Sequence record: PZ445551.1 | Length of the DNA stretch: 64,000 nt | Origin: a phage | Strand: one strand, 5' to 3' | Part shown: piece after piece, positions 1-64,000 of the stretch | Layout: every line of letters begins with the position of its first letter | How positions within the stretch are numbered: position 1 is the stretch's first letter | Translations under genes and position numbers: made by a program | The notes under the pieces: generated by a model | Database searches by the model: none | Told to the model about the DNA's origin: nothing | The model's input: the letters and a program-made list of their open reading frames with translations, nothing else

Positions 1-44
1 TTGAAGTTCATAAAGCTCTTCTTGAATCTTAGCAACAGAACCAT
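1..44 (-). CDS. hypothetical protein, N-terminal fragment only (gene continues past window start)
   Basis: ATG near 44 with SD-like AAAGAGGAA upstream on minus strand; frame runs off the window. Confidence 0.25.
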   Translation of the reverse strand, partial: MVLLLRFKKSFMNF

Positions 45-94
45 ATTCCTCTTTGCTAATCTCCTTCAAATGATACCCTGCCACTTTAACCCCC

Positions 95-1831
95 TTAGTT
101 TACCAGTTTATTTATATCTGGTAAAAGATTTATTTCACCTAAGAAATCACCTTCACCTTCCTCTAGCCAACTCTCATATGCTTGTGCATGATTATAGTTA
201 CCATCAAAAGAATCTGCAACAAATTTTTCTACAGTTTTTCGAGATGTGCCAGCACCAAATACACCAAGTTTAATACCATTGATCGGTAAAGTGGTACTTG
301 TGGGTACTTTCTCTGTTGCAACACGGTTGATATCTATAATCTCCTGTACGGTTGTGTTCCATTGTAAGCATTTAACACAACGGGTATGCGCTACATACAG
401 TAGGTTTCGCTCTGCCTCTTCCAGTCCTACCCATTCACCAGTCTTTTTATCATAGTTGGAAGGAAAATCATTAGCAACAATAACCTGATCCCACTCCAAA
501 CCTTTAGACTTGTGTGCTGTAGTCAGTGTGACTTTTGCTGTAGGAGAATTTCTATGCGTTCTAAGTGTATGTGCTATAGTGTTTGCCTTACCAGAAACTA
601 CGATGTTTAACAAGCGTTTAGCATCTGGATCAGCCTCTGCACACTCAACAAATTCATCCCAGTCTGCGTAAGGTAATACAGTTTCATGTTTTACTTTCTC
701 AATATCTCCTCTACGAAGAGCATTAACACTATCTACCATAGAGATAAAATCCCTGGTATCTACGTTAATAATAATTTCTTCCCCATCTGCAATACGATCC
801 ATTGCCTCCATAAGCAAGGTTAAATTCTTGCGAAAGATGATAGTGTAAGGTTTTGTATAGTCTACAACATCTGATTTGTAGCTACCTACTACAGTATCAA
901 AGCCTTTACCAACCAAAGGGTGACGCAAAGGTTCTTTATCGCTTAAAATCATATTGGCAATGTTTGCCACTTTGGGGCCAAAACGGAAGCAAGCAGTTAA
1001 TGGAAGCTCTGCCCCATATGTAGATGTTTCCTTCATCATATTTTGGCTTCCACGGAACTGGTAGATGCTCTGATATTCGTCACCCACCACTACTACTTGT
1101 TTTGCAGATTTAGCATTTCGCAGAATAGACAAGAATGCAGGGTTAACATCCTGGAATTCATCACCAAAAATAATATCATAACCAAGATCAGCACCAGACA
1201 ATTCAAACAATTTTACATAGGTGTCATGCGTCATCAAAGTATCTGTGTTAGGATCGATGCGCTCTCGCCACAATTGTTTTGCATACTTAACTACTTCTGT
1301 AATTAGTTTGTGTTCGTTAATACCTTTTCTTTTAATATCTGCAAGATGTACACCAGGAAAATGTTTACGGCTGATAAAAGGATCATCCGAAAATTCAAAC
1401 TTACCTACGGTTTGTTTGATCATTAAACCAATCATAGCACGAGTTAACAGTGTTTTCCCTCGTTTATCAATAAGATTATTAATCTTAAATTTCTTTGCTA
1501 TTTCGCTACCTGTACCTGCAACGTTAACATACTGTCCTTCTGGTCGTGACAGTTTTGCACGTAAACGATGATCCAGGAATTGATAGCAAATAGAATGCAA
1601 TGTACGGCATTCTACATTTAGTGGCATCTTACGCCGTGCTTCTTCTGCCATGCTTTTATTGAAAGCTAAGTAAAGAATGCGATCTTCTGTACTGTTAGCC
1701 AGCAAATAAAGTGTTGACGTTTTGCCTGATCCAGATTTAGCTTGGATAGTTAAAAAGCGATGGTCTGGAAAAGCCTCCTTAATAGCTGTTTGCTCTTCTG
1801 TTGGAGTGAAGCTCAACTCTTTCTTAGCCAT
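95..1831 (-). CDS. UvrD/PcrA/Rep-like superfamily 1 DNA helicase
   Basis: Walker A AKSGSGKTST, DEFQD box, GDEYQSIYQFRG motif, TAHKSKGLEWD; start refined to MAKKELSF with SD GAGAGG. Confidence 0.85.
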   Translation of the reverse strand: MAKKELSFTPTEEQTAIKEAFPDHRFLTIQAKSGSGKTSTLYLLANSTEDRILYLAFNKSMAEEARRKMPLNVECRTLHSICYQFLDHRLRAKLSRPEGQYVNVAGTGSEIAKKFKINNLIDKRGKTLLTRAMIGLMIKQTVGKFEFSDDPFISRKHFPGVHLADIKRKGINEHKLITEVVKYAKQLWRERIDPNTDTLMTHDTYVKLFELSGADLGYDIIFGDEFQDVNPAFLSILRNAKSAKQVVVVGDEYQSIYQFRGSQNMMKETSTYGAELPLTACFRFGPKVANIANMILSDKEPLRHPLVGKGFDTVVGSYKSDVVDYTKPYTIIFRKNLTLLMEAMDRIADGEEIIINVDTRDFISMVDSVNALRRGDIEKVKHETVLPYADWDEFVECAEADPDAKRLLNIVVSGKANTIAHTLRTHRNSPTAKVTLTTAHKSKGLEWDQVIVANDFPSNYDKKTGEWVGLEEAERNLLYVAHTRCVKCLQWNTTVQEIIDINRVATEKVPTSTTLPINGIKLGVFGAGTSRKTVEKFVADSFDGNYNHAQAYESWLEEGEGDFLGEINLLPDINKLVN

Positions 1832-1832
1832 T

Positions 1833-2309
1833 TCAACCTCTCTTAATTTGTTTAACAAGCATAGGAACAAAATCTCGTTTTAAAATTTGTTCAATAATAT
1901 GATCAGGTAGCTGTTGGAAATTATAATTAAAAGCTACTGTCTCACCTTTAGGTGTTTCTACCCGCACATATAACATGTTACGAAGTTTATCCACTTGTGC
2001 TGTGTATTCTAAACCATGTAATTGATGTAATGCAAACATCAAATCATCAGTTTCAGTTTGGAATCTATCCCTTCCCTGCATCAAGGACAAGGAAAAAGGT
2101 AGATTTTCCCTAAGAGCCACCTTCTTAGGCACTAGTGAAGGGAAATACTCCCCAATAACTTCCTGTGTAAGCTGAATACACTCTTTTTCAAGCTGGTTTT
2201 GTTCCTTGAGTTCACAAACACTCTTTTGTAAAGTGTTAACCTCTTTTTGCAAAGCTGCTAGTTGAGCACTTAACTTTCTTTTTTGATTACGACCAAAACG
2301 TTTAGACAT
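1833..2309 (-). CDS. hypothetical protein (158 aa, coiled-coil-like N-terminus)
   Basis: ORF in tightly packed same-strand block; no recognisable motif. Confidence 0.55.
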   Translation of the reverse strand: MSKRFGRNQKRKLSAQLAALQKEVNTLQKSVCELKEQNQLEKECIQLTQEVIGEYFPSLVPKKVALRENLPFSLSLMQGRDRFQTETDDLMFALHQLHGLEYTAQVDKLRNMLYVRVETPKGETVAFNYNFQQLPDHIIEQILKRDFVPMLVKQIKRG

Positions 2310-2317
2310 ATTTCCCC

Positions 2318-2833
2318 CTAGTAAAACCCTTTAACAATCTGTATTAACTCGGCACAACGGTTGACCAACTTTTCCTCATACAATACACGTTGTGGCATAT
2401 GTTGTATAATATACTCCATTTGCTCATGCCATGTCCACTTTTCTTTTTTGTCTGGGATAACATCACTAGCACGAGAATTATCTTTTAATGTTTGTATAAT
2501 CCAATTGCTTGGAAAGTGCTCTCCACCTTTCTTAAATGGTTTATAGTGGCCTAGAGTGAATTGAGAATCCCCTGTTAGAGCACCCAATTTATTTAGATGG
2601 ATAATCAAACTACGAAACACATAGTATTCATAGATGTTATCCACCGTATAGCAAGCATAATATTTCAAGATGCCCTTATCTCGCGGATACTTACCAACAT
2701 CCAGATTGCACCAGTTGACATTTTCTGGATCATAGTGGTGTTCCTTAAGCCATATTTCTCTTTCATCAAAGTCTGGATATATTACCGCTCTGCTTACAGA
2801 GTCAACAAGTGGAGATTGAGCATCAAAAAACAT
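2318..2833 (-). CDS. hypothetical protein (171 aa)
   Basis: ORF in tightly packed same-strand block. Confidence 0.55.
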   Translation of the reverse strand: MFFDAQSPLVDSVSRAVIYPDFDEREIWLKEHHYDPENVNWCNLDVGKYPRDKGILKYYACYTVDNIYEYYVFRSLIIHLNKLGALTGDSQFTLGHYKPFKKGGEHFPSNWIIQTLKDNSRASDVIPDKKEKWTWHEQMEYIIQHMPQRVLYEEKLVNRCAELIQIVKGFY

Positions 2834-2854
2834 TATATTTTCCTTATTGGTTTG

Positions 2855-3220
2855 TTAAACGTTTTCTAAATCTTTTAAGGCATTACCCAACGTTAGAACA
2901 ATAACATCGTTTGCTGCCTCTTCCCCATTGATATTGGTGAAATTTGGTGTGACAAAAGTAACCATATAAAACTCGTCCACCTGGAAGATAGCAATAACAC
3001 CATCCATCTTAACATCTTGACGAAAGGAAAAACCAATCATCTTCTCTTGCAAAGGCATATCCCCTTCCTTCATTACCGCTAGGGAGTTTTCAGGAATGTT
3101 ATATTTATCTGCTCCGATGTAGATGTACGTAATGTTATCTTTATCGTGATGATACAGGGTTGCTTTTTCCATATCTAAACCTGACAGATCAAATACGTTA
3201 ATTTCTTGTGTAGTCTTCAT
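2855..3220 (-). CDS. hypothetical protein (121 aa)
   Basis: Start refined to MKTTQEINV with SD GGGAGGA; short overlap with upstream gene. Confidence 0.5.
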   Translation of the reverse strand: MKTTQEINVFDLSGLDMEKATLYHHDKDNITYIYIGADKYNIPENSLAVMKEGDMPLQEKMIGFSFRQDVKMDGVIAIFQVDEFYMVTFVTPNFTNINGEEAANDVIVLTLGNALKDLENV

Positions 3221-3584
3221 AAATATCCTCCCAAATCCAATAATCATCTGTGTAAGTAGGATGCCTTTTATCCCACTCTGTTCTAGCCCAAGCAACCGCT
3301 GCTACCAACACATCACCATGACAAGGTTGAGGTGAGCAGAAGCAAACTAAGTCTTTCCCTTCTAATTCTAACAAATCCTCAAGAGTGATTTTACCACAAC
3401 GAATTTGTTCCCACAACCACTCTTTATATCTTTGTATAGTTGATCCTCGTGGTTCATCATCCTTTAACTTAAAAGGATTTGCAAACTTTGAGGCTTTTAA
3501 CCCCATATGAGGCATAGCTCTGCCAATGTACACTGCACCTTCAGGTATTACTTTACCTAAGTGGTAAAAATTTAATACTTTCAT
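3198..3584 (-). CDS. DUF4326-like protein
   Basis: Motifs VYIGRAMP, ANPF and LVCFCSPQPCHGDVLV resemble DUF4326 as recalled; TAATATG coupling with upstream gene. Confidence 0.6.
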   Translation of the reverse strand: MKVLNFYHLGKVIPEGAVYIGRAMPHMGLKASKFANPFKLKDDEPRGSTIQRYKEWLWEQIRCGKITLEDLLELEGKDLVCFCSPQPCHGDVLVAAVAWARTEWDKRHPTYTDDYWIWEDIYEDYTRN

Positions 3585-3585
3585 A

Positions 3586-3936
3586 TTAACCCAAACACAT
3601 TTGTGCAATCAAGCCCTGTATAAATTTATTAGCTTCTTTACTGTCGTAGTCAGTCTCTTCTGGATATCCATCTTCATCGTACACAACTGTACCTTCAATA
3701 TACCCTGCCTCAATTAAGGCGCGGATCATATCAAATTGCCAGCATGAGTTACCAAATGGACGTTTACCATTAAAACACTCTTCTTCTCTCCATAACGTAG
3801 AGAGTAGTTGTCGGAAATATTCCCGTACAGTGACAGTACCAAGATCTGAATCCTCAAACATAACATCCAGGGCATCAGGATTGCTTTTCTCTACATAAGG
3901 GATATATTTAACACCATTAATAGTTACATCAAGCAT
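3586..3936 (-). CDS. hypothetical protein (116 aa)
   Basis: ORF in same-strand block. Confidence 0.55.
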   Translation of the reverse strand: MLDVTINGVKYIPYVEKSNPDALDVMFEDSDLGTVTVREYFRQLLSTLWREEECFNGKRPFGNSCWQFDMIRALIEAGYIEGTVVYDEDGYPEETDYDSKEANKFIQGLIAQMCLG

Positions 3937-4299
3937 TTATTTCTCCTTATCATCATATTCTAAGAACATATCTGCACGATATGCTTTACGCTCTTCAAAC
4001 TTAGCAGGATCTACAACAATAAGCAATACAAGGTTAACATCTAAATACTTCTTAACAAATAGAAATAAATCTTTTCCACAGTTAAAACCTACACCAGTAT
4101 AGGCATCCCCATATTGATCTACTGATTTAATCTTCTTACTAACCGTACACTCTATGCTATTCTTTTCTTCTTGGTATAAGGCTTTCCCACCCCAATATGT
4201 AAAGAATTTAGTACCGTCAGCACCAAGTTTAAAACCCTCTGTTGCATGTCCCGCAAATGAAAGTAAACATAACCAAGTGATCATCAGGTACTTTAGCAT
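3937..4299 (-). CDS. putative secreted protein or lipoprotein (signal peptide MLKYLMITWLCLLSFAGHA)
   Basis: Hydrophobic N-terminal signal-like segment; start refined to internal ATG adjacent to upstream stop. Confidence 0.5.
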   Translation of the reverse strand: MLKYLMITWLCLLSFAGHATEGFKLGADGTKFFTYWGGKALYQEEKNSIECTVSKKIKSVDQYGDAYTGVGFNCGKDLFLFVKKYLDVNLVLLIVVDPAKFEERKAYRADMFLEYDDKEK

Positions 4300-4300
4300 T

Positions 4301-4783
4301 TTAACCACCCAATTGCAAATGTTTAGAAAGAACAATATCCCACTGATCACCACAACCGTTATCTATGCGGAACATAATGTACGTATCATCTTCTTCTACG
4401 ACATATAATACCTCATAGGAATTACAACAGCCTTCCCAATTTTTAACAGCCTCTGGTGTATCATGTGTAAAAATTTCATTACCATCATATGACCAAAACA
4501 AAGGGGTAAGGTTTTCGAAGGTCAGTGAAGTAGGGTTTACTTCATCTTTAACTGCTTCCTCATATTCTTTATGCGTTTGTACTGCTTTAGTTAGTGTACT
4601 CATGTCTATCTCCTTTTCTCCTTCTTGACTATGGAGGATAGCAAACTCTCTAAACTCCACTTCACGCCATGTTTTCAGGTAGTGCTTTATAATTTTATCA
4701 ACATCTGCCTGTTCAACATTACTTTTCAAGCAATAGTAATCATGGTCTTCGCCCATTCTACCCCATATGCTATACATTGTCAT
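4301..4783 (-). CDS. hypothetical protein (160 aa)
   Basis: ORF in same-strand block. Confidence 0.55.
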   Translation of the reverse strand: MTMYSIWGRMGEDHDYYCLKSNVEQADVDKIIKHYLKTWREVEFREFAILHSQEGEKEIDMSTLTKAVQTHKEYEEAVKDEVNPTSLTFENLTPLFWSYDGNEIFTHDTPEAVKNWEGCCNSYEVLYVVEEDDTYIMFRIDNGCGDQWDIVLSKHLQLGG

Positions 4784-5051
4784 CTGATTGATCCTTTACA
4801 TTGTTCTTGGCATACACAGGAATAACATCATTGTGATCTTTATTACTTTCATCTGTTAAAGCCCAAAACAACTTACCTGCTGGATGTTTAAAGATGTAAG
4901 CAATAGGTTCCTCTTCCTGGGCTTCTTTGCTACGGATACCATCCCGCCAGGCAAGCCAAGTGTAGATCATCACTTCTTGACGTTCTTCTTCGTTAGGCCA
5001 CATATGTGGTGGAAAGTTTTTATCAAACCATTGCTTAAATTCTTCAGTCAT
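4770..5051 (-). CDS. hypothetical protein (93 aa)
   Basis: ORF in same-strand block. Confidence 0.5.
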   Translation of the reverse strand: MTEEFKQWFDKNFPPHMWPNEEERQEVMIYTWLAWRDGIRSKEAQEEEPIAYIFKHPAGKLFWALTDESNKDHNDVIPVYAKNNVKDQSDDNV

Positions 5052-5061
5052 AGTCTACTCC

Positions 5062-5226
5062 TTAGCGTACAAAGTTAACTTCTGCTTCTTTCAGCTTTGA
5101 CACTTCTACATAACCACCATGATCATCTTTAATCCATTCTTTTCCTTTACGGATGATAACAGGATATGTAGAGTGAGTAAGTTTAGGTACAGATCTTTTT
5201 GTTTTAGTGATAGAAATGTTTTGCAT
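5062..5226 (-). CDS. hypothetical small protein (about 54 aa)
   Basis: Not in ORF track; ATG preceded by strong SD AAGGAGAC on minus strand; coordinates approximate. Confidence 0.4.
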   Translation of the reverse strand: MQNISITKTKRSVPKLTHSTYPVIIRKGKEWIKDDHGGYVEVSKLKEAEVNFVR

Positions 5227-5286
5227 AGTAGTCTCCTTAGTAAATTTTACATAGAGTCTAGATTATTTAGTAGATAGAGTCAATAA

Positions 5287-5553
5287 CTAATTACTGTTAG
5301 ATCTGTATTCTGTCTTCCATTCACAATGGTAAACTTCAACAGGTTCTAACTTCCAATGTTCAGGAACTAATTCAGGGCAATATCTACAAAAGAGAAATAG
5401 ATAGATAACTAAGACAGGTATTAAATAGTAAAATGGTATACGATCATAACCATACTTACGAGATAACATGTAGACATATAGATAGGGTATAACAATTAAT
5501 CCTATAACTATAAGTAAGAAGAGAAGTATAAACCTTAGTGTAGTAACATCCAT
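5287..5553 (-). CDS. small membrane protein (88 aa, two hydrophobic helices)
   Basis: Hydrophobic stretches LLFLLIVIGLIVIPYLYV and LIPVLVIYLFLF. Confidence 0.5.
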   Translation of the reverse strand: MDVTTLRFILLFLLIVIGLIVIPYLYVYMLSRKYGYDRIPFYYLIPVLVIYLFLFCRYCPELVPEHWKLEPVEVYHCEWKTEYRSNSN

Positions 5554-5600
5554 AGTATTCTCCTATACAGTAATATACTCTGTTCCTGCCCCTCCATGAG

Positions 5601-5690
5601 TGACAGGAACAATATCTATAGAGAATACTAACTCGCTTCGCTCGTCACCTTTCAGGTTTAGGGTAGCATGTTTTTCTGAAAAAGTCAATA
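5601..5690. repeat. conserved noncoding element, copy 1
   Basis: CTCGCTTCGCTCG...TTAGGGTAGCATGTTTTTCTGAAAAAGTCAA in intergenic gap of leftward block. Confidence 0.55.
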
Positions 5691-5717
5691 CTCTCCACAA
5701 AACTTTACAAAATACTT

Positions 5718-5990
5718 TTACATAGGTACAACAGAGTCTGTTTTGAAGTCGTACATATGATTTACACCTGTGATTTTTGACATAGAGATTGCACGTTTAG
5801 CACCTGCAATTACCTGGTCTGTCTTCTTAATCTCTTTACGGAACTTACGTACAGTTAAAGAGAAGAAACGATGATCCATCCATTGACGATTCACACGATC
5901 ACGCTTGAAGTGACGGAAATCTTCAATCTGTTTATTGCGCAATCGGCGCAGTACATGCAATAGTTGATAGTAAGGGTGTTTATTTTTCAT
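5718..5990 (-). CDS. hypothetical basic protein (90 aa)
   Basis: ORF in same-strand block; Arg/Lys rich. Confidence 0.5.
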   Translation of the reverse strand: MKNKHPYYQLLHVLRRLRNKQIEDFRHFKRDRVNRQWMDHRFFSLTVRKFRKEIKKTDQVIAGAKRAISMSKITGVNHMYDFKTDSVVPM

Positions 5991-5993
5991 AAT

Positions 5994-6422
5994 TTATTCT
6001 CCAAATCGAAAATCGTCAATATCATCAAACCATACACAATGGCGAGTCCTTTCTTTTTCTGTTGCAGACATTGTTTCAACAGCTTTAGGACTAAGTACAA
6101 CAGGAATGTAACGAACAGGTCGTTCATAATAGTAGCCATACTTTTCTGTATTAGCTGCCTCAAAGACTTTACGGCGTTCTTCAAGATCTTCTATGGTGAA
6201 TCCTACCATATAACCATCATGTTTGCTACCCCATCCTTCCTCACTTTCAACAATCGGGATATAAAAGCCGTTACGCGTCCCTGACGCTGGTTCTTCTTGA
6301 GCCTGAAGGCAAGCCTCCCATCCTGCTTTAAAGACGTTATAGAGCGATTTACGCACGTTATGAGTGCCGCTTTCGCTTGCTGGATAGAGTTCATTAAACT
6401 TGTCTTGGATTTGTTGTGTCAT
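5994..6422 (-). CDS. hypothetical protein (142 aa)
   Basis: ORF in same-strand block. Confidence 0.55.
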   Translation of the reverse strand: MTQQIQDKFNELYPASESGTHNVRKSLYNVFKAGWEACLQAQEEPASGTRNGFYIPIVESEEGWGSKHDGYMVGFTIEDLEERRKVFEAANTEKYGYYYERPVRYIPVVLSPKAVETMSATEKERTRHCVWFDDIDDFRFGE

Positions 6423-6565
6423 ACTCGCCCCTTAGTGATTATTTGACCAGCTAAACAAATAGCTTGTAGTACAATAAAGAAGTAGCCTAATTTTACACTA
6501 CCCAATACCCAGAATGCAATGTTTGCAAACAAACAAAAAGCAATATTAAGTCTAAAGAATAACAT
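6419..6565 (-). CDS. small hydrophobic peptide (about 48 aa)
   Basis: Not in ORF track; hydrophobic sequence, ATGA overlap with downstream gene; approximate coordinates. Confidence 0.3.
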   Translation of the reverse strand: MLFFRLNIAFCLFANIAFWVLGSVKLGYFFIVLQAICLAGQIITKGRV

Positions 6566-6766
6566 TTAATCCCCTTCATATTTAGGTAAAGGCATATATG
6601 CCACAATGGGAGGGTAATCAAAGTGAAAATGATGGTTCACCACAATAATCTTACCAGACATACTTTTATGCACTTCACAATACCCTTTTCCACCATCTTC
6701 CATTACCACCACATACTCACCTAGTGGGATATCGTATGGGTCTTCTACTTTCACCCATTCTGTCAT
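6566..6766 (-). CDS. hypothetical protein (66 aa)
   Basis: Start refined to MTEWVKV with SD GAGGAG; ATGA overlap with upstream small ORF. Confidence 0.5.
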   Translation of the reverse strand: MTEWVKVEDPYDIPLGEYVVVMEDGGKGYCEVHKSMSGKIIVVNHHFHFDYPPIVAYMPLPKYEGD

Positions 6767-6918
6767 TTTGTAAACTCCTCGTAGTAAGGTAAAGCCTTGA
6801 TTAGTTGTTCTGAAGTGCCATTTTGCACCCACGTAACACCATTGTCAACAGAAACATACCCTTTTTTGTCAATAAATTTACGCAGACAGCCAGTGAACTT
6901 ATTTTTGTAGATAGCCAT
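6763..6918 (-). CDS. hypothetical small protein (about 51 aa)
   Basis: Not in ORF track; SD AAGGAG upstream of ATG; approximate coordinates. Confidence 0.4.
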   Translation of the reverse strand: MAIYKNKFTGCLRKFIDKKGYVSVDNGVTWVQNGTSEQLIKALPYYEEFTK

Positions 6919-6930
6919 GTTTACTCCTTG

Positions 6931-7284
6931 TTACATCCACAGATTATGAAAATACTTAGCAAACAAAATACGACCTTCTAAACGATCTTGCCGCTGTTTT
7001 TCATTAACTTCTTCTGGTGGAGTTGAGTCCTTAAAAGAAGACTCCATTTTTTCAAGAATTTCTAACCAGTGTTCTGCTGCTCGTTCTTCCATATAAGGTA
7101 GATAGTCACCTTTAGCGTGTGGGTACATCCGACGAAGTAACCCACTAGGAATTTTAACATTGTTTGTGGCTATCACTTTTGCACGATACGCAGAAAGTGC
7201 ATTGTAGATCAGTTTACTTAGTGTCACATCCAGATCAAGAAGATCACTCTCTTCAAATTGAATTTCATCGTGTACAATTTTCAT
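6931..7284 (-). CDS. hypothetical protein (117 aa)
   Basis: ORF in same-strand block. Confidence 0.55.
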   Translation of the reverse strand: MKIVHDEIQFEESDLLDLDVTLSKLIYNALSAYRAKVIATNNVKIPSGLLRRMYPHAKGDYLPYMEERAAEHWLEILEKMESSFKDSTPPEEVNEKQRQDRLEGRILFAKYFHNLWM

Positions 7285-7568
7285 CGTGCCTTCTCCCGAT
7301 CTGCATCTAATTTCAACAAGAAAGCTGTATACTCTTCCGAACCTTGGTGTAAAAACATGTGATAAGAGCTTACCAGTTTCTTCGTTGTTGTATAACGTTC
7401 CATTTCCCCAACAACACCTCCACCTAGTGTGTAGAGCACAATACCTTCAACTCCAACATAGGTTACTACTTCAACCAAGTCTGTGTTATCCCAATAGTAG
7501 TTAGGTGACACAATAAGATCGCCCACTGCCAGTTTAATGTTTGCTACTTCGTCTTGTGAATAATACAT
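7281..7568 (-). CDS. hypothetical protein (95 aa)
   Basis: ORF in same-strand block; ATGA overlap. Confidence 0.55.
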   Translation of the reverse strand: MYYSQDEVANIKLAVGDLIVSPNYYWDNTDLVEVVTYVGVEGIVLYTLGGGVVGEMERYTTTKKLVSSYHMFLHQGSEEYTAFLLKLDADREKAR

Positions 7569-7580
7569 TTGGTTCTCCTC

Positions 7581-7871
7581 TCACATTAAGACACGTTTTG
7601 TGTTGATGGGTGCATTATCAAACATGTTTATCACTTTGTCAAGTTTGTGTATTAACTCGTTCGTAATGTTCCACTCTTTGTATGATCTCCATTGTTTCTT
7701 ATTCTCACCTACCTGGTGTAAAACTTTGATTGGTGCATTCAAACGTACATTGCGTTCTTTGTCCTCTTCAAAAGAGGCTAACCATTTTTCGTTATGTCCA
7801 TGAACAGCAATAATAATGCCAAAACCATCAAAAGTTTCTGTAATATTCTTAGTTGCTAGTGTGATGTTCAT
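7581..7871 (-). CDS. hypothetical protein (96 aa)
   Basis: First gene of leftward block next to divergent promoter region. Confidence 0.55.
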   Translation of the reverse strand: MNITLATKNITETFDGFGIIIAVHGHNEKWLASFEEDKERNVRLNAPIKVLHQVGENKKQWRSYKEWNITNELIHKLDKVINMFDNAPINTKRVLM

Positions 7872-7929
7872 ATCTAACCTCTTTTGTTACGATACACACA
7901 GAGTACCAGAAATTAATTTCAGATCAAGT

Positions 7930-7958
7930 ATTGACATACTGTTTTATTGTGCTAATCT
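7930..7958 (+). promoter_or_regulatory. sigma70-like promoter for rightward block
   Basis: TTGACA, about 17 nt spacer, TAATCT; followed by SD GAGAGGAG and ATG at 7991. Confidence 0.45.
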
Positions 7959-7990
7959 TAATGCATACACAAATGAGAGGAGATAAACGA

Positions 7991-8542
7991 ATGCAAAACA
8001 CCGATCTGACTTGGATAGAAGCCAAAGAAGCAATGTTAAAAGGCAAACGCGTTAAACATAAATACTTTTGCGAAGGAGAATGGTTTGAAATGCGTAACCG
8101 ATCCCTTGTAGATGAAAAAGGGAATGACATGCAACAATGGTTCAAAAATGAAATTTGGCAGGGAACAGGTTGGTCTGTAGTTGAAGAGCAGCCTAGCTCA
8201 AGCGCACTGTTTAGCCCTATTATGTATCGCGTTATCGGTGCTTTAGTTGTTGATCACAGGATTGCAGTGGAAAAAGAATGCTGGGAAGAGGTATCTTTTT
8301 TCAACCTGGCTTCTTATGCAAAAAGCCATATGCACTTGTTTGAAGAAGGGGATGAATTTGTTCTTCGTATGCGCTATGGCAAAGAATTCAGATTATCACT
8401 TGATAATGATGTAGACACTGTTGTAAAATGGTTAGCAGAGCATTACGCTTACGATGCAATTTGTGGTCGCAGCTTCGGCAACGAACGCTGGGACATGATT
8501 TGTGAAAAATATGATTTTGAGCCGGAGTACGGAGTTTTATAA
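7991..8542 (+). CDS. hypothetical protein with DUF2829-like N-terminal domain
   Basis: N-terminus LTWIEAKEAMLKGKRVKHKYF..GEW resembles the DUF2829 pattern as recalled; start refined to ATG at 7991. Confidence 0.5.
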   Translation: MQNTDLTWIEAKEAMLKGKRVKHKYFCEGEWFEMRNRSLVDEKGNDMQQWFKNEIWQGTGWSVVEEQPSSSALFSPIMYRVIGALVVDHRIAVEKECWEEVSFFNLASYAKSHMHLFEEGDEFVLRMRYGKEFRLSLDNDVDTVVKWLAEHYAYDAICGRSFGNERWDMICEKYDFEPEYGVL

Positions 8543-8793
8543 TGTTAAGTATCAAACCTAAAATGATAACAGAAGACGAAGCAGACTTTATTTTCAAATG
8601 TGGACGTGTATGGAGAGAATTCACAAAAGGAAATGAAGTGGTGGTTGTTGTTGAACACAAGATATCTATTCAGGATCTGTTTGGACAATATGTTGATGTT
8701 ATTAAATTAGGTATTGACAAGGGTTTAGTTGAGGTGTTAACATTAGATCAAGTTGAAGCAGAGCACCTCAATAAAGTAGTGGTTGAATTTTAA
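8542..8793 (+). CDS. hypothetical protein (83 aa)
   Basis: ORF with TAATG coupling to upstream gene. Confidence 0.5.
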   Translation: MLSIKPKMITEDEADFIFKCGRVWREFTKGNEVVVVVEHKISIQDLFGQYVDVIKLGIDKGLVEVLTLDQVEAEHLNKVVVEF

Positions 8794-8813
8794 AATACAG
8801 ACGGGAGAAAGGT

Positions 8814-8987
8814 ATGAGTTTCTTTGTTACAGTATTTATGGCTATCTGGATTGTAGTCTCACTCGTTCTTTTCCTGGTGGGTTGTCTGGAAGAGATTAAG
8901 AAAGCGGTTATTTGCGGTTTCTTTGGCTTTATTATCTCTCCTGCCTGGATGTGGTTCTTCATTATTATTGGTTTCCTTAAAAGGTAA
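8814..8987 (+). CDS. small membrane protein (about 57 aa)
   Basis: Not in ORF track; two hydrophobic helices; SD GGGAGAAAGG upstream. Confidence 0.4.
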   Translation: MSFFVTVFMAIWIVVSLVLFLVGCLEEIKKAVICGFFGFIISPAWMWFFIIIGFLKR

Positions 8988-9001
8988 GTGAGGAATAAAG
9001 A

Positions 9002-9439
9002 ATGAGTAAAACAAACGCAATCGCAGATAAAGCAACTGATGTACTTCTGAACATGGTTAACGTCACTATTCAAACAATGAGTGATGTTGTAGAGTTTGGA
9101 AAACAACAAATTCCAGAAGTAATTCATCAATTATTAGTGTGGAAAGCAGTATCCGCAGGTTTATGGCAACTTTTTAGTATTTGCTTTATGTTTATTACTT
9201 TTATTGCTGTGCGGAACCTCGTAAAAGCAATTAAAGATAAAGAATGCCTGTGGTCACGAGATCGCTATGGTGAAGTATCTGCTTTACCTATTGTTGGCCT
9301 TGTTGTCTGTGCTTTCTTTTTCTTTTTAGGATTTGTTATTTTCTTTTCGAATTTTGATTGGCTAAAAATCATTATTGCACCAAAAGTGTATCTGATTGAA
9401 TTTGCTGCTGATTTAATTCGTTCATCTCAACAAAAATAA
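9002..9439 (+). CDS. membrane protein (145 aa)
   Basis: Multiple hydrophobic helices; SD GTGAGGAA upstream. Confidence 0.55.
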   Translation: MSKTNAIADKATDVLLNMVNVTIQTMSDVVEFGKQQIPEVIHQLLVWKAVSAGLWQLFSICFMFITFIAVRNLVKAIKDKECLWSRDRYGEVSALPIVGLVVCAFFFFLGFVIFFSNFDWLKIIIAPKVYLIEFAADLIRSSQQK

Positions 9440-9451
9440 AAGGGGTTTAAA

Positions 9452-10579
9452 ATGAAATACACGATTTATGGTGATATTGTAAGTGTAAATAAAGATATGG
9501 GCGTGGAATCTAACTATCTTCCACCAGGATTCTATACTGTTAGTCGTGATCCCCTTGGCAATTATTTTTTAAGCCGTGGTAATCTGACAGGTGTACCGGA
9601 TGTTTTGTATGGTGAAACAGAAAAACGAGCAAATCACGTTATCCGTACATTCCATCGCCGGAGTGCACAAGGTAAAAACACAGGCTTGCTTCTGACAGGA
9701 ACTAAGGGCAGTGGTAAAACTATGTTAGCCAAACTCATTAGTCGTGACCTTGTAGAAGAAGGTATTCCAACTATTATGGTTACTCAAGCCTATAGTGATG
9801 CTAATTTCATTGAACTTATTAGCAAGATCACCGACAAAGCAGTGATTATTTTTGACGAGTTTGATAAAGTATATGAGAAGAAACAAGATCAAGAAGCACT
9901 TCTCACTTTGTTAGATGGTACTGGCAGTGGTAATAAACTGTTTATTCTGACTAAAAACAGTGGTTTTATCTCTGAATTCTTTTTAAATCGTCCTAGTCGT
10001 GTGTTTTATAATTTTAATTATGATAAAATCTCACTAGAAACTATGATTGACTATTTAGATAAAAACCTGGATAACAAAGCACACTTTGATAATTTCCAAA
10101 GACTTTGGGATGTAAGTTTAGAGTTGTCCTTTGATGTGATCCAAGGTATAGTAGAAGAACTTAATTTCTACCCTGATTTATCCTTTAAAGAATGTATCTC
10201 TATGATGGGCGTTTCTTTAGGTGGTGGTAATAAATGGGATATCAGCAGTGTTGTTATTAATGGGAAACTTCAGAAAGTTAGCTGGGTATCTAGTTGGCAT
10301 AACTTTACACCTGCAATCTTTTTAGGTGGCTCGTGCACACTAGACGTGTACTTGTCATCTCCAAGTGATGCAGACTCTAAAGAAGCCCTTGCTAATAGCT
10401 CTTACGTGGTTTTTGATGATGAAGGAGATGCTCGAATTCCATTGAATGCGACAAAAATGAAAGCAGATCTTATTACAGGCGGTAAAATCGTTGTGTTTAG
10501 TGATGATCCAGAAGATTCTTTCCGTATTGTTCTGGAACCAACTATCACCAATGGTGCAACTTTGGCAAGTGTGTTTTAA
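9452..10579 (+). CDS. AAA+ family ATPase
   Basis: Walker A GTKGSGKT, Walker B IIFDEFDK. Confidence 0.75.
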   Translation: MKYTIYGDIVSVNKDMGVESNYLPPGFYTVSRDPLGNYFLSRGNLTGVPDVLYGETEKRANHVIRTFHRRSAQGKNTGLLLTGTKGSGKTMLAKLISRDLVEEGIPTIMVTQAYSDANFIELISKITDKAVIIFDEFDKVYEKKQDQEALLTLLDGTGSGNKLFILTKNSGFISEFFLNRPSRVFYNFNYDKISLETMIDYLDKNLDNKAHFDNFQRLWDVSLELSFDVIQGIVEELNFYPDLSFKECISMMGVSLGGGNKWDISSVVINGKLQKVSWVSSWHNFTPAIFLGGSCTLDVYLSSPSDADSKEALANSSYVVFDDEGDARIPLNATKMKADLITGGKIVVFSDDPEDSFRIVLEPTITNGATLASVF

Positions 10580-10595
10580 GTAAGCCAGCAAATAA

Positions 10596-10618
10596 AAACC
10601 CGCTCCGGCGGGTTTTCT
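10596..10618 (+). terminator. rho-independent terminator
   Basis: Hairpin ACCCGCTCCGGCGGGT followed by TTTTCTTG. Confidence 0.6.
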
Positions 10619-10653
10619 TGTATTGATACCAGATTTAATAAGAGGAGTAATAG

Positions 10654-11826
10654 ATGACAGCACCAAAATCATGGGAACAATATAAAGAAGAATTAACACC
10701 CCTTGCTAAAAATCACAATATTCAAATCCTGGGTTATGTTGGTGAATGGAAAGGGAACAAGACTAAACTTAAGCTATCTTGCCCTAAACATGGAGAGTGG
10801 AACACCACGAACATTAATGATTTTAAGAAGGGACGTGGTTGTCCTATCTGTTCTGGTAAGAAGCCGTTAACATGGGAAACAGAATTGCCGATCTTGGAAG
10901 AGATAGCACAGAAGAGGGGGTATCAGGTGTTAGGGTACGTGGGAGAATGGAAAGGGAATAAAACAAAACTTGATTTGTTGTGTCATTGTGGTAATAAATG
11001 GGATACTACAAGTATTAACAATTTTAAACGTGGTAGCGGTTGTCCACAATGTAAGAGGGAGAGACAAACAATGTCCGACGATCAACATATTGCAGATTTC
11101 TTTTCTACAGGGGAATTTAAGGAAGGCACTATCTTCACCAATACAGGGAAACGTAACAAGCGTGATGCAGTATGGATGGTTGAGTGTCCTGTTTGCTCCC
11201 ATGATGAATATGTTCAAGCAGGTGTTTGTGATGGTAAATTTTACTCTGCAGGACATAACCTTAAACAAGGGTATATTCCGTGTCGTTGTGGGAACTATCA
11301 GTATACAGAAGACCAGATCACCTATAGGGTAAAAAAGGAAGTAGAAGGGAAAGGGTATGTCTGGGTAGATTGGATTACCAAACCCTCTTCTATAGGTAAG
11401 TTTAAATATCTTTGTCTTGTGCATGGTGAGCAGATAGGGAGTGCTCGTAATTTATTAAGCCTCGGTCAAGGTTGTCCACAGTGTGCTGGTCATAATCAAC
11501 AGCAATTATATATTAATATTGTTAAAGATAATGATATTATAGTTGCCCTTAAGTTTGGTATATCTAAAGATAGCGATAGACGATTAAACGGTCAAAATAG
11601 CCGTAATCTGTTTTTTATGGAGCGTATTTGTTTATATGATTTTAGCACAGTGAAACAATGTAGGGCTGCTGAAAGAGCTATAAAGAAAAAATTAAAAACT
11701 GGTATTTTAACGGCAAGAGAGTTGAAAGATGGTTATACAGAAACAGTAAGTGTTTCTGATTTGGAAAATCTTCAAAAAATTATTACACAATATGGTGGCA
11801 AATTAGTATACAGTAAGGAGATGTAA
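10654..11826 (+). CDS. zinc-ribbon repeat protein with C-terminal T5orf172/GIY-YIG-like domain (putative nuclease)
   Basis: Four repeats of a CxxC/H..GCPxC unit (e.g. GCPICSGKK, GCPQCKRER, GCPQCAGHN); C-terminus LYINIVKDNDIIVALKFGISKDSDRRL resembles T5orf172 as recalled. Confidence 0.55.
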   Translation: MTAPKSWEQYKEELTPLAKNHNIQILGYVGEWKGNKTKLKLSCPKHGEWNTTNINDFKKGRGCPICSGKKPLTWETELPILEEIAQKRGYQVLGYVGEWKGNKTKLDLLCHCGNKWDTTSINNFKRGSGCPQCKRERQTMSDDQHIADFFSTGEFKEGTIFTNTGKRNKRDAVWMVECPVCSHDEYVQAGVCDGKFYSAGHNLKQGYIPCRCGNYQYTEDQITYRVKKEVEGKGYVWVDWITKPSSIGKFKYLCLVHGEQIGSARNLLSLGQGCPQCAGHNQQQLYINIVKDNDIIVALKFGISKDSDRRLNGQNSRNLFFMERICLYDFSTVKQCRAAERAIKKKLKTGILTARELKDGYTETVSVSDLENLQKIITQYGGKLVYSKEM

Positions 11827-12378
11827 ATGCGGATTACTGATAAGTATGTGTTCTTCTTCTCGGCAAAAGATGAATTTAGCAACTGGTATCTATCATCTTT
11901 TATTGAACCTTTAGCTCCCAAGTATAATAATTCTATTACAAGTTCTGTTGAATTTACTTGTGTGGAACAATATATGATGTGGAGAAAAGCATGTTTGTTT
12001 TATGATTACAACATTGCATCTTCTATTTTAACCGGAGATCTAAGATATACAGGAGAAAAAGAACAAGCATATTATAAGCGACTAGGCAGATTAGTTAAAG
12101 ATTATGATGAAGATACCTGGACTTCTTTACGGGAGAAGATTGTCAAACGTGGTTTGTATCTTAAATACACACAAAATGAAGATCTCAAAAATAAACTTAT
12201 AGCCTACGCAGATAAGGAGTTCGTAGAGGCAAGCCCTTATGATTCTATTTATGGTATCAAAATGGGGATGTGGGATCGGGACGTGGAAAATAAGGATTGT
12301 TGGAAAGGACAAAATCTTTTAGGAAAATGGCATACAGACCTTGCTGTTTATCTAAAAGCACAATCTGATATTTCCTGA
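11827..12378 (+). CDS. NADAR (YbiA-like) domain protein
   Basis: DEFSNWYLSSF, FTCVEQYMMWRKA, and C-terminal D..WG....NLLGK match NADAR signature regions. Confidence 0.75.
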   Translation: MRITDKYVFFFSAKDEFSNWYLSSFIEPLAPKYNNSITSSVEFTCVEQYMMWRKACLFYDYNIASSILTGDLRYTGEKEQAYYKRLGRLVKDYDEDTWTSLREKIVKRGLYLKYTQNEDLKNKLIAYADKEFVEASPYDSIYGIKMGMWDRDVENKDCWKGQNLLGKWHTDLAVYLKAQSDIS

Positions 12379-12595
12379 TATTTTGAAAATTTTTATTTTT
12401 ATAAAAAGGGGTGTGGGTTTCATGTACGGAAATTCACCCTCTGCACAGTATATCCAGAGTAAGTAGTATTCTATACCCTGTTAATAAAGTATTTAATTTG
12501 TTTGTTGGACTATGGTATCTGATCTTTAAAAGGCATACTATCTCTTAACTACTACTTATAACAGAACAGTAAAATCATTTTTATAAAAAGTACAA

Positions 12596-12795
12596 AATTA
12601 TTTAAAGTTTTTACAGATTTTTGGGTACAAATTTTGAAAATGAAAAGTTCAAGTTTGGTCAAAATTATTTAAAGTTTTTGTACGTATTTCTATTCAGATT
12701 TTGAAAATGAAAACTTCAATTTTTTAAAAATTCCCCAGTTTATTTAAAGTTTTTTTGCCTTTTTCCGTAGAAAAATCAAAAATGAAAAGTTCAAT
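12596..12795. repeat. three tandem direct repeats of about 65 bp
   Basis: Each unit has TATTTAAAGTTTTT, a variable segment, then TTTTGAAAATGAAAAGTTCAA. Confidence 0.7.
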
Positions 12796-12816
12796 TTCGT
12801 GTTTTTATAGGTGTGT

Positions 12817-12930
12817 TAATGAGAATCATTTTCGTTTGTAAATGAGAATCATTATCATTTAACTATGTAAGTGATAATCATTCTCAGTAAGAGAATGAGA
12901 ATCCTTAGCAAATGAGAATTTTCTCATTTA
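12817..12930. promoter_or_regulatory. cluster of five Fur-box-like palindromic sites
   Basis: AATGAGAATCATTATCATT, GTGATAATCATTCTC, AATGAGAATTTTCTCATT and related; near-matches to GATAATGATAATCATTATC. Confidence 0.45.
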
Positions 12931-13044
12931 GAGAATAACGCGCAGGGGTGGTGTTTGTCTCGCGCTCCCGTGTCCCCTCGCCATACAATAAGAATAGCAT
13001 AACCAACAACAAAAGCAAGCGATTATTTTTATCTTTACATTTCT

Positions 13045-13458
13045 TTACAAATTTATTTTAGACGAGCTACCGGCGATCAACCTTCCAACCAGTGCCCCCT
13101 GGTATGTTAGCCCCGCCTTTACGCCGTGGGGGTGGCGCTTCCTCTTCTGTATGTAAAACAGTATAAGCCCGATCCCTGGGCTTGTCAAGATTATTTTTTG
13201 TTTTCTTGCCAGGATAGGACACCTAACCAAAAATACATGTCGCCCCGCGCCCCCTGGTGGGATCTTGCTTTCCCCGCCGCCACTGCAAGCCCATAGATAA
13301 CCATTTGCGAACGTATCAAAATGATCTATTTCTTCCACCTTATGATCGCCCAGGTTGAGAACGGTTTCAACCTTTAAGCCCGTTGCGCTTGCTACCTGGT
13401 GCACCGTGCCGCCTTGCCAGCCTAATGAGTGCATGAGGTGTGAAGTAGTATTTGTCAT
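13045..13458 (-). CDS. hypothetical protein on opposite strand in GC-rich island (137 aa)
   Basis: Only long ORF in the island; minus-strand TTGCTA-N17-TATTAT promoter-like element upstream; could be a chance ORF. Confidence 0.4.
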   Translation of the reverse strand: MTNTTSHLMHSLGWQGGTVHQVASATGLKVETVLNLGDHKVEEIDHFDTFANGYLWACSGGGESKIPPGGAGRHVFLVRCPILARKQKIILTSPGIGLILFYIQKRKRHPHGVKAGLTYQGALVGRLIAGSSSKINL

Positions 13459-13725
13459 GGTATCGCCCTTTCTTTGATGTGTGCCCTGGTTGGCGCGGTA
13501 GAAAGATAATAGCCCTTTCCTTTATAGATAGCAAGCAAAAAAGAAATGAAAAAAAGATTAAAAAAGGGGTTGACGTTCCTCACCTGGTAGCGTATTATTC
13601 ATCTTGTCGAGGGGGGCGAGGCACAACGACAATAAACAAAAGGAGGGCGCAATGTAGGACGGGCAAAGGTGAGGATCTCCACAATCCACCGTCACAATAA
13701 CATTACTTATAAAAGGTTGATAACG

Positions 13726-13821
13726 ATGATCAAGAAAGAAAACAGCTTGACGGTTGGAACGATTAACGCTATCATTTTCGCCGTTCCATTTTGGGTTGTA
13801 GTAGCGGTTATTATCTTTTAA
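13726..13821 (+). CDS. small hydrophobic peptide (about 31 aa)
   Basis: Not in ORF track; downstream of TTGACG-N17-TATTAT promoter-like element; weak. Confidence 0.25.
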   Translation: MIKKENSLTVGTINAIIFAVPFWVVVAVIIF

Positions 13822-13829
13822 AAATATTC

Positions 13830-13887
13830 TTGACAACGTTTTTTAATCTGATAAGATGTATCACATAGGGCGGCAATAGTGCCGCTC
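13830..13887 (+). promoter_or_regulatory. promoter + 5' stem-loop cassette
   Basis: TTGACA, 16 nt, TAAGAT; hairpin GGGCGGCAATAGTGCCGCTC begins a few nt after -10. Confidence 0.6.
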
Positions 13888-13909
13888 ATAACAGAAGAGA
13901 GAAATAATC

Positions 13910-14182
13910 ATGGCATCATATAGCGCATCAATGATCGTAACGGGCATCACTGGTAAACCTATGCGCGGTGGCGGATCTTTCGCTAACATCAATATTGATG
14001 GGCGTTTATCCCTGGACGCAGCGATCACAGTGGCACGGGAAACGTTTAAAAAAGAATGTAATTTCAATAAACAAGATTATCTCGGTTTCGCTATTGAAAA
14101 AACCGCGCGCTTTGTTGATTATAAAAGCCCGAAAATGGTTGATACTACACTAAAAGCGCAAGATGTAGCATTTTTGCTTTAA
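13910..14182 (+). CDS. hypothetical protein (90 aa)
   Basis: ORF after promoter/stem-loop cassette and SD. Confidence 0.55.
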   Translation: MASYSASMIVTGITGKPMRGGGSFANINIDGRLSLDAAITVARETFKKECNFNKQDYLGFAIEKTARFVDYKSPKMVDTTLKAQDVAFLL

Positions 14183-14185
14183 GGC

Positions 14186-14245
14186 TTGACACTGAAAAAT
14201 AATTTGGTAATATATACTACATAGGGCGGGGAAATGGTTTCCCGC
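14186..14245 (+). promoter_or_regulatory. promoter + 5' stem-loop cassette
   Basis: TTGACA, 16 nt, TAATAT; hairpin GGCGGGGAAATGGTTTCCCGCC. Confidence 0.6.
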
Positions 14246-14268
14246 CAAATCAAAGAAAGGGTAACACA

Positions 14269-14631
14269 ATGAGCAAGCAAATCAATACTATCATGTTAAA
14301 CCTGGTATCTTTCCGCGATGACGTGAAAAATCTTTCGCGTGATGCAGTGGATGCACGGATCGAAAGCTATCGCTCACAGATCGCAACATTACCGCTAAAA
14401 CGTGATCAACATGCCGCTAATATGATGCTTAATGCTATGCTTAAAAAGATGATTCAATGTGATCTTACCCTGGCTTATGAATATGCTGGCGATCTCTTTG
14501 TAACATACAATAAGCCCGTTCCAGGTATGAGCACAACCGAAGAATTGCATGCCTTAAATCTGCGACAAGATGCATGGGATAATATGCGCCGCGTTATGGT
14601 ATGGGTAGAAAGCGGCAAAATTTACGCATAA
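14269..14631 (+). CDS. hypothetical protein (120 aa)
   Basis: ORF after promoter/stem-loop cassette. Confidence 0.55.
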   Translation: MSKQINTIMLNLVSFRDDVKNLSRDAVDARIESYRSQIATLPLKRDQHAANMMLNAMLKKMIQCDLTLAYEYAGDLFVTYNKPVPGMSTTEELHALNLRQDAWDNMRRVMVWVESGKIYA

Positions 14632-14635
14632 AGGC

Positions 14636-14689
14636 TTTACATTACACGAAAACCTGATAAGCTATCTTAAAGCGGGAATAGTTCCCGCT
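14636..14689 (+). promoter_or_regulatory. promoter-like element + 5' stem-loop
   Basis: TTTACA with weak -10; hairpin GCGGGAATAGTTCCCGC. Confidence 0.4.
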
Positions 14690-14707
14690 TTCATAGGATA
14701 AAACTTT

Positions 14708-14854
14708 ATGAAACAATATGTAATGAGTATTCACACCAAAAACGGCGCTACTGTTACGACTCCGGCACGGTTTGCACTTGTAAACCGTTGCAAGAGACTA
14801 AAACGAGAGTTAAAAAATAACCGTGCAACGGGCTTTAAACGCTGGGGAGGATAA
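14708..14854 (+). CDS. small basic protein (about 48 aa)
   Basis: Not in ORF track; ATG after stem-loop; approximate coordinates. Confidence 0.4.
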   Translation: MKQYVMSIHTKNGATVTTPARFALVNRCKRLKRELKNNRATGFKRWGG

Positions 14855-14856
14855 TC

Positions 14857-15117
14857 TTGTTTTTTCTAAAAGTTTTTGATAATGTGATCGCTTTTGAACA
14901 TGCTACAACGTTCGACCTAGCGAGATACGCTATCAGGTTTAAAGATAATGTTTATCCCCGTGCTGGAGGCGGTTACACTATTTTTAATCATCGTAACGCT
15001 CAATTAACGGATATAACTAATCCAGATCCTGGAGTGTATCGCATAGGCTGGCTACCGTCAAAAGACGCGGCAAGCATGTTTAAGGTGTGTAAACTACTAA
15101 CAGAAGAGGCAAATTAG
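14857..15117 (+). CDS. hypothetical protein (86 aa), probable TTG start
   Basis: SD GGGGAGGA 7 nt upstream of TTG; no in-frame ATG near start. Confidence 0.45.
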   Translation: MFFLKVFDNVIAFEHATTFDLARYAIRFKDNVYPRAGGGYTIFNHRNAQLTDITNPDPGVYRIGWLPSKDAASMFKVCKLLTEEAN

Positions 15118-15118
15118 C

Positions 15119-15664
15119 ATGGGGCGTGAGTATGTGATCCAGTCCTGGGTAAAGCATGACGCTAATGATCCGCGCATAATACCAGATGACATGATCGATC
15201 ACATGGTAGGGTATAGCGGGGAGCAGATAGGAAATCGAGCGGCAAAGAGCAACGGCAACACAAAGGCGCGATCCGTTCGCCCTGGTTGGCTGGCAAATGG
15301 TAACGCTGACATTGCAAGCGCCGCAGATCCAAGCGATGACGCTAAAAATAATCCCTTATACAGCATTGATCCGGCTTTTAAGGTGTTAGAAGAGTATCCC
15401 GCTAAATTAGCCGCACTAGATAAGGCATACGAAGAAAAGCGCATGGCATGGACGGTATACAACACCGCTAAAATGGTGCTAGATGCAAAATTGATTAAAG
15501 CCCAGGAGAAGATCAATAAACTTGTTGCAGTAGCGCAAGAGGAAGACCAGGAGGAAGAGGAAGAAATCATGCCTACCCTGGAAGAGGAAGAGATCCAGCC
15601 ATACATGCCGACGGAAGAGGAAAAAAGACAAGCCCTAAAAAATTATGAAAATTGCATTGTGTAA
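15119..15664 (+). CDS. hypothetical protein with highly acidic C-terminus (181 aa)
   Basis: C-terminal QEEDQEEEEEIMPTLEEEEIQPYMPTEEE tract. Confidence 0.55.
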   Translation: MGREYVIQSWVKHDANDPRIIPDDMIDHMVGYSGEQIGNRAAKSNGNTKARSVRPGWLANGNADIASAADPSDDAKNNPLYSIDPAFKVLEEYPAKLAALDKAYEEKRMAWTVYNTAKMVLDAKLIKAQEKINKLVAVAQEEDQEEEEEIMPTLEEEEIQPYMPTEEEKRQALKNYENCIV

Positions 15665-15667
15665 GGC

Positions 15668-15725
15668 TTGACATATGCAAACAAGCCCCGTAATATGTAC
15701 CACATAAAGCGGGGCAACGCCCCAT
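15668..15725 (+). promoter_or_regulatory. promoter + 5' stem-loop cassette
   Basis: TTGACA, 17 nt, TAATAT; hairpin GGGGCAACGCCCC. Confidence 0.55.
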
Positions 15726-15745
15726 AAGGTGAAATAAAAAATCAC

Positions 15746-15773
15746 TTGACACCTGAAATCAGTAAGCTATAAT
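15746..15773 (+). promoter_or_regulatory. second tandem sigma70-like promoter
   Basis: TTGACA, 16 nt, TATAAT directly upstream of small ORF at 15811. Confidence 0.5.
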
Positions 15774-15810
15774 GCTTATATAGATTGAAACATTACTAAG
15801 GAATAAAAGC

Positions 15811-15990
15811 ATGGCTATTATTGCAAAAACTGAGATCGTAGGTTTAGATTCTATCATCCTGGCATATGAGGAAGCTATAGAAATGTATGTAGTGACCTAT
15901 GGTGATTATGTGCGTGAATACGAATACATTGATCTTGCTTTCGAATGTTACATTCGCCAGGTCAATAAAGCCTATGATGATTATCGTTAA
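15811..15990 (+). CDS. small acidic protein (about 59 aa)
   Basis: Not in ORF track; ATG after SD AAGGAATAAAAGC. Confidence 0.4.
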   Translation: MAIIAKTEIVGLDSIILAYEEAIEMYVVTYGDYVREYEYIDLAFECYIRQVNKAYDDYR

Positions 15991-16085
15991 AAGTTTTAGT
16001 CTTGTGCTATTGACAACGAACGATAGTACAAGCATAATAACTTTTATCGGGAATACTCCTAACTAATCAAAAGAGATTAAAGACT

Positions 16086-16451
16086 ATGGCTAAAAATATC
16101 AATGTTTCTGCTTATGCTACCCTGGCTAACACTGCTAAAATTGAACTATCCAGCATTGAAGCGGTACATATTAGCGCCCGTCGCTGGTTTCAAAAGTCTT
16201 ATGGTAATACTTATTTCTCTTTGATGGTTGACGTTGAGATCGGCGGTAAACTGATTGAAGTCGTTAACGTTCCGTTTCACTATGGCTACGGGGATCATTT
16301 TGATACCGTTGCCCTAGAAGAGTTTAGCAAGGTTGTCAACCTGGAAGGTAAAGAGTTTTCAAATTATGCCTACCTTTCCCGTTTTTGCCGTGATAATGGG
16401 ATCGCTGTATACAGTCATGCAAGCGATGTTAAACGTAAAAAAGATTTATAA
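16086..16451 (+). CDS. hypothetical protein (121 aa)
   Basis: ORF with SD AAAGAGATTAAAGACT. Confidence 0.55.
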   Translation: MAKNINVSAYATLANTAKIELSSIEAVHISARRWFQKSYGNTYFSLMVDVEIGGKLIEVVNVPFHYGYGDHFDTVALEEFSKVVNLEGKEFSNYAYLSRFCRDNGIAVYSHASDVKRKKDL

Positions 16452-16457
16452 AAAGCA

Positions 16458-16516
16458 TTGACAGCACGAATAAAAAGCATATAATACTTATATCGAGAGC
16501 GGGAATAGTTCCCGCC
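16458..16516 (+). promoter_or_regulatory. promoter + 5' stem-loop cassette
   Basis: TTGACA, 16 nt, TATAAT; hairpin GCGGGAATAGTTCCCGC. Confidence 0.6.
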
Positions 16517-16540
16517 TCACTGAAAAAAGAGATTAACATC

Positions 16541-16780
16541 ATGGCTAAATCTAAAATGTTCTTAGGTCACAAAAACAAAACTCATTGGAATGTAAGCCTT
16601 TGGATCAACAACGATGAAGGTTTTTATAATCTTGCGCGTGAATTTATCGCAGCTAACACCAATAAGAATGACGCAGCGCGTGATATGATGTTATTTCTTG
16701 AAAGTATGGATCAAGATAAAACGCCAGACGGTTACAAGTTCAGTAAAACTGCGATCCGCGCCGCGATGGTTGGAATGTAA
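16541..16780 (+). CDS. hypothetical protein (79 aa)
   Basis: ORF after promoter/stem-loop cassette. Confidence 0.55.
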   Translation: MAKSKMFLGHKNKTHWNVSLWINNDEGFYNLAREFIAANTNKNDAARDMMLFLESMDQDKTPDGYKFSKTAIRAAMVGM

Positions 16781-16873
16781 AGGAGACATAAAAATGAAAC
16801 ATCGTTCGACCTATCTCACAAAACGTTTTAGCTTAGATCATAAATTGGGCTATTACGGAAGAAATAGAAAATA

Positions 16874-16934
16874 ATTTGACACTGTTTAAAATTCTGGTAT
16901 AGTTTATCACATAGGGCGGGAAATGGTTTCCCGC
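16874..16934 (+). promoter_or_regulatory. promoter + 5' stem-loop cassette
   Basis: TTGACA, 16 nt, TATAGT; hairpin GGCGGGAAATGGTTTCCCGCC. Confidence 0.6.
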
Positions 16935-16957
16935 CAAATGAAAGAAAGGTTATCATT

Positions 16958-17185
16958 ATGGCTATCGTTATTGTTCGCGTATCCGGCACGGTTGGAATCT
17001 CCCAGGTAGTAGCAGTTATCACCGAGAAGAAAGGGGATGATCTTCACTCTTCCTTGAATAGCTGGGCGGTCGCTAACTTCGGGCAATGGTCGAGCGTTGA
17101 GTACATCGAATCCTACCAGGTGCCAACGATTAGCCTAACCGATCTAAATGTTGATCGCTTGTTGTGCCTGGATCAATTAAACTAA
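16958..17185 (+). CDS. hypothetical protein (75 aa)
   Basis: ORF after promoter/stem-loop cassette. Confidence 0.55.
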   Translation: MAIVIVRVSGTVGISQVVAVITEKKGDDLHSSLNSWAVANFGQWSSVEYIESYQVPTISLTDLNVDRLLCLDQLN

Positions 17186-17192
17186 AAATAAT

Positions 17193-17251
17193 ATTGACAA
17201 GATAACTAAAATCAGTAAAATGTAATGCATAGGGCGGCAATAGTGCCGCTC
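17193..17251 (+). promoter_or_regulatory. promoter + 5' stem-loop cassette
   Basis: TTGACA, 16 nt, TAAAAT; hairpin GGGCGGCAATAGTGCCGCTC. Confidence 0.6.
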
Positions 17252-17272
17252 CTAGTGAGAGAGATTATCAAG

Positions 17273-17488
17273 ATGGCTAATATCCGCACACTGTTAAAAA
17301 ATGCAAGTCAAGTTTTATTTTCAGATGACGAGTATTTCAACAAAGACATTACAGGCGTGAAAAATTTAAAAGACGTGAAGGATGTTATCGGTATTCGTGG
17401 ATCTTTACGTAAAGGTGACATATACGGTAACAAGGTGCAATATAAACTGTCAAAAGATTATGATTTTACTTTGACATTTATTTCATAA
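17273..17488 (+). CDS. hypothetical protein (71 aa)
   Basis: Start refined to MANIRTLL downstream of stem-loop. Confidence 0.5.
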   Translation: MANIRTLLKNASQVLFSDDEYFNKDITGVKNLKDVKDVIGIRGSLRKGDIYGNKVQYKLSKDYDFTLTFIS

Positions 17489-17493
17489 AACCG

Positions 17494-17555
17494 CTTGCAA
17501 TACTACAAAAATAAAGTAAACTGTATTCATCAAGGCGGTGGAATAGCCCACCGCC
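17494..17555 (+). promoter_or_regulatory. promoter-like element + 5' stem-loop
   Basis: TTGCAA, 17 nt, TAAACT; hairpin GGCGGTGG..CCACCGCC. Confidence 0.45.
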
Positions 17556-17579
17556 TAACAAAGAGAAGAGGAAAACATC

Positions 17580-17750
17580 ATGATCACTTTTGCTACCCGT
17601 GAAGCCGCTCGCAACGTTGCACGTAAAGTTAACGCCGCCAACCTGGGCGCTACGCTTAAAGCCCCGGTAAAAGATGAATCAGGGAAATGGATCTTCCCTG
17701 GTCTGCGTCACGCTGATAAGCTGGGAACATTAACGTTAAAAAATAAATAA
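17580..17750 (+). CDS. small basic protein (about 56 aa)
   Basis: Not in ORF track; ATG after SD GAGAAGAGGAAAAC. Confidence 0.4.
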   Translation: MITFATREAARNVARKVNAANLGATLKAPVKDESGKWIFPGLRHADKLGTLTLKNK

Positions 17751-17756
17751 TATCCG

Positions 17757-17816
17757 CTTGACAGTAGCATGATTTATAAGTAAAGTAACAACAACGGCGG
17801 GAAATGGTTTCCCGCC
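17757..17816 (+). promoter_or_regulatory. promoter + 5' stem-loop cassette
   Basis: TTGACA with TAAAGT-like -10; hairpin GGCGGGAAATGGTTTCCCGCC. Confidence 0.55.
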
Positions 17817-17836
17817 ATCAATAAAGAGATAAGATT

Positions 17837-18196
17837 ATGAAATCAGTAAAAGCAATTAAAACTTACATTTTGTCGGCTATTTCTTTTGATGGTACTACAA
17901 CCGAAAAAGAAAAAATCACCGAACTGATGCGCCGTTTTAACTCTGAATACTGGTATCCCGATAATCAAAAACGTTACAATTATAACGTGATTAAGGCGAT
18001 AGCCTCATGGTTACAAGGTTTACCGTCAGAAATCAATATTGCTTTTGATTATAACGAGATCGATCACTTGTTAATTGAATGGAAGTACATAAAAGAAACA
18101 AGCAAAGAAACAACCGTTACCCGTGAGCGGGAAAATTATTGGTTATATATTGCAAGCATGATCGTAATCCTGGCAAAACAGCATAACGTGGCGTAA
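17837..18196 (+). CDS. hypothetical protein (119 aa)
   Basis: ORF after promoter/stem-loop cassette. Confidence 0.55.
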   Translation: MKSVKAIKTYILSAISFDGTTTEKEKITELMRRFNSEYWYPDNQKRYNYNVIKAIASWLQGLPSEINIAFDYNEIDHLLIEWKYIKETSKETTVTRERENYWLYIASMIVILAKQHNVA

Positions 18197-18211
18197 TTAA
18201 GAGGAAGAAAC

Positions 18212-18349
18212 ATGAACGCATCACAGCAGATCGAAAAATTCAACCGCAGCAAGGCGCGTAAAGATTGGAACGAAGAGATCACCAAAAAAGGCGACAAGCG
18301 GAACAAAACAAAGAGAGATCGCAGCACAAAAAGATACTGGAACGAATAA
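18212..18349 (+). CDS. small Lys/Arg-rich protein (about 45 aa)
   Basis: Not in ORF track; SD AAGAGGAAGAAAC; followed by terminator. Confidence 0.4.
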   Translation: MNASQQIEKFNRSKARKDWNEEITKKGDKRNKTKRDRSTKRYWNE

Positions 18350-18353
18350 CAAA

Positions 18354-18378
18354 AAGGGCGCAATAAGCGCCCTTTTAG
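18354..18378 (+). terminator. rho-independent terminator
   Basis: Hairpin GGGCGCAATAAGCGCCC followed by TTTTAGC. Confidence 0.6.
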
Positions 18379-18466
18379 CTTATATAGAGGCTTGTTACCC
18401 ATAGGCAATGGTAACGCCAGGATAAGCCTATAAACCACGTTAGACAGCTTTACAGGAGCTTTAAAA

Positions 18467-18649
18467 ATGAAATTAGACGAAATAAGCAAGGCACTAGCCC
18501 AGGGGCAAAGGTTATGCGCCCGATATCGTGATCAATATGGCTTCATAACTAGCGGCGTGATCCTGGGGATTGAAGGCAATAAGATTTTTATTGACACGTT
18601 GAAAAACGTTGTATATAGTGACAATATAATCTCAATAAAACATATATGA
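18467..18649 (+). CDS. hypothetical protein (60 aa)
   Basis: ORF with upstream SD ACAGGAGC. Confidence 0.5.
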   Translation: MKLDEISKALAQGQRLCARYRDQYGFITSGVILGIEGNKIFIDTLKNVVYSDNIISIKHI

Positions 18650-18657
18650 GGCAAGAA

Positions 18658-19059
18658 ATGAAAAAATTATTGATCGCTGGTTTAATCTCTTTTGGCATGG
18701 TTGGAACATCTAGCGCGGCGATATCCTCCACAGTAGCAGAATTAAGCGCCGTTGATGCAATGGAAAACGTCATGCTTATTAATAACGCGATCCCCGATGA
18801 AATCATGGAGGATTCACACATGATCGCTTATGGTGCTGTTACACAACTAACGGCAAAAATAGATAAATCTATTGTTAACGGCTTAAATGAAGATGTGCCA
18901 TGTGAAATTATTACCAGTGTGCTGACTACTCAAAATTTTACGCCGTGGTTAAAAAGTATTCAAAAAGTACACAGTACAGCCGCAGATCGTAGCAATGAAA
19001 AACTAGTGTCAGCACTTGCAACGTATACCCTAGCAAAATGCACCGAGATAAAAGATTGA
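18658..19059 (+). CDS. putative secreted protein (signal peptide MKKLLIAGLISFGMVGTSSAA)
   Basis: Start refined to MKKLL with SD GAGG; N-terminal signal-like hydrophobic segment ending in SSA-A. Confidence 0.55.
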   Translation: MKKLLIAGLISFGMVGTSSAAISSTVAELSAVDAMENVMLINNAIPDEIMEDSHMIAYGAVTQLTAKIDKSIVNGLNEDVPCEIITSVLTTQNFTPWLKSIQKVHSTAADRSNEKLVSALATYTLAKCTEIKD

Positions 19060-19106
19060 CAACATAGAAAGCACGTTATAAGATACACACAACAAAGGAG
19101 AACTAC

Positions 19107-19409
19107 ATGAACGGCATAGCTAAAACGTTTTTTCTTTTTTCTGGTGTAAATGATCCATCAATAAAAGTCGATAGTGTAAAAGAAAACAATACTATCACCG
19201 CTAAATTGTTTCAAGATGAAACAAATAACGTGCTAATCATTAATCTTAAAGAAGTAACTAAAGGTTATTATACTATTGCTTACCATGCGATTTATCATGC
19301 TGGTACTAGTGAGGAAGTGCAAACAAGCAACAACGAAAGCGCGGCGCTACCTGGTGATCTGGTGCTGGGCGTTATCAGTTTAATTGTCAATGATTTTTTT
19401 AAGGAGTAA
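19107..19409 (+). CDS. hypothetical protein (100 aa)
   Basis: ORF after TTGACA/TATAAG promoter-like element and SD AAAGGAGAA. Confidence 0.55.
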   Translation: MNGIAKTFFLFSGVNDPSIKVDSVKENNTITAKLFQDETNNVLIINLKEVTKGYYTIAYHAIYHAGTSEEVQTSNNESAALPGDLVLGVISLIVNDFFKE

Positions 19410-19413
19410 AACC

Positions 19414-19509
19414 ATGCCCTATTTACATTTATTTTTCGGTATCTTATTGACAGGATCTTTTTTCTTCTGTATGCTTGTTTCTATTGTAAACCACGTTTTA
19501 AGACATTAA
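19414..19509 (+). CDS. small hydrophobic peptide (about 31 aa)
   Basis: Not in ORF track; SD AAGGAG upstream; weak. Confidence 0.3.
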   Translation: MPYLHLFFGILLTGSFFFCMLVSIVNHVLRH

Positions 19510-19518
19510 GGAAACAGC

Positions 19519-19638
19519 ATGAAAATTATTCCCGTACAATATAGCGTAATAAATCCAGCATACGAGGAAGGAAGGAAAACAAGCATGGCTTTATGTTGTA
19601 TTGCTACTATAGCCATGTTGTTATATATTGTGTTTTAA
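19519..19638 (+). CDS. small hydrophobic peptide (about 39 aa)
   Basis: Not in ORF track; SD AAGGAAACAGC; weak. Confidence 0.3.
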   Translation: MKIIPVQYSVINPAYEEGRKTSMALCCIATIAMLLYIVF

Positions 19639-19738
19639 TAGGTTTTATAGTTGTACGCTTTAAGGGCTTGACAATTTTTTGTTATGCTTTAAACTATATC
19701 TTGAAAACGGCAAAGGCCGCAAACAAAAGGGTAAAATT

Positions 19739-20062
19739 ATGAAATCTGTGATCGGTGTTTATTTGGATAACTCTGATTTTTTCTATCATCGCGCTCGTTT
19801 CCTTGATGCGATTGAAATGATAGAATCAGGCTTTAAAGAGTATCGCCTTGCACATGATGACCTGGAAGCATTACAGGGCAATAGTGTTTTTACATTGCAA
19901 GCTAAAGCACTATGCAAAAGCCGGATCGACATTGCGAGCAAAAAGATAGAACGCGGCATGTCCTGGTTGCGCACCGCAGAAATCAACATGGGGCAATGGT
20001 ACGGCGAAAACTTAGAAAATAAACATACTTTTGTCAATGTAGAAAATATTGAAGATTATTGA
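19739..20062 (+). CDS. hypothetical protein (107 aa)
   Basis: Start refined to MKSVIGVY downstream of TTGACA promoter-like element. Confidence 0.5.
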   Translation: MKSVIGVYLDNSDFFYHRARFLDAIEMIESGFKEYRLAHDDLEALQGNSVFTLQAKALCKSRIDIASKKIERGMSWLRTAEINMGQWYGENLENKHTFVNVENIEDY

Positions 20063-20124
20063 TTGACAGCACACCTAACGGGTAGTATATTGTATCTCAT
20101 AGAGCGGGGAAATGGTTTCCCCGC
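20063..20124 (+). promoter_or_regulatory. promoter + 5' stem-loop cassette
   Basis: TTGACA with TAGTAT-like -10; hairpin GCGGGGAAATGGTTTCCCCGC. Confidence 0.55.
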
Positions 20125-20144
20125 CTTAAAAGAAGAGATAAGCT

Positions 20145-20429
20145 ATGAAGATCACAAAAGCACTTTCCAACTATGCAGCACGTCGCGGATTATGTTTAAC
20201 CGTTGAAAATTTAGGGAAAGAAGATTTTTTGTGCTTTTGGGAGCTTGAGAATGATAATGAGTGGATCTTCTCTTATTCTATCTGCGAAGATCAAAACGGT
20301 TGTTTATTAACCTGGCGCGGTAATATCTATTTACCGGAAGAAATCAAAGAAGAATTACCAGGCACGATCATGACTGAGAAACAGCTTAAGGAAGTGATCA
20401 ATTTTGTAGGGCAAAACATTAAAAAATAA
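20145..20429 (+). CDS. hypothetical protein (94 aa)
   Basis: ORF after promoter/stem-loop cassette. Confidence 0.55.
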   Translation: MKITKALSNYAARRGLCLTVENLGKEDFLCFWELENDNEWIFSYSICEDQNGCLLTWRGNIYLPEEIKEELPGTIMTEKQLKEVINFVGQNIKK

Positions 20430-20430
20430 T

Positions 20431-20488
20431 TTGACACTAGGCAAACAACGTAGTAAAGTTTATCACATAGGGCGGCAATAGTGCCGCT
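20431..20488 (+). promoter_or_regulatory. promoter + 5' stem-loop cassette
   Basis: TTGACA with TAAAGT-like -10; hairpin GGGCGGCAATAGTGCCGCTC. Confidence 0.55.
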
Positions 20489-20510
20489 CATAACAGAAGA
20501 GAAACAAATC

Positions 20511-20681
20511 ATGATCCCGACTATGTTTTATGTATCGCGCAAAGGTCACAATATTTTTTGGTCTGAAGATTTAAATGAAGCTATGACGTTTGCCCGTGAT
20601 CGTGTCGCTATCGGTGGCGTTAACATCACTGTAACCGATGAAAACGGCATTGAATACTATAACGGCGACGATGAAGAGTAA
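20511..20681 (+). CDS. hypothetical protein (56 aa)
   Basis: Start refined to MIPTMFYV downstream of stem-loop. Confidence 0.5.
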   Translation: MIPTMFYVSRKGHNIFWSEDLNEAMTFARDRVAIGGVNITVTDENGIEYYNGDDEE

Positions 20682-20725
20682 TCAACAAGGCGGGATTAAT
20701 CCCGCCTGTATTAAAGGGTAATATA

Positions 20726-20863
20726 ATGAAAACTTTCAACGCAACAGCCTCGACAATTGGTTATATTATTACAGTGCAAGCCGTTGACCTGGTAGCGGCA
20801 GCAAACAAGATTAAAAAGATGATCCCAACAGGCAGCGAATTTTCCGTTTGGGAAGTAAAATAA
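20726..20863 (+). CDS. small protein (about 45 aa)
   Basis: Not in ORF track; preceded by palindrome GGCGGGATTAATCCCGCC and SD-like AAGGGTAA. Confidence 0.4.
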   Translation: MKTFNATASTIGYIITVQAVDLVAAANKIKKMIPTGSEFSVWEVK

Positions 20864-20865
20864 AT

Positions 20866-20924
20866 CTTGACAATAGTTTATTACTTGATAGAATGTATTT
20901 CGTAGGGCGGCAATAGTGCCGCTC
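20866..20924 (+). promoter_or_regulatory. promoter + 5' stem-loop cassette
   Basis: TTGACA, 16 nt, TAGAAT; hairpin GGGCGGCAATAGTGCCGCTC. Confidence 0.6.
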
Positions 20925-20945
20925 ACAACTAAAAGAGAAATCATC

Positions 20946-21140
20946 ATGGCGCTTAAAAAATTAACAAGCAATACTCGTTGGGATGAAATCGACGGGGAAG
21001 TATACATTTTCGCCCGTAAACCAGGTGATCAAAAATGGTCAAAGGCTTTTACTTGCCACCCTGCAACAATAGATCTAATAAAAAGTAAAGGTTTACGTGA
21101 AGCAGTAGCGAGAAGTTTACTGATCCCTTATAAAAAATAG
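20946..21140 (+). CDS. hypothetical protein (64 aa)
   Basis: Start refined to MALKKLTS downstream of stem-loop. Confidence 0.5.
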   Translation: MALKKLTSNTRWDEIDGEVYIFARKPGDQKWSKAFTCHPATIDLIKSKGLREAVARSLLIPYKK

Positions 21141-21141
21141 T

Positions 21142-21203
21142 TTGACAATATGCTGTTATCTGGTAAAGTGTACGACATAGGGCGGGGCAATAAGGCAACG
21201 CCC
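21142..21203 (+). promoter_or_regulatory. promoter + variant 5' stem-loop
   Basis: TTGACA with TAAAGT-like -10; GC-rich imperfect hairpin GGGCGGGGCAATAAGGCAACGCCC. Confidence 0.45.
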
Positions 21204-21221
21204 ATTAATGAGGGTAGAATC

Positions 21222-21326
21222 ATGTTAGAGAAAATTTTCACGGTTGTAGTAGTTGGCCTGGCGTTATCGGTTGGATTGGTTGCAACTATGGCTAACATGA
21301 TCCTATCTTCCCACGGTATTGGATAA
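21222..21326 (+). CDS. small hydrophobic peptide (about 34 aa)
   Basis: Not in ORF track; single predicted TM helix. Confidence 0.35.
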   Translation: MLEKIFTVVVVGLALSVGLVATMANMILSSHGIG

Positions 21327-21336
21327 GGTGAATCAA

Positions 21337-21552
21337 ATGATCACGAATAAGACAGGTAAAACAGAATTTTTACGCGGCTTGCAAATAGGTAAACCTGAGA
21401 TCTGGCATTGCACTAAATCCGCGCATAATGAAATGAAAGATTTTACCGCTACTTTACAACGTGTTAAAATATCTATCACGCAGAAAAAAGCCTTGTTAGT
21501 AGTAGAAAACGAGATACCGCAAACCATTATTATTGTCGAGCGTACAGCATGA
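21337..21552 (+). CDS. hypothetical protein (71 aa)
   Basis: Start refined to MITNKTGK. Confidence 0.5.
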   Translation: MITNKTGKTEFLRGLQIGKPEIWHCTKSAHNEMKDFTATLQRVKISITQKKALLVVENEIPQTIIIVERTA

Positions 21553-21935
21553 AAACTGAAATCATTATTGAAATCATCAACGGTTATAAAGAAGCCTTTA
21601 TTTTTGCTGAATCAGCCAGGGATCATGAAGGCTATTTTATTGATAACTTAGACGATTATGATTTTTCAGATCAAGCCCATCAGCGGATCATTCATGACGT
21701 AGCGGCTTATTGTGATGCCAATGATGCTGCTATCTCTGAGGCAATGAGCGACGGCGCTACAGCAAACCAGATCGGGAATGATTTACATTTTACCCGTAAC
21801 GGTCACGGCGTAGGCTTTTGGGATCGCCCTGAAATATACACTACTAACACCGCCAACCGCCTAACAAATGCAGCTAAATTAATGCCATCGGTGCATGCTT
21901 ACATTGGTGAAGATAATTTGATTTATATTGAATAA
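21549..21935 (+). CDS. hypothetical protein (128 aa)
   Basis: ATGA overlap with upstream gene. Confidence 0.55.
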   Translation: MKTEIIIEIINGYKEAFIFAESARDHEGYFIDNLDDYDFSDQAHQRIIHDVAAYCDANDAAISEAMSDGATANQIGNDLHFTRNGHGVGFWDRPEIYTTNTANRLTNAAKLMPSVHAYIGEDNLIYIE

Positions 21936-21941
21936 AAAGTA

Positions 21942-22000
21942 TTGACACCGATCCCCCATATGGTATTATTTACCACGTAGGCGGGAAATGGTTTCCCGCC
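21942..22000 (+). promoter_or_regulatory. promoter + 5' stem-loop cassette
   Basis: TTGACA with TATTAT-like -10; hairpin GGCGGGAAATGGTTTCCCGCC. Confidence 0.55.
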
Positions 22001-22023
22001 AGGTAATCAAAAAGGTAAATACT

Positions 22024-22413
22024 ATGCGCAACCTGGTTTCTGTTTCTAACGTTGAAAAATTTCAATCCTTGCAGGGTATCGTTAACAACGTAGCGCCTTT
22101 TTTAGTCAATGGCTTGATTGCAAAGATGAAAAATAAACATCATGCGGCATGGTCTGCTTACTGCTTTGATAATGATGAAAAAGCGGCTGAAATGATGTTA
22201 GATATGCTGTTAAATAGTGTAGAAACATCTTTACCGGAAAACATCGCAGAAGAGATCACCTATCGTTATAATATGGCGATCACTTACCAGGAGGTTGCGC
22301 AATTTAATATGATGGATGATGACGAACAACAGGATCAGGAAATGTTTTGGGAGTATGCAGATCGTCAATCGGCTTTTGATGAAAAGTTAGCGATGTATTA
22401 TAACGAATATTAA
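22024..22413 (+). CDS. hypothetical protein (129 aa)
   Basis: Start refined to MRNLVSVS downstream of stem-loop. Confidence 0.55.
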   Translation: MRNLVSVSNVEKFQSLQGIVNNVAPFLVNGLIAKMKNKHHAAWSAYCFDNDEKAAEMMLDMLLNSVETSLPENIAEEITYRYNMAITYQEVAQFNMMDDDEQQDQEMFWEYADRQSAFDEKLAMYYNEY

Positions 22414-22426
22414 TACACGGTAAAAG

Positions 22427-22455
22427 AAAGGGGCGCACTAAGCGCCCTTTTTTGT
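22427..22455 (+). terminator. rho-independent terminator
   Basis: Hairpin AGGGGCGCACTAAGCGCCCT followed by TTTTTTG. Confidence 0.65.
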
Positions 22456-22799
22456 ATTCTTTTTTCACGATGGAAGTAACACGTAAAGAATAAACGTAAA
22501 AGGTGGTGTAAAACAGCCTAAAACCGATTATAACCGCTTAAACAAGGTAGTAATGACTAATCACCTTGCCAGGATGAAAAAGCTGTTATAAAGCTATTTA
22601 GAGCGTTTAAAGCACATAGGAAATAATTTGCTTTTTATCTTGCCTTTTATCCTGCTTTTGATTATTATTATGGAACGGGCGGCACCTGGGGACAGGGGAA
22701 GGTAATCACCGGAAGATCCCGCTATATATTGATAGCTAATATCTATTAAACAACAAAACATCAAAGGAATAAACTATCAAATCTTTACAATTCTACCTA

Positions 22800-22859
22800 T
22801 TGACACAGGATCACCCTTATAATAAGATGTATCCAGTAGGGCGGGAAATGGTTTCCCGC
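22800..22859 (+). promoter_or_regulatory. promoter + 5' stem-loop cassette
   Basis: TTGACA, 17 nt, TAAGAT; hairpin GGGCGGGAAATGGTTTCCCGC. Confidence 0.6.
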
Positions 22860-22878
22860 TTGATATAGGAATCATACC

Positions 22879-23112
22879 ATGATCGAACAAATTAAAAGCA
22901 CTACACCAAATGTTAACGGCAATGTTTCACACTTTATCGGGGATAATGAAAGGGGTACACCATACGCCGCCGTAACCGTGCAACCTAATGGCGATTATTG
23001 GTTTACCGTGTACGGATCATATTCTTTCGGACGCCCGGCACATGATAAGATCTTGCAAGCGGTTAAGCCTACTGGGAAGAATATCACAGCAGAAAAATTT
23101 TATAAAAAATAG
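22879..23112 (+). CDS. hypothetical protein (77 aa)
   Basis: ORF after promoter/stem-loop cassette. Confidence 0.55.
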   Translation: MIEQIKSTTPNVNGNVSHFIGDNERGTPYAAVTVQPNGDYWFTVYGSYSFGRPAHDKILQAVKPTGKNITAEKFYKK

Positions 23113-23113
23113 C

Positions 23114-23142
23114 TTGCTTTATAGTCTCTGTTAATTTATAGT
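23114..23142 (+). promoter_or_regulatory. sigma70-like promoter without stem-loop
   Basis: TTGCTT, 17 nt, TATAGT. Confidence 0.45.
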
Positions 23143-23187
23143 TATCGTGTAGGGCAAACAATTTTAAACGGTAAACGAGGAATCACC

Positions 23188-23571
23188 ATGAGCAATATCA
23201 GCAACCTGGCGGCTACTGTAAACGGTAAAGATTTTAACGGCGCTGTAGATCGTGATCCTATGTGGTGCTTATCAGTGTTTAAAGGCGATCTGGTTGAAGT
23301 TAGAACAACCGAAGGGTATAGCGATGATTATAAATGCGAGATCCATTTACACAACTGGTACACGGGTAAAACTTATGCGCTGAATCATGCGTTTATCGGC
23401 AAGGTTGAATATAGAGAAATGATCGACGAAGAAACGGGGCAAGATTTTAGCGAGCATGTTTATATTCGTTCCGAGACATTAGCCGAACGTTTGATCGAGA
23501 AAATGAAAGCAAAAAATAAAATTAATTTATCTCATTGGATTGATATAACAAACGATCCAGCTTATCAGTAA
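23188..23571 (+). CDS. hypothetical protein (127 aa)
   Basis: ORF with SD AACGAGGAATCACC. Confidence 0.55.
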   Translation: MSNISNLAATVNGKDFNGAVDRDPMWCLSVFKGDLVEVRTTEGYSDDYKCEIHLHNWYTGKTYALNHAFIGKVEYREMIDEETGQDFSEHVYIRSETLAERLIEKMKAKNKINLSHWIDITNDPAYQ

Positions 23572-23585
23572 ATAACATTTCATAC

Positions 23586-23615
23586 CAGGGCGCACAAAGC
23601 GCCCTTTCTTTTTAC
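23586..23615 (+). terminator. rho-independent terminator
   Basis: Hairpin GGGCGCACAAAGCGCCC followed by TTTCTTTTT. Confidence 0.6.
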
Positions 23616-23817
23616 CTAAATAAAGATGATAGCTTTTACCTATCAAAAACGTTCACCGAAAAAAGTGAATAGATCGCGGTATCGAGCTAATCAAGGAGCA
23701 GATGAACAACCATACCATGAAGATCATAAGGCGCTTACAACGTGTTTTAGACCGCTTATTTTTAATTTCTCAATGTAACTATCTGGCAAAAACAGCCTTT
23801 TTCTTGTCTTTCCTCTT

Positions 23818-23895
23818 AAATGATAATCATTCTTATTTATAGCTGATTATTTATGCAATAAACTGAATAATGCAATAATGATAATCATTCTTAAC
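23818..23895. promoter_or_regulatory. two Fur-box-like sites
   Basis: AAATGATAATCATTCTTA and AATAATGATAATCATTCTTAAC. Confidence 0.45.
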
Positions 23896-24260
23896 TTATG
23901 ACCATCTAACCTATAAAATAATAAGTTATCTAACTAAATTAAAACTAATTATCTCACCTTTATTTATAACTTACTGTTACTATCTCATTGATAACCTTAT
24001 ATTAAACAACAATAACCAATATAAATCATTACTAAGCTAAATATAATCTATCTAACCTTTAAAACTATAACTATAATCTATCGAATTGTTGCACAAAGTA
24101 ACTATTAAATTGTTAGTAACATTACTAAATAATTAATATCCTATCTATTTATGATCTAATCTTTATCTTCCTATCTATTACCTAAATAATCATTTCATAC
24201 AGTAATCATTTCATACAATAATTATAACAAGAAATATAATTCGCAAGCGTATCATTAGCA

Positions 24261-24430
24261 GCCTATGCCGGACACATAGGCGGCTAATAATAACGCAACT
24301 ACACACCCCACATAATAACCATCACCGATAGTTATTATTTGTGCTTATGTAGCTTGCAACAATTGCAAGCGCAACAATATACATGGTATATTGTATCCCT
24401 TACATTGTTGCGGTGCGTTATTATTAGCTA
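24261..24430. repeat. nested palindromes flanked by perfect 15-bp inverted repeat
   Basis: GCTAATAATAACGCA ... TGCGTTATTATTAGC enclosing GCTTGCAACAATTGCAAGC and CAATATACATGGTATATTG; also GCCTATG..CATAGGC. Confidence 0.6.
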
Positions 24431-24757
24431 ATGTTTAGAACATTGGCTATAATATAAGCTAAGTAATAAGCTATGCAATAATAAACATGGTGAATAATGA
24501 CATTGATGATCATAATGCGCCACCTTCCAGGGGGCGCTATGTGAACACAAAGAAATCTTTCTTGTCAAGAAAAAATATTGCCATTATTGCGCAAAATTAT
24601 TTATATCTGAATAGATGATTTTTCATACTATTGCCCCATATAACATACCTCATTTGTTGAGCATAGTTATAGCCTATTTGTTGAGCCTACTTTCTTAAAA
24701 GCGCAATAAATCAGAATTATCTTGATTTTTAGTCTGTTTTATAGTATAGAAAGTATG

Positions 24758-24778
24758 CAAATGATAATCATTATCAGC
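24758..24778. promoter_or_regulatory. Fur-box-like site (best match)
   Basis: CAAATGATAATCATTATCAGC, about 17 of 19 matches to GATAATGATAATCATTATC. Confidence 0.45.
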
Positions 24779-24940
24779 TATCTTCCACGGGTAGCACTAT
24801 TTCACGCCAGATCATTTCATTTGGCAAGGTGTATATAGATGTTTAGACTTGCCAAGCCATTGATTTACTTAGAATTTATCTGTTTTGTTGTGAGTAGAGC
24901 CTTTCTTGCTCAGAAAATAATCAAAAGTCTTATAAGTCAT

Positions 24941-24977
24941 TGAATGATAATGCAAATGATAATTATTCTCATTGATA
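24941..24977. promoter_or_regulatory. Fur-box-like palindromic site
   Basis: TGAATGATAATGCAAATGATAATTATTCTCATTGATA. Confidence 0.4.
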
Positions 24978-25090
24978 TTTGAGGGGGACGGTCGGCAGAA
25001 ATCGGGGGGCGCTGAAAATCGCGTTAAGCACCTCTCGCAAGCGAGCAGTATTTTGCGGCAAGTTATTGATATTATTGGCTTTACGCTTAT

Positions 25091-25195
25091 GAAAAGGGGG
25101 TGTGTCGAAATAAATCGGGTATACCGGAAAATTTTTGTGGCATAGATATTTATTTGTCTATATTATGTACAAAAGGGTGTGTTAAAAATATTAGG
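25091..25195 (+). promoter_or_regulatory. two tandem copies of AAAAGGG(G)TGTGT-AAATA-GGTATA motif (candidate phage-specific promoter)
   Basis: GAAAAGGGGGTGTGTCGAAATAAATCGGGTATACC and CAAAAGGGTGTGTTAAAAATATTAGGTATATA, about 80 bp apart, upstream of cluster starting 25333. Confidence 0.35.
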
Positions 25196-25332
25196 TATAT
25201 ATAGAATAATTGATAGGGAAATCCTATACTAATTCCTCCATTAATGATGTTTCTATGTTACTGTTCTTGTAACAGATGAAAAGACGCTGTATGATGTGTG
25301 GCATGAAACGTAAATTTATAAAGGAGTCTGAT

Positions 25333-25692
25333 ATGTGTGTTCCTCTTAGCAGTCCACTGCTGTTAGAATTTTACAAAGCATGGATGGAAGATCATTCCTC
25401 AATGCATCGTGAGAATGTTGGTTTGTGTAATTGCCTTATGGATTACCTGGCAACCACTATGTCAAAGAAAAAACCTACGGAAGAAGATATAGAATATTTC
25501 AAGATGGTTCGTAGCAAAACGCTGGAAGAGATGAAACTGCAATTCACGTGTGCTGGGCTATCCTCCTTTCTACCCTTTAATTATGATCTTCTGTGTTATG
25601 AAGATGAAGGTAAGACACATTCTTGCCATACCAACCCAAAGAGATTGCAGTGGGTGAAAGATCGTATTGCCGATTCATGCAAGGGTGTGTAG
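25333..25692 (+). CDS. paralogous family A protein (Cys/His-rich), copy 1
   Basis: Shares L.FY..W, GLC.CL.D, F.CAGL...PFN and CH.N..R.QWV.DRI with ORFs at 25839, 28130, 29408; start refined with SD AAAGGAG. Confidence 0.6.
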   Translation: MCVPLSSPLLLEFYKAWMEDHSSMHRENVGLCNCLMDYLATTMSKKKPTEEDIEYFKMVRSKTLEEMKLQFTCAGLSSFLPFNYDLLCYEDEGKTHSCHTNPKRLQWVKDRIADSCKGV

Positions 25693-25693
25693 A

Positions 25694-25849
25694 ATGTTGG
25701 AATTGATTGGGATAGTTTGGTTAATGATAAAAGCAGGTTTCGTCGGTTTCGGACTTCTTATAATTTTGTGTATGTTCCTTAGTGCAATACAGGCATTCTT
25801 TTATCTGCTAGGTAGAATACTTAAGTTGGGAGGTGATAATGAAAAGTAA
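25694..25849 (+). CDS. small membrane protein (51 aa)
   Basis: Two hydrophobic helices; start refined to MLELIGIV. Confidence 0.45.
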   Translation: MLELIGIVWLMIKAGFVGFGLLIILCMFLSAIQAFFYLLGRILKLGGDNEK

Positions 25850-26207
25850 TATTCCGTTGAGTAGTGCAGCTTTAATACGATTCTATAAAGCATGGATTGC
25901 CAACCATCCTGCAATGAATCGCACAACGAGTGGCTTATGTGGTTGTCTGGTAGATTATGTAGATGATTTTGTTGGTGAGATAACTAGAGAAGAAGATAAA
26001 AGATGGCGTGATCGTTTGTTGGATAGTTTGAAATACGAAATGAGGAAACAATTTACATGTGCAGGACTGGACTACAATCTTCCGTTCAATGCAGATTGCA
26101 TGGATTACCTTTCAGAGTGTATAGACTTGGCGTGTCATACCAACACGTTACGTCTTCAATGGGTGAAAGACAGAATCGAAGATGCAAATAATGCTTGCAT
26201 TGAATAG
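25839..26207 (+). CDS. paralogous family A protein, copy 2
   Basis: Conserved family A motifs; SD GGGAGGTG upstream. Confidence 0.6.
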   Translation: MKSNIPLSSAALIRFYKAWIANHPAMNRTTSGLCGCLVDYVDDFVGEITREEDKRWRDRLLDSLKYEMRKQFTCAGLDYNLPFNADCMDYLSECIDLACHTNTLRLQWVKDRIEDANNACIE

Positions 26208-26277
26208 AAATGTCTGTACACTGTGTTCCATAAGATATACAATATCGCGCATAACAAACTACTAATGAGAGGTGTAA

Positions 26278-26736
26278 ATGAAAACTGTATCTTTGTATCT
26301 TGCTAACACGGAGCGTGTACATAATCTTGTAAAAGAATGCGGTGTGAGTGTTCAATTTAATACAGGAAAGCCTTCCGTGGTGACAGGCAGTGAGATATGT
26401 GTTATTGATTTCCTCAATGAATATTTTCGTGGAAAACCTATTGCTCGTCACTTCATTCAAGAAATGCGAGATGTACTACAGGCTTATGAATTCTACCCTG
26501 AAGTTTGTGAACGCTATGAAACGATTCTTAGCTCTGTAGAAGATCCAGATACTAGTGAAACAGGTGCTTCCCACTTGCTGTGGATGTTGAATGAAATTCA
26601 GGATGGGTGTAATGGTATGTCTGAAACCAAACGCCATCGTTGGCTAGGCTATATTCAGGGTGTTATGGTTATGAAAAACCTTATTACAGTGAATGATGAA
26701 CGTAACGCTACACGCCCAGTCTTTAATGGAGCATAA
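26278..26736 (+). CDS. hypothetical protein (152 aa)
   Basis: ORF with SD TGAGAGGTG. Confidence 0.55.
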   Translation: MKTVSLYLANTERVHNLVKECGVSVQFNTGKPSVVTGSEICVIDFLNEYFRGKPIARHFIQEMRDVLQAYEFYPEVCERYETILSSVEDPDTSETGASHLLWMLNEIQDGCNGMSETKRHRWLGYIQGVMVMKNLITVNDERNATRPVFNGA

Positions 26737-26737
26737 C

Positions 26738-26953
26738 ATGAAAAGCATTAGGGTGTGTATCGAAAATAATTGTGGTTATCTGGGGTTGACACACGTCGCT
26801 TTCCCTCTTATATTGGATGCCGATATAGCTTACAGCGGAGTTGCTTATGTGTCATTCAAAACAATGAGCCAAGTACCTGGCTGGAATTGGGAAGTGGTTG
26901 ATGTTGTTGAAGGAGAAGACTATGTTTTCCTTCCACACGAATATACAGTTTAA
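26738..26953 (+). CDS. hypothetical protein (71 aa)
   Basis: Start refined to MKSIRVCI. Confidence 0.5.
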   Translation: MKSIRVCIENNCGYLGLTHVAFPLILDADIAYSGVAYVSFKTMSQVPGWNWEVVDVVEGEDYVFLPHEYTV

Positions 26954-26967
26954 AAGAGGAAAAGAAG

Positions 26968-27144
26968 ATGGATAAACAAACTACTATGTACTTAGTAACA
27001 AAGAATACCCCAGGCTGGAGCCAATGCAGCACTGTTCCTTATAAGATCTGTGCAACATTAGAACTAGCACAACGTGCAGAAGCAGAAGTGAATGCCATGC
27101 AATACAGCTATGGTGAAATCATTCCTTTTACTCTTGAACAATAA
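26968..27144 (+). CDS. small protein (about 58 aa)
   Basis: Not in ORF track; SD AAAGAGGAAAAGAAG. Confidence 0.4.
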   Translation: MDKQTTMYLVTKNTPGWSQCSTVPYKICATLELAQRAEAEVNAMQYSYGEIIPFTLEQ

Positions 27145-27155
27145 GGATTTGTGTA

Positions 27156-27608
27156 ATGTTTGAAATTGGTAAAGTGTATCGTTTTAAGAACCCATCTTAT
27201 ATCCGTAAGTTTGCTAACGTGTCTGAGTGCAATAGCAGGATTGCTTCTTTCTTAGGTGATTCTTATTTTCGTGTATTAGATGTGGATGATTGGTATGGTG
27301 TCACTGCTTTGCAATCCTTGGCAGGAGAACAAGAAATTATCGCTCAAAATGAAGGAGACTTTCTTCAGTGTTACACGTTGCTTGCAAAAAGTGAGTTTGA
27401 GTATTTTGTAGAAGTCTTAGAGGAAGCACCAAAAAGTAAACACGAAGAGAAATACCTGCTTGTAGTGGATGGAGTTCCGATCATGGAAACCATCTCCCGT
27501 GAGGAAGTTGAAAAAGAGGCGAAACGTTACAAACTGGATCGTACACAGAGTGTAGTTGAAATCTATTCTCTTGTTGGTGTTGCAGATATTAGTGTGAACA
27601 TCGTATAA
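27156..27608 (+). CDS. hypothetical protein (150 aa)
   Basis: ORF with SD AAGGATTTGTGTA. Confidence 0.55.
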   Translation: MFEIGKVYRFKNPSYIRKFANVSECNSRIASFLGDSYFRVLDVDDWYGVTALQSLAGEQEIIAQNEGDFLQCYTLLAKSEFEYFVEVLEEAPKSKHEEKYLLVVDGVPIMETISREEVEKEAKRYKLDRTQSVVEIYSLVGVADISVNIV

Positions 27609-27611
27609 TAT

Positions 27612-27824
27612 ATGTGTAATGACAGATACATTCTCCGTGTATCTGATAAGTCTCCTATGTTTGACTGGCGGGGCTGGTGGCTACTAGCTCCGATGCAAGG
27701 TCTGACAGACGTGGAAAAGGAGGCTTATGTGTATACAAAAGAAGAGATAGAAGATAGCCTTTATTTGACAGATAACATTAAGAATGGTATCTTTGAGTGT
27801 AAATTGAAAGGAGAGGAAGAATGA
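27612..27824 (+). CDS. hypothetical protein (70 aa)
   Basis: ORF in same-strand block. Confidence 0.5.
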   Translation: MCNDRYILRVSDKSPMFDWRGWWLLAPMQGLTDVEKEAYVYTKEEIEDSLYLTDNIKNGIFECKLKGEEE

Positions 27825-28120
27825 CTATTACAGAAAAACTGCGCTGTATTGCAAAGCAAAGTGGAGAAGGTTTATGGTTTCCTATTGAGGAAATTATTCA
27901 GGACTGTTATGATCAGGCTAAGACTGGCAAATACTCCAAAGCATTTAAACCGTCTGTTTTCGGTTTGGATGACTATCCAAAAAATGAACAAGCAAAGAAA
28001 CGACAAGTTGATTTGATTGATCTTGCTATGGAAGCACTACGAGAGCATGGGCTTAGTAAGGTGTATGCTTTAAACACCAAAGAGGGCTTTGTAGATTCAG
28101 TGATCGTAGACTGGTATTAA
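27821..28120 (+). CDS. hypothetical protein (99 aa)
   Basis: ATGA overlap with upstream gene. Confidence 0.55.
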   Translation: MTITEKLRCIAKQSGEGLWFPIEEIIQDCYDQAKTGKYSKAFKPSVFGLDDYPKNEQAKKRQVDLIDLAMEALREHGLSKVYALNTKEGFVDSVIVDWY

Positions 28121-28129
28121 GGAGAAGCC

Positions 28130-28498
28130 ATGCAAGAAAATAATAAAGTGTGTAACATGAAAAGCAGCCCCTATTTGCTACAATTTTATGAGTGGTGGTT
28201 AGAACAAGAAGATACAAACTTTAGCAAAAAGCATTATGGTCTTTGCACGTGTCTTGTAGACTTCTTATACAATATTGCTTGGATAAAAGATGTTGAGAAT
28301 GTAGCAAACCTCCAGTCCTCTGTACGAGAGGAAATGAAGGAACAGTTTAAGAAAGCAGGTTTGAACCATTTACACCCATTTAATACAGATTTCTCACATT
28401 ACTTTACGGAAACAGAGTTAGGCATTGCACACCTTAACAAAGAACGTGTACAATGGGTGATTGATCGTATTCGTGATATGGAGGAATATAATGGTTAA
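28130..28498 (+). CDS. paralogous family A protein, copy 3
   Basis: Conserved family A motifs (LLQFYEWW, GLCTCLVD, PFN, QWVIDRI); SD AAGGAGAAG. Confidence 0.6.
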   Translation: MQENNKVCNMKSSPYLLQFYEWWLEQEDTNFSKKHYGLCTCLVDFLYNIAWIKDVENVANLQSSVREEMKEQFKKAGLNHLHPFNTDFSHYFTETELGIAHLNKERVQWVIDRIRDMEEYNG

Positions 28499-28700
28499 GT
28501 TTAAAACTTTCTGTGCAATCTCTGTTTGTCTTATTCTTGCATACGTGTTATTCTCTAGTATCATTCGTTTAGGTGAGTATATGGCAAGAGAAGCTCGTGA
28601 AAGTGAAGCTAAAAAAGAACAGTGCATCGTGTTAAAGCACCAAAGGGATGCTGAAAAATTTCTTGAACAGGATTGTGGGCGCTATGTGAATTATAATTAG
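28491..28700 (+). CDS. small membrane-anchored protein, family B copy 1
   Basis: TM helix plus KEQCIVLKHQRDAEKFLEQDC motif shared with ORF at 33489; SD GGAGGAA. Confidence 0.5.
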   Translation: MVKFKTFCAISVCLILAYVLFSSIIRLGEYMAREARESEAKKEQCIVLKHQRDAEKFLEQDCGRYVNYN

Positions 28701-28709
28701 GAGGGAAGT

Positions 28710-28958
28710 ATGTTAGATATTTTTACCTTTGATCGTGTTGGTACACCGATTACCGAAGAAGAACGTACCAAAATTGAACAAGAATTGGATGCTTTACGTG
28801 CGTCTCTTACAGACACAGCCTCACTACAACGTGAAGCTGCACATCTCACAGAGATCACTGGTATTCAGTGGAGCACGGAGTGGGTTGTAATTACAATTGA
28901 AGCGGATATTTGGGGACATGAAGAGACGCTACGTACCGGAGTAGTAACGGTTTGGTGA
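28710..28958 (+). CDS. hypothetical protein (82 aa)
   Basis: SD AGGAGGGAAG upstream. Confidence 0.55.
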   Translation: MLDIFTFDRVGTPITEEERTKIEQELDALRASLTDTASLQREAAHLTEITGIQWSTEWVVITIEADIWGHEETLRTGVVTVW

Positions 28959-29004
28959 TAGATGTTATTCTTTTGTGTTTCTTGATATATAAATAGGAGG
29001 GTTT

Positions 29005-29229
29005 ATGGTAAAACGTCTGGAATGGGATGCGTGTACTGCTCACGCTTGTCACTGTAATATTGTGGAAGATCCTAATGGAGAAATGGTGTATTATGAGGAT
29101 TACGAAGCATTGCATAATGCTGTGATCGCTTTACTGGATGATATTAGCTCACGCTATCCAGGACAACAGTTTACGTGTCCACATATCCAACTATTAGCCA
29201 AACTTACGGAGTATCCAAGTGTTTCATAA
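29005..29229 (+). CDS. hypothetical protein (74 aa)
   Basis: SD AGGAGGG upstream; TATAAATA octamer immediately upstream. Confidence 0.55.
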   Translation: MVKRLEWDACTAHACHCNIVEDPNGEMVYYEDYEALHNAVIALLDDISSRYPGQQFTCPHIQLLAKLTEYPSVS

Positions 29230-29230
29230 T

Positions 29231-29398
29231 ATGGGTGTCCCTGAACAACTCCTCTTTATTGTAGGATTAGTGGGCTTATTAGCGGCTGGAGCCAAAGCCG
29301 CTTCTCACACGCATCACATAATGTTAAGATTTCTGTTCCTACTCCCTTCTATCCTTGTATTATTAGTCATATTGATTGATAACATTTTTCACAATTAA
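29231..29398 (+). CDS. small membrane protein (about 55 aa)
   Basis: Not in ORF track; two hydrophobic helices. Confidence 0.35.
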   Translation: MGVPEQLLFIVGLVGLLAAGAKAASHTHHIMLRFLFLLPSILVLLVILIDNIFHN

Positions 29399-29407
29399 GG
29401 AGAGGTT

Positions 29408-29992
29408 ATGAGTAAAATTATACCAAGCAGTTATGAATTATTGCAGTTTTATGTATATTACTTAGACTGGGTTAATAGATCGAATGTTAAAGACAATGCG
29501 ATGTTTAGTAAAAACATCTGTTTAACAGAAAGTATCTTCCGTTATTGGCACACAGGCAGAAAGTGTACACACAGTGAAGCTATGCGTATTGTAGGTGAAT
29601 ACCTGGAGCAATTGCAAAAAGCAGAACTTCCTGTCCTTCACCCATTCAACGAATCTAAAGAAGAATTAGAACAAGAGTGTAGAGAAGGTAAGTGCCATTT
29701 AAATGAAAAACGTATCGAATGGGTGAGGCAACGTTTAGCCGATGCAGGAAAGACTCCTAGTGACTCTGACTATACGTGGTATGATGTAGAGGGTTTAGTT
29801 CAAGGTTTTGAGGCTTGTGCTATAGATAATACCAACTTTGCCAAAGTTTTATGTGAGGCTTATGATCTGGCAGATAAAATCCGAAATCACGGATGGAAAC
29901 AAGAGCATAAAGAATCATATGAACGCCTTGACAAGATTTTCAAACAGATCTATTCTAACCACAAGAAGATGTTCCAAATGGAGGATGTGTAA
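29408..29992 (+). CDS. paralogous family A protein, copy 4, with C-terminal extension
   Basis: Family A motifs in N-terminal 120 aa (LLQFYVYYLDW, PFN, EWVRQRL); SD AAGGAGAGG. Confidence 0.6.
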   Translation: MSKIIPSSYELLQFYVYYLDWVNRSNVKDNAMFSKNICLTESIFRYWHTGRKCTHSEAMRIVGEYLEQLQKAELPVLHPFNESKEELEQECREGKCHLNEKRIEWVRQRLADAGKTPSDSDYTWYDVEGLVQGFEACAIDNTNFAKVLCEAYDLADKIRNHGWKQEHKESYERLDKIFKQIYSNHKKMFQMEDV

Positions 29993-30678
29993 TGAAAGAG
30001 ATTATGTTTGAAGGGCATTGTTACGAAGTTCCAGACAATGCAAATTTCATGGCTCGTGATATCACTGGAGATGTGTTCTGGTTTGAAGATGAACCTATGT
30101 TTTCTTCGAACAAACACTGGTTTTCACAACAATCTTCTTCGGAAAATATGACTTTTGGCTACGTAGAGTCTAAAGTACGTTGCAAAGCAGCTTCTTCTTT
30201 GGTAAAAATTTCCCAAGATGACCAAGAAAATACTCAAGATGTTGTTAGTGCGCTACTGAAGTACATTGCAGAACTTGAGAAGAAAATTAAAGAAGCAGAA
30301 ACTAAGGTGAAAGCACGATCAGCAATCATCGAAACTATGTCTGAACGTATTTTAGAACTAGAAGATTTGTGTGGAGAGGCTTATCAAGTGGTTGGTGCGC
30401 TGGCGTGTGAAGCACAAATGTTTGAAACTTCAGAACAAGTTTCGCATATGTTAGATAATTTGAGTGAATGTAAAATGATTCATGATGATGTATTGCCATT
30501 TTGTTGCAATGTTAACAAAACAGAGCAAACACAAGATTCAGAAACAGTTTATGTTCCGCTAATGTGTGTTCCAGATCATCTAAAAGGTGTATTCTCTTGT
30601 AAATGGTCGCTGTTGAGCGTTACTAATTGTGGTGAAAACTATTCTGCCAACATTGAATTGCTAAAACACGTTAAATAA
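29992..30678 (+). CDS. hypothetical protein with central coiled-coil (228 aa)
   Basis: ATGA overlap; heptad-like charged segment. Confidence 0.55.
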   Translation: MKEIMFEGHCYEVPDNANFMARDITGDVFWFEDEPMFSSNKHWFSQQSSSENMTFGYVESKVRCKAASSLVKISQDDQENTQDVVSALLKYIAELEKKIKEAETKVKARSAIIETMSERILELEDLCGEAYQVVGALACEAQMFETSEQVSHMLDNLSECKMIHDDVLPFCCNVNKTEQTQDSETVYVPLMCVPDHLKGVFSCKWSLLSVTNCGENYSANIELLKHVK

Positions 30679-30688
30679 GGAGAGTAAT

Positions 30689-31093
30689 ATGTGGTCTGTT
30701 AAAATCAAATATAATGCGCAGTATTATGGTGGAAAGCCTTACGAAGTTGTTATTTGTGATTGTATCTCTAAAGAAGTTGCACAGCTTTGTGGCGCTGGTG
30801 TTAGTGAAGCTATGAACAAAATGCATAACTCTACTGTGCGTTACTTGGATCAAGATATTCCAGAAGATGTAAATGACTATGCTTACGAAGTTATTTACAG
30901 TGAAGGTAAGAAGCTCTCTATTGAAGATGCACTTAAAGCACTACCTGCTATGTGCAGCCCAACACCAAAAGCAGTTAAAGAGATTTTACCAGAATCCAAC
31001 CCCGATGAATATGCTGCTATGGTTGCTTCGGACATGTGGAATCTCTGTCGAGAAACTATGATTAAAAATCTGGTGGAAATGGCGCATGAGTAA
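30689..31093 (+). CDS. hypothetical protein (134 aa)
   Basis: SD AAGGAGAG upstream. Confidence 0.55.
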   Translation: MWSVKIKYNAQYYGGKPYEVVICDCISKEVAQLCGAGVSEAMNKMHNSTVRYLDQDIPEDVNDYAYEVIYSEGKKLSIEDALKALPAMCSPTPKAVKEILPESNPDEYAAMVASDMWNLCRETMIKNLVEMAHE

Positions 31094-31304
31094 AACGCAC
31101 TTTATACATCCGTTTGATCCAAAGAACAAGGCGGTTATACACCGCCGTTGGACTGAAACGCGCATTACAAAATGTCCTGTGCCAGCAGCACAGGAATATA
31201 ACAAAACATATAAAGCAGAATTTGTGGAGTACACCTTTGTAAATAACAAAGGGAAGGAGGTTTATGTTCCAGAATACTGCCTTTGGATAAAATGGGAGGA
31301 ATAA
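31086..31304 (+). CDS. hypothetical protein (72 aa)
   Basis: Overlapping start in same-strand block. Confidence 0.5.
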   Translation: MSKTHFIHPFDPKNKAVIHRRWTETRITKCPVPAAQEYNKTYKAEFVEYTFVNNKGKEVYVPEYCLWIKWEE

Positions 31305-31471
31305 TGCAAACATTTTTTATCGACAAGTTCAATAAAAGTATGAACACGTGGATGGCAACATTCACTATGCAATTTGCGTCATTTAAAGAAGCTCAAGAAT
31401 GGTGCGATCAACACAAGGATTTTGATTTTTACTATCAAGTTAATGCAAACCTTTCTCCAGAGGAGAAATAA
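31304..31471 (+). CDS. hypothetical protein (55 aa)
   Basis: Start refined to MQTFFIDK with SD GGGAGGAA. Confidence 0.45.
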   Translation: MQTFFIDKFNKSMNTWMATFTMQFASFKEAQEWCDQHKDFDFYYQVNANLSPEEK

Positions 31472-31472
31472 T

Positions 31473-31817
31473 ATGTTGGCTGATATTGAAATCCTTATGT
31501 ACCGACAAGGTATGATCAAAATGTGGCTAGATTCTTTTAGCAACATATACTGCACAGTACGATCAGCAGACGAGCGTAAAACGCTTATTTTATCTGCTAT
31601 TGTTGATAAACAACGTTTCTTCAAAGAAATTTTGCAAACAGGCTTCTCCGATGCAGGAGTAGAGATTGCAACGCTTAGTCTTGGAGTGCTGTCTTACTTG
31701 GAATCCGTTGTTTTATATGTCTTCTCTTTAGAAGAACACTTGCAATTTGAAGCATTAAAACTTATCTTAGATGCTGCAATTGACATAGAACAAAATCGAA
31801 TTGATTCTTTTGAATAA
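31473..31817 (+). CDS. hypothetical protein (114 aa)
   Basis: Start refined to MLADIEIL with SD GAGGAGAAA. Confidence 0.5.
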   Translation: MLADIEILMYRQGMIKMWLDSFSNIYCTVRSADERKTLILSAIVDKQRFFKEILQTGFSDAGVEIATLSLGVLSYLESVVLYVFSLEEHLQFEALKLILDAAIDIEQNRIDSFE

Positions 31818-31833
31818 AAATAAGGAGGAAACT

Positions 31834-32292
31834 ATGCAAGAGGTTAAACATTATCCACATGGTCGTAGTTTTGTAGCTGTATGGCATGTTCCTGCTCGTA
31901 ATGAACTATTTTGCGCATCTTTTCATTACAAAGATGGACAATATTTCACCTATGACGAGACGATGGATGATTTCATCCCAGAGTGCGATCATGGGTATAC
32001 ACCAATGTTCTTTAAACGTATGAAAGCTCGTTTCTTCGTTACAGATGTTGATGGTGAACCTACTTGGCACATCGAAGAAGATTGGCAAGATTCTGTGGAT
32101 ATTAAAGAAGCCCCAGAATGGGCTACATTACTGGTACACGTCAAAACCCCTACTCTTGACGTTATGGCGTGGGTTAATCATGATGATACCCATTACCAAT
32201 ACATAAATGGTAGCACAGAGATTTCTGGTGAGATTATTGGTCGTTGGAAGCCTACGAATCAGGTTGCTATTGTCGGGTATAAGACAGTATAA
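31834..32292 (+). CDS. hypothetical protein (152 aa)
   Basis: Start refined with SD AAGGAGGAA. Confidence 0.55.
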   Translation: MQEVKHYPHGRSFVAVWHVPARNELFCASFHYKDGQYFTYDETMDDFIPECDHGYTPMFFKRMKARFFVTDVDGEPTWHIEEDWQDSVDIKEAPEWATLLVHVKTPTLDVMAWVNHDDTHYQYINGSTEISGEIIGRWKPTNQVAIVGYKTV

Positions 32293-32293
32293 T

Positions 32294-32488
32294 ATGAAAA
32301 ATAGTGTAGATTGGGATGATTTATCCGATTTTGAAAAATGGTTCTTAGGTAGTGGTTGTTATGCAGATGGGGATCTCGAAAGAGATCCTTCTGGAAACTA
32401 CACTATGCCATTAACCCAAGGTTTTTATGAGTGCTGGTGCGCAGCACAAAACAACGTACTGAATAAGGAGACAACACAATGCAATTAA
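32294..32488 (+). CDS. hypothetical protein (64 aa)
   Basis: Start refined to MKNSVDWD. Confidence 0.45.
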   Translation: MKNSVDWDDLSDFEKWFLGSGCYADGDLERDPSGNYTMPLTQGFYECWCAAQNNVLNKETTQCN

Positions 32489-32718
32489 ACATCGGACAAC
32501 CAATTTTTGATGCAGATACTGGTCAATATGCAGTGATTGTTGCTCGTATGAGCGGTGATGACCTTATTGTTTCAGAACTACTCGGATCAGATCCGCAACT
32601 GCGCGTAGTATGTGACCTATATCTTCGAGACGAAAGTGATCGCATTGCACTGAAAGAAGATGGTATGCTCTACTATACCTGGACTAGAGATCCTGGGGTA
32701 ACGGAGGTAGAGGTATAA
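32479..32718 (+). CDS. hypothetical protein (79 aa)
   Basis: SD AAGGAGACAACAC upstream. Confidence 0.55.
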   Translation: MQLNIGQPIFDADTGQYAVIVARMSGDDLIVSELLGSDPQLRVVCDLYLRDESDRIALKEDGMLYYTWTRDPGVTEVEV

Positions 32719-33017
32719 TGGTAAGGAATAGGGGTTTACATAAAAGAAGACACCTTACTTACTGGCATCGTAAAGTACATGAACCTGTATCAAAGAAAGA
32801 ATGGCAATATCTGCCTTATGGGAAGGAGCGAAGAAAGTACCTGTTAGCTCACTTAAGGGTACATGGTTCTCTTCCTGTTAACAGTAAGTGGCAATTGCAA
32901 ACAGCTTATGACGAAGATATGAAATATCTGTTAAAGAGAGGCATTATTTGCCTTGTTAAGATAGGACGATGGAAATCTCGTCAATCTTATATCGTACTTA
33001 AACAGGAGAAACGATGA
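32718..33017 (+). CDS. hypothetical basic protein (99 aa)
   Basis: Lys/Arg-rich; SD GGAGGTAGAGG. Confidence 0.5.
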   Translation: MVRNRGLHKRRHLTYWHRKVHEPVSKKEWQYLPYGKERRKYLLAHLRVHGSLPVNSKWQLQTAYDEDMKYLLKRGIICLVKIGRWKSRQSYIVLKQEKR

Positions 33018-33265
33018 ATATCAAAGATGTTGTAGCATACGTAGAAGATGAAGTTAAAAACCATACAAGTTTACTGAAAGTAATGGTTGTGGTTAAAGAT
33101 GGTATTGGACAAGTAAACGTACAACATGTCTTATCTGACACTGTATATAATGTGTTTGAATGTAAAGAAACACCTCATGGAGTACGTGTGGTTTATATTG
33201 ATAACAATTTCAAAGAATGTGTGAGACATACCTTAGAAAATGAACTAAGGATCACAATCTTATGA
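33014..33265 (+). CDS. hypothetical protein (83 aa)
   Basis: ATGA overlap. Confidence 0.55.
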   Translation: MNIKDVVAYVEDEVKNHTSLLKVMVVVKDGIGQVNVQHVLSDTVYNVFECKETPHGVRVVYIDNNFKECVRHTLENELRITIL

Positions 33266-33435
33266 GTTATTATGTTGTACCTTATGCCAATAAGTGGAGA
33301 GTAAGAGAAACTTGTTTTCTATTCTCTTGGTGGGCTACGTTCGGAGATGGTTGTGGAAATGATACAGGAAAGCCTGTAGAGTACGACACAAAAGAAGAAT
33401 GTGAACAGTGGATAAAATTAACACAAAGATGTTGA
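33262..33435 (+). CDS. small Cys-containing protein (about 57 aa)
   Basis: Not in ORF track; ATGA overlap with upstream gene. Confidence 0.35.
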   Translation: MSYYVVPYANKWRVRETCFLFSWWATFGDGCGNDTGKPVEYDTKEECEQWIKLTQRC

Positions 33436-33488
33436 CACGATCTTAACTTCTTGTTAGTATCAATGTGTACTAACGATAAGGAGGGTTT

Positions 33489-33713
33489 ATGAAGTCTGTA
33501 AACAAGTTGCAACAATTTTTGTTATCAACAGCAATCTTTTTGCTTTTGTTAATTGGTATTCTGTATGGTGCATCTAACTTATACAATCTACATAATGATG
33601 TAGAACAGAATAAAGAGAAGTGCATCATTCTAAAACACAAGAAACAAGCAGAAGATTTCTTAAAGAATAAGTGTTACAACTACATTGATTATGAGGAGAC
33701 AAACAATGATTAA
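33489..33713 (+). CDS. small membrane-anchored protein, family B copy 2
   Basis: TM helix plus KEKCIILKHKKQAEDFLKNKC motif; SD AAGGAGGG. Confidence 0.55.
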   Translation: MKSVNKLQQFLLSTAIFLLLLIGILYGASNLYNLHNDVEQNKEKCIILKHKKQAEDFLKNKCYNYIDYEETNND

Positions 33714-33948
33714 AGAATTAGGTATGCGAGTATACAGTGAGTGGACTCCAAGCAATGGCCCAGGAGTTGTTGCAGCTAAATGTATCAATGGTCGTATTGA
33801 GTACCTGGAAGGGTATGAAGATAATGAAGAGTTAGTAGATTATGCTAAATCTTTTATTGAAGATGATACAGACTTTATTGTATTATATGATACAGGAGAG
33901 TTAGAGTATGGGTATGATGGAGATGGGGATATCTTTGAACTTCAATAA
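33706..33948 (+). CDS. hypothetical acidic protein (80 aa)
   Basis: Start refined to MIKELGMR with SD GGAGAC. Confidence 0.5.
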   Translation: MIKELGMRVYSEWTPSNGPGVVAAKCINGRIEYLEGYEDNEELVDYAKSFIEDDTDFIVLYDTGELEYGYDGDGDIFELQ

Positions 33949-34039
33949 GAGTAGTAAGTAAGGTATAAAGAGTATATAGTTAGTTATAGAGTTAGTAACA
34001 TTACATATACTCTTTCCATGTATAACATGGAATATTCTC

Positions 34040-34115
34040 TACCTCGCTATCGCTCGGTATATAAGATTAGGGTAGCATGTTTTTTACGAAAAGTAAAACT
34101 GTTTATACCGATTGA
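34040..34115. repeat. conserved noncoding element, copy 2
   Basis: CTCGCTATCGCTCGG...TTAGGGTAGCATGTTTTTTACGAAAAGTAAAA; 18-nt core identical to copy at 5601-5690. Confidence 0.55.
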
Positions 34116-34155
34116 TAGCAGGTTTTTAATAGATTCTATCTATGAGGAGTAGAAA

Positions 34156-34374
34156 GTGTACAAATTATATAAAGGAAAAGATAAGTTTACGGGTAATACA
34201 TCTGGTTTCTATGTAACACCACGTGGCGTTGCCGTATTTGATTGGATTCCTGGTACTCCAGATCGTGAAATGATCTCTCTTGTAAAACTGTCGGAACAAG
34301 AGTACACTTACGGTGACATTACAACATTCTATTCTCGTGCAGAAAATCCAAAACTGATTGCGGAGTGGGAATAA
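34156..34374 (+). CDS. hypothetical protein (72 aa), probable GTG start
   Basis: SD GAGGAG upstream of GTG. Confidence 0.5.
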   Translation: MYKLYKGKDKFTGNTSGFYVTPRGVAVFDWIPGTPDREMISLVKLSEQEYTYGDITTFYSRAENPKLIAEWE

Positions 34375-34637
34375 TGGTTACACGATATGATTTAGAGGTG
34401 TACAGCCAAGGTGCTGCTGGTCAATGTGATATTGTACCAGATCCAGAAGGAGACTATGTTCTTCTTGCTGATTACAACAAGCTAGAAGAAAGACTTCTGG
34501 CTGTGTATGCTAAAGAGAACAAAACAATCTGTCCTTATTGCAATGGAATGGGTTGGGTGGTTGCAGATGTTGGACAAATGTATGAGTGTGTACCTTGTAA
34601 AACCACAGGCTTTATTGAAAAGGATACTGACAAATGA
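34374..34637 (+). CDS. zinc-ribbon protein (CxxC..CxxC)
   Basis: ICPYCNGMGW ... CVPCKTTGF; TAATG coupling. Confidence 0.5.
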   Translation: MVTRYDLEVYSQGAAGQCDIVPDPEGDYVLLADYNKLEERLLAVYAKENKTICPYCNGMGWVVADVGQMYECVPCKTTGFIEKDTDK

Positions 34638-34882
34638 CTGTAGCAGATAAAATGAGAGAACTGGCAGAAAACGCAGAACTTAACAAAGCAAAGGAGAGTT
34701 TACAAAACATCTACGCGTATATTGAAAGAGCAGCTAAAGATGGAGACAGAGAAGCCGCTATATACACGCTTTATCCAACTTTTGTAAAAGTTAGTTTGGA
34801 TGCTGAAGGTTTTTCAACTTTTATTGATACAGAAACATCTCATTACGATGAAAACTTTACTCGAATAGTTATTCGATGGTAA
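34634..34882 (+). CDS. hypothetical protein (82 aa)
   Basis: ATGA overlap. Confidence 0.55.
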   Translation: MTVADKMRELAENAELNKAKESLQNIYAYIERAAKDGDREAAIYTLYPTFVKVSLDAEGFSTFIDTETSHYDENFTRIVIRW

Positions 34883-34987
34883 ATTTCTGATATTTATGCG
34901 CCCTGGTTACCTGGGCGTAATAAATTCAGCTTATATTTGATCCGCGCCTTCGGCGCTTAGGCAAAGCCACGCCACACAGGAGAGTTT

Positions 34988-35398
34988 ATGTTCAAATGGT
35001 TAAAAGAGTTTCTAACATCTTTGGTAGAACCTAAGCAAGACGTTATTAAAAGCTCTATCACAGGAAAACCGCTTGTTATAGTTACAGGCGGCTTTGGTCA
35101 TGGGTTTTCTCTTAAACAAACAGATATAGGTTTACAGGGATCTTTGATTAGTTTTAGAATCACTCAATTAGGAGATAATAGACAAACAATCTTAGACCTT
35201 TTCAATGGGGAATTTGATGACTATTTATCCAAGAGTGGTAAAGAACGTCTGATCGAGCATATAAAACACCGCTATGAGCATGGTGGTTACTACTTAGATA
35301 CAAAACGTAATGCACAAGGTGATCTTGACATAGTTCGTATAGCGTGGGATAATGAATTTAAAACTAAACTTGGTAAACTTCTGGAGGAGTTATGGTAA
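34988..35398 (+). CDS. hypothetical protein (136 aa)
   Basis: SD CAGGAGAG upstream. Confidence 0.55.
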   Translation: MFKWLKEFLTSLVEPKQDVIKSSITGKPLVIVTGGFGHGFSLKQTDIGLQGSLISFRITQLGDNRQTILDLFNGEFDDYLSKSGKERLIEHIKHRYEHGGYYLDTKRNAQGDLDIVRIAWDNEFKTKLGKLLEELW

Positions 35399-35574
35399 AT
35401 ATTAAAACAGGTGATATTGTACGTCTTGCTAGTGAAGAAATGTTAATGACTGTAATGGTATCTACCTACGATACTTGCGAAGTGGTATGGTTTGATGTTA
35501 ATGAACAACTACAGAAAGCTACATTTGATAAACGTATGCTTCGTAAAGTTGAAGAAGTGAAGGAGGAAGAATAA
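35392..35574 (+). CDS. hypothetical protein (60 aa)
   Basis: Overlapping start; SD GGAGGAG within upstream gene end. Confidence 0.5.
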   Translation: MVNIKTGDIVRLASEEMLMTVMVSTYDTCEVVWFDVNEQLQKATFDKRMLRKVEEVKEEE

Positions 35575-35575
35575 T

Positions 35576-35788
35576 ATGACAATGTTGCTTCGTATGTTTG
35601 TGTTTCTTATGTTCTGGATTATCGTTGGTAACGGTATTGTGTTTTTGATTTTTCCTGAAGTAATGACAGGTAATGAAAATAAGGCAGTGCCTTACATTAT
35701 GCTTATCGGTTACGGTATTGGTACACTCGGATTACTGTTTGCTGACTGGTTAGTCAATACTTTGTTCTCTAAGTACAGGAACAACTAA
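35576..35788 (+). CDS. small membrane protein (70 aa)
   Basis: Two hydrophobic helices. Confidence 0.5.
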   Translation: MTMLLRMFVFLMFWIIVGNGIVFLIFPEVMTGNENKAVPYIMLIGYGIGTLGLLFADWLVNTLFSKYRNN

Positions 35789-35789
35789 T

Positions 35790-36062
35790 ATGTCGGAAAA
35801 ATTACCTAATGTTTTCTTTTGTTTTGTAGATTGTGTTACACAAGAAATTATAGTTGACGAAGAAGGTATGTTTACTTATTTTGCATCTGAAGAAGAGGCA
35901 AAACTGTCAGCTATGAAATGTATAAGCCAATTGTCAGTACCTGCTGTCAACAGGTTCGGTATTGCACAGGTGTATAAAACAGTAACAGAGTTTACACCAG
36001 ATCGAAAACTAACTTTTCTTAACGTTCACTTTGTTTGTAAGTTTAGTGAACTACGACATTAA
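35790..36062 (+). CDS. hypothetical protein (90 aa)
   Basis: ORF in same-strand block. Confidence 0.5.
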   Translation: MSEKLPNVFFCFVDCVTQEIIVDEEGMFTYFASEEEAKLSAMKCISQLSVPAVNRFGIAQVYKTVTEFTPDRKLTFLNVHFVCKFSELRH

Positions 36063-36075
36063 ATCAGGAGTGAAA

Positions 36076-36675
36076 ATGAAAGAATATTGGAGTGGTGAGA
36101 AGGGCTTACTAAAGCCAGGAATGCTTTTGCGAGTGAAGAACATGTTGATCACACAAGATTACATAATGCCTAATCCTGGAGCATTAGTAGAATTCCTTAC
36201 TGCGCGAGATCAACCTGGGGTTGGTGAAATGTGGATTGTAACGTGGATATCTCTCGATGGTAAATTGCGCGTTGCTCCTATTGACCCAAAACACCTAGAA
36301 TCTCCTTACGCCAGTATTGATCCTCGGATCATAGATTTGGCTAGAGTTTATAAAGCTCGGACTGGTGTAGAATTAAATGTGGAAATTTTAAATCAATGTA
36401 TTGACTTCTTACCGGAAAAAGTGCATAATGCTCAACAAGAAGGTAACGGTTTAGAAGTTGTTCTTCTTAATGATGGGATGTTCTCTGGTTTGGCATCCGT
36501 AGATTTTCCAATAACATTAAGATTGTTACCTGGAGAATATGTACTGGATGAAGATACTATTGCTATATCCTCTAAAATTTTAGAACTCATTCCAGGTGCA
36601 AGGTGTGTTGGTGATACATCTTCCTTGCTGTTTACTCTGAATGAAGAAGCCATTATAGTTAAAAAGGAGAAGTAA
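36076..36675 (+). CDS. hypothetical protein (199 aa)
   Basis: Start refined to MKEYWSGE with SD CAGGAGTG. Confidence 0.55.
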   Translation: MKEYWSGEKGLLKPGMLLRVKNMLITQDYIMPNPGALVEFLTARDQPGVGEMWIVTWISLDGKLRVAPIDPKHLESPYASIDPRIIDLARVYKARTGVELNVEILNQCIDFLPEKVHNAQQEGNGLEVVLLNDGMFSGLASVDFPITLRLLPGEYVLDEDTIAISSKILELIPGARCVGDTSSLLFTLNEEAIIVKKEK

Positions 36676-36780
36676 ATGATGACGTTTATTGTTGGTGTTG
36701 TTGTTGGTTATTTTGGTCACAAGTACCAGGATGTTATCATCGCTAAAGTTGACGAAGTAATCGAAAAATTTAAACACTAA
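36676..36780 (+). CDS. small peptide (about 34 aa)
   Basis: Not in ORF track; SD AAGGAGAAG; weak. Confidence 0.3.
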   Translation: MMTFIVGVVVGYFGHKYQDVIIAKVDEVIEKFKH

Positions 36781-36831
36781 TTTTTTAAAAGGCTGTACTG
36801 CTGTGCAGCCTATCTTTCAAAGGAGAGTAAA

Positions 36832-37005
36832 ATGTTCAAAGATACCAATTATAAATGTGTACATTGTGGTAAATCTTTTGGTGATCACAAAGCTAAAACA
36901 TTCAATTGTCCACGAAAAGGGCGAGGTAGCTTTAAAGGTTTTAATCCATCCCACGTTTATTCTCCCAACTACGAGAAACCAGAAGAAGAAAAATTTGTAA
37001 TCTGA
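36832..37005 (+). CDS. small zinc-ribbon protein (about 57 aa)
   Basis: Not in ORF track; YKCVHCGKSF ... FNCPRKG; SD AAAGGAGAG. Confidence 0.45.
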   Translation: MFKDTNYKCVHCGKSFGDHKAKTFNCPRKGRGSFKGFNPSHVYSPNYEKPEEEKFVI

Positions 37006-37014
37006 GGAGGCAAT

Positions 37015-37302
37015 ATGGAACTAGTGCAAGAAGTTTATGAAAAACTGAAAGAAGAGAATCTTGATTGGCCTGAACATGCTCTTATTGTCGTCAAAGATAC
37101 TAATGGTGAAATAAAATTCTCAAGTGTAAGTGAAGATGATGTTGTTTTAAGTCCTACAGGATATTATATGAGAGGTGTTACGTGTCTATTCAACACCAAA
37201 GTGTATCCTGAAATTAAACTTAGTTACGGTGAACCTGATCATCCAGAAATCGTTACACGTAATGAATATGAAAATTATTATTTTGCTCGTGAAAGCAAAT
37301 AA
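37015..37302 (+). CDS. hypothetical protein (95 aa)
   Basis: SD TGAGGAGG upstream. Confidence 0.55.
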   Translation: MELVQEVYEKLKEENLDWPEHALIVVKDTNGEIKFSSVSEDDVVLSPTGYYMRGVTCLFNTKVYPEIKLSYGEPDHPEIVTRNEYENYYFARESK

Positions 37303-37310
37303 GGAAAACT

Positions 37311-37634
37311 ATGCAAAAAATAAACACTGGTTCTCGTCCTAAACAGAAGCAAACAAAAGCAAGGGTATCTTATGTTGACAACTCTTGTTATAATTTCAAA
37401 AATGTTAAAGAAGTTATCATTGATGAAAAAGAAGGTTTGATTCACATTTCATCTGAACGTTTGAAAGGTAGTGTTACTCTTCGTGAGAATGTATCTATAC
37501 CTATGAAAGTTGTGGCTACACTCTGTGTTGATAAACCAGATGTTGTTAACTACTATGTGTTCCGTGATAGTTGTATTTCATTACATAATAAGATTTTTAA
37601 ATCTTCGCACGTTAAAACAAAACACATTGTATAA
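37311..37634 (+). CDS. hypothetical protein (107 aa)
   Basis: SD AAGGAAAAC upstream; followed by terminator. Confidence 0.55.
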   Translation: MQKINTGSRPKQKQTKARVSYVDNSCYNFKNVKEVIIDEKEGLIHISSERLKGSVTLRENVSIPMKVVATLCVDKPDVVNYYVFRDSCISLHNKIFKSSHVKTKHIV

Positions 37635-37639
37635 CACAT

Positions 37640-37665
37640 AAACCCGCTTCGGCGGGTTTTCTTGT
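37640..37665 (+). terminator. rho-independent terminator
   Basis: Hairpin CCCGCTTCGGCGGG followed by TTTTCTTG. Confidence 0.65.
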
Positions 37666-37708
37666 ATGTGTGTTTTTATTTGTCTTAGCATAAACAATAG
37701 GAGGTATT

Positions 37709-37930
37709 ATGTCTGTAGTTGTAGAAGGTAGTATTGGCTTCTTAGTAGATAACCCTCACCCTTTCGTGGTTAAGGTTCATATTCAAGAAAAGGTAAGCAA
37801 CAATACGTGGTTGTGCTTGTTAGATAGTAAGATACACTCTTACACAGAGGTTTATCTTCATACTTGGCAAATTGGTACGATAACAGCAGAGGATGAATTG
37901 ATAATTGAATTATATGAACGAGATCTATAG
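37709..37930 (+). CDS. hypothetical protein (73 aa)
   Basis: SD TAGGAGGT upstream; last gene of rightward block. Confidence 0.55.
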   Translation: MSVVVEGSIGFLVDNPHPFVVKVHIQEKVSNNTWLCLLDSKIHSYTEVYLHTWQIGTITAEDELIIELYERDL

Positions 37931-38009
37931 ATGACTTTACTAGAGAGTATCGTAGTGTTAATCATCTTTATCATTGTTGTCATAGGATATTTTACAGAAG
38001 ACTAAAATA

Positions 38010-38040
38010 AAGCCCCCTAGAAGCGATTCTAGGGGCTTTT
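38010..38040. terminator. bidirectional terminator at convergent block junction
   Basis: Hairpin CCCCTAGAA-GCGA-TTCTAGGGG flanked by A-run upstream and T-run downstream. Confidence 0.65.
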
Positions 38041-38106
38041 GTTTGCATTAGATAGGGAAACGTATTACTAAAATAAAAAGTGCGTTAGAATGCGTTACAG
38101 GAGGTT

Positions 38107-38364
38107 TTAGGAATGCATAAAATCTTCTTCAGGGCAGGTTGAGAGATAAGAGATGCACGTTGGGACAACAACAACATTATCTTTAAGGTTTGCAACCAAG
38201 CCTTTTGTAATTCCAGCCACTGCCCCGTTAATATCTGCTTGACGGATACCAAAACCTTGTTGTGCGGATAGATAACAAAATCCCTCACCTTTCTGTTGAT
38301 TATTATTGAAGTAATAAACGTAGTGCATCATAAAATGGTCTTTAACGATTTGTTCTGTGGTCAT
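38107..38364 (-). CDS. hypothetical protein (85 aa)
   Basis: ORF preceded on minus strand by hairpin + T-run + SD GGAGAA. Confidence 0.5.
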   Translation of the reverse strand: MTTEQIVKDHFMMHYVYYFNNNQQKGEGFCYLSAQQGFGIRQADINGAVAGITKGLVANLKDNVVVVPTCISYLSTCPEEDFMHS

Positions 38365-38382
38365 AATATTCTCCTATAAGAA

Positions 38383-38402
38383 AAAAGGGGCTTTCGCCCC
38401 TT
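38383..38402 (-). terminator. hairpin + U-tract module directly upstream of SD
   Basis: GGGGCGAAAGCCCC then TTTTTTCTTAT on minus strand. Confidence 0.5.
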
Positions 38403-38409
38403 GGTCAAG

Positions 38410-39222
38410 TTACTTAGTCAAATGATCTTCTATCATTTTTATGAAAGCAGGATTGCTAAAAGCATCTGCTGCCTTTTCTCTATAAACAAAGACTCCTCTA
38501 TCTTCGTAAAGAAGAGTTTCTTCGTAATTAATTCCTGGGTTAACAACAATCATTTTTATACCCATAGTAAGTGCAGGGAATAATTCCCAATTAAAATTGA
38601 TAACTTGGTTTGAACATCCTACTACAACAACCAAATCTTGCATGGTCAAAGTATCAAACAAGTGAGCCATATCTGCATACAAAGGTGCAGCCTCACCAAA
38701 AAATACAACATTAGGCTTCACCCAGTTATAATCATCTATGTTTATACTATTGTAACCAATGTCTACCAGTGTTTTGTAATCTCCAGGGTGCATACGGTAA
38801 ACTACTTCAGGAAGATACCCGTGCACGTGAATAACAGAATCCCTGTCCACACCTGCTCGCTCTAGTAGATCATCAACGTTTGTTGTCAAGTTTACTACTT
38901 GGTTAGGATATTCCTTAAACCACTTTGCTATTTGAATATGTGCAGCATTAGGTTGTACATCTTTAAGCTCAACACGTCTTTTGTTATAAAATTCGTGTGT
39001 TTTGGCATACAAGTCCATACCGTTCTCGTCTACACCACCGACCACTGGAAGATCTGGAGATGTTCTCACACGATAACCTGCTTGGAAAGCTCCAATATCG
39101 CAGACCTCTTCTAAATCATATTCTTCCCACAAGGCACGACCACTATCTGTGTCTGTTCGGAATGTTCGAATCCCACTGTCTGCACTTAAACCTGCGCCAC
39201 TAACAAAAATTACTCTTCGCAT
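38410..39222 (-). CDS. Sir2-family NAD-dependent deacylase or ADP-ribosyltransferase-like protein
   Basis: GAGLSADSGIRTFR, TTNVDDLLERAG, HVHG, VVFFGE, LVVVVGCS; no CxxC zinc-binding pairs. Confidence 0.8.
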   Translation of the reverse strand: MRRVIFVSGAGLSADSGIRTFRTDTDSGRALWEEYDLEEVCDIGAFQAGYRVRTSPDLPVVGGVDENGMDLYAKTHEFYNKRRVELKDVQPNAAHIQIAKWFKEYPNQVVNLTTNVDDLLERAGVDRDSVIHVHGYLPEVVYRMHPGDYKTLVDIGYNSINIDDYNWVKPNVVFFGEAAPLYADMAHLFDTLTMQDLVVVVGCSNQVINFNWELFPALTMGIKMIVVNPGINYEETLLYEDRGVFVYREKAADAFSNPAFIKMIEDHLTK

Positions 39223-39764
39223 TCAATATCCTCTTCGTAATCATCATCCCAAGAAGATGCGTCGTAACGCTCTTCCTCTTCGAAATCCCAATTAATTTCT
39301 ACTCCAAAATCTAAAAACAATTTAACAATGTTTTCTGTAGAGTAGTATTTATCATAAGCGTCAGCTAGTTCCCAATACTTGTCACTCAATTTTTTATATT
39401 TAGGATCATTATAGTCATAATCTACTTTATAACCATAATCATACATCTCTTGTTCAGCTTTAAGCATAGCTTCTGGTGTAAGAAGATTAGGGAACGGACG
39501 ATTTCTTTCTTTTAACTTAGAAACAATCCAGTTTGCAACATTTGCCACTTCACCATCTTGATTATCACCTAAACAACTTGCATAATCTCCATCTTCGTAA
39601 GTGCCTAAATCCCCACAGACCACATGTACAATACTTGAATACGATCCACACGTTTCACAATCTGAAAAAGTGTCTACTGTTGTAATATCAATAGATAAAA
39701 CTGGTAAAGCCATAGCTTCTTTCACACAAGCCTCCTCATATAATAACATATCATCAAAACCCAT
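39210..39764 (-). CDS. highly acidic Cys/Tyr-rich hypothetical protein
   Basis: Start refined to MGFDDML with SD GGAGGA; C-terminus WDFEEEERYDASSWDDDYEEDIECEE. Confidence 0.5.
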   Translation of the reverse strand: MGFDDMLLYEEACVKEAMALPVLSIDITTVDTFSDCETCGSYSSIVHVVCGDLGTYEDGDYASCLGDNQDGEVANVANWIVSKLKERNRPFPNLLTPEAMLKAEQEMYDYGYKVDYDYNDPKYKKLSDKYWELADAYDKYYSTENIVKLFLDFGVEINWDFEEEERYDASSWDDDYEEDIECEE

Positions 39765-39783
39765 ATATCCTCCACACAAATAA

Positions 39784-39803
39784 AGCCCCTGATTGGGGCT
39801 TTG
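39784..39803 (-). terminator. hairpin + U-tract module upstream of SD
   Basis: AGCCCCAATCAGGGGCT then TTTATTTGT on minus strand. Confidence 0.45.
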
Positions 39804-39818
39804 GTTAAGTTTTACGGA

Positions 39819-40427
39819 TTATACCAGACTTTTAAGGTACTTGTCAAGGGCTTCTTGATCACCTTGACAAACATAGCAACGGAAGTCTTGAGCAGAAGGT
39901 TCTTTGTCCTCGTCCCAATCCCAATAGACAGTACCTTTATAACGTGAGCCTGGGAACTCGAAATATGCTGTATGAGTAATATGATGTGGGCCACCCCAAA
40001 ACTGTGTAAAAGTAAATTGAGGATACGCTGCTTTAACTGTATTTTCAAACCAAGTTTTACGATCTAATGCTTCGTTTATAAAATAAGCATGGCGTTCCAT
40101 TTCATCCCAGTTTTTCCAAACGCATTTTTCATCCAGAGAAAAAACAAAATCTTCACTGTTGAATTCATCTGTATCTTCCAAAATATCATAATCATGTGCA
40201 CTAGGTATCCACCATCCAGCTTCTAATAGTGCTTTCACGGGTACAAAACCTTTTTCAGCATATTGATCAAATTCTTTTACTCTACGTACAGTGCAGTATT
40301 CATCTTCACCACCAATGTCCAGTAGAAAAGCACCTTTGCGTCTTGCTGCAAGACCATGTGTATCAAAAACTACAACACTACCTTCACCATCTTCACGATC
40401 TACTTGATATGCAACTTTTTGAGTCAT
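39819..40427 (-). CDS. hypothetical protein (about 202 aa)
   Basis: Start refined to MTQKVAYQ; longer track ORF starts at a TTG. Confidence 0.5.
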   Translation of the reverse strand: MTQKVAYQVDREDGEGSVVVFDTHGLAARRKGAFLLDIGGEDEYCTVRRVKEFDQYAEKGFVPVKALLEAGWWIPSAHDYDILEDTDEFNSEDFVFSLDEKCVWKNWDEMERHAYFINEALDRKTWFENTVKAAYPQFTFTQFWGGPHHITHTAYFEFPGSRYKGTVYWDWDEDKEPSAQDFRCYVCQGDQEALDKYLKSLV

Positions 40428-40551
40428 ATTACCCCCCAATGTACATGGGAAATTAACCAAAAGATAAATTCCCAAAAACACCAACCAAGAAAAGTTAATG
40501 GAATTATAAAAGCTATCAGAGCAGTCTTCCAGCCTTTCCACAATGTTTCCA

Positions 40552-41541
40552 CTATTCCTCCATACATTTAAGAATATGTGCAATGACAGGTATAGTCCAA
40601 CCGTTACCTAACATCTTATATGCTTGTGTGTTACTACTCACTTTAAAGTAATCATCTGGAACACCTTGTAAGCGGCAACACTCTTTAACCGTTAACTTTC
40701 TATAATGTACGCCTTCACTCAATTTTTCAAAGGCATCTAGATATCTTCCAGGTGGAATGTAGGCTAATAGTACGTCTTTAGGCACAGTCGTGAGGCAACG
40801 AGTTTTTTCACTGTCCTGAACTTCCAAACAATGTACCAAACGATCAGTTTTAGATGTACTACGTTTGCCATTTTCATTAATTCTACGCCCATATATTGCT
40901 GCCGGATAAAAAACCAGTTGTCTGCGACTCTTTTCAAAATACTGTTCTATATTACCACCTTTGGCATAATTTGCATCTATGCAATAAGCCTTATCTCTGT
41001 CTACAATACTATCATCTTCAATTATATCTTGCAACACTTCATTGGTAATCTCCCAGGGTTTTATTTCCCAGTTGCACCAGTATAAACGTTGTCTATTCTG
41101 TGCCGTGAAATCTGCGGAGTTAATGAATACGGGATCAACACCTAAGTAACTTGTGATCACGTTTTCCCACTCCATTTTCATCTTAACGTTTTCAAGCATG
41201 AACTTAACATTAGGATTAAACTTTTTAATATGTTCAAGAATTTCAACATATTCGAAGAATAGCTTAGATCGTGGATCTTGAAAGTTCAAACCCTTACCAG
41301 AAGAAGAGAAGCCTTGACACGGACTACCACCTAACAAAAGATCAATTTCTCCCCACGGGATATCCCATTCTCTCCATTTTGTAACATCACCTAACTGAAT
41401 AATATCTGGAAAATTTGCTTGGCTTTCAGCTACGGCAAATTTGTCTAATTCTGAAGCGTAATATGTATCTACTTCAATACCTGCACTTTTTAGCGCAAGC
41501 ATTCCTCCTGACATACCATCAAAAAGACTTAAAACTTTCAT
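40552..41541 (-). CDS. dcm: DNA (cytosine-5)-methyltransferase
   Basis: Motif I LFDGMSGG, motif IV GSPCQGFS, motif VI ENVKMK, QNRQRLYW, GNGWTIPV. Confidence 0.85.
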   Translation of the reverse strand: MKVLSLFDGMSGGMLALKSAGIEVDTYYASELDKFAVAESQANFPDIIQLGDVTKWREWDIPWGEIDLLLGGSPCQGFSSSGKGLNFQDPRSKLFFEYVEILEHIKKFNPNVKFMLENVKMKMEWENVITSYLGVDPVFINSADFTAQNRQRLYWCNWEIKPWEITNEVLQDIIEDDSIVDRDKAYCIDANYAKGGNIEQYFEKSRRQLVFYPAAIYGRRINENGKRSTSKTDRLVHCLEVQDSEKTRCLTTVPKDVLLAYIPPGRYLDAFEKLSEGVHYRKLTVKECCRLQGVPDDYFKVSSNTQAYKMLGNGWTIPVIAHILKCMEE

Positions 41542-41543
41542 TA

Positions 41544-41954
41544 TTACTTCTTCTCCTTAACACTAGCTGGTAATTCTGCCTTGAGGCAGAAGTTTAAACG
41601 GTAAGCCTCATTCTCATTTAAAAGTACAGATTCACACGATAACCAGAACAAGAGATCCTCAATACCAGGACTGTTAAGCCAACAGTGCAGAAGAGAATGT
41701 TGTTCTATATCAATGTAATTTAGTAACAAGGCTTGTAAGGCGTAACTAGTTCCTGTCGTTTTTGCTTTTTCAAGGATGATATTGTGTTTACTAACAACTT
41801 TCTTCCTAAGACCAAACCATTTATTAACAACAACAGTCTCTTCTTGTAGTTGTTTTCTTATTTTCTCACATTCTTTAACTACAATCTGCATCTTATCCAC
41901 TGCTGATTGAAGTTGTTCTTTTGTTGGGTTTACAAAATAATCACTATAATACAT
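41544..41954 (-). CDS. hypothetical protein (136 aa)
   Basis: Preceded on minus strand by terminator, TTGACA-N17-TAGACT promoter-like element and SD GAGGAG. Confidence 0.55.
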   Translation of the reverse strand: MYYSDYFVNPTKEQLQSAVDKMQIVVKECEKIRKQLQEETVVVNKWFGLRKKVVSKHNIILEKAKTTGTSYALQALLLNYIDIEQHSLLHCWLNSPGIEDLLFWLSCESVLLNENEAYRLNFCLKAELPASVKEKK

Positions 41955-42007
41955 GCTAAACTCCTCTTCTGTTTTTCTGTAGTCTATTCGAAAAAACTGG
42001 TGTTGTC

Positions 42008-42033
42008 AACAAAAAACCCGCCGAAGCGGGTTT
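42008..42033 (-). terminator. rho-independent terminator
   Basis: ACCCGCTTCGGCGGGT followed by TTTTTTG on minus strand. Confidence 0.6.
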
Positions 42034-42036
42034 ATA

Positions 42037-42294
42037 TTATTCTACAGGAACTTCTTCACCAAGAGAAACTTCTAAACGGAATGCTTTACTTTCAATACAT
42101 TCACTACCTTTTAGAAAATCAAATTGCACTATAGACTGACTTAATAGGATAGATAGAATCACATCACAATCTTCACTAGGAGCTAGATGTTTGTATTCTT
42201 CCTTCAAGGTAACATCATAAAAACATAAATCCCCTACTCCTAGTTCATCCCATCCTTCCCACGCATCTACAAAGTTAAACTCTAAACCTTTCAT
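42037..42294 (-). CDS. hypothetical protein (85 aa)
   Basis: ORF in same-strand block. Confidence 0.5.
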   Translation of the reverse strand: MKGLEFNFVDAWEGWDELGVGDLCFYDVTLKEEYKHLAPSEDCDVILSILLSQSIVQFDFLKGSECIESKAFRLEVSLGEEVPVE

Positions 42295-42815
42295 ACAACC
42301 TCCTCGTAATTGTTATTGTGTTTTACTGTCTCAACATACAATAAAGATTCCATCTGTAATACATTACCAGAAATAATAAACCCATAAGCCATTTCAGATG
42401 TGTCTATATCATATGCCCCGTCTTCCGGTTTAGCAAAGTGTAAAACTATTTCATCTGGGTTTTCTTCATCCCATAGTTTAGAAATTTTCCGAACCAGAAT
42501 GTTAGCTAAAATAGTTGACATTCGGGATAAAGCTGTATCCTCATATCTTTTAAAACCTAGCCAATAGAGGTTAAGAATTTCTACTTCTTCTTGTGTTAAG
42601 TTTTTGTCTAAAGTAATCAGATCTGTAGAGCACGGCGTTTTTGTTGAACCTACGGTTACAAAACCTGGAGTGTTATGAAAAACAATCTTAACTTTATCAC
42701 GTATAAAGTTTAAACCTTGTGCCTCAACTATATATTGTATTGTAGGTACAATATCGTTTGTTACATCAATAAAACTATCTTTAATGACGCTTATATTATT
42801 TCTGGACAAGACCAT
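42291..42815 (-). CDS. hypothetical protein (174 aa)
   Basis: ATGA overlap. Confidence 0.55.
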   Translation of the reverse strand: MVLSRNNISVIKDSFIDVTNDIVPTIQYIVEAQGLNFIRDKVKIVFHNTPGFVTVGSTKTPCSTDLITLDKNLTQEEVEILNLYWLGFKRYEDTALSRMSTILANILVRKISKLWDEENPDEIVLHFAKPEDGAYDIDTSEMAYGFIISGNVLQMESLLYVETVKHNNNYEEVV

Positions 42816-43374
42816 TCTCCTCTAAAATAGGCTTAATAAACTCGAAAATTTGTTTTTTACTTTTACCTCGAATATTAAAACAAGGAACATTAAACTTTTT
42901 AGCCAACATCCAAGCTGTTCTTGTACCACCTAAAGGATCTCCATTTTTATCTGTATTTGCACAAGCTAAAAGAAAACAAGATGGTTTTGGATTCTCAAGA
43001 TCTCTTCCAAGAACTTGGTGAATATTTCTTTGATGTAATTTTTTAGAACCTTGAGATAATCTGTCCCAAGCTGGATGCAATTCTTTTGCATATTGCAAGG
43101 TTAGAGCATAGTTTACACTATCTGGTCTGTCAAGAACAATAACCTCTCCCTCTATTTCATTACCTTTAAACGAGAGCCAAGGGATGTATATTTCTTTCTT
43201 TGTATTGTTCCCACTATCATATACCCCGCATTCAAATGCGGAATCTGCACCTGCTGCTTTACCAGATCGCAAAATGAACCATGTAGATAACCATTTTGCA
43301 ACAGATACCATAGTATCCCATTCTTCGTCTGTAATATCTCTGCTACCAACACCTGTGTAGAATAAATCGCTCAT
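42796..43374 (-). CDS. DprA/Smf-like (SLOG superfamily) Rossmann-fold protein
   Basis: TGVGSRDIT, SGKAAGADSAFECG, HQRNIHQVLG, GGTRTAW pattern resembles DprA Rossmann core; start refined with SD AAGGAG. Confidence 0.5.
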   Translation of the reverse strand: MSDLFYTGVGSRDITDEEWDTMVSVAKWLSTWFILRSGKAAGADSAFECGVYDSGNNTKKEIYIPWLSFKGNEIEGEVIVLDRPDSVNYALTLQYAKELHPAWDRLSQGSKKLHQRNIHQVLGRDLENPKPSCFLLACANTDKNGDPLGGTRTAWMLAKKFNVPCFNIRGKSKKQIFEFIKPILEENGLVQK

Positions 43375-43384
43375 GGTTTTCTCC

Positions 43385-43705
43385 TTAACAAGTAATATTG
43401 GGAGTAACAATTGGATTAACAATTGGAGTAATAGGGTACGTAAACCAAGGGCTTCCAATTTCCCAAGGATTATAAGGTCTACGAGGATCAAATGGAGGAG
43501 TTACTTCAGGCTTTTTCCAAATCTCCGCTAGTTGTTTCTTCCATTTATCCCTTGCTGTCTCATTATCTTCATCCAACTGTTCATCATTATCTTTTATTTC
43601 TGGTTTTGGAAATAAAAGCTCTTTGACTAACTCAACATCTTCCGTCTCAATAGTAGTTTCTTTCGTAAGTTCTCCTACTGTTTCTTTAATTGTGATTTTA
43701 TACAT
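43385..43705 (-). CDS. hypothetical protein with Pro-rich C-terminus (106 aa)
   Basis: ORF in same-strand block. Confidence 0.5.
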   Translation of the reverse strand: MYKITIKETVGELTKETTIETEDVELVKELLFPKPEIKDNDEQLDEDNETARDKWKKQLAEIWKKPEVTPPFDPRRPYNPWEIGSPWFTYPITPIVNPIVTPNITC

Positions 43706-44448
43706 TAGTCCTCCTCTAAAGTAGAATAAAATTGTAACGTATTTGAATCATCAAAATATGCAAAGGTTAAATTACCATTGAAGCAAGATCCTGTGTCCAT
43801 ATATACCCTATTACTGCTAATCACAGGTTTAGGAACATAAGAATGCCCGTGAAATACATAATCTACTCCTGAAACCCTAGGGAGAAGAATTCCTTCAAGT
43901 GCGCAATCTATCATATCACGATCCCACATTAAAGATTCTGTGAATCGAGAAACTTGCTCTTTATTCATATTCAAACAAAATGGCAAAACTTCTGTCACTG
44001 GTAAATGTTTCAAAACTGAAGGATACCCACCGTGAATAAAGCCTAGTTTCATATTACGATAATTGACAACAAGTACAACAGGTAAATCTTCTAGCATCAA
44101 AGCAAGAGCAGTTGCACCCTCTTCTCCACACTCGTCTAGAACTGTATGGCCTCCGTTCTGAAACCAACATTCGTAATATCGTCTATCACCTTCTAGCAAC
44201 CCTTTAATCATCATATCTTCATGATTTCCACGAATACCATAACGATTTAGCTTTCTGGTGAATTCAACAACACAACGAAAATTCTGCTTGCCGCGATCTG
44301 TAAGATCTCCTAAAGATACAACAACATCTTGATCTCGGATACCTAAAGTATTAACACCTTTCTGGTACAAATCAAAGCAACCATGTAAATCACCAATAAT
44401 AAACAGGTCTTGATCATCTTTTACACTAATTTCTTGATATACTAGCAT
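43705..44448 (-). CDS. serine/threonine protein phosphatase (PPP / lambda-PPase family metallophosphoesterase)
   Basis: GDLHGC, GDLTDRG, GNHE, GHS motifs; start refined to ATG overlapping upstream stop. Confidence 0.85.
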   Translation of the reverse strand: MLVYQEISVKDDQDLFIIGDLHGCFDLYQKGVNTLGIRDQDVVVSLGDLTDRGKQNFRCVVEFTRKLNRYGIRGNHEDMMIKGLLEGDRRYYECWFQNGGHTVLDECGEEGATALALMLEDLPVVLVVNYRNMKLGFIHGGYPSVLKHLPVTEVLPFCLNMNKEQVSRFTESLMWDRDMIDCALEGILLPRVSGVDYVFHGHSYVPKPVISSNRVYMDTGSCFNGNLTFAYFDDSNTLQFYSTLEED

Positions 44449-44774
44449 CAACTCTCCTCAAAATCCATAAGTATAAAGATATTAACTTTACCTTCTATAT
44501 TATGTTCTACAACAAGATCTGCAAATTCTTTGTAGGCTTTTTCTTCTATTTGTTCAATGTGAGACGCTACATCTTTGTATATAGCGTCACCATCTACTTT
44601 AACAAGGAGGAATAGAGATCTTACTTCAATCTCTTTATTTTTACGGGGTAGAAAATCGACGGCTTCTTGTATACGCCAGCCGAGATACCCTGGAGTCCTT
44701 TGAATATCCTCCAAATGACTTTCTAAGATTTCCCTTCCTTTGTCTATTAAAGCCTGTTCTGTCGTTATTTTCAT
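44448..44774 (-). CDS. hypothetical protein (108 aa)
   Basis: ORF in same-strand block. Confidence 0.55.
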   Translation of the reverse strand: MKITTEQALIDKGREILESHLEDIQRTPGYLGWRIQEAVDFLPRKNKEIEVRSLFLLVKVDGDAIYKDVASHIEQIEEKAYKEFADLVVEHNIEGKVNIFILMDFEES

Positions 44775-44784
44775 CCCCTTCTCC

Positions 44785-45357
44785 TTAATGTGTTAATGAA
44801 ACTGCGTAACTAAACACAGGTTCAGATATTACATCGGCTACAGTAATAAAAACGTCTTCGTCTTGAGTTGTTTCTACACGACATACAGTTACACCATTCA
44901 CCACGAATTCAACGCAATGTGGAATATCTTCACAAACGAAGGTAGTGTAAGTAACACCCAAAGCATCATACAAAGATTTAACAGTGTTTGCAAGTGCCGC
45001 AGTTTCTTCTTTTTCTGAGACAATGAATGCTGTAACAACAAGATTGTTTGCATAGTTTAGACTGTCCTCTATAGCCAATGATTTACAAGGTAGTAATGCA
45101 AAATATTTACCTGGTTTAATCAGACCTGCTTCCCATTGATTCAAAATTGCTTGGGATGGTTTAGTAATATAAAACAGATTTTCACTTGGGTTATCAATAT
45201 TACTTCTGGCGATACAACGTGAAGGATTATTAATATCAAACACATGATCAAAATCTACACAAACTGGTAAACTGAAAGGTGTGAATTTTTTACCTAATAA
45301 TCCTACTGCTGACAATATGTTTGCTGTGCTTATCTTCCCGTTAAAAGCTAAACGCAT
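44785..45357 (-). CDS. hypothetical protein (190 aa)
   Basis: ORF in same-strand block. Confidence 0.55.
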   Translation of the reverse strand: MRLAFNGKISTANILSAVGLLGKKFTPFSLPVCVDFDHVFDINNPSRCIARSNIDNPSENLFYITKPSQAILNQWEAGLIKPGKYFALLPCKSLAIEDSLNYANNLVVTAFIVSEKEETAALANTVKSLYDALGVTYTTFVCEDIPHCVEFVVNGVTVCRVETTQDEDVFITVADVISEPVFSYAVSLTH

Positions 45358-45368
45358 ATTTAACTCCT

Positions 45369-45572
45369 TTAACTAGCAACCGTAACTTCCGAACTTTCTT
45401 CTTTCGTACTGTCTACGATATGCCTGGTGGCAATATACGAGACTTGCCAGTTACCATCTGGTGTAGTCTCAATAAGTACCCTATCTACTTCGAGAAAATG
45501 CAAAAATTCAACCATCGCTCGCTTCGATAGGAATTGTTTTTTAACAGTCTCCTCAAAAGATTGAACTGCCAT
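45369..45572 (-). CDS. hypothetical protein (67 aa)
   Basis: ORF in same-strand block. Confidence 0.5.
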   Translation of the reverse strand: MAVQSFEETVKKQFLSKRAMVEFLHFLEVDRVLIETTPDGNWQVSYIATRHIVDSTKEESSEVTVAS

Positions 45573-45581
45573 GTTTCCTCC

Positions 45582-46244
45582 TTATTTAATATTCAATTTT
45601 GCACAAAGACGTTGTACCGCTTTGGCATCGAACAAACTCCCACGAATAGTTCTCTTTCCTGATTCATTCAGATGTTTTGCAATCGTCATATATGGCGTTT
45701 TACAAGCTCTGTATGCAACTAAAGAATCTTTTAAAGAAAGCGCAAACTCTTTTGAGCGTTTTGCTTCTTCCGTTTTCGTATAATCTGTTCTTTTGTATTT
45801 AGGGTTTGCTGCACCAAGAAGCGTTCCCTTCGCTTTTGCTACTTTAAGGCTCTTCTTAACACGATCAGATATTGCACGAGCCTCTTCTTCTGCCAGAACT
45901 GCTAAAATATTTATTATCATATTTTCAGCGGAGGGCATAGTTGCTATTCGTACATTAATCATCTCTAACAAGGTTGCAACAGAAGCTGTGTTACGTCCAA
46001 GACGGTCAACCTTAGCAACAACAAGTGTAGCACCTGTTTCTTTGCAAAGATTAACAGCTTTTACAAGCTCTCTACGTTGCTTCCAATCGCCTTTACCCGA
46101 ATAAAACTCTGCAAAGCTACCTACAATAGTATAATTTTCTTGTGAATCCAGGAAGCGTTGGATATCTGCTTCCTGTGATTCTATACCATACTGGTTGCCT
46201 TGTTGTTTCTTCTTAGAAAGTCGATGATACAGTACAAACTTCAT
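45582..46244 (-). CDS. serine recombinase (resolvase/invertase family)
   Basis: N-terminal YHRLSKKKQQ with catalytic Ser context, VVAKVDRLGRN motif; own TTGACT-N17-CATACT promoter-like element upstream. Confidence 0.7.
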   Translation of the reverse strand: MKFVLYHRLSKKKQQGNQYGIESQEADIQRFLDSQENYTIVGSFAEFYSGKGDWKQRRELVKAVNLCKETGATLVVAKVDRLGRNTASVATLLEMINVRIATMPSAENMIINILAVLAEEEARAISDRVKKSLKVAKAKGTLLGAANPKYKRTDYTKTEEAKRSKEFALSLKDSLVAYRACKTPYMTIAKHLNESGKRTIRGSLFDAKAVQRLCAKLNIK

Positions 46245-46301
46245 AATACCCTCCTGTTCTGTTACAGGAAGTATGCACTACCTTAACGTTAAAGTCAACA
46301 G

Positions 46302-46505
46302 TTAAGTAGTGGTAATATCATCTTCTTGAATATCAGGATCAACTTCTGCAAAGATAGCTTCTACAGGAATTTCTTCACCTGCTATTCTAGAAAGAAGCAC
46401 TGAACCAATAGCTTTTGCGTGTTCTTCGGATTCCGCATAAACATTAGTCCCTGTGTCTTTTTTCTTAGTTTCGTTAAAATATACCAGATAGTAATTGTAT
46501 GCCAT
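46302..46505 (-). CDS. hypothetical protein (67 aa)
   Basis: Start refined to MAYNYYLV (TAATG coupling). Confidence 0.5.
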   Translation of the reverse strand: MAYNYYLVYFNETKKKDTGTNVYAESEEHAKAIGSVLLSRIAGEEIPVEAIFAEVDPDIQEDDITTT

Positions 46506-46756
46506 TATTCTTCCCAATCGTTGTTACGAGCATTTTCAAGAACCTTGACAACTTCTGCATACTCTACAGCTAAACCAGCACACACTTCAGCTTGTTTTGC
46601 AATTGCTTGTTTAAAGAACATAGCGATTGCAACACTCTGTGTTGTGTGAATGTTATCTGCTTTAGTTGATACGTGAAGATCAAAATCTTCTTCATCAAAG
46701 GTGAGTTCCATAGTAACAATAAATTTCTCGGTCATAAAAATGCTCCTCTTAAACAA
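46505..46756 (-). CDS. hypothetical protein (83 aa)
   Basis: ORF in same-strand block. Confidence 0.5.
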   Translation of the reverse strand: MFKRSIFMTEKFIVTMELTFDEEDFDLHVSTKADNIHTTQSVAIAMFFKQAIAKQAEVCAGLAVEYAEVVKVLENARNNDWEE

Positions 46757-47258
46757 AATAGAAAGGTTGAGTTAAACCCAGCCTGTTTTTTGGGTCGTAG
46801 ACGTACCAAGCATATGCTGTCTTATCAGTACCACCTGCAACAAAAGATGGTCGTTCAGAAAGAACAATCAAATTTGTTGGTGGATTCTGTTTATGGAATT
46901 CCCTTCGTTTAATAGACTCTAGGAAACCAAGACGCAACAAGTATATGCAAACGTCTGCTTCTTTTAAGCTCTTTTGCAAGAACTCAAGTGCAAGTTTGAA
47001 TGGGGGATTTGTGATTATAATATCCGGCTTAGTATGCCATTCGTGGTTAAAATAATCTTTCCCTTCTTCTAACTCACAATATTCTGATCCTTCTGGAAAA
47101 TGTTGATAAATTGCAGCAGCAGCGCCTTTACACGGTTCTGCAAAAATAAAACCTTCTTCTTTAAGGTTATTAAAATCTATTACACTAAATAATGCATTTA
47201 TACATTTTTGTGGAGTAGGATAGTAATCAGTTGGTGGACGATCATACTTATTTGCCAC
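46749..47258 (-). CDS. small phage Dam-like DNA N6-adenine methyltransferase
   Basis: DYYPTP and IIITNPPF (NPPF catalytic motif); size typical of small phage adenine MTases. Confidence 0.6.
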   Translation of the reverse strand: MANKYDRPPTDYYPTPQKCINALFSVIDFNNLKEEGFIFAEPCKGAAAAIYQHFPEGSEYCELEEGKDYFNHEWHTKPDIIITNPPFKLALEFLQKSLKEADVCIYLLRLGFLESIKRREFHKQNPPTNLIVLSERPSFVAGGTDKTAYAWYVYDPKNRLGLTQPFYFV

Positions 47259-47676
47259 TACTTAAAATCTCCTCTTTTGTGATTTCAGGGTCTTCTTCAA
47301 AAACCATAATATCTCTTAAGAACGTTAATTCTTCCATAGATACTGGTATTGTATCTTCTTCTGTTTTTCGTTTACATAAATCGTCAAGAAAGTTTTTAAA
47401 GTTTTCTGACAAATCGTAAAATTTCAACAGTTGATAATCACAGGAGGAGATCCTATCTAGTTCTAACATTCTTTCTAAGATATTTTCTGTGTTGCCATAC
47501 AGCACACGAACTTCTCCGAAAGGGTTGACTGAGTATTGTGAAGTTCTGAACCATCCCTTTTTAGATACAGTGTAACGCTGTTCTGCTAAACTTTCAATAA
47601 AATTTTTAGCTCTTTTACAGTTTTGTTCTAAAGAGTAGTAGGCTTTTTCTACAAAGGTTACAGGTACTGGTAACAT
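47248..47676 (-). CDS. hypothetical protein (142 aa)
   Basis: Preceded by hairpin and SD AGGAGGAG on minus strand. Confidence 0.55.
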   Translation of the reverse strand: MLPVPVTFVEKAYYSLEQNCKRAKNFIESLAEQRYTVSKKGWFRTSQYSVNPFGEVRVLYGNTENILERMLELDRISSCDYQLLKFYDLSENFKNFLDDLCKRKTEEDTIPVSMEELTFLRDIMVFEEDPEITKEEILSSGK

Positions 47677-47688
47677 ATCTCCTCCTAA

Positions 47689-47708
47689 TAACCCCCTTGC
47701 GGGGGTTT
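47689..47708 (-). terminator. hairpin + short U-tract upstream of SD
   Basis: ACCCCCGCAAGGGGGT then TTATT on minus strand. Confidence 0.4.
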
Positions 47709-47716
47709 ATACTAGA

Positions 47717-48370
47717 TTAATTATCAGAGGACACTTTATCAAGTTTTTCAGAGACTGTCAATACTTTTTCTTGTGATTCTTTCATTTCTGCTAAAATACT
47801 TTCAGCTTCATCACTATCAGGATCACCAGTCAACAGCATACTAATTAGTTGCTCCTTGCTGAAGTTCAGAATATCTTCCGCTGTTAGCTCCAGTTGTTCT
47901 TCGATCTCTTCAATAAAAGTTTCACCGCCGGAAAAAGCATCTCGTAGTTTTGCAACTTCCATCGCTTCTTCTGGAGTTGCCCCTGCATCTAAAGCTGCTA
48001 AAGCAAAATCTGCCCCACTACCAACAGCATAATAATCTTCAGTTAAAGGATATGCTCGCGTGGGATTATTACCCTCGTGCATATAAATTTTACCGTCTGG
48101 GTGAACAACCAATGCCACAAATTCTTCATCTTCTTTATCAGGATCTGACTGGATCACCAAACCTGGGATTGTCTCTTGTGCTGCTTGGCATTGTAAGTTT
48201 TGTTCGAACCAAGAAAAGAAAGTCAGGATAGAAGACAGACGTCCTGCACCACCAACAAGGTAGTCCCCAATTTTACGCACTTTCTTGAAATTTAAAGTGT
48301 CTACACGACTACCTACTGTTACTTTACCGTCAGACAGAATTTTGTTACGTGTTGCAATAATTGTTGTCAT
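47717..48370 (-). CDS. hslV: HslV-like (proteasome beta-type) peptidase with acidic C-terminal extension
   Basis: N-terminal MTTIIATR (Thr nucleophile after Met), KKVRKIGD, AVGSGADFALAALDAG align to HslV. Confidence 0.75.
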   Translation of the reverse strand: MTTIIATRNKILSDGKVTVGSRVDTLNFKKVRKIGDYLVGGAGRLSSILTFFSWFEQNLQCQAAQETIPGLVIQSDPDKEDEEFVALVVHPDGKIYMHEGNNPTRAYPLTEDYYAVGSGADFALAALDAGATPEEAMEVAKLRDAFSGGETFIEEIEEQLELTAEDILNFSKEQLISMLLTGDPDSDEAESILAEMKESQEKVLTVSEKLDKVSSDN

Positions 48371-48861
48371 TGTACTTCCTCCTGTAGTGTTTTAAGGACT
48401 GCTTTACCACCGCTTACATATTTACGGAGGTAATCAATAGCTCTTAGTGTTTCTTTATCCACAAGAATTTTATTAGTTCTTGTTAGTGGATGATTTAGTA
48501 AATCACTGCAATTTCTTACTAACATAGATTTCTTGTGAAAGATACTGCTAAGAAAAAGAAGTTTAGAATCTTCTTCATCAATCAGGAGTAATTCTGAATT
48601 AGACCCAGCTATATTTATTATACACTCAAACAAGCCTTCTTGACTATCAGATAATTCCTGGTAATATTTAGTTAGCCAATCCTCGCCTTTTAACCAACTA
48701 AAAAACATCTGAACTTTTTGCAAAGTTGTCATGTTCTCTAAACGAAGAGATATTTCTTTTTCAATCTTGTCAATATAAATCTGTCTAAACTCATTCGGCT
48801 TAACTAAGCCAGCTTGATAGCATTCATCAATACCATTGCGATCAATCTCAATTAGCGTCAT
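48367..48861 (-). CDS. hypothetical protein (164 aa)
   Basis: ATGA overlap with hslV-like gene. Confidence 0.55.
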   Translation of the reverse strand: MTLIEIDRNGIDECYQAGLVKPNEFRQIYIDKIEKEISLRLENMTTLQKVQMFFSWLKGEDWLTKYYQELSDSQEGLFECIINIAGSNSELLLIDEEDSKLLFLSSIFHKKSMLVRNCSDLLNHPLTRTNKILVDKETLRAIDYLRKYVSGGKAVLKTLQEEVQ

Positions 48862-48897
48862 TTAACCTCCATAACAGGCATCCTTGCCTTGTAATTA

Positions 48898-49650
48898 TTA
48901 ATATACTTCCGTGATGAACTGAGACAAACGGGAACGTTGGTTATCAGCAGTTGTCATTTCAACATAACCAATAAAATCCACAATAGCTTCCCTTTCTCCT
49001 TCTTCATTAATAGGAACAACACGATCTAACAAATCACCTAACCCGTTAGCTCTTCGTTTAATTGCATATGTTTGATTAACATCACCCATAATGACAATAC
49101 GTGTATTAAGACCTGCTCGCTCAAGGAGAAGTTTTACTGTATTTGGTGACATAAGTTGAACTTCATCAATAAGAATAATGCTGTTATCCCACGTAGCACC
49201 TAGTGCATAGTTTGGAATATTAAGTTCAATTTTGCCACTTGCAATATCGTTTTCCAATTTATTTGCAGTCATAAACTGTTGGAAAATTCTTTTAGTTGAT
49301 TCGTAGTGTGCTGCTAGTTTATCAGTCTTATCTCCAGATAAGAAACCAATTTGATCATCACCTACTTCTGTCGGGTTTTTAAGGAAAATCAACTTTCTGA
49401 AATCACCAGCTTTAAGCATTTGCAATGCTTTCCACAGTGCTGTTGTCGTTTTTCCTGTTCCTGCTGGGGCATTAACAATGGTTAAATCATTCCAAACCAT
49501 GCTTCTTACAATAGCTTCTTGATTCCCAACAGGGGTAAATTCATCAAGACGGTAATCATCATTTCCTACTGCTTTAGCCGCATAACGACTGGCACGTTTG
49601 TCATCATTGGCTGCTGATTGACGACGAGCCTTTGCGGTTTTATTTCCCAT
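48898..49650 (-). CDS. phoH: PhoH-like ATPase
   Basis: NAPAGTGKTT Walker A, IIDEVQLM Walker B, IVIMGDVNQ. Confidence 0.8.
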   Translation of the reverse strand: MGNKTAKARRQSAANDDKRASRYAAKAVGNDDYRLDEFTPVGNQEAIVRSMVWNDLTIVNAPAGTGKTTTALWKALQMLKAGDFRKLIFLKNPTEVGDDQIGFLSGDKTDKLAAHYESTKRIFQQFMTANKLENDIASGKIELNIPNYALGATWDNSIILIDEVQLMSPNTVKLLLERAGLNTRIVIMGDVNQTYAIKRRANGLGDLLDRVVPINEEGEREAIVDFIGYVEMTTADNQRSRLSQFITEVY

Positions 49651-49661
49651 GTTTGCACTCC

Positions 49662-49686
49662 TTATAAAAGGGGCTTTCGCCCCTTT
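49662..49686 (-). terminator. hairpin + U-tract module between lysozyme and phoH
   Basis: GGGGCGAAAGCCCC then TTTTAT, then SD GGAGTG on minus strand. Confidence 0.5.
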
Positions 49687-49688
49687 GT

Positions 49689-50189
49689 TTAGTTATAAGC
49701 GTCTAATGTTCCAGTTTTAAGTACCTGAATTACACGCTCTGCGCGATTAGGCGTTTGGCGATACCATTTACTTTTACGTAAATTTATAGAGGCTTGAGTA
49801 TAATATGAATTACTCACTAAAGTCAAGCTATTTTTGAAAGATTCTGCACCTTTCAATCCCATTTGAAATACCATATTGATAATAGCCATTTTACGATTAG
49901 GACTTACTTTATCGTAAATAGGAGATAATATGGTACTTGAATGGATTTGTTGTATCGCTTTCTTTACGTCACTTTCAAAGATTCTTCTAGCTTCCGCTTC
50001 AGTAATAACTCCATTGGTTTTTCTACCTACTAAGTTATCAAGAATGCGTATAGCTTCTGCTTTATCTTTGAGTTTTGTCAGAAGGTGTCCAATACCAACT
50101 GTCCAATACCCTTCGGTATCAGGATATACAGTTAGCTTTAGTCCTTCATCAAAACGTAACATATCAAACACATCAACTACTTTAGCCAT
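49689..50189 (-). CDS. e: T4-type lysozyme (endolysin, GH24)
   Basis: MLRFDEGLKLTVYPDTEGYWTVGIGHLLTK and INMVFQMG, WYRQTPNRAERV align to T4 lysozyme. Confidence 0.92.
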   Translation of the reverse strand: MAKVVDVFDMLRFDEGLKLTVYPDTEGYWTVGIGHLLTKLKDKAEAIRILDNLVGRKTNGVITEAEARRIFESDVKKAIQQIHSSTILSPIYDKVSPNRKMAIINMVFQMGLKGAESFKNSLTLVSNSYYTQASINLRKSKWYRQTPNRAERVIQVLKTGTLDAYN

Positions 50190-50201
50190 GTTTTCCTTAT
50201 A

Positions 50202-50345
50202 TTAGTCGCCCTCCCCATGATCTAGCTCTTGAAACAGTAGGTGTTCAGGAGACATTTCACGTTTAGGCTTCGTCTTTTTAGTTTGGGACTTAAGCTCTGT
50301 TGCCAAAGCACGAGAAAAGATTTTACGTTTCTGTTTACCTTTCAT
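50202..50345 (-). CDS. small Lys-rich protein (about 47 aa)
   Basis: Not in ORF track; SD GGAG upstream; approximate coordinates. Confidence 0.3.
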   Translation of the reverse strand: MKGKQKRKIFSRALATELKSQTKKTKPKREMSPEHLLFQELDHGEGD

Positions 50346-50349
50346 ATTG

Positions 50350-50610
50350 TTACTCCGCAATCTGAGCCATGAATTCACGTAGTTCAGAAAAACCTCCTAC
50401 GTGGGTTAGCTGTTCACCATCTTCCACAAAAATCTGAGGAAATGTGCGTGGTAGAACACCTGTTTTCTCTAAAACCAGATTCTGAATCTGATCTAAAGAA
50501 TAGTCTTCATCTAAGGTAAGGTATTTAAAATCCTGTTCACGCTGTTCTAGTAGAATCTTAGCGTTAGTGCAGAAAGGACAATTTGGTTTACCGTAGATAA
50601 TAAAATTCAT
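50350..50610 (-). CDS. glutaredoxin-like protein
   Basis: Active-site KPNCPFC; start refined to MNFIIYG with SD AAGGAG. Confidence 0.7.
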   Translation of the reverse strand: MNFIIYGKPNCPFCTNAKILLEQREQDFKYLTLDEDYSLDQIQNLVLEKTGVLPRTFPQIFVEDGEQLTHVGGFSELREFMAQIAE

Positions 50611-50612
50611 TT

Positions 50613-51443
50613 TCACTCCTTGTTTAAAAGTATAGTTAAAGTTCTTACAATACCGCTATCAACACTTCGCGGATTTAAAGTAGGATCTGTTTTTAAATAA
50701 GATGTTGCTGGTCTGACTGCTTTTGAATTATAGGTTGAAGCAGATACAGGATTAACTGTAACAGATAAATCTATAACAAGAAATATCTTTCGTGCAAAAT
50801 CATACCAAGAAATATAATCTGCACCTGCATAGTGTACAATTTTACTATTTACACCATCTTTTACAAGTTTAAAAATTGTTTCTGCAAGATCAGGTGCATA
50901 AGTAGGACATGATAAATGATCACATACTACATTAAATTCTTTTTGACCACCGTTGTAGCGTTCCAACATAGTTTTCAAAAAGTTATGTCCAAATTCACTA
51001 TAAACAGAAGCTGTTCGGATAATAAGTGCTGTAGGACAAACTGTTTGTACTAAAGTTTCACCTAATTGTTTACTATAACCGTAGGTGTTCAAGGGGTTTG
51101 TTTTACTATCTTCTGTACCAGCAACATGCCCATCAAAAACATAGTCTGTTGAAATATGTACAAACTGTATCAGTAAATCATTACATGCTTTGGCAATGTT
51201 TGTTGCACCGTATGCATTAACATTTATACAGGTGTTAACATCTTCTTCAGCTTTATCTACTGCCGTGTAAGCCGCACAATTCACAACAACATCAGGCACA
51301 TGCTGTACAAGACTATTCATAACATCTTTAAAGTTGGTAATGTCTACATCACTTGCTTCAATCAAAATAACATCTTCGGGCGCAACTTTTGCCAAAGACT
51401 GTCCTAATTGACCTTTTGAACCAAAGACTAAAAATTTTGTCAA
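50613..51443 (-). CDS. rmlD: dTDP-4-dehydrorhamnose reductase
   Basis: GSKGQLG, AAYTAVDKAE, STDYVFDG, YGYSKQLGE; probable TTG start with SD AAGGAG. Confidence 0.88.
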   Translation of the reverse strand: MTKFLVFGSKGQLGQSLAKVAPEDVILIEASDVDITNFKDVMNSLVQHVPDVVVNCAAYTAVDKAEEDVNTCINVNAYGATNIAKACNDLLIQFVHISTDYVFDGHVAGTEDSKTNPLNTYGYSKQLGETLVQTVCPTALIIRTASVYSEFGHNFLKTMLERYNGGQKEFNVVCDHLSCPTYAPDLAETIFKLVKDGVNSKIVHYAGADYISWYDFARKIFLVIDLSVTVNPVSASTYNSKAVRPATSYLKTDPTLNPRSVDSGIVRTLTILLNKE

Positions 51444-51994
51444 AATATGATCTCCTTTAGTGTTTTGGCTTCCTGATCTTTTTGTGACAAGATAGGTTTA
51501 AAATTAATATCATTAAAGATTAAATCAAAACCCCAATCTATATTGATATCTGGATCATTCCACGCAAGACTACACTCTGAAGTCGGATCGTAATATTCTG
51601 TACATTTGTATTCAAAATCAGCAATATCACTAATCACAACAAAGCCATGAGCGAAACCAGGAGGAATCCAAAATTGTGTTTTATTCTTTTCAGATAAGAG
51701 AACACCTACCCATTCTCCAAATGTTGGACTACCAACCCTAATATCTACAGCAACATCATAAACTTCACCACGAACACAGCGTACTAACTTCCCTTGTGGG
51801 TTTTTCTTTTGAAAATGAAGCCCACGTAGAACTCCTCGGATAGAACGTGAATGGTTATCTTGGACAAAGTTTTGTTTACCTATGTATTGATCATATAAAG
51901 CCTGATTAAAACTTTCTAAGAAAAAGCCACGTTCATCTCCATAAACGTCAGGTTGAATGATCAACAAGTCTTCGATTTTTGTTGCTTGAATCAT
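51440..51994 (-). CDS. rmlC: dTDP-4-dehydrorhamnose 3,5-epimerase
   Basis: GDERGFFLESF, RGLHFQ, KLVRCVRGEVYDVAVDIR, IPPGFAHGF. Confidence 0.9.
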   Translation of the reverse strand: MIQATKIEDLLIIQPDVYGDERGFFLESFNQALYDQYIGKQNFVQDNHSRSIRGVLRGLHFQKKNPQGKLVRCVRGEVYDVAVDIRVGSPTFGEWVGVLLSEKNKTQFWIPPGFAHGFVVISDIADFEYKCTEYYDPTSECSLAWNDPDINIDWGFDLIFNDINFKPILSQKDQEAKTLKEIIF

Positions 51995-52006
51995 TTAATT
52001 CCCCTT

Positions 52007-52876
52007 TTATTTTAATTTAAGTAAATACTTACCGTAGTCTGTTTTACTTAAAACCTCTCCAGAACTTTTTACAGAGTCTAAAGTAATCCATTCATTTTTA
52101 AAAGCAATCTCTTCCAGGCATGCAACCTTCATACCTTGTTGCTTCTCTATTGCATGAACAAATTGAGATGCTTCCATAAGACTTTCATGTGTTCCTGTAT
52201 CCAGCCAAGTGAAACCTCTTCCTAGCTTACAGACACGTAAAGCCTTTTCTTTCCAGTACATCTCATTTATATCTGTGATCTCTAACTCCCCTCTAGCAGA
52301 AGGCTTAACGCTTTTAGCTTTCTGTATAACAGAATTATCGTAAAAGTACAAGCCTGTAATTGCATAGTTGCTTTTTGGTGCTTTTGGTTTTTCTTCAATA
52401 CTTACCACTGTACCTTCAGAATCAAACTCAACAACACCAAATCTTTCAGGATCATTTACGTGATACCCAAAAATATTAGCTCCACCATTCTTTTCAATAT
52501 GTTCTTTAGCAGAATCTAAAATGCTACCAAAACTCTGACCAAAGAATAAATTATCACCTAGCACAAGTGCTACAGAATCTTCACCAATAAAGTTCTCACC
52601 AATAATAAACGCTTCTGCTAAACCTTTTGGGCTATCCTGTACTGCATACTGTAGGGAAATACCAAAAGAAGAACCGTCACCTAGAAGATTTACAAAATTA
52701 ATTTGATCTTCTGGTGTTGTAATTATTAGTATTTCCCTAATTCCAGAAAGCATTAGGACAGAGAGTGGATAATAAATCATAGGTTTATCGTAAATTGGTA
52801 ATAGTTGTTTACTAACCCCTTTAGTAACTGGGTAAAGTCTTGTTCCACTACCACCTGCTAAGATAATACCTTTCAT
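52007..52876 (-). CDS. rmlA: glucose-1-phosphate thymidylyltransferase
   Basis: [36 protein letters not shown]. Confidence 0.92.
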
Positions 52877-52884
52877 ACTCCTCC

Positions 52885-53874
52885 TTAAACTTTATTTTCC
52901 CACCACTCTTTGTTATCTACATACCAATCAATGGTTGAATAAAGTTTTTCTTCAAATGTGCCTTTAGCTTTCCACCCTAATTCCTTTTCAATCTTATAAG
53001 GATTCACTTCATATCTTAGATCATGCCCAGGCCTATCTGTAACCATCTCAATGAGGCTACAAGCATCTGTTTCAGATGGATATACCGCATCCATATAATC
53101 ACAAATCATATAGATTACATCAATATTAGTTCTAGGGTTTCTGCTCCCAATATTATATGTTTCTCCAGATTTGCCTTTAGTTACTACTAGGTGTAATGCT
53201 TCTGCGTGATCGTCAACGTATAGCCAGTCTCTTACTTGAAGACCATTACCATAAACAGGGATTGGTTTATTCATTAAGATATTTGTTATCGTCTTAGGTA
53301 TTAGTTTTTCTGGATGATGATATGCTCCAAAATTATTTGAACAATTTGTTATAACTGTCGGAATACCATAAGTACGATGCCACGCTCTTACCAAATGATC
53401 GCTTGCAGCTTTAGATGCAGCATATGGACTACTTGGTTTATAAGGATTCTGTTCTGTAAACGGATAATCCCCTTCTTCCAGATCACCATACACTTCATCT
53501 GTTGAAATATGATGGAACATTTTAAGATTTGATTTATCTCCCATTAAACGAACAGCTTCTAGAAGATTAAATGTCCCAACAATATTTGAATTTATAAAAA
53601 CACTCGGTGATGCTATTGAATTATCTACGTGACTCTCTGCTGCAAGATGCATTATATAATCTGGATTAACATCTGCCACAATCTTAGCAGTTAACTGCGC
53701 ATTTGTCAAGTCAACACGACAAAACTTTACATTAGGTGTTTCTGATAAATTCCTAGGGTCTGAAGCGTAACCCCATTTATCTATAACGTAAATATCATTC
53801 TTAGTATTTTTAGCTAGGAAACGAACTACCGCACTTCCAATAAAGCCTAAACCACCTGTTACTAAGTATTTCAT
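52885..53874 (-). CDS. rmlB: dTDP-glucose 4,6-dehydratase
   Basis: [37 protein letters not shown]. Confidence 0.92.
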
Positions 53875-54068
53875 TTAGTCTCCTTCCAATTATTCCCTTC
53901 AGTAAAAATAATACCTTCATAAAACAACCATCTGGAACCTTTTTCAACAGGAACAGGAAGCTCTTCTTCAGTAAAGTTATAAACCTCTCTAGCATCTTCT
54001 AAAAGTGATGCAAATGTTTTTGGACTTACTGTTACGCGAGGAGCATTGATCAGTTGATCTAGCATCAT
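53871..54068 (-). CDS. hypothetical protein (65 aa)
   Basis: Start refined to MMLDQLIN with SD AAGGAGG; ATGA overlap with rmlB. Confidence 0.5.
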   Translation of the reverse strand: MMLDQLINAPRVTVSPKTFASLLEDAREVYNFTEEELPVPVEKGSRWLFYEGIIFTEGNNWKETK

Positions 54069-54081
54069 TCTACTATCCTCC

Positions 54082-54408
54082 TTACCAAACGTGTTGAGAA
54101 ATAATAGTTTCCGTTTCAATGTTATATTTTTCAAGAAGTTGTGCATAGGCTTCTTTTGCATTTTTATTTAGTTGCTCAAGATCTACAGCTACACTTCCTT
54201 CGCCACCTTCTAAATAAATGCCATATATGCAATAAGATTCATCAGCATCATAGAAAGGAGAGATACGACTTAAATCAAGACCTTCTTGTAAGAACCAGTT
54301 AAAGTCTCCATCAAATTCTTCTTCAATTCTAGGATCTTCTCCTACAGCTTCTTCCCATTTATTAAAAGGTGCGCCCTGTAACATACGCCATTCAATATTA
54401 GTCCCCAT
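54082..54408 (-). CDS. hypothetical acidic protein (108 aa)
   Basis: ORF in same-strand block. Confidence 0.55.
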   Translation of the reverse strand: MGTNIEWRMLQGAPFNKWEEAVGEDPRIEEEFDGDFNWFLQEGLDLSRISPFYDADESYCIYGIYLEGGEGSVAVDLEQLNKNAKEAYAQLLEKYNIETETIISQHVW

Positions 54409-54538
54409 TATCTTCCTCTTCTTCTTCAGTATGAACGAAACCTAAACCGTTACAATTCCAACAAGGAATAAATTGTTCCATACTAACAATAAAATTCCCA
54501 GTACCACCGCAGATAGGACAAATACTTACATCATCCAT
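54398..54538 (-). CDS. small zinc-ribbon protein (about 46 aa)
   Basis: Not in ORF track; CPICGGTG ... CWNCNGLG; overlaps downstream start. Confidence 0.4.
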   Translation of the reverse strand: MDDVSICPICGGTGNFIVSMEQFIPCWNCNGLGFVHTEEEEEDNGD

Positions 54539-54540
54539 TA

Positions 54541-54747
54541 TTAAAGCTCCTCAATCTTTTCTAACATCTGTTTTAACTCATTCTCTGTTAACAGAATTTC
54601 TGTGATACCATCATAAGTTTCTACCATCAGAGTAAAACATTTCTCTCCATCTGAACACACAAAAGCACCACCTTCATCTTCTGTTAAGTCAGAATTAATA
54701 TCTACATCAACAAAATCAATCATCTTTTTCTCCTTTGATAATTTCAA
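54541..54747 (-). CDS. hypothetical protein (68 aa)
   Basis: ORF in same-strand block. Confidence 0.5.
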   Translation of the reverse strand: MKLSKEKKMIDFVDVDINSDLTEDEGGAFVCSDGEKCFTLMVETYDGITEILLTENELKQMLEKIEEL

Positions 54748-54934
54748 ACTTGGCTACACCATTAACTATAATGTGACCGCAAGACATAACTCCTAGCCAA
54801 TGATCACCATTCTTTTTTAAACGTTTACCGTAAACATCACAGAAACCATTCTGTAATTCGGAAGCCTCATAAGAGGCTCCCTTTTCGAAAACGTCTTTGA
54901 AGTCAGAAATTAATCCAACACAAAGTAGTTTCAT
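54716..54934 (-). CDS. hypothetical protein (72 aa)
   Basis: ORF in same-strand block. Confidence 0.5.
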   Translation of the reverse strand: MKLLCVGLISDFKDVFEKGASYEASELQNGFCDVYGKRLKKNGDHWLGVMSCGHIIVNGVAKFEIIKGEKDD

Positions 54935-56019
54935 TAAAAGTCTAACTCCTCGTCATCACTTACATCTTTATTTGCTGAATTCAGTTTGTAAGCTGTAATT
55001 TGGATCTCCTGTGCTGCTGCTTGAATTTGATCTGGATTTAACCAAACATCCATCCAAGGCAGTGGACTTTTCTTCGGTGCACGGAATTTGTGTTTCATTT
55101 TCAGTCTGCGATAGATAGGCGCAGCATTGAAGTAAACCCAAAGTTTGAACAACTCTGCGTTACCACCAACGATAATCCTTCCTTCACTAAACAGATAGTC
55201 ACACCAATCTTCCTCTTGTCCAACTACCGTGTCAAGAATTTCTGTCAGAACGTCGATATTATCTTCGTATACTTTTCTCCAGACAGGATCTTTCAGCAGT
55301 GCATCAATAATAGCATAATCCATTTTAACGTGCAATAGTTCATCCAACATAATTTTTTGAATGAGTTTAGCTGCACCTACAAACAGTTGCTGCTCTGCTA
55401 AGGCAAATGTTGCAGCAAAAGATGATATGAATTGAATGCCTTCCAGACCGATAAGTGCAATCATTCCTTTCAGAATCAGTAGACGAAGGTTATCATCCTT
55501 CTCAATCAGACCTAGAGCATATTTATGCCCTGCCTCTGCCAGATCACTCATTATCTCTTCAACTATACCCATCCTCTGGAAGATTCTTTCGTTCTCCATA
55601 ATCTGATCGATAACTTCATTTGGATTAGGGATACACTGACGAATAATTTCAGAATATGTCAAAGCGTGTAAAACTTCCATTTCTGATTGCTTCATCATCA
55701 TTGCACATGCTTCGTTGTTGCTTAAAAATGGTGCAAACAAAGTGATGATTGATTTAGCAAGTGAATCATTTTCCCACTGGAAAGATAGGTTTTTGATCAT
55801 AACATCATAGTTGCTTTTAGAACAAGCTACGAAATCTTTTCGTGTCTGATCTAAGTTTACTTCGTTTTCATCCCAGTCTTGCTGTTTTTGTAGTTTGTAC
55901 AGACGATGCATTTCTGGGTATGTTACATTAATAGAATCAAAAATACCTAACTGTTCTCCCAAAAACACAGGGTAGAAACCTTCTTTGTAAGTGTCGTTGT
56001 ATAAGTTAATTGCTGCCAT
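54934..56019 (-). CDS. nrdB: ribonucleotide reductase class Ia beta subunit
   Basis: Length and C-terminal PWMDVWL...DDEELDF align with NrdB; adjacent to nrdA. Confidence 0.85.
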   Translation of the reverse strand: MAAINLYNDTYKEGFYPVFLGEQLGIFDSINVTYPEMHRLYKLQKQQDWDENEVNLDQTRKDFVACSKSNYDVMIKNLSFQWENDSLAKSIITLFAPFLSNNEACAMMMKQSEMEVLHALTYSEIIRQCIPNPNEVIDQIMENERIFQRMGIVEEIMSDLAEAGHKYALGLIEKDDNLRLLILKGMIALIGLEGIQFISSFAATFALAEQQLFVGAAKLIQKIMLDELLHVKMDYAIIDALLKDPVWRKVYEDNIDVLTEILDTVVGQEEDWCDYLFSEGRIIVGGNAELFKLWVYFNAAPIYRRLKMKHKFRAPKKSPLPWMDVWLNPDQIQAAAQEIQITAYKLNSANKDVSDDEELDF

Positions 56020-56027
56020 TTAAAAAT

Positions 56028-56048
56028 TCTCCTCAATAAAAAGGGGCC
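56028..56048 (-). terminator. hairpin + U-tract module upstream of nrdB SD
   Basis: GGGGTTTCGGCCCC then TTTTTTATT, SD GAGGAG on minus strand. Confidence 0.5.
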
Positions 56049-56063
56049 GAAACCCCTTGATGT

Positions 56064-56720
56064 TTAGCCTTGGAACACTGTTTTTGTTTCTGCCAAGTGA
56101 TAGTATAAATCTGCCTTGTTTATAAGAGTGTTGTATACCTCTTGACAAAAATGTTCTTCCTCTTTGTAACGATTCGCTGTTTCCCTGATCGACTTGGCTT
56201 TATCTTTTAACCAAGCGAAGTGTGCCTCTTCCTCTGTAGCGAAATAGCCTAAATGCTTGCTTTTGCTTCCAGAAGTTTTGGCATAAATCTTGCCATCTTT
56301 CCTAATATGCGCTCCGAGTAAGTATTTCCTTTTATGTCTCTTGGCATAACTTAAAAGTGTATTGATATAGGGAGGAACAAACCTACAATATTCAGGACAA
56401 TAGACAGTATTTCCCTCAAGAACAAGATCTTTGTCTAAAACAAAACCTTCGACATTGTGTTCTTGATACCAATTATCAAAATTTGAAAAAGTAAACCAAG
56501 CATCACAGACGGTAACATCTTTATACCCTGGTCTAATATCTTCCATCTTATATGCACGATGAAACATGCCTTTCCAAGCTGCATAGGAAGGGTCTATGAA
56601 TGTGTTAACCCTTTTCCCGTTGACAACGCCACCTTCCCACAATCTACGTTCAACATCCACAATCAAGGGGATTTCTCCCCTCTCTGTGAGAACAGTAACT
56701 TTACGTTTACCCTTCTTCAC
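56064..56720 (-). CDS. putative homing endonuclease (AP2-like DNA-binding segment) between nrdA and nrdB
   Basis: HLGYFATEEEAHFAW AP2-like segment; position matches intergenic homing-endonuclease insertions in T-even nrd loci. Confidence 0.45.
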   Translation of the reverse strand: MKKGKRKVTVLTERGEIPLIVDVERRLWEGGVVNGKRVNTFIDPSYAAWKGMFHRAYKMEDIRPGYKDVTVCDAWFTFSNFDNWYQEHNVEGFVLDKDLVLEGNTVYCPEYCRFVPPYINTLLSYAKRHKRKYLLGAHIRKDGKIYAKTSGSKSKHLGYFATEEEAHFAWLKDKAKSIRETANRYKEEEHFCQEVYNTLINKADLYYHLAETKTVFQG

Positions 56721-56728
56721 CTGTCCTC

Positions 56729-58993
56729 CTACATTTTACAGGCGCTACACCCCTCGTCTTCAGAATCTTCTTGAGCGAGTGAGGATGCCGATTTTGTTCT
56801 GCTATTTAGATAGTACAAAGATTTACCACCAAGTTTTGCAAACTGAAGAATATATTGCATTTCTGATTTAATGGATAAACGACCACCTTCCATCTTAGAG
56901 TAGTCAATCCACTTATCACATGATGCACCTTGATCTAAGAATTTAGTCAACAGGCCATATGCTTCAGCCATATCTTTATCTGGCGTATCCCAAGCCGATT
57001 GGTAAATATCTTTTAGTTTATCGTAATCTGGCACAATAAACAGAACATTACCTTTTTGGCTTTGTTTATAAACTATAGTATCACGTACAGGATACACAGA
57101 GTTAGTCGTATTACTTACAAGACTACTGGACTCATTTGGAGCAATAGCTGCTAATACGCTATTTCGGATACCACCTTGTGCAATGATATCTTGTCGTAAA
57201 CCTTCCCAATCCATTTTAAGTTTAAAATTGCCAATATCGTCTACAGCTTTAGCGTAGGTGTCAATAGGCAACCATCCTTCAGGCCATTTGGTTTTATGCA
57301 TCCATTCTGCATTACCTTTCTCTTTTGCCAAACGAAGAGAAGCTCTTGCTAACCAATAATAATGTCTTTCTGCTAATTCGTGAATTAGTTTTTTGCCGTA
57401 AGGATCTGAATAAGTAACAAAATTACTTGCCAGATAATGTGCAAGGTTTGTAATACCTACACCGATAGACCTACGTGCTTTAGCAGTGATTTCGTTATGT
57501 TTAAACGGATACTGCATTGTTTCAATAACATTATCAATAGTCAGAACGGTATAATATGCAACATCTTCATATTCTTCTGGTGTAACACGACCAGCTACAA
57601 TAGAAGACAGGAAGCATAATGCCAATTCTTGATCTTCTGTATTCTCACCTGTGAAAAGATCAGTCATATTGTGAAATGCTTTCGTAGGTAAGAAAATTTC
57701 TTGGCACAAGTTTGACTGGTAAATAACATCCTTAAACGGAGTATGTTTATTAGCATTATCCGCAAAGAACATATAAATACGTCCTGTCTCTGCTCTTTGT
57801 GTAATAATTTCTGCCAGAAGATCTCGTGCTTTTACAAACTTCTTCTTAATTCGTTTGCGACTAACTTTTTCATATACTTCTTCAAACTCTTCCTCGCTTT
57901 TATAAAGCGCCTCATAGAGTTCTGGTGCTTCGTCATAACTGACTAGCATCCAATCTTTACCTTTTGCTGCACGGCGCAGGAAAGCATTGTTTACTACAAT
58001 AGAGTAATCAAGTTTATCTACTCGTTTTTCACTAACAGTAGTTGGGTTTTTCAAACGTACCAGATCTTCAAAATCAGGTTCTAGTATTGTAAACGTTACT
58101 GTTGCACTTCCACCACGGCTTGCTTGTTTTGATGCTCCAACACTTGTTTCCATCCATTTCAGATATGGTAAAAGACCACCGTGAACGATACGGTTGTTCT
58201 TAACACCTTGTCCTGTAGCACGGGTTTGGAGGTTAACACCAATACCTGCATTATTCAATGTATATTCATGAGCAAGATAGTTAGCAATTGCTAAAGATTC
58301 TGCTGTATCATCTGCTCTAAACAGGCAACAAGAAGCACTACCTTTAATCTTAGTACGCAAAGTTGTTAAATAAGGTGATGGTAAGTTAATCTTAAGATCA
58401 CTTACGTAGGTATATAGACGTTTAATGTCTTCTACTCTGCGATCTTTTGGTTGAATTTCCATTACCTTCATTGCTACACCAATGAATAAAAACTGTGGTG
58501 ATTCAAAAACAACATCATTGATCGCATCTTTCACAAGATACTTATCAACCATCTGGCGCAGTACGGAATAACCATAAGTTAGGTTTTTATCGTGATTGAC
58601 AATTTTACCAATCTCAATAATTTCTTCTTCTGTATAATCCATTTTTCCCCAATAGCCTTTACTTACAGCCATATTGTAGAAATCCAGGAGGGAGGGGATA
58701 TTATGATATCCCCCATGAGCCTGTTTATAAATCATACCAAGAAGTAACCGACCTGCCATATCACTATATGCCTGATCTTTCTTATCAATACATGCTGCTA
58801 TCATAGCTTTATGTAAATCACGAGTAGGCACACCGTCGTAACAACGTTTAACAGCTTCAAGTTCAATTTCAGACCAATTTAATTTACCAGCAGCAAACTC
58901 TGACCATTTACGAAGTTTTTCTGGATTAAATTCTTCTTTCTTGCCGTTTGTTTTTGTTACATAACGGATAGATTTGCTTAGATACTGAGTCAC
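56729..58993 (-). CDS. nrdA: ribonucleotide reductase class Ia alpha subunit
   Basis: 754 aa; SNLCQEI, TGRIYMFF, C-terminal GCSACKM Cys pair; probable GTG start. Confidence 0.93.
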   Translation of the reverse strand: MTQYLSKSIRYVTKTNGKKEEFNPEKLRKWSEFAAGKLNWSEIELEAVKRCYDGVPTRDLHKAMIAACIDKKDQAYSDMAGRLLLGMIYKQAHGGYHNIPSLLDFYNMAVSKGYWGKMDYTEEEIIEIGKIVNHDKNLTYGYSVLRQMVDKYLVKDAINDVVFESPQFLFIGVAMKVMEIQPKDRRVEDIKRLYTYVSDLKINLPSPYLTTLRTKIKGSASCCLFRADDTAESLAIANYLAHEYTLNNAGIGVNLQTRATGQGVKNNRIVHGGLLPYLKWMETSVGASKQASRGGSATVTFTILEPDFEDLVRLKNPTTVSEKRVDKLDYSIVVNNAFLRRAAKGKDWMLVSYDEAPELYEALYKSEEEFEEVYEKVSRKRIKKKFVKARDLLAEIITQRAETGRIYMFFADNANKHTPFKDVIYQSNLCQEIFLPTKAFHNMTDLFTGENTEDQELALCFLSSIVAGRVTPEEYEDVAYYTVLTIDNVIETMQYPFKHNEITAKARRSIGVGITNLAHYLASNFVTYSDPYGKKLIHELAERHYYWLARASLRLAKEKGNAEWMHKTKWPEGWLPIDTYAKAVDDIGNFKLKMDWEGLRQDIIAQGGIRNSVLAAIAPNESSSLVSNTTNSVYPVRDTIVYKQSQKGNVLFIVPDYDKLKDIYQSAWDTPDKDMAEAYGLLTKFLDQGASCDKWIDYSKMEGGRLSIKSEMQYILQFAKLGGKSLYYLNSRTKSASSLAQEDSEDEGCSACKM

Positions 58994-59004
58994 TTCCTCT
59001 CCTA

Positions 59005-59265
59005 TTAATTATGCATATTTAGAACATCTACATCATAACCGCCACGCATCTCGTTATATAAGCCATTTGCGTATAGAAAACCTTCAAAATGATCTATACC
59101 TTCAAAACCTTTTGCCTTTGCTTTGCGGTCTGCTTCTTGTCTTTTTGGAGATAATCTTTTAGATGTATCAAGGATAACTGTTACATTGCAACCTAATGTT
59201 TCATCAAAATAGACTTCAATTTCACAGCCTTCATATTTATTACTTTCTGTCATTTGGCCTCTCAA
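59005..59265 (-). CDS. hypothetical protein (86 aa)
   Basis: ORF in same-strand block. Confidence 0.5.
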   Translation of the reverse strand: MRGQMTESNKYEGCEIEVYFDETLGCNVTVILDTSKRLSPKRQEADRKAKAKGFEGIDHFEGFLYANGLYNEMRGGYDVDVLNMHN

Positions 59266-59676
59266 TTAGAATTCAGAATCATCATCTCGTGATGGATCAT
59301 GTTCATTTCCGAAGTCTTCCATTTTGATATGAGAGCTACCCCAACCTGTAAAATCTTCTTCTCCAAAGTGCAAAATATCCACACCTTGATAGATTCGTTT
59401 ATATTTATAGTCTTGACGAACTGGGAAAGTATACAATGTAGTATTTGCAAACACCACACGTCGATTGTTGTTACTACGAATATTAACACCACGTTCTACT
59501 GTATAATGTCCATCGGTAGACATACCAAGCATTACTAATGCTGCTCGCAATGTAGTGTTATGATACTCGTGAGGAATTTTTCCTCCGTGCTTTTTAGCCA
59601 TTTCTTTCCAGATCGGTGTAGCCTTAATGGTAGACATACTTACGGTCGCCCAAATGGTTGTATTAATTAGTGACAT
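59266..59676 (-). CDS. hypothetical protein (136 aa)
   Basis: ORF in same-strand block. Confidence 0.55.
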   Translation of the reverse strand: MSLINTTIWATVSMSTIKATPIWKEMAKKHGGKIPHEYHNTTLRAALVMLGMSTDGHYTVERGVNIRSNNNRRVVFANTTLYTFPVRQDYKYKRIYQGVDILHFGEEDFTGWGSSHIKMEDFGNEHDPSRDDDSEF

Positions 59677-59773
59677 AAATTCTCCTTCTCTCTTTTAAGG
59701 AGAGCATAGCTCTCCTAACGTTAGCCTATACTACACGAATCTCAATTAAAAGTCAACTATAATTTTAAGTTGA

Positions 59774-60745
59774 TCACCATTTTGTATGGTTAGTCAAAAG
59801 TTGACGATGTTGAATCCAACCACAGAAGTTTCCACTCCACAAACGATGTTTACGATCCATATGTGTAATACCTTCTTCCCAAGAGGAAGGGAACGGAGGA
59901 ATATTAATACCACCTTTCTGTTGTTTTAATCCTGACAAATCCATTTCTTTCATTGGCGTTGCCTGGTGTTCAAACGGAGATGCATGTACCTTTTGTCCAG
60001 ACAGCAAACGAGAATAGATATCCAATGCTTTATCTTTAGTATCATTCAACTTACGATAACTTACCTGAGCGCAACAAGAAGCTGAAATAGCTTTTGCTTC
60101 ATCTTCTGTCAACATTTTCTCGTTGGAGAAGGTTTCACCCAAGAAATAACGGATCATACCAGTTTCTGGATCTCGATCACGATTAACGTAAGGTGTATGC
60201 CACTCCCCTGGGAAAAGAAGATATGGTTCAGAAGATTCATACAGTTTTTTAATTTCTTTAGCAAGAGCCTCAATAGTAGGATCTGCATCAGCATCTACGC
60301 GCAACCACAAGAAGTTTTCTAATTCTGTAGTGGTTACTACAGTCTTCATACGCTGGAATGGTTCTAGTAGTCGGTTTGCAACCTGTTTATGATAACCAGC
60401 AAGGGCAAACTCTTCTGCAAAACGTGCAGCACTTAGTGCAGCCAAGTCCCACCATTCTTTTGCAGTGTAACCTGCATCAATCAGGGCATCGTGATCTGTG
60501 CCTTTATCTTGCATACCTGGTTGGTTAGCACCAAAACGATAAGGACGTGCTGGAGATTGCCGTACCATTTCAATCAGGGTTTTAACAGGGATAGCTCGAC
60601 TTGATGCGGCATTACGAGAAAACAAACGATGCGTCATCAACTCAGAGTGAATGATTCGAGGATATTCAAGTTCAAAGGTAACAATATCCTTACCTTCAGA
60701 TGTTTGAGAGTGTGCAATAATTTTTGCTGAAATAGAATCTGTCAT
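59774..60745 (-). CDS. thyX: ThyX-like (flavin-dependent thymidylate synthase family) protein, divergent
   Basis: IVTFELEYPRIIHSELMTHRLFSRNAASSRA aligns to ThyX core but reads THR where canonical motif is RHR; 323 aa, longer than typical. Confidence 0.6.
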   Translation of the reverse strand: MTDSISAKIIAHSQTSEGKDIVTFELEYPRIIHSELMTHRLFSRNAASSRAIPVKTLIEMVRQSPARPYRFGANQPGMQDKGTDHDALIDAGYTAKEWWDLAALSAARFAEEFALAGYHKQVANRLLEPFQRMKTVVTTTELENFLWLRVDADADPTIEALAKEIKKLYESSEPYLLFPGEWHTPYVNRDRDPETGMIRYFLGETFSNEKMLTEDEAKAISASCCAQVSYRKLNDTKDKALDIYSRLLSGQKVHASPFEHQATPMKEMDLSGLKQQKGGINIPPFPSSWEEGITHMDRKHRLWSGNFCGWIQHRQLLTNHTKW

Positions 60746-60754
60746 TGTTTCTCC

Positions 60755-61345
60755 TTAAGGTAGTAAAATACTTTCAATTTCTTCCCACTGATTATCTAAA
60801 CCAGTGATAATTACATTAGGAAGTTTCTTTAACTCTTCCAAATATGGATCTTCGTAAATAGTGTTGAAATATATTTTCAACGTTTCATCTGGAAACAGGA
60901 CAAGATTTTCAGCCCTATCATCAATAGTTACGTCGCAAGGCAATAAGTATTTTTCTTTTGTTGCGAAAAAACCATTACCAGATGTTCTACTAAAATCCAC
61001 TTTATCTAAAGACCGTGTTACGTGTCTATATTTAGAACTAAGGTGTCCACCCTTAGTGTGGCTTGCTATAGATATATTAGCTCCATTTGCAATTATACGA
61101 TGAACAACATCTGTACTATTAGGTACTACTCCCATAGTATCATATAGATGTTGGTTATCCCAAAAAGAGTAAGGATCAACACCAAATTGCTTTTTAAAAT
61201 CAGGGAAATATTTCGTAATATCATAATGCACAGTTTTATGTGTATTATCAAATTTGATATTAGATCTACTTACCGCATTTAACCAATTTAACCACTCTAT
61301 ATCCGCAGGAGCTATTACTAAATCCCAATCACATACTAGACGCAT
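60755..61345 (-). CDS. putative 5'(3')-deoxyribonucleotidase-like HAD-family protein
   Basis: Start refined to MRLVCDWDLVIAP with SD AGGAG; C-terminal LPCDVTIDDRAENL resembles NT5C-type motif. Confidence 0.45.
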   Translation of the reverse strand: MRLVCDWDLVIAPADIEWLNWLNAVSRSNIKFDNTHKTVHYDITKYFPDFKKQFGVDPYSFWDNQHLYDTMGVVPNSTDVVHRIIANGANISIASHTKGGHLSSKYRHVTRSLDKVDFSRTSGNGFFATKEKYLLPCDVTIDDRAENLVLFPDETLKIYFNTIYEDPYLEELKKLPNVIITGLDNQWEEIESILLP

Positions 61346-61892
61346 TATTTCTCCTGTTATAACATTTTCTACACATTGTTTCGTAAATGTCTTCTCCCCC
61401 AATAACAATCTGTTCTTTAGAGTCGATAAGTCTAGCATTGAAAATAGCTTTTCTTCCACATTTACAAATGCTTTTCAATTCTGTAATTGAATCTGCTATG
61501 GCTAATAACCGTTCAGAACCTTCAAACAATTCTGTAGCAAAATCTGTTTTAAGTCCATAACAGAATACAGGAATATCGTAATTATCTACCACATCTCCAA
61601 GAATGTCAACCATATCTTTAGTTAGGAATTGTGATTCGTCCACAAATACTGCATCTACTGGATTTTCTTTAAGCTGTGTATAAATTTCCAGCATATCTTC
61701 TTTTGTTTTAACTGGTTTTGCTTCCTCTTTAATACCTATCCTAGAAGCAATAGCACTACCAGATCTGGTATCTAAAGCTGAAGTTAAAAGAAGAACTTTC
61801 ATATTTCTTTCTTTATAGTTCCAAGCTGTTTGTAGAAGATGTGTGCTTTTACCACTGTTCATTGGACTATATCGGAAATAAAGTTTAGCCAT
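61329..61892 (-). CDS. tdk: thymidine kinase
   Basis: MAKLYFRYSPMNSGKST, FVDESQFL, CYGLKTDF, CKCGRKA...CRKCY. Confidence 0.93.
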   Translation of the reverse strand: MAKLYFRYSPMNSGKSTHLLQTAWNYKERNMKVLLLTSALDTRSGSAIASRIGIKEEAKPVKTKEDMLEIYTQLKENPVDAVFVDESQFLTKDMVDILGDVVDNYDIPVFCYGLKTDFATELFEGSERLLAIADSITELKSICKCGRKAIFNARLIDSKEQIVIGGEDIYETMCRKCYNRRNNASSM

Positions 61893-61937
61893 ATTTTCTC
61901 CTCTAACGCTCCCATTTGTGGGAGCGATAATACTTTA

Positions 61938-62513
61938 TTATTTCTCTTCGTCAAGAAGAATTTTTACTATCTGTTTTCTTCGCTTATTTACTGTACTTTC
62001 TGGTGAAATTCCGCGCTTCGTTAGCCAATTTTTATCCTTTTTAGACTGGCACAAAGCTATCGCTTCCTTCTCCGCTTTTGCTTCCCTGAATGTCATATCG
62101 TGCTTGTCAGCATAAGCCAGGATAGCGTTACACTGCTTACAAACTACACGCAGGTCGTCTTCTGTTACATACAATAGGCGTAAAACAAAACTTGGGATAT
62201 CTTCATAACAGGTTAATGTACCTGCTGCATTAATATGGTCTACTTGAAAGTCTTTCATACCTCCTGTGTGTCCACACAATTCACATTTACAATTCCAAAC
62301 CTGTTTCGGTTTGCCTGTTTTCTTATCTAAAACTATATTGCCATCTTTATCCAATCTATCGGCTTTAAATCGTACAGATTGGATCTTTTTTATCTTATTC
62401 GGGTGTCTCACCCATGCTTTCCTTAAGCAACCCCTTAAATATGTATAAAAGGCTGCTTGAGTTTTCCAAGGTGTTCCATCTCCCCAAATAACTTTAGGTT
62501 CTTTATTTTCCAA
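61938..62513 (-). CDS. HNH endonuclease
   Basis: CELCGHTGGMKDFQVDHINAAG ... VVCKQCNAI HNH motif. Confidence 0.65.
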   Translation of the reverse strand: MENKEPKVIWGDGTPWKTQAAFYTYLRGCLRKAWVRHPNKIKKIQSVRFKADRLDKDGNIVLDKKTGKPKQVWNCKCELCGHTGGMKDFQVDHINAAGTLTCYEDIPSFVLRLLYVTEDDLRVVCKQCNAILAYADKHDMTFREAKAEKEAIALCQSKKDKNWLTKRGISPESTVNKRRKQIVKILLDEEK

Positions 62514-62697
62514 TAGTGCTCACCTTTTTAGCTACATAATCTCCAGGTGGAATGTTATACTTAAAGAAAAGCATACGGTCTAAACCAGCCTTACACATGT
62601 TTTCTGGGATTGTGATTGTATATAAGAGTTTATCTCCACGTTTATTGTATATTTTATATACTTCACCCTCTCCGTATTGTTTACCGTGAGAAGCCAT
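62503..62697 (-). CDS. hypothetical protein (64 aa)
   Basis: ORF in same-strand block. Confidence 0.5.
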   Translation of the reverse strand: MASHGKQYGEGEVYKIYNKRGDKLLYTITIPENMCKAGLDRMLFFKYNIPPGDYVAKKVSTIGK

Positions 62698-63082
62698 CTA
62701 CACTCTCCTTCAATTGTTCAATAGCATCTGCTGCTTCAATGTACTTACCTTTATACATTGCTTTTAAAGCCTTACGAACAAGATCATCGTCTGTGTATAA
62801 ATCAATTAGCTGGTTAGCTAACTCAATTTTTACAGGGTTTTTTAGATTAGGGTAGGCTTCATACAACATATTGTAATACTTATCACTTAATTCTTTTTCA
62901 ATATGAATAACGTGAATCGCTTTGTTTAGGTTGATCACACGATCACCTTTGTTTCGACAAGCATACTTAGCTAACTTAGTGAAACAAGGAGTTGCACCAA
63001 TTAGATATGCAAGTTCCAAAGGTTGCATACGCATACGTTTGTAGTGATCACCATCAATTTGAATATCCAGTGCTGTAGTCAT
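62681..63082 (-). CDS. hypothetical protein (133 aa)
   Basis: Preceded by hairpin + T-run + SD GGAGGA on minus strand. Confidence 0.55.
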   Translation of the reverse strand: MTTALDIQIDGDHYKRMRMQPLELAYLIGATPCFTKLAKYACRNKGDRVINLNKAIHVIHIEKELSDKYYNMLYEAYPNLKNPVKIELANQLIDLYTDDDLVRKALKAMYKGKYIEAADAIEQLKESVDGFSR

Positions 63083-63095
63083 AAATCCTCCAAAA

Positions 63096-63118
63096 ATAAA
63101 GGGGCTTTCGCCCCTTTT
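63096..63118 (-). terminator. hairpin + U-tract module upstream of SD
   Basis: GGGGCGAAAGCCCC then TTTATTTTT on minus strand. Confidence 0.5.
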
Positions 63119-63120
63119 TA

Positions 63121-64000
63121 TTAAATTCCAATAACAGTGTTTACACGCTTCTCTTTGCTACGCAAATTAACACGTCCACGAGACAGGCTATTACATGATG
63201 TGCATCTTAGCACTTGGAATGTACTAACCGCTGTTGTGTAAACCTTACCAGGAACAACTTCAAGGTGCTCTTTACCGCAACGAGGACAACGAAGTTTTTC
63301 ATCGTCATAGAATGCAGATACGTTAGGATGTTGTGGAATCCATGCACGAAGTTTGATGTAAAGATCTCTAAGAGAAACAACATCACCATCATTGTATGTT
63401 TGCATACGGAAGAAGGCATGTCTATCTCCTTCACAACATGCTTTCCACAAAGGAAAACCTTCATTATCAAGTTTAAAGTTTTCTGTATCAAAATACAAAC
63501 ACATTTCTTTAAGCGCATTAGAAGGTAGTGCAAACTGCTTCTTAGCTGCCTTGAGTGTATCAATTACAACATAATGTGATGGTGGCTCCATACCGTGAAA
63601 AGCAAAACGTTGGTTAATATAAGCCTTATCAAACTTAATACCATTGTGCGCGATCACAATATCTGCATCGTCAAGTAAGTGCCAGAGATCTTGACATAAT
63701 TCCCAATCATCTGTATGATCTATGTCAAACAAAGGGTAATTGCTAAGGTTCTTACCTTCTACTTCCCCTGTTTCTAAATCAGCAGATGAATAGGAAAGCA
63801 AGTAACCTCGACGAATAACTTGTTCAGGTGCAATAAAGGCTTTGAAACGTGAGAAGCTATACACAATCTCCGGTGCTGTCTCTACGTCAATAATTTTAAT
63901 TACTGGCCCACCTTTATCTTGCGGAGCACCGCGATGTGGTGAATTTACACGAGCTAAGTAATCATTTACTGTGCTCTTCTTAGTAGAACTTCCCAACACC
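63121..64000 (-). CDS. DnaQ-like (DEDD) 3'-5' exonuclease, 5' end at or beyond window edge
   Basis: Exo I IIDVETAPE, Exo II AHNGIKFDKAY, Exo III YVVIDTLKAAK. Confidence 0.65.
   Translation of the reverse strand, partial: VLGSSTKKSTVNDYLARVNSPHRGAPQDKGGPVIKIIDVETAPEIVYSFSRFKAFIAPEQVIRRGYLLSYSSADLETGEVEGKNLSNYPLFDIDHTDDWELCQDLWHLLDDADIVIAHNGIKFDKAYINQRFAFHGMEPPSHYVVIDTLKAAKKQFALPSNALKEMCLYFDTENFKLDNEGFPLWKACCEGDRHAFFRMQTYNDGDVVSLRDLYIKLRAWIPQHPNVSAFYDDEKLRCPRCGKEHLEVVPGKVYTTAVSTFQVLRCTSCNSLSRGRVNLRSKEKRVNTVIGI

Follow-up and report, generated by a model that had tools for sequence, protein, structure and literature searches.

The DNA analysed (the window, 64,000 nucleotides of record PZ445551.1) belongs to Escherichia phage VivaForever, a phi92-like Justusliebigvirus that is strictly lytic. 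Four of its genes, here called A1 to A4 and collectively family A, lie in one rightward block that begins some 300 bp inward of the presumed terminus of the genome. The features considered are as follows.

24684-25026, no strand assigned: counterpart of the left direct terminal repeat (343 bp) of phi92, placed by alignment with phi92; 307 bp upstream of A1
25247-26156, + strand: indel block with A1, an ORF for a small membrane protein and the greater part of A2; absent from phi92
25333-25692, + strand: A1, family A copy 1; ORF of 119 aa matching phrog_2510 (E 4.5e-22)
25839-26207, + strand: A2, family A copy 2; ORF of 122 aa matching phrog_2510 (E 6e-24)
28130-28498, + strand: A3, family A copy 3; ORF of 122 aa matching phrog_2510 (E 1.5e-25); ortholog of phi92 gp006
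29408-29992, + strand: A4, family A copy 4, whole; ORF of 194 aa; ortholog of phi92 gp010
29408-29749, + strand: N-terminal family domain of A4, about aa 1-114 (HMM domain aa 7-113, E 4.8e-23)
29750-29992, + strand: C-terminal extension of A4, about 80 aa; separate module with three helices predicted at low confidence

Paralogy, integrity and genome position

As compared by phmmer within the set of all 634 stop-to-stop ORFs of the window, the four proteins match one another with E-values of 1e-5 to 1e-31 (A1-A2 1e-30, A1-A3 1e-21, A2-A3 1e-16, A4 versus the others 4e-10 to 1e-5), and the best unrelated ORF has E>0.3. In the four-way alignment A2, A3 and A4 share 46%, 42% and 28% protein identity with A1, respectively, while no DNA-level similarity is left among the four genes; these paralogs are old. 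The family HMM matches exactly A1-A4 in the window, and no fifth copy was found either there or in the whole VivaForever genome, where tblastn detected four places. The four-member paralogous family described in the initial annotation is thus borne out by phmmer, HMM and alignment with a similarity far above chance; it is a real multi-copy family located in a phage accessory region, and its fourth member does carry about 72 additional C-terminal residues, given as about 70 in the initial annotation.

Each ATG start is preceded at 6-8 nt by a Shine-Dalgarno sequence (AAGGAG or GGGAGG), with AAGGAG lying 7 nt 5' of the ATG of A1 at 25333 and GGGAGG 5' of the ATG of A2 at 25839, while the longer alternative starts at 25276 and 25833 have none. 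The orthologs in 7-8 related phages are intact (zero stops and zero indels) and 94-100% identical, with pN/pS values of 0.21 for A1 (in 7 relatives), 0.24 for A2, and 0.09 for both A3 and A4, the same range as in the neighbouring genes (0.06-0.25). Phapecoctavirus phiWec181 contains a 96.5% identical copy of A2. Given these ribosome-binding sites, the integrity in relatives and the neighbour-like pN/pS, purifying selection acts on A1-A4 as functional genes; they are not pseudogenes and do not evolve fast, and the rapid divergence proposed in the initial annotation left no sign in the ortholog identities or pN/pS. The view that the likeness is a chance resemblance of motifs, or that the copies are decaying pseudogenes, can be given virtually no weight, as it is refuted by pairwise E-values down to 1e-31 and by the intact, Shine-Dalgarno-preceded and selectively constrained state of every copy in all relatives examined.

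Positions 1-565 of phi92, of which 1-343 are annotated as the left terminal repeat, align with 24684-25246 of the window at 97.7% identity. With termini transferred from phi92, 24684-25026 is presumed to be, and probably is, the physical left (leading) end of the VivaForever genome. As the phi92 terminal repeat maps to this segment, A1 is the first protein gene behind the presumed end. No terminator-like site was found on the + strand between 23605 and 30179. Rfam has no match in the window, and an upstream regulatory RNA was rejected on this ground. A 1.7-kb AT-rich, repeat-bearing region adjoins the genes, annotations of relatives call neighbouring genes a putative transcription factor or regulator, and the neighbour at 29005-29229 has a weak Lar-like PHROG match. 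ORFs for small membrane proteins flank A1, A3 and A4 in VivaForever; an obligatory partnership with such a protein was rejected, as A1 and A2 are adjacent without one in EmilieFrey and no such pairing occurs elsewhere.

Conserved columns and predicted fold

The four motifs attributed to all copies in the initial annotation are present with their cysteines in A1 and A2, but are incomplete in A3, which lacks the cysteines of 'TCAG' and 'CH', and in A4, in which 'GLC.C' is absent as written and the first motif contains an insertion; only one cysteine and one histidine are invariant among A1-A4. Alignment of 186 domains yields the family signature SS..L..FY..W, GLC.N/C.L, E[ML]..QF..AGL....PFN, Y..E and H.N..R..WV, the residues of which are complete in A1-A3, while A4 retains FY, W, E..Q, PFN, CH.N..R..WV and one cysteine but has lost the G-L of GLC. 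Among these 186 domains the GLC cysteine is the only near-invariant cysteine column (97%). The second cysteine column contains cysteine in 19% and asparagine in 66% of the domains, the 'TCAG' cysteine is found in 11%, the cysteine before the histidine in 54%, and the histidine itself in 72%, being Y, R, P, S or L in the other 28%. The full C-C-C-C-H pattern occurs in 15 domains, 14 of which belong to the A1/A2 clade (the exception being P0147), and 22 domains possess one cysteine only and no histidine.

The AlphaFold model of A3 comprises six helices (pLDDT 86.6, pTM 0.79), and the N-terminal domain of A4 is modelled with the same layout, whereas the C-terminal extension of A4 reaches a pLDDT of about 50-67. 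In this confident model the family A domain has no relative among solved structures, with nothing below E=1 in the Foldseek search against the PDB and nothing below E=0.3 in the PDB sequence-profile search, while the Foldseek matches in BFVD are all uncharacterised phage proteins. Structure prediction and profile searches, both suggested in the initial annotation, thus returned a confident six-helix domain together with family matches that are all PHROG or pVOG entries with no assigned function. The extension of A4 was detected by tblastn almost only in Justusliebigvirus, apart from weak matches (33-36% identity) in a Cronobacter phage and Escherichia phage AV124; it also matches weakly other PHROGs without assigned function, and a word-index search with it gave no candidates.

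Near-invariant residues of the family (A3 numbering) are R106 (100%), W109 (98%), C39 (97%), Q72 (93%), N103 (92%) and E68 (91%). Polar and aromatic residues E68, Q72, N85, Y91, E94, N103, R106, W109 and R113 form a stripe, which on helical wheels occupies one flank of helices 4-6 off the fully hydrophobic face; the wheel analysis fits a buried polar network and an exposed site alike. The invariant GLC cysteine (C39) is probably buried, since helix 3 carries it on its hydrophobic face. Column entropy stays under 1 bit in the motifs and rises to 3.5-4.0 bits, with indels, at residues 43-67, a hypervariable and length-variable stretch that runs from the end of helix 3 and takes in the initial two-thirds of helix 4. 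With a pI of 5.2-6.1 for A1-A4 and a family median of 5.4, the proteins are mildly acidic.

These data bear on the proposal in the initial annotation that the conserved Cys/His residues form a small metal-binding (zinc) fold, which is now very doubtful. The presence of cysteine at four motif positions plus the histidine in A1 and A2, a pattern kept in their clade, speaks for it, and a metal site specific to that clade is conceivable from the sequences. A family-wide site is unsupported, because only one cysteine is nearly invariant and the remaining candidate ligands occur at the frequencies given above, so that three to four conserved ligand positions are lacking across the 186 domains and A3 and A4 each miss two or more of the proposed ligands. 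Moreover, the fold is confidently predicted without metal as six helices devoid of strands, resembling neither a zinc ribbon nor a knuckle or β-hairpin arrangement, and no Pfam zinc-finger family recurs among 60 diverse members. Lar-like restriction alleviation proteins and lambda Ea8.5 are small Cys-rich zinc-binding phage proteins; family A shares with them the small size, the early phage setting and the presence of Cys/His, but differs in lacking a conserved ligand set and in its all-helical prediction. A zinc-binding label should thus not be put on family A, a negative result useful for annotation.

Breadth of the family and copy-number flux

With a cutoff of E<=1e-3 the family profile detects 1,196 protein clusters (50% identity), of which 459 also pass E<=1e-10, and all named sources are phages or prophages of Proteobacteria, with a match in 1 of 72,556 plasmids. 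Members were found in T7-like, N4-like, T1-like, T4-like, rV5-like, phi92-like and jumbo phages, as well as inside P22-like 'EaA' proteins. This breadth contradicts the lineage-specific expansion that had been suggested, while local expansions do arise independently: Yersinia phage JC221 (T4-like) has four adjacent copies which cluster together in the tree, and of the seven copies in the genome of phiWec181 three stand side by side. Tandem chains of two or three domains exist, as do fusions to other small, uncharacterised phage modules such as DUF551.

PHROG 2510/6418/27059 and pVOG VOG7392 are counterparts of family A, every one labelled 'unknown function'. Phrog_2510 matches A1-A4 with E-values from 7e-18 (A4) to 1.5e-25 (A3), full-length A4 matches phrog_27059 (E 9e-140), in phage inny the orthologs are labelled VOG7392, and phi92 gp006 is annotated as 'conserved hypothetical protein'. 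No Pfam family recurs among the four proteins, ten fusion proteins and the 60 diverse members, NCBIfam gave noise only, and the sole PADLOC match was noise-level (Cas12d, E 0.007, 12 bits). Nothing relevant was found in the literature on family A, its PHROG/VOG entries, EaA or the early genes of Stephanstirmvirinae. The PHROG and pVOG clusters are bookkeeping entries with no assigned function, structure or literature, and they do not record the paralog array, the terminus position or the motif anatomy.

Genomes of Stephanstirmvirinae contain 2-7 copies. Alignment with phi92 covers 24684-25246 and resumes at 26157-26232, so that phi92 lacks the indel block and retains the last 51 nt of A2; orthologs of A1 occur in about 35 records, those of A3 and A4 in 56 each. 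JLBYU50 has an A1/A2 chimera with its junction inside the conserved C-terminal motif, and on this sequence evidence the paralogs recombine with one another. Read from the copy-number flux and the loss of the A1-A2 block in phi92, A1-A4 would be dispensable.

Relatives likewise carry members 0.4-5 kb from a record end or in early blocks: at 361-2457 in phAPEC8-like and other ~150-kb E. coli myophages, as genes 2-3 in a Rhizobium T7-like phage, and beside RNAP1 in an N4-like phage. In temperate phages the domain resides between repressor/recombination genes and int, alone or inside P22-type EaA. In a P22-like prophage it forms a single module, aa 89-193, within an EaA-type protein of 402 aa, the gene of which lies between the erf/abc2 recombination genes and int; the 'EaA' of Salmonella phage SEN22 matches the query segment holding this module (aa 1-202, 38.7% identity), a Citrobacter prophage has a stand-alone copy in the same region, and the two genes following A4 are annotated as 'potential Eaa-like' in phi92. 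Both settings can be read as those of early, non-essential accessory genes. However, EaA proteins, encoded in the early-left region of temperate phages, string together a number of unrelated modules, an architecture not found for A1-A4, which are single-domain proteins (A4 with two modules) of a lytic phage, and the domain alone is shared; the likeness gives context but not mechanism.

Candidate functions

Family A may be provisionally identified as a set of immediate-early, dispensable and selectively maintained accessory genes for stoichiometric binders of host or defence components, a tentative assignment from context which we hold at somewhat less than an even chance. Because A1-A4 lie just inside the presumed terminus, they would enter the cell, and be expressed, among the earliest genes. 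Their products, built on a phage-specific, cytoplasmic six-helix domain of some 105 residues, would need neither metal nor enzyme chemistry and would act during takeover by binding components of the host or of its defences; the conserved stripe on helices 4-6 may provide a shared scaffold or contact site, while the hypervariable stretch of helices 3-4, which would differ among the paralogs, may tune specificity. T7 gp0.3 Ocr and the T5 pre-early genes are first-entry anti-defence or takeover genes of lytic phages, and family A as proposed here would be similarly small, dispensable, cytoplasmic and situated at the first-entering genome end; in T7-like Rhizobium phages, too, members stand at the left end of the genome. 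Family A is, however, related to these proteins neither in sequence nor in fold, it is only mildly acidic, unlike DNA mimics, and its anti-defence role is putative. DNA-mimic anti-restriction proteins of the Ocr or ArdA type have a strongly acidic surface and a pI of about 4, and a DNA mimic was rejected because the pI of A1-A4 is too high; nor is there any Pfam or PDB likeness. An HEPN-like RNase was rejected as well, since the HEPN motif is R-x(4-6)-H and that of the family is H.N..R; the only HepT match (E 0.045, aa 61-89 of P0026) appears, counted by hand, to fall outside the H.N..R region.

Some ten polar and aromatic residues conserved from Rhizobium to E. coli phages exceed what a pure scaffold usually needs, and such conservation is no less compatible with a shared ligand or catalytic site than with diverse binders. 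An unlikely alternative is one shared activity, that of a small enzyme or of a ligand/nucleotide 'sponge' using C39, E68, Q72, N85, Y91, E94, H101, N103, R106 and W109, with paralogs differing only in regulation or substrate range. The near-invariance of polar residues across very distant phages, their position on one flank of helices 4-6 rather than on the fully hydrophobic face, and tandem chains compatible with an oligomeric binder agree with it, but there is neither sequence nor fold likeness to any enzyme or known sponge, the histidine is frequently replaced, the cysteine lies on a hydrophobic face, and a helical bundle of 105 residues that carries no cofactor motif would hardly be an enzyme. 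A role within the phage rather than against the host, for instance in the control of early-to-middle transcription, in the protection of DNA ends or in starting replication close to the terminus, would suit genes beside a terminal repeat, the AT-rich region and putative regulators; it is nevertheless improbable, given the varying copy number with two copies wholly lost in close relatives, the mild acidity without a DNA-binding signature, and the presence of the domain both in unrelated phage types that replicate and transcribe in different ways and in the non-essential ea region of lambdoid phages.

Besides the preferred assignment to host- or defence-binding accessory genes, a broader reading is possible, although rather unlikely, in which family A represents a new and very abundant phage-only fold serving as a general anti-defence or host-hijack module, with one conserved active or contact site on helices 4-6 and the hypervariable specificity segment. 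At the leading end of their genomes lytic phages would then carry arrays of it, temperate phages would have it as a module of EaA proteins, and each paralog would neutralise a target of its own, be it a bacterial immune system or a conserved host factor. Among uncharacterised phage families the domain is one of the commoner, present in most major phage groups of Proteobacteria, and its terminus position, tandem arrays, module fusions, and dispensable yet maintained state are those expected of host-takeover or anti-defence genes. As BASEL phage Bas61 carries orthologs, family A offers a concrete and cheap screening target in E. coli.

Integrity and selection of the four family A genes

The ORF listing of the window contains four paralogous genes of family A, all encoded on the + strand:

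25333-25692, + strand, A1
25839-26207, + strand, A2
28130-28498, + strand, A3 (122 aa)
29408-29992, + strand, A4 (N-terminal family A domain and C-terminal extension, 29750-29992)

AAGGAG or GGGAGG lies upstream of each start (25333, 25839, 28130 and 29408); the alternative starts at 25276 and 25833, which would give longer ORFs, have neither. In pairwise phmmer searches of the window's 634 stop-to-stop ORFs, the four proteins match each other with E values from 1e-31 (A1-A2) to 1e-5 (A2-A4), while unrelated ORFs all score E>=0.3, and the family HMM finds no further member in the window; the four-member family proposed in the initial annotation is thus confirmed. Searching the whole VivaForever genome with tblastn also places family A at four positions. 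In the four-way alignment, protein identity to A1 is 46% for A2, 42% for A3 and 28% for A4, and the duplications must be old, as the copies can no longer be aligned at the DNA level. The extra C-terminal residues ascribed to the fourth copy are present, about 72 in number.

Escherichia phage VivaForever (PP925843.1, 87201-82001, reverse strand) matches window 25000-30200 with 100% identity, and many Justusliebigvirus phages (Stephanstirmvirinae, phi92-like), including the BASEL phage Bas61 EmilieFrey, match it with 95-97.5%. All four family A genes are labelled 'hypothetical protein' in VivaForever and Eryne; EmilieFrey and phi92 label the orthologs 'hypothetical' or 'conserved hypothetical'. 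Four 'Campylobacter phage' records (MG065645, MG065689, MG065639 and MG065656; host Campylobacter jejuni) share about 97% identity with E. coli Justusliebigvirus genomes over the full 5.2-kb query, so that their names look like mislabelling or contamination.

Orthologs were taken from nine loci (Eryne, EmilieFrey, phi92, phiWec181, inny, EC_OE_11, AMO3598, ESCO8 and JLBYU50), giving seven or eight per gene, every one of which is free of stops and indels; the pseudogenised copies named as grounds against the family are not seen. Summed Nei-Gojobori pN/pS is 0.21 for A1, 0.24 for A2 and 0.09 for both A3 and A4, against 0.06-0.25 in neighbouring genes (n=11 with a computable ratio). As judged from these intact orthologs and ratios within the neighbours' range, A1-A4 are under ordinary purifying selection, being neither pseudogenes nor fast-evolving, which contradicts the rapid divergence suggested earlier.

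Conserved residues and predicted fold

The AlphaFold2 model of A3 (17-sequence alignment; pLDDT 86.6, pTM 0.79) contains six helices (residues 14-25, 31-35, 38-50, 55-75, 88-97 and 104-121), with confidence lowest in a variable connector. In the A4 model the same six-helix domain recurs, followed by three low-confidence helices (pLDDT ~50-67) in the extension, which is restricted to Justusliebigvirus except for weak matches in a Cronobacter phage and Escherichia phage AV124. Foldseek with the A3 model gives no PDB match below E=1, a sequence-profile search of the PDB gives none below E=0.3, and Foldseek matches in BFVD are only to uncharacterised Proteobacteria phage proteins. Conservation was derived from 186 aligned domains and a 60-sequence alignment.

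Near-invariant residues of the family A domain (A3 numbering)
S13, L16, F19, Y20, W23: within or just ahead of helix 1
G37, L38, C39, L42: start of helix 3
E68, M69, Q72, F73, A76, G77, L78: end of helix 4
P83, F84, N85: loop
Y91, E94: helix 5
N103, R106, W109, V110, R113: cap and interior of helix 6

Residues 43-67 are hypervariable (3.5-4.0 bits per column) and vary in length. The motifs originally listed as shared do occur in the same order in A1-A4, but their Cys-containing versions are complete only in A1 and A2. Of the Cys positions, the first (GLC) is kept in 97% of the 186 domains. At the second, Asn prevails (66%, with Cys in 19%); the Cys of 'TCAG' is found in 11%, the Cys ahead of the His in 54%, and the His column is His in 72% and Tyr in 12%. 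The complete C-C-C-C-H set is present in 15 domains, 14 of which belong to the A1/A2 clade, and 22 domains retain the single Cys alone. Three to four conserved Cys/His ligand positions are therefore not found across the 186 domains, and the Cys/His metal-binding fold put forward for the family is rejected as a family property. In helical wheels with family-averaged hydrophobicity, C39 shares the hydrophobic face of helix 3 with L42 and L46, and E68, Q72, Y91, E94, R106, W109 and R113 lie on one flank of helices 4-6, a flank that may be either a polar network buried in the fold or a conserved site of contact.

Distribution, copy number and genomic position

A four-sequence profile retrieved 30 clusters in a word-indexed search; with a 17-sequence profile, exhaustive HMMER searching retrieved 1,196 representatives of 50%-identity clusters at E<=1e-3, 459 of them at E<=1e-10. 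The majority of members consist of a single domain of 95-125 aa; 13 retrieved proteins contain two or three tandem domains, one with three being encoded by the jumbo Burkholderia phage BcepSaruman, and in others the domain is fused to small phage modules with no known function (DUF551, phrog_60, 660, 3323, 5117 and 8589). All named sources are phages or prophages of Proteobacteria, with hosts including Escherichia, Salmonella, Klebsiella, Citrobacter, Yersinia, Erwinia, Pectobacterium, Rhizobium, Burkholderia, Achromobacter, Delftia and Pseudomonas, and among 72,556 plasmids only one gave a match. Among database families, its equivalents are PHROGs 2510, 6418 and 27059, each of 'unknown function', and pVOG VOG7392; family A has no match in Pfam, NCBIfam or PADLOC, and the literature search found no paper mentioning it. 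Public databases already list the genes and the family, as uncharacterised entries without a function.

Copy number in Stephanstirmvirinae ranges from two (phi92, W22 and PHB05), through three or four, to seven (phiWec181), and about 35 phage records have an A1 ortholog, against 56 each for A3 and A4. Phi92 lacks window 25247-26156, comprising A1, a small transmembrane (TM) ORF and most of A2; a deletion in phi92 is indicated, as the last 51 nt of A2 remain. JLBYU50 encodes at 603-998 a single 131-aa A1/A2 chimera (compare window 25333-26207), which follows A1 up to the conserved CHTN..RLQWVKDRI motif and A2 thereafter, the junction falling within the motif, and shows homologous recombination between A1 and A2 with removal of the intervening genes. 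Three small ORFs with a strongly hydrophobic segment (25694-25849, 51 aa; 28491-28700, 69 aa; 29231-29398, 55 aa) adjoin A1/A2, A3 and A4, respectively, and are under purifying selection (pN/pS 0.06-0.18). Their pairing with family A is not obligatory, since in EmilieFrey A1 and A2 are adjacent and the first of these ORFs is missing. In a neighbour-joining tree, the four copies of the T4-like Yersinia phage JC221, which lie side by side in its genome, cluster together, while A1 and A2 group with phiWec181 copies, A3 lies nearby and A4 elsewhere. On this grouping, the expansion is taken to be recurrent and partly local, and A4 to be an old or separately acquired lineage.

Phi92 positions 1-343 are annotated as the left direct terminal repeat, and window 24684-25246 matches phi92 positions 1-565 with 97.7% identity, so that A1 starts 307 bp behind the repeat equivalent (24684-25026). 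If VivaForever has the same ends as phi92, the assembled record probably crosses the physical genome terminus, as it contains this 343-bp equivalent. A single early transcription block, the leftmost, probably covers A1-A4, as their region is densely packed with genes on one strand and no terminator-like site was found on the + strand in 23605-30179. A strong terminator-like hairpin (23587-23605) leads into a 1.7-kb AT-rich stretch (23587-25330; GC 0.34) without credible ORFs, within which the repeat equivalent lies, and no tRNA gene or Rfam match occurs in the whole window. The palindrome AATGATAATCATT is found around the presumed terminus (23819, 23877, 24760 and 24955), embedded there in a longer 37-nt repeat (24497, 24755 and 24950), with three to four occurrences also between genes near 12.8 kb (12815-12882); as a 19-mer with <=3 mismatches it has 5 matches against 0.1 expected. 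It is close to the E. coli Fur-box consensus (best site 24757-24775, 17/19 positions), and could be a host Fur site or a site for a dimeric phage regulator.

Family A lies 0.4-4 kb from a record end in ~150-kb E. coli myophages, phAPEC8-like ones among them; it forms genes 2-3 of a Rhizobium T7-like phage, shares an end-proximal block with RNAP1 subunit A in an Erwinia N4-like phage, and occurs among small genes downstream of the helicase in a T1-like Klebsiella phage. Temperate phages carry the domain between repressor/recombination genes and int, as a stand-alone protein in a Citrobacter prophage, but as one module of a 402-aa protein of the EaA type (a modular protein of P22-like phages) in a P22-like prophage. 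Two genes behind A4 (29992-30678 and 30689-31093) are labelled 'potential Eaa-like' in phi92 and 'ead/Ea22-like' in JLBYU50; counting family A, the phi92-like left-end block therefore has several modules in common with the lambdoid/P22 'ea' accessory region. The 74-aa Cys-rich protein at 29005-29229 (phrog_23083) weakly matches a 'Lar-like restriction alleviation protein' (phrog_3592, E 6e-4), its JLBYU50 ortholog being labelled a putative HNH endonuclease, and the N-terminal half of the 150-aa protein at 27156-27608, labelled goF in Eryne, weakly matches the T4 goF mRNA-metabolism-modulator PHROG (phrog_2980, E 3e-6).

Possible roles of family A

Family A, an abundant phage-only domain, forms a real array at the presumed leading genome end, one that is under constraint, dispensable and recombining. 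As such an array fits genes of host takeover or anti-defence, this role is ranked first, though tentatively and at somewhat less than even probability. The proteins would then act by stoichiometric binding, the conserved face of helices 4-6 being paired with the variable 43-67 segment. The main rival, a ligand-binding or catalytic site shared by the family, is distinctly less probable; it would account for the unusually strong conservation, at the level of residue identity, of polar positions in very distant phages. A phage-internal role agrees with the genomic location, but is unlikely, as neither the flux in copy number nor the presence across unrelated phage types fits it. A zinc fold, which fails as a family-wide property, is conceivable for the A1/A2 clade only, and even there very improbable.

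Beyond the database entries, the present analysis contributes a corrected anatomy of the motifs, grounds for rejecting the metal site, the link to EaA modules and the placement of the genes behind the terminal repeat; family A is, while no surprise, a solid lead for experiment.

Follow-up and report, generated by a model that had tools for sequence, protein, structure and literature searches.

Recurrent tetraloop hairpins at gene junctions of Escherichia phage VivaForever: candidate partial terminators and putative 3'-end-protecting elements

The GC-rich hairpins that recur at gene junctions of the phi92-like Escherichia phage VivaForever are best read as stable RNA hairpins, which would act as partial intrinsic terminators where a U-tract follows and would combine weak termination with 3'-end protection where the following sequence is U-poor. 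We give this reading a probability of about 0.7. What is shown is their sequence and structure, their conservation at the RNA level and in position, and agreement between terminator predictors. Judged from their sequence, the modules do not form one class. Those at 38386, 63100, 42017, and 56041 look like canonical intrinsic terminators, and the copy at 49669 and the variant at 47691 would more likely be weak terminators or hairpins that protect 3' ends. The window is the whole stretch of DNA analysed, 64,000 nucleotides of record PZ445551.1, and positions refer to it unless they are given as record positions.

The first-pass annotation had described one identical hairpin at 38386, 49669, and 63100, and this was borne out. 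The exact 16-mer AGGGGCTTTCGCCCCT was found on the plus strand at 38386-38401, 49669-49684, and 63100-63115, with a chance expectation of 0.01. With up to 2 mismatches allowed there were four matches (the fourth is a 2-mismatch copy at 56666, within a CDS), a number that none of 100 shuffles matched. On the sense (minus) strand, the sequence of each exact copy is (A)AAGGGGC-GAAA-GCCCCTT(T), after which come a T-rich stretch, GGAG, and ATG. The hairpin lies 2-7 nt after the stop codon and 15-20 nt before the ATG. The T-run, SD, and ATG described for these copies were present at 38386 and 63100, where T fills 8 of the 9 nt that follow the GC core; the copy at 49669 has the SD and ATG but only 5 T (UUUUAUAAG), which makes the T-run uneven among the copies. 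The variants listed at 39786, 42017, 47691, and 56032 all exist, except that the last was placed about 10 nt off its hairpin, 56041-56058. Beyond that list, our scan found hairpins at 59698-59716, 61907-61926, and 46250-46271 and a bidirectional one at 38014-38035. The three copies and the variants have stems of 7-8 bp, loops of 4-5 nt, and dG values of -9.5 to -13.4 kcal/mol. The three exact copies gave folding z-scores of -2.4 to -3.5, within a range of -1.1 (56041) to -3.8 over the intergenic modules. The features are given below, with T counted in the 9 nt after the stem.

38362-38402, minus strand: J1 module; hairpin AAGGGGC-GAAA-GCCCCTT at 38385-38402, then UUUUCUUAUA, SD GGAG at 38371-38374, and ATG at 38362-38364 of the last gene (85 aa); downstream of a Sir2-like gene; dG about -12.5; 8/9 T
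49648-49686, minus strand: J7 module; hairpin AAAGGGGC-GAAA-GCCCCTTT at 49667-49686, then UAUAA, SD GGAG at 49658-49661, and ATG of a PhoH-like gene; poor U-tract, 5/9 T
63080-63117, minus strand: J11 module; hairpin AAAGGGGC-GAAA-GCCCCTTT at 63098-63117, then AUUUUU, SD GGAGG at 63087-63091, and ATG; downstream of a DNA polymerase exonuclease-subunit gene; 8/9 T
56041-56058, minus strand: J8 hairpin AAGGGGU-UUCG-GCCCCTT, then UUUAUUG, between nrdA (plus an inserted HNH gene) and nrdB; 7/9 T
42014-42033, minus strand: J3 hairpin AAACCCGC-UUCG-GCGGGTTT, then UUUG; adjoins a TTGACA-17-TAGACT promoter (42009-41981), forming a terminator-promoter boundary; 8/9 T
47690-47707, minus strand: J5 hairpin AACCCCC-GCAA-GGGGGTT, then AUUAGGAGG; downstream of an HslV-like gene; U-tract absent, 4/9 T
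39782-39802, minus strand: J2 hairpin AAAGCCCC-AAUCA-GGGGCTTT, then AUUUGUGUGG; begins about 9 nt past the transcription start predicted for a perfect sigma70 promoter (39847-39818; 12/12, extended -10); 7/9 T
59698-59716, minus strand: J9 5'-leader hairpin AGGAGAGC-UAU-GCUCUCCU, downstream of promoter TTGACT-17-TAGTAT; U-tract absent
61907-61926, minus strand: J10 hairpin CGCTCCCA-CAAA-TGGGAGCG, then UUAGAGGAG; U-tract absent
38014-38035, neither strand assigned: predicted bidirectional terminator CCCCTAGAA-GCGA-TTCTAGGGG, at the meeting point of the rightward and leftward gene blocks, where the GC skew changes sign

The leftward block at 38-64 kb has 11 intergenic gaps that measure 30 nt or more, and 10 of them contain a stable hairpin. 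Between 38050 and 64000, 10 sense hairpins with dG <= -9 kcal/mol fell in 781 nt of intergenic sequence and 8 in 25,170 nt of coding sequence, an enrichment of about 40-fold (binomial p = 2e-11). The junction hairpins start 2-16 nt after stop codons in sense orientation. Genome-wide, GNRA/UNCG loops were on the sense strand in 18 intergenic tetraloop hairpins and on the antisense strand in 1 (binomial p ~4e-5), and the sole antisense case is the predicted bidirectional terminator at the point of convergence. The tetraloops seen were GAAA, GCAA, UUCG, and UCCG, and the closing pair was C-G in 21 of 22 hairpins. Upstream A-richness and downstream T-richness were symmetric (5.8 vs 6.1), so the flanks alone give no direction of transcription. 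The strand bias of the loops, the C-G closing pair, and the retention of orthologous hairpins point to selection on RNA stability.

The placement directly before ribosome-binding sites, from which leaky termination had been argued, is present but is mostly a matter of genome compaction, as 93% of the window is coding. Its spacing is very narrow and conserved, with 2-11 nt from the stop codon and 4-10 nt to the GGAG, and it could also be that of translational insulators or enhancers, whose stable stem right before the SD would prevent base pairing between the ribosome-binding site and the coding RNA upstream and would tune or uncouple reinitiation between adjacent genes. Retention of the hairpin at sites that lack a U-tract fits such a role. 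We consider it very unlikely, since most junctions in the block (35 of 46, with gaps below 30 nt) have no such hairpin, a promoter instead of an SD follows at 42014, in the J11 relatives, and at record position 135284, and centroid structures predict no pairing with the SD.

The VivaForever genome holds five identical copies of the 14-mer, those outside the window being at record positions 54 and 135284. Such identity within one genome could suggest a repeat that is mobile or spread by recombination (REP/MITE-like) or a palindrome acting at the DNA level (protein-binding site, cruciform), and GAAA or UUCG on the same stem at orthologous sites could be copy-to-copy conversion. The identity is limited to 16-20 nt and ends at the A/T runs, and the flanks are not shared. 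Distant genera carry a hairpin at each of these sites, but its loop or stem differs; this occupancy indicates that the copies are old and vertically inherited. In addition, the 18:1 sense bias of the GNRA/UNCG loops is unexpected for a DNA-level palindrome, and an Rfam scan of the whole window at gathering thresholds gave 0 matches. The absence of flank identity, the ancient occupancy, and the strand-specific loop classes largely refute a mobile or DNA-level element, and we rejected it as extremely improbable. An RNase III processing site of the T7 early type was also rejected, because the stems are only 7-8 bp and such a site calls for a duplex of at least about 20 bp.

Junctions were compared with those of Phapecoctavirus, Klebsiella KP13-26, Citrobacter Tr1, and IMG/VR relatives. 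The results showed that orthologous junctions keep the hairpin with swapped loops (GAAA/GUAA/GCAA/UUCG) or compensated stems. J1 orthologues have the same stem with GAAA, UACG, or UUCG loops, and the J8 loop is UUCG in anhysbys and GAAA in Klebsiella KP13-26 and Citrobacter Tr1. The J3 orthologue of anhysbys reads AACCCGC-TTCG-GCGGGTT, then TTTTATTGACA. The J11 stems are GGGGC, CCCGC, GAGGGC, and GGGAGC, and a TTGACA promoter lies directly after the hairpin in several relatives. At J5 the stems (CCCCC, GCCCC, TGCCC, AGCCC, GCCTC) and the loops (GCAA, UCAC, UCAA, UUCG, UCCG, UUAG) both vary. J7 orthologues keep the stem with GUAA, GCAA, UUCG, UUU, or GUCAU loops, and all their tails are U-poor. 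The promoter-plus-hairpin arrangement of J2 is kept in Citrobacter Tr1 and Phapecoctavirus, and at J9 four genera keep the promoter together with a hairpin whose stem differs. In an alignment of orthologous and paralogous hairpins, double changes occurred in 5 of 7 pairs and 97% of cells paired, a figure that is partly by construction because the sequences were preselected as hairpins; trimming and alignment were done by hand. At four orthologous junctions the GGGGC/GCCCC stem stays the same and GAAA and UUCG replace each other. Concerted homogenisation of loops within genomes was considered, given the five GAAA copies of VivaForever and the three UUCG copies of anhysbys, and rejected, because other genomes mix loop classes and selection for stable loops suffices.

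The terminator scan called J1, J2, J3, J8, and J11 on the sense strand, and ARNOLD terminators are annotated in a related phage, NC_048196, at the junctions orthologous to these five. Neither predictor called 49669 or 47691; J7 had no sense-strand call in the scan, and its orthologue has no ARNOLD annotation in NC_048196. At these two sites the U-tract was absent in every relative examined, so something other than classical termination probably keeps the hairpins. A U-tract is also missing from the two exact copies at record positions 54 and 135284. At least 7 T in 9 nt after the stem were found in only 2 of the 5 exact genome copies and in 10 of the 18 tetraloop hairpins. The HUB rule describes GC...RU dinucleotides at the bubble edges and favours GC at the stem base (bioRxiv 10.64898/2026.05.29.728758). 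Compared by eye, RU follows each U-run (UUUUAU, UUUAU, UUUUUAU, UUUUUUGU), and the stem base is CC or GG, leaving only C at -10 possible.

The block had been described as one long leftward operon. This does not hold, as conserved sigma70-like promoters lie inside it at 39847, 42009, 46298, 59756, and 61609. The hairpins at 39786, 59698, and 46250 are just downstream of conserved sigma70-type promoters and are therefore 5'-leader hairpins as well. Promoter scans found no sigma70-like promoter between the hairpin and nrdB, before the three genes after 63100, or before the last 85-aa gene. Immediately upstream of the three exact copies promoters were absent from the scans, and only weak partial matches were seen by eye. 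Because the genes downstream have no recognisable promoter, terminators at 38386 and 63100 would have to be leaky. Phage-specific promoters outside the recognisable types might feed these genes, which would weaken the argument for leakiness. A literature search for transcriptomics of Phapecoctavirus, Justusliebigvirus, and Stephanstirmvirinae returned genome papers with predicted terminators only. The general proposal of leaky terminators or stability elements is supported by the sense-strand loops, the conservation, the ARNOLD annotations, and the promoterless downstream genes; a single class is not, given the missing U-tracts at 49669 and 47691.

The same missing U-tracts bear on the reading of the hairpins as mainly mRNA processing or stability elements instead of terminators. 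RNase E or a RegB-like phage nuclease would cleave the AU-rich/GGAG spacer, the hairpin would become the 3' end of the upstream mRNA, and by blocking PNPase and RNase II it would give neighbouring cistrons different half-lives. In its favour, all relatives keep the J7 and J5 hairpins but show no U-tract there, the sequence after 3 of the 5 exact copies is poor in U, and an AU-rich spacer and GGAG come after every hairpin. The loops are also of the extra-stable tetraloop type first noticed in phage T4 mRNA (PMC4371310). Against this, the canonical U-tracts of J1, J3, J8, and J11 are kept across genera, in some cases with a promoter next to them, and these are hallmarks of terminators. As the main role of all hairpins we find processing or stability rather unlikely, but the two roles are not mutually exclusive. 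A related, tentative view is that the kept U-poor hairpins (49667, 47690, record positions 54 and 135284) are a separate class of mRNA punctuation and that the GAAA/UUCG exchange is copy-to-copy conversion instead of independent mutation; we doubt it. Such a class could mark sites of processing, stabilise 3' ends, or insulate the ribosome-binding site.

In our preferred reading of partial termination with 3'-end protection, the hairpins would form in the sense transcripts at gene junctions. Their design is a 5-bp G/C core, a C-G closing pair, a GNRA/UNCG tetraloop, and flanking A and U runs. With their U-tracts, 38386, 63100, 42014, and 56041 would be factor-independent terminators for the host RNA polymerase. 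Since no recognisable promoter serves the genes immediately downstream, these would depend on read-through, and termination would be only partial. The stepwise attenuation would give overlapping transcripts with defined 3' ends. The U-poor hairpins at 49669 and 47690 would mainly shield upstream mRNA from 3'-to-5' exonucleases and terminate weakly. The identity of the copies would reflect how few sequences can form a hairpin of minimal length and maximal stability. Termination, leakiness, and stabilisation by the VivaForever hairpins are what we infer from these sequence features.

Overall, the repeated hairpin is real but ordinary, and it opens no new biological question. The analysis adds regulatory annotation to a phage record that had none, and its practical value is modest. 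It indicates that a GC hairpin before a ribosome-binding site is not always a terminator, as two classes split cleanly by conservation of the U-tract. The hairpins also form a compact natural set with graded U-tracts, which are candidate tunable terminators.

The exact 18-mer was found in at least 120 unrelated viral contigs, and at least 6 T in 9 nt followed it in 54 of the 80 contigs read. GGGGC-GAAA-GCCCC is a generic, very stable hairpin of a known kind, used between genes by many unrelated phages, presumably to terminate transcription or to form the ends of transcripts. A full-text literature search for the exact sequence GGGGCGAAAGCCCC returned no paper. Terminators have been predicted in other phages: 20 in rV5, in a paper that compares rV5 with phi92 and phAPEC8 (PMC3606486), and 55 in a Phapecoctavirus (PMC10612097). 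The VivaForever hairpins resemble intrinsic terminators of the ARNold/TransTermHP type, as in rV5 and phAPEC8-like phages, in the GC-rich stem of 7-8 bp, the tetraloop, the A-tract and U-tract, the position after the stop codon, and occasional bidirectional use. They differ in that 49669 and 47690 have only 4-5 U in 9 nt and the stem base is CC/GG, not GC, and they are predicted only. In Pseudomonas phage phiKZ, 61 terminators mapped by ONT-cappable-seq share one hairpin motif followed by TTAT; this phage uses its own RNA polymerases, and some of its terminators lie in 5' leaders just after promoters (PMC10914365). Both phages reuse one near-identical GC-rich hairpin between genes of a single genome, and the VivaForever hairpin at 39782 is likewise in a 5' leader. 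The sequence and the polymerase context differ, and the phiKZ sites were mapped by experiment whereas ours are predicted. For phage T4 mRNA, Tuerk et al. reportedly described extra-stable hairpins with C(UUCG)G and GNRA tetraloops in 1988. The T4 hairpins have the same loop classes and C-G closing pair in intercistronic mRNA, but T4 is of another phage lineage; GAAA is favoured in VivaForever and UUCG in its sister genera. BioBrick B1002 is a synthetic minimal terminator, CCCCGC-TTCG-GCGGGG flanked by A and T runs. Its design is almost the same as that of the VivaForever hairpin at 42014, AAACCCGC-TTCG-GCGGGTTTTTT, whereas the phage hairpins occur naturally, their flanks are shorter, and they directly abut a ribosome-binding site or a promoter.

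The window matches Escherichia phage VivaForever (PP925843.1, 146,096 bp) in reverse complement, with 100% identity for queries of 12 kb and 25 kb; a position w in the window is position 112201 - w in the record. VivaForever is a phi92-like phage and a member of Stephanstirmvirinae. Its leftward genes at 38.1-64 kb of the window include Sir2-like, methyltransferase, PhoH-like, nrdA/nrdB, thymidylate synthase and DNA polymerase exonuclease subunit genes, and record PP925843.1 carries no regulatory annotation. The GC skew flips sign at ~7.9 kb (leftward to rightward genes) and at ~38.05 kb (rightward to leftward), exactly where gene orientation switches, so the skew tracks transcription direction. 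Two records with C. jejuni as host, MG065639.1 and MG065689.1 ('Campylobacter phage A150' and 'Campylobacter phage A110a'), were 98.1% identical over 25 kb to the DNA of VivaForever, an E. coli phage. This suggests a host mislabel or contaminant in the two records.

The first-pass annotation described identical copies of AGGGGCTTTCGCCCCT at 38386, 49669 and 63100. All three are exact matches, the chance expectation being 0.01, and 0 of 100 shuffles gave as many matches as observed (4 at up to 2 mismatches). On the sense (-) strand they read (A)AAGGGGC-GAAA-GCCCCTT(T). Their placement before ribosome-binding sites was also borne out: the hairpin begins 2-7 nt after a stop codon, the next ATG follows 15-20 nt after the hairpin's end, and GGAG lies between. 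The four reported variants are real, but the coordinate 56032 was off by ~10 nt. The sites, all on the - strand, are as follows, with the number of T among the 9 nt that follow the GC core and the state of the orthologous junctions where compared.

Hairpins of the leftward gene block and their orthologous junctions
38385/38386 (J1): exact copy downstream of Sir2; 8 T; relatives retain the AAGGGGC/GCCCCTT stem with GAAA, UACG or UUCG loops and a T-rich tail
39782-39802 (J2): variant; 7 T
42014-42033 (J3): variant; 8 T
47690-47707 (J5): variant downstream of the HslV-like gene; 4 T; five different, compensated stems, some loops non-special, U-tract in none
49667/49669 (J7): exact copy upstream of phoH; 5 T; stem unchanged, with GAAA, GUAA, GCAA, UUCG, UUU and GUCAU loops
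56041-56058 (J8): variant downstream of nrdA; 7 T; VivaForever and anhysbys share a UUCG loop, KP13-26 and Tr1 a GAAA loop
63098/63100 (J11): exact copy downstream of the exonuclease subunit; 8 T; GGGGC, CCCGC, GAGGGC and GGGAGC stems, fully compensated, with T-rich tails

The block has 46 gene junctions, 11 of them with gaps of at least 30 nt, and a stable hairpin was present in 10 of these 11. Sense hairpins with dG <= -9 kcal/mol numbered 10 in 781 nt of intergenic sequence vs 8 in 25,170 nt of coding sequence, an enrichment of ~40-fold (p = 2e-11). The folding z-scores of the modules ranged from -1.1 to -3.8. A hairpin copy with two mismatches, GAGGGGA-GAAA-TCCCCTT (56665-56682), lies within the 5' coding part of an HNH endonuclease gene between nrdA and nrdB (56,064-56,720, - strand). 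This insertion is not present at that junction in anhysbys; a second HNH gene (61,938-62,513, - strand) is found upstream of the thymidine kinase gene.

Orthologous junctions were placed by protein similarity in Phapecoctavirus anhysbys, Schickermooser, Klebsiella phage KP13-26, Citrobacter phage Tr1 and IMG/VR contigs. The data indicate that positionally defined junctions retain a hairpin despite sequence turnover. In the hand-trimmed alignment, double changes occurred in 5 of 7 pairs and 97% of cells were paired, the latter partly by construction, because the aligned sequences were picked as hairpins. The tail of J7 is U-poor in all genomes compared, and its hairpin is missing in one distant relative. 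A weak hairpin of the GGCA-AGGA-TGCC type (48,862-48,897, - strand, ~-6 kcal/mol) separates the PhoH-like gene from the next one and keeps its position and approximate sequence in four genera, though it is too weak for a terminator.

The loops show a clear strand preference. All five exact copies of GGGGCGAAAGCCCC in the VivaForever genome are intergenic with GAAA on the sense strand. Genome-wide, 18 intergenic tetraloop hairpins have a sense-strand loop of the GNRA or UNCG class (8 GAAA, 8 UUCG, 1 UCCG and 1 GCAA). The only antisense reading belongs to a bidirectional terminator at 38014-38035, a convergent junction where both strands are sense. If orientation were random, such an 18-to-1 bias would have a probability of ~4e-5. 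Of the 22 hairpins aligned, 21 close the loop with C-G, regardless of stem polarity. GNRA and UNCG loops with C-G closing are thermodynamically extra-stable classes known from rRNA and T4 mRNA (PMC4371310). These results indicate that the hairpins act at the RNA level. One 20-mer hairpin, AAACCCGC-TTCG-GCGGGTTT, is identical at 37,640-37,659 (+) and 42,014-42,033 (-), on opposite DNA strands yet sense for the local genes in both cases; its UCCG variant lies at 10,595-10,616.

A consensus terminator scan of the sense strand called 38385, 39782, 42014, 56041 and 63098, and made no call at 49667 or 47690. The authors of NC_048196 annotated ARNOLD terminators at its counterparts of J1, J2, J3, J8 and J11, but not at those of J5 and J7. 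The two predictors agree. At least 7 T in 9 were present after 10 of the 18 tetraloop hairpins genome-wide and, among the five exact copies, only after J1 and J11. The T-run attributed to every module exists at 38386 and 63100 (8/9 T) but not at 49669 (5/9 T).

The modules had been proposed to be leaky terminators or processing and stability elements. This proposal is partly supported. The copies at 38386 and 63100 have T-rich tails and calls by both predictors; 49669 lacks a U-tract and was not called. Together with 42014 and 56041, the copies at 38386 and 63100 are probably conventional, leaky intrinsic terminators. No sigma70-like promoter was found between the J1 hairpin and the 85-aa last gene, between J8 and nrdB, or between J11 and the three genes after it. 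These genes would need read-through, unless unrecognised phage-specific promoters exist, and we infer that J1, J8 and J11 are leaky. In anhysbys and four IMG/VR loci, the J11 hairpin is followed directly by a TTGACA promoter. The hairpins at 49669 and 47690 are conserved elements without a U-tract, which may serve in weak termination, 3'-end protection or RBS insulation.

The exact 18-mer AAGGGGCGAAAGCCCCTT was found in at least 120 IMG/VR stretches on unrelated contigs of 4-257 kb, with at least 6 T in the following 9 nt in 54 of the 80 stretches read. Identity among the VivaForever copies ends at the A and T runs. On this evidence the likeliest origin of the copies is recurrent use of the shortest hairpin that is very stable, and a mobile repeat was rejected.

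The hairpins at 39782, 46250 and 59698 lie immediately downstream of conserved sigma70-type promoters and are 5'-leader hairpins too. The promoter at 39847-39818 matches sigma70 at 12/12 positions. It is a perfect TTGACA-18-TATAAT consensus with an extended -10, overlapping the upstream gene's stop codon, and the terminator-like hairpin and T-tract follow ~9 nt past the predicted start site. This arrangement (39,782-39,847, - strand) is kept in Citrobacter Tr1 and Phapecoctavirus. Terminators mapped within phage 5' UTRs have precedent (PMC10914365).

Thirteen repeated early-region cassettes occur on the + strand at 13,800-23,000 (for example 14225, 16915, 17796, 20104 and 21980; 13868, 17232, 20470 and 20905). 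In each, a sigma70-like promoter (TTGACA-N16/17-TAnnAT) is followed after ~7-10 nt by a conserved hairpin, a purine-rich SD and a small-ORF ATG. Seven of the cassettes carry the hairpin GGCGGGAAA-TGG-TTTCCCGCC or a close variant, the loop being TAG in two of these; GGGCGGCA-ATAG-TGCCGCTC accounts for four more, and the stems of the remaining two differ from both. Such a hairpin would lie within a few nt of the early-transcript 5' end, resembling a 5' stabilising stem-loop. Whereas the GAAA hairpin is generic, the exact 21-mer cassette hairpin was found in only two close-relative IMG/VR contigs; the cassette hairpins look more lineage-specific and more interesting.

The repeated hairpins are an already known kind of element. 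A literature search found no transcript mapping for Stephanstirmvirinae. A preprint (bioRxiv 10.64898/2026.05.29.728758) extends the definition of a terminator by bubble-edge GC...RU dinucleotides. In the modules here RU follows the U-run, but the base of the stem is CC or GG; if that rule holds, this is in keeping with a moderate efficiency, not a maximal one. For related phages, reports of predicted Rho-independent terminators are routine, with 20 in rV5 (PMC3606486) and 55 in a Phapecoctavirus (PMC10612097), and in phiKZ 61 experimentally mapped terminators share one common hairpin motif (PMC10914365).

Follow-up and report, generated by a model that had tools for sequence, protein, structure and literature searches.

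Does a phage that carries a Sir2-like gene and a SLOG-like gene a few kilobases apart use the two together? ThsA, the effector of the Thoeris defence system, combines a Sir2-superfamily and a SLOG-superfamily domain, and the preliminary description of this DNA had suggested that the phage may turn a comparable pair against NAD-derived immune signals. The window, a stretch of 64,000 nucleotides (PZ445551.1), matches Escherichia phage VivaForever, which infects E. coli and belongs to the phi92-like group (Justusliebigvirus), at 100% identity. The region is 97-99% identical in phi92 and the BASEL phages, where the same annotations stand on both genes:

38410..39222, minus strand: Sir2 gene, 270 aa, a zinc-less CobB-type phage sirtuin, equal to phi92 gp038 (PF02146, PHROG 2162)
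42796..43374, minus strand: gene of a stand-alone SLOG-fold protein, 192 aa, annotated 'DprA-like', equal to phi92 gp047 (PHROG 768)

Both are real open reading frames, and the block originally marked out runs exactly from the Sir2 stop to the SLOG start. They are ordinary and previously known genes, and dozens of phages in GenBank already have them annotated. Viral sirtuin and SLOG clades were described in silico before (Iyer et al., 2022; PMC9503650), as was the phage sirtuin with its missing zinc site (Skliros 2016; PMC5107563); a literature search found no biochemical characterisation of either phage family. Both families are widespread in phages, and their sequences predict a role in NAD/ADP-ribose chemistry, as Iyer et al. 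(2022; PMC9503650) had already proposed for such phage genes.

The Sir2 protein belongs to a large phage-specific offshoot of the CobB/SIRT5-type (class III/U) sirtuins. It matches the Pfam SIR2 model PF02146 with 81 bits (cut-off 24; E 1.3e-22) and PHROG 2162 (E 9e-105), and its best sequence match is CobB (E 1.4e-18). For its AF2 model (pLDDT 87.9), Foldseek ranks E. coli CobB first (1s5p, E 3e-17, TMt 0.85), ahead of Sir2Af1 and SIRT5. The protein has the sirtuin core, a Rossmann NAD+-binding fold with the GAGxS, FR, (T/Q)N-x-D and HG motifs, with the Gln of TQN replaced by Thr. Invariant in 32 homologues are GAGLS (residues 9-13), F21/R22, N115/D117 in TTNVDD, H134-G135, FFGE (174-177), G202xS204 and N228, which bears out the NAD-binding motifs first read at this place. 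Among homologues 55-91% identical to the window protein, 56 positions are invariant and include all catalytic and NAD-contacting residues; Vibrio phage homologues are 38-40% identical. Y79 and R82, likewise invariant in the 32 homologues, align with the FYNARR motif of CobB and give Sir2 the Tyr-x-x-Arg dyad of class III sirtuins (CobB/SIRT5 type). In SIRT5 and CobB this dyad binds the carboxylate of succinyl and malonyl groups.

The four-cysteine structural zinc site of canonical sirtuins is absent. The only cysteines of Sir2, C41 and C203, lie outside the small module (residues 135-172) that houses the four zinc cysteines of E. coli CobB, and the initial statement that CxxC pairs are missing is therefore correct, for the whole core phage clade as well. 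This absence is a variant feature, and membership of the Sir2 superfamily stands. Distant jumbo-phage homologues (L061 and L062) retain the four cysteines and TQN; zinc loss and the changes of TQN to TTN and of GTS to GCS are derived features of the core phage clade. The VxP proline is also lost (GCSNQVINF). The small module is still modelled with high confidence as a three-stranded sheet (AF2).

The SLOG protein, encoded separately where it had been placed, is a single domain with a Rossmannoid three-layer fold, a glycine-rich loop after strand 1 and a GGxT-type motif, as is characteristic of the SLOG superfamily; the N-terminal SAM and C-terminal winged-helix domains of DprA are absent. It gives no match to PF02481 at E <= 1 and thus stays below the gathering score. 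Of its relatives, 31/40 match PF02481 weakly and below the cut-off (best E 3.6e-6), and the SLOG profile matches DprA of the PDB at E 0.03 over the N-terminal 45 residues only. The four motifs of the DprA Rossmann domain (GSR, SGxAxGxD, RN and GGT) are conserved in the family, as are the motif arginines R12 and R116. The fold is nearer DprA, MCP and LOG than the SLOG of ThsA; it scores best with DprA and MCP, and DprA and ShosA are among the top matches. Among the best 150 of 5,904 representatives of the family, four are fused to NADAR (P0254, P0347, P0241 and P0242) and three to DUF4326 (P0330, P0345 and P0342). Over the full domain, identity to the window protein is 42% for P0254 and 34% for P0330. 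A NADAR or DUF4326 gene also lies within about 1 kb of SLOG at the loci L121, L136 and L106. These relatives show the fusions or neighbourhood (NADAR, Macro or DUF4326) of viral ADP-ribose-associated SLOGs; the VivaForever SLOG itself is stand-alone.

Are the two genes linked? The gap between them, given earlier as about 3.5 kb, measures 3,574 bp and holds seven genes, all on the same strand. The following features bear on their expression:

39210..39764, minus strand: gene of an acidic 184-aa protein with conserved CxxC...C (PHROG 9509, E 1e-64)
39818..39847, minus strand: sigma-70 consensus promoter-like site (TTGACA-18-TATAAT with TG; 12/12 consensus match only), just upstream of the 184-aa gene and Sir2
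39782..39802, minus strand: terminator-like GC hairpin between a PHROG 8514 gene and the 184-aa/Sir2 cassette
38385..38402, minus strand: terminator-like hairpin with T-run, 8 nt past the Sir2 stop codon
42014..42033, minus strand: terminator-like hairpin ending the trio of SLOG, 174-aa and 85-aa genes
42009-41981: promoter-like site after the hairpin that ends the trio

With a 13-nt overlap between the stop of the 184-aa gene and the start of Sir2, the two are probably translationally coupled; the same gene stands upstream of Sir2 in L004, L005 and L007-L009 only, among the Sir2 loci. In the trio, successive genes overlap by 20 nt and by 4 nt. Between Sir2 and SLOG there are two promoter-like sites and two terminator-like hairpins; by these predicted signals, the genes are in different promoter/terminator-bounded units. 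Among the phage loci compared, SLOG is found within 10 kb in 10/59 Sir2 loci and Sir2 within 10 kb in 12/80 SLOG loci. Apart from two contigs (106 and 122 kb) with a T5-group-like Sir2, the linked loci all come from phi92-like relatives or kin of these. The two genes are never fused or adjacent, and no neighbour is common to more than 7/24 Sir2 lineages or 8/44 SLOG lineages. Host distributions differ strongly: 289 of the 982 Sir2 records in the phage collection are from Salmonella, compared with 38 of the 1,231 SLOG records, of which 232 are from Pseudomonas. In one jumbo phage (L061) DUF4326, a DrHyd-type protein and a possible SLOG share an operon with a zinc-containing Sir2 homologue; the two families may thus cooperate to some extent elsewhere.

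Taken together, the explanation that we somewhat favour is that Sir2, as an active deacylase, and SLOG, as the binder of an ADP-ribose-linked ligand, are independent accessory genes and no functional pair. Most likely they are two independent members of a dispersed NAD/ADP-ribose toolkit, which in this phage has further candidates:

11827..12378, plus strand: gene of a NADAR-domain protein, 183 aa (PF08719, E 2.5e-36), about 27 kb from Sir2
3198..3584, minus strand: gene of a DUF4326-domain protein, 128 aa (PF14216, E 1.4e-21), in GenBank 'NrdA-like ribonucleotide reductase'

The first 25 nt of the NADAR gene equal the gene-specific part of the cloning primer for NADAR^Bas60 (PMC11257639). The DUF4326 gene was also found by tblastn with the DUF4326 parts of the SLOG fusion proteins. 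NAMPT, Prs and Macro genes are encoded in the same genome, plus an RNA-ligase module. NAMPT adjoins Sir2 in L060 and is near it in a Klebsiella phage, and the phage sirtuin family co-occurs with phage NAMPT (PMC5107563). The part of the preliminary description that saw NAD/ADP-ribose tools here thus gains indirect support from the retained catalytic residues, the SLOG fusions and the NADAR, DUF4326, Macro and NAMPT genes; its Thoeris-like pair does not.

What might the sirtuin do? From its motifs we infer an active NAD+-consuming enzyme that would release nicotinamide and transfer ADP-ribose onto an anionic acceptor. Its most likely activity would be to strip acetyl, succinyl or malonyl groups from lysines in proteins of the host or the phage in the middle phase of infection, with the Tyr79-x-x-Arg82 dyad holding an anionic acyl group as in class III sirtuins. 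The phage NAMPT would recycle the nicotinamide and the Macro protein would clear the O-acyl-ADP-ribose so made. Expression would come from a small cassette of its own, coupled to the acidic 184-aa CxxC protein. The zinc module and flanking loops contribute to the peptide-binding cleft of canonical sirtuins. Their remodelling here, including the loss of the VxP proline, counts against deacylation, since the substrate could be non-peptide. In the ADP-ribosylating SirTM sirtuins the catalytic His is replaced by Gln and the gene is in an operon or fusion with a macrodomain (PMC4518038); Sir2 keeps His134, and the Macro gene is about 46 kb away. Deacetylation of Acs has been proposed for the phage sirtuin, without a biochemical test (PMC5107563).

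A second reading, possible but doubtful, makes Sir2 an RNA-repair enzyme, a role predicted for viral sirtuins by Iyer et al. (2022; PMC9503650). After attack by a host anticodon nuclease, both ends of the break would first be prepared, with the phosphoesterase opening the 2',3'-cyclic phosphate and the P-loop kinase adding a phosphate to the 5' end, and RNA ligase 1 would then seal it. The sirtuin would then remove the 2'-phosphate at the ligation junction in a KptA/Tpt1-like, NAD+-dependent manner, by transferring ADP-ribose to it with His134 driving the second step, and Macro or DUF4326 would clear the ADP-ribose 1''-2'' cyclic phosphate. The position of Sir2 beside RNA ligase, P-loop kinase and phosphoesterase genes favours this scheme. 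In Mydo-like and rV5-like phages Sir2 has RNA ligase/AAA_33-type kinase on one side and DNA ligase/MazG on the other, with the phosphoesterase upstream; at L062, with its distant zinc-containing homologue, the second gene upstream encodes a T4 Rnl1-type RNA ligase and a kinase-like gene is found downstream. RNA-repair gene clusters are near Sir2 in 6-7/24 lineages, VivaForever carries the same phosphoesterase-RNA ligase-AAA_33 kinase-DNA ligase-MazG module, and the invariant Tyr79/Arg82 could hold a phosphate. However, this module is about 30 kb from Sir2 in VivaForever, and in the one T5-like neighbourhood examined (phage GreteKellenberger) there is no RNA ligase less than 7 kb from Sir2; the T5-like group appears to account for a large share of Sir2 records. 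The family also has a strongly acidic character, with a median pI of 4.96 and a net charge of about -13.5, and it lacks a nucleic-acid-binding domain. Furthermore, repair of the T4 type by Pnkp/Rnl1 leaves no 2'-phosphate, and we know of no sirtuin that removes a 2'-phosphate in RNA repair.

For SLOG, a minimal stand-alone domain with DprA-type motifs and with relatives fused to NADAR (the DNA ADP-ribosyl-glycohydrolase family) and DUF4326, the favoured role would be in counter-defence, through the binding or processing of ADP-ribosylated single-stranded DNA or of a nucleotide linked to ADP-ribose. This is weakened by the small number of fusions (7 of the best 150) and by the commonest neighbours, which are PhoH, methyltransferase and phosphatase rather than ADP-ribose enzymes. 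The existing annotation points instead to a minimal recombination mediator that binds single-stranded DNA and loads or modulates host RecA for recombination-dependent replication, or to a mimic of the ShosA antitoxin. Since the Rossmann domain of DprA, whose four motifs are all conserved in SLOG, binds single-stranded DNA and RecA, such a role could apply. The PF02481 matches of 31 of the 40 members (below the cut-off), the DprA and ShosA fold matches and the DNA-metabolism genes adjoining SLOG point the same way, and the corresponding arginines of HpDprA and ShosA bind single-stranded DNA (PMC12961424). Against this, the sequence similarity to DprA is marginal and two of its domains are missing; with a median pI of 7.4 the family is close to neutral, the candidates tested for a phage recombinase yielded none, and neither fusion partner, NADAR or DUF4326, is a recombination protein. 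We regard recombination as unlikely, and RecA loading as less likely than an ADP-ribose ligand.

Could Sir2 instead have lost catalysis, or be no more than an NAD+ binder or glycohydrolase that serves as a decoy or sponge and not as a transferase? Sirtuins that lose their structural zinc site are normally destabilised, and the TQN Gln is replaced by Thr. Skliros 2016 (PMC5107563) raised the same doubt about the activity of the zinc-less phage sirtuin. This is quite improbable given the 56 invariant positions with every catalytic and NAD-contacting residue, the confidently modelled small module and the maintenance of the family in 982 phage records. Least credible by far is a copy of ThsA, which would have SLOG as the sensor or sponge for Thoeris-type cADPR signals and Sir2 weakening immunity by using up NAD+ or signal molecules: Sir2 is a sirtuin of the canonical deacylase kind (PF02146 only, not PF13289/ThsA) with no PADLOC match to ThsA, the 50 listed of its 276 Foldseek matches at E <= 0.001 include neither a ThsA nor a DSR chain, SLOG is closer to DprA, MCP and LOG, the genes lie in separate units with linkage in related phages only and largely non-overlapping hosts, the Thoeris arrangement of a defence-type SIR2 and a cADPR-binding SLOG in one protein next to the TIR protein ThsB is absent, and an encoded NADase would harm a phage that invests in NAD+ salvage.

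Compared with E. coli CobB (PDB 1S5P, 6RXJ), Sir2Af1 and SIRT5, Sir2 shares GAGxS, FR, PNxAH, N/D, HG and FGE, and its Y79/R82 align with Y92/R95 of CobB. It differs from CobB in lacking all four zinc cysteines, in an 8-residue deletion in the second Cys loop, in TTN for TQN, GCS for GTS and VINF for VxP, in a 25-residue insertion in the helical small domain that varies within the clade, and in its strong acidity. The Sir2/CobB proteins of Vibrio phages phiSt2, phiGrn1 and KVP40 are of the same family in a different phage lineage; T5, SPC35, GAP32, My1 and JD001 were also named as carriers (PMC5107563). The 'distinct clade of viral sirtuins' with prototypes rV5, Mydo and SP15 (PMC9503650) is again the same family, and its RNA ligase/kinase/MazG/phosphoesterase context was reproduced here. 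Unlike these viral sirtuins, the phi92-like Sir2 has moved about 30 kb from the RNA-ligase module and has an unrelated acidic protein as its coupling partner. SLOG differs from DprA/Smf (PF02481) and ShosA in lacking the SAM and winged-helix domains, in an extra helix at residues 87-99 and in fusion partners that point to ADP-ribose chemistry. Viral SLOGs fused to NADAR, Macro or DUF4326 (Iyer et al., 2022) and the phage NADAR AdfN (PMC11257639) are related systems: homologues 34-42% identical to the window SLOG are NADAR-SLOG and DUF4326-SLOG fusions, whereas VivaForever has stand-alone NADAR and DUF4326 genes and a stand-alone SLOG that is not adjacent to them. Most viral SLOGs were assigned to a YpsA-like clade (PMC9503650), whereas the window SLOG scores best with DprA and MCP.

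The genes encoding the sirtuin (Sir2) and the stand-alone SLOG-fold protein (SLOG) lie on the minus strand, along which the open reading frames (ORFs) follow one another in this order:

1: 43705-44451, minus strand, Ser/Thr phosphatase
2: minus strand, 106-aa protein
3: 43374-42796, minus strand, SLOG or 'DprA-like' protein, PHROG 768 (E 4e-59); zero models matched in a Pfam search
4: minus strand, 174-aa protein
5: minus strand, 85-aa protein downstream of the 174-aa gene
6: minus strand, 136-aa protein
7: 41541-40552, minus strand, Dcm-type C5 methyltransferase
8: minus strand, 42-aa ORF
9: minus strand, 202-aa protein, PHROG 8514
10: 39210-39764, minus strand, 184-aa protein, PHROG 9509
11: 39222-38410, minus strand, Sir2, Pfam SIR2 (E 1.3e-22), PHROG 2162 (E 9e-105)
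12: minus strand, 85-aa protein downstream of Sir2

The preliminary description had placed the Sir2-SLOG block exactly, and the gap between the two genes is 3,574 bp. It had also stated that Sir2 lacks CxxC pairs, and the only cysteines are C41 and C203, neither of which aligns with the zinc-cysteine segment of CobB. Since ORFs, coordinates and cysteine pattern all match, this initial observation is confirmed. Segment 38000-44500 is matched at 100% identity by Escherichia phage VivaForever (PP925843.1, in which the record position equals 112201 - w for a window coordinate w), and at 97-99% by about 60 further phi92-like phages (Justusliebigvirus), among them phi92 and the BASEL phages EmilieFrey and PaulScherrer. 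In phi92-like records, Sir2 is named 'Sir2 NAD-dependent deacetylase / sirtuin family protein' (phi92 gp038) and SLOG 'DprA-like DNA recombination-mediator protein' (phi92 gp047). Both genes and their families are already known from GenBank annotation, PHROG entries and computational analyses (Skliros 2016; Iyer et al., 2022), and the window adds neither a new member nor a new architecture.

Promoters and terminators were called as consensus-pattern matches on the sequence:

42033-42014, minus strand, terminator-like hairpin after the SLOG - 174-aa - 85-aa trio
42009-41981, minus strand, promoter-like site after the same trio
39847-39818, minus strand, perfect TTGACA-18-(TG)TATAAT (sigma-70 consensus with extended -10) before the 184-aa gene
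39802-39782, minus strand, hairpin before the 184-aa gene
38402-38385, minus strand, hairpin directly 3' of Sir2

Genes within the trio overlap by 20 nt and 4 nt, and the 3' end of the 184-aa gene overlaps the start of Sir2 by 13 nt. Based on the hairpins, the promoter-like sites and this overlap, Sir2 and the 184-aa gene appear to form a cassette of two, distinct from the SLOG unit. An identical 20-nt GC hairpin, AAACCCGC-TTCG-GCGGGTTT (and its reverse complement), is present at both 37640-37659 and 42014-42033. Both copies close gene arrays and are predicted bidirectional terminators; the hairpin may be a repeated phage terminator element.

Linkage between the two families is weak. Family HMMs located both genes no more than 10 kb apart in 10 of the 59 viral Sir2 loci and in 12 of the 80 SLOG loci. 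All linked loci come from phi92-like relatives, from a related group with convergent genes, or from a pair of contigs (106 and 122 kb) in which a T5-group-like Sir2 is 7 kb from SLOG. The 145-kb rV5-like and Mydo-like contigs carry both genes about 20 kb apart. The hosts also differ. Salmonella accounts for 289 Sir2 records versus 38 for SLOG in the GenBank phage collection, and Pseudomonas, outside the top ten hosts for Sir2, leads for SLOG (232 of 1,231 phage records, followed by Klebsiella, Escherichia, Aeromonas, Vibrio and Acinetobacter, with Salmonella at 38). Clustering of 4,890 neighbouring ORFs from 139 loci revealed no neighbour common to Sir2 and SLOG. Given the weak linkage, differing hosts and lack of a shared neighbour, we conclude that the proximity of Sir2 and SLOG is synteny within one phage group and not a functional unit. 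A conserved operon partner was rejected for each gene, as the ORF clustering placed no neighbour in more than 7 of 24 Sir2 lineages or 8 of 44 SLOG lineages.

A tight cluster of four overlapping genes was seen in a 278-kb viral contig (L061, 9284-11198). Its products are a 146-aa protein, a DUF4326 protein, a zinc-containing homologue of Sir2 and a protein resembling nucleoside 2-deoxyribosyltransferases (PF15891). The 146-aa protein, whose gene precedes those for DUF4326 and Sir2, is possibly a SLOG; its hhalign comparison with the SLOG family was not significant and it has a weak PHROG 289 match. No other locus seen has a Sir2 relative that may share an operon with a SLOG-like gene.

Sir2 is a member of the sirtuin superfamily and does not belong to the SirTM group. 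Among solved structures, the closest to it in sequence are E. coli CobB (E 1.4e-18), Sir2Af and SIRT5. Modelled with AlphaFold from 32 homologues (pLDDT 87.9), Sir2 matched CobB best in Foldseek (E 3e-17, TM 0.85 on the target), followed by Sir2Af1, SIRT5, Sir2Tm, SIRT2 and Hst2. In an alignment of homologues 55-91% identical to the window protein, 56 positions are invariant. These include G9-A-G-x-S13, F21/R22, Y79/R82/R83, P91-N92, N115/D117, H134-G135, K169-P-N-V, F174-F-x-E177, G202/S204 and N228; the NAD-binding motifs are kept, as first described, and are invariant across homologues. Y79-x-x-R82 is the alignment counterpart of the CobB FYNARR motif, and corresponds to the class III dyad that in SIRT5 and CobB binds acidic acyl groups. 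The family is phage-specific among the matches listed, comprises 982 phage records (chiefly Escherichia, Salmonella and Klebsiella) and is strongly acidic, with a median pI of 4.96. Two 'Campylobacter phage' records, B15 and A112b (MG065650.1 and MG065682.1; genomes of 135-150 kb), encode Sir2 proteins 97% and 47% identical to that of the window, and B15 also has a SLOG gene (65% identity). Their host labels look questionable.

The loss of zinc ligands extends well beyond this phage. The core clade takes in the phi92-like contigs together with the other viral contigs of 90-155 kb that were examined; judged by size and annotation, these include T5-like, rV5-like and Mydo-like phages. In a wider alignment, every member of this clade has lost the four cysteines, has a second Cys loop shorter by 8 residues and carries TTN and GCS/GAS, whereas the distant jumbo-phage homologues L061 and L062 (36-37% identity) retain TQN, GTS and all four zinc cysteines. 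Because the whole core clade lacks the cysteines that L061 and L062 keep, zinc loss is a derived, clade-wide trait and no oddity of one phage. The zinc-less state of phage sirtuins has been reported before: Skliros 2016 (PMC5107563) noted for two Vibrio phages, phiSt2 and KVP40, that their Sir2/CobB lacks the site, and named T5 and others as carriers.

The 184-aa protein (39210-39764, minus strand) encoded upstream of Sir2 is very acidic, with a conserved CxxC...C, and its gene is restricted to phi92-like relatives. It may act with the zinc-less sirtuin as a partner or regulate it, and this coupling, probably translational, is one of two small positive pointers from the window. The idea that it supplies a zinc ribbon in trans was not supported, as the CxxC and one more Cys are conserved, the fourth Cys is not, and an NCBIfam L32 match is under cut-off.

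Sir2 would be an active NAD+-dependent sirtuin and a CobB-like lysine deacylase, a reading that is held tentatively, at somewhat short of even confidence, from homology and context. It is favoured because the proteins closest to it by sequence and by fold are deacylases, because all mechanism residues and the acyl-carboxylate dyad are invariant, because the protein is acidic without nucleic-acid-binding features, and because nicotinamide salvage and a Macro domain occur together with it. NAMPT adjoins Sir2 in one viral locus (L060) and is near it in a Klebsiella Mydo-like phage. A serious, if unlikely, rival is that Sir2 is an RNA 2'-phosphate transfer enzyme. One Klebsiella Mydo-like phage and one rV5-like phage share the order phosphoesterase - RNA ligase 1 - (small ORF) - P-loop kinase - Sir2 - DNA ligase - ... 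- MazG, and corresponding clusters are near Sir2 in 6-7 of 24 lineages (ORF clustering). The association recurs in lineages only about 36% identical. In the distant L062, a T4 Rnl1-type RNA ligase is two genes upstream of Sir2. The small domain, which is the normal peptide grip, has also been rebuilt. In VivaForever the phosphoesterase - RNA ligase 1 - AAA_33 kinase - DNA ligase - MazG module (PP925843.1 40830-45497) is about 30 kb from Sir2, and in sister phage groups the Sir2 gene is inside it. In the one T5-like neighbourhood examined, Sir2 lies amid small ORFs beside ribonucleotide reductase genes. The RNA-ligase neighbourhoods reproduced here are those from which a KptA-like role in removing RNA 2'-phosphates was predicted for viral sirtuins (Iyer et al., 2022; PMC9503650).

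The SLOG model from AlphaFold, of very high confidence (pLDDT 96.7), matched H. pylori DprA first in Foldseek (E 1e-6), followed by MCP, S. pneumoniae DprA, LOG, ShosA and the SLOG domain of ThsA. The family, which is near-neutral, keeps four motifs matching the DprA Rossmann domain: YTGVGSR, LRSGxAxGADxAF, LHxRNxxQVxG and GGTRTA. Weak PF02481 matches were found in 31 of 40 members and 'SLOG cluster 4' matches in 7 of 40; phmmer against solved structures gave zero matches, and the family profile reached DprA in the PDB at a marginal E of 0.03 only. The protein is a single domain without SAM or winged-helix domains and has one additional helix. From motifs, fold, the weak PF02481 matches and the missing domains, it is therefore nearest the DprA/MCP branch of the SLOG superfamily, to which it belongs, and is not a bona fide DprA.

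An exhaustive profile search yielded 5,904 cluster representatives, most of which are 175-200 aa long and stand alone. The 150 best of these include four NADAR fusions (two NADAR-SLOG and two giant multi-SLOG-NADAR) and three DUF4326-SLOG fusions. Compared with the window SLOG over the whole domain, P0254 (NADAR-SLOG) shows 42% and P0330 (DUF4326-SLOG) 34% identity, and in three further loci a NADAR or DUF4326 gene is within about 1 kb of the SLOG gene. Exactly such viral fusions have been reported, and viral SLOGs were proposed to act on ADP-ribose derivatives (Iyer et al., 2022). Based on the fusion partners and DprA-like motifs, the favoured reading from homology and context is that SLOG would bind or process an ADP-ribose-linked nucleotide or ADP-ribosylated ssDNA. 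The second small positive pointer is that the 'DprA-like' label probably conceals such an ADP-ribose-related SLOG. A role as a classical RecA mediator is doubtful. A phage recombinase was sought as the client of a DprA-like mediator, and the PHROG 2376 ATPase paralogues and exonucleases tested were not RecA/UvsX-like by PHROG. The two PHROG 2376 paralogues (about 380 aa; window 9452-10579, plus strand, and 4529-5689 in segment L147 of the record) have weak clamp-loader/DnaC-like similarity, and one immediately precedes the genes for an HNH-type endonuclease and NADAR.

Further genes of NAD and ADP-ribose metabolism are found elsewhere in the genome:

11827-12378, plus strand, NADAR protein, 183 aa, PF08719 (E 2.5e-36), 'hypothetical' in GenBank
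3198-3584, minus strand, DUF4326 protein, 128 aa, PF14216 (E 1.4e-21), 'NrdA-like ribonucleotide reductase' in GenBank
PP925843.1 119778-120512, outside the window, Macro-domain protein, 'phosphatase' in GenBank
PP925843.1 35221-37934, outside the window, NAMPT and PRPP synthetase (Prs)

With NADAR and DUF4326 in the window and the other genes, the phage therefore has a dispersed NAD/ADP-ribose toolkit (Sir2, SLOG, NADAR, DUF4326, Macro, NAMPT and Prs). The GenBank name of the DUF4326 protein looks wrong. The first 25 nt of the NADAR gene are identical to the gene-specific part of the cloning primer for NADAR^Bas60, whose protein was tested against DarTG1 (PMC11257639). Two 190-aa 'histidyl tRNA synthetase' paralogues (PHROG 4806) are at window 44785-45357 (minus strand) and record 112365-112937 (L147 165-737). 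The name is doubtful because 190 aa is far too short for a synthetase; a Pfam scan of the window copy gave no match.

A bolder joint proposal, which we consider improbable, is that zinc-less sirtuins have left acyl-lysine and that their retained His/Tyr/Arg site ADP-ribosylates a phosphate or other anionic group such as an RNA 2'-phosphate. In phi92-like phages Sir2 would perhaps pair with the acidic, translationally coupled 184-aa CxxC protein as a two-subunit enzyme. SLOG would act, as an enzyme or a sponge, on immune signals derived from ADP-ribose or on ADP-ribosylated ssDNA. To our knowledge, Tpt1-like activity has never been demonstrated for any sirtuin. If the proposal were true, SLOG would be a new class of counter-defence protein. 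The chance that either protein hides a truly new activity is modest and rather low. Literature searches found no biochemical study of phage sirtuins or phage DprA-like proteins, and the NARP3 and Kongming literature concerns other proteins. With sirtuins in about 980 sequenced phages, and SLOG in about 1,230 phages as well as metagenomic clusters numbering in the thousands, the two families rank with the most frequent phage genes that have a clear enzymatic fold and a function that is predicted only.

The pair had been likened to the two domains of ThsA, the Thoeris effector, and this analogy is not supported. ThsA and DSR chains were absent among the best 50 of 276 Foldseek matches (E <= 0.001) to the Sir2 model, and a PADLOC scan of Sir2 gave no ThsA, DSR or HerA-SIR2 match. 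A defence-type assignment was rejected for both proteins, as Pfam, PADLOC and NCBIfam gave only canonical sirtuin matches for Sir2 and none for SLOG. In the structural comparison Sir2 went to CobB, and SLOG to DprA ahead of the ThsA domain. The main value of the window is thus a negative one: Sir2 and SLOG are not to be treated as a ThsA-like unit. The broader theme of NAD and ADP-ribose manipulation is reasonable given the fusions and toolkit genes, and is already published. NAD+/ADP-ribose chemistry is now central to phage-bacterium conflict, as in Thoeris, DSR, SIR2-HerA, DarTG and the NARP pathways, so knowledge of how either protein acts would be useful.
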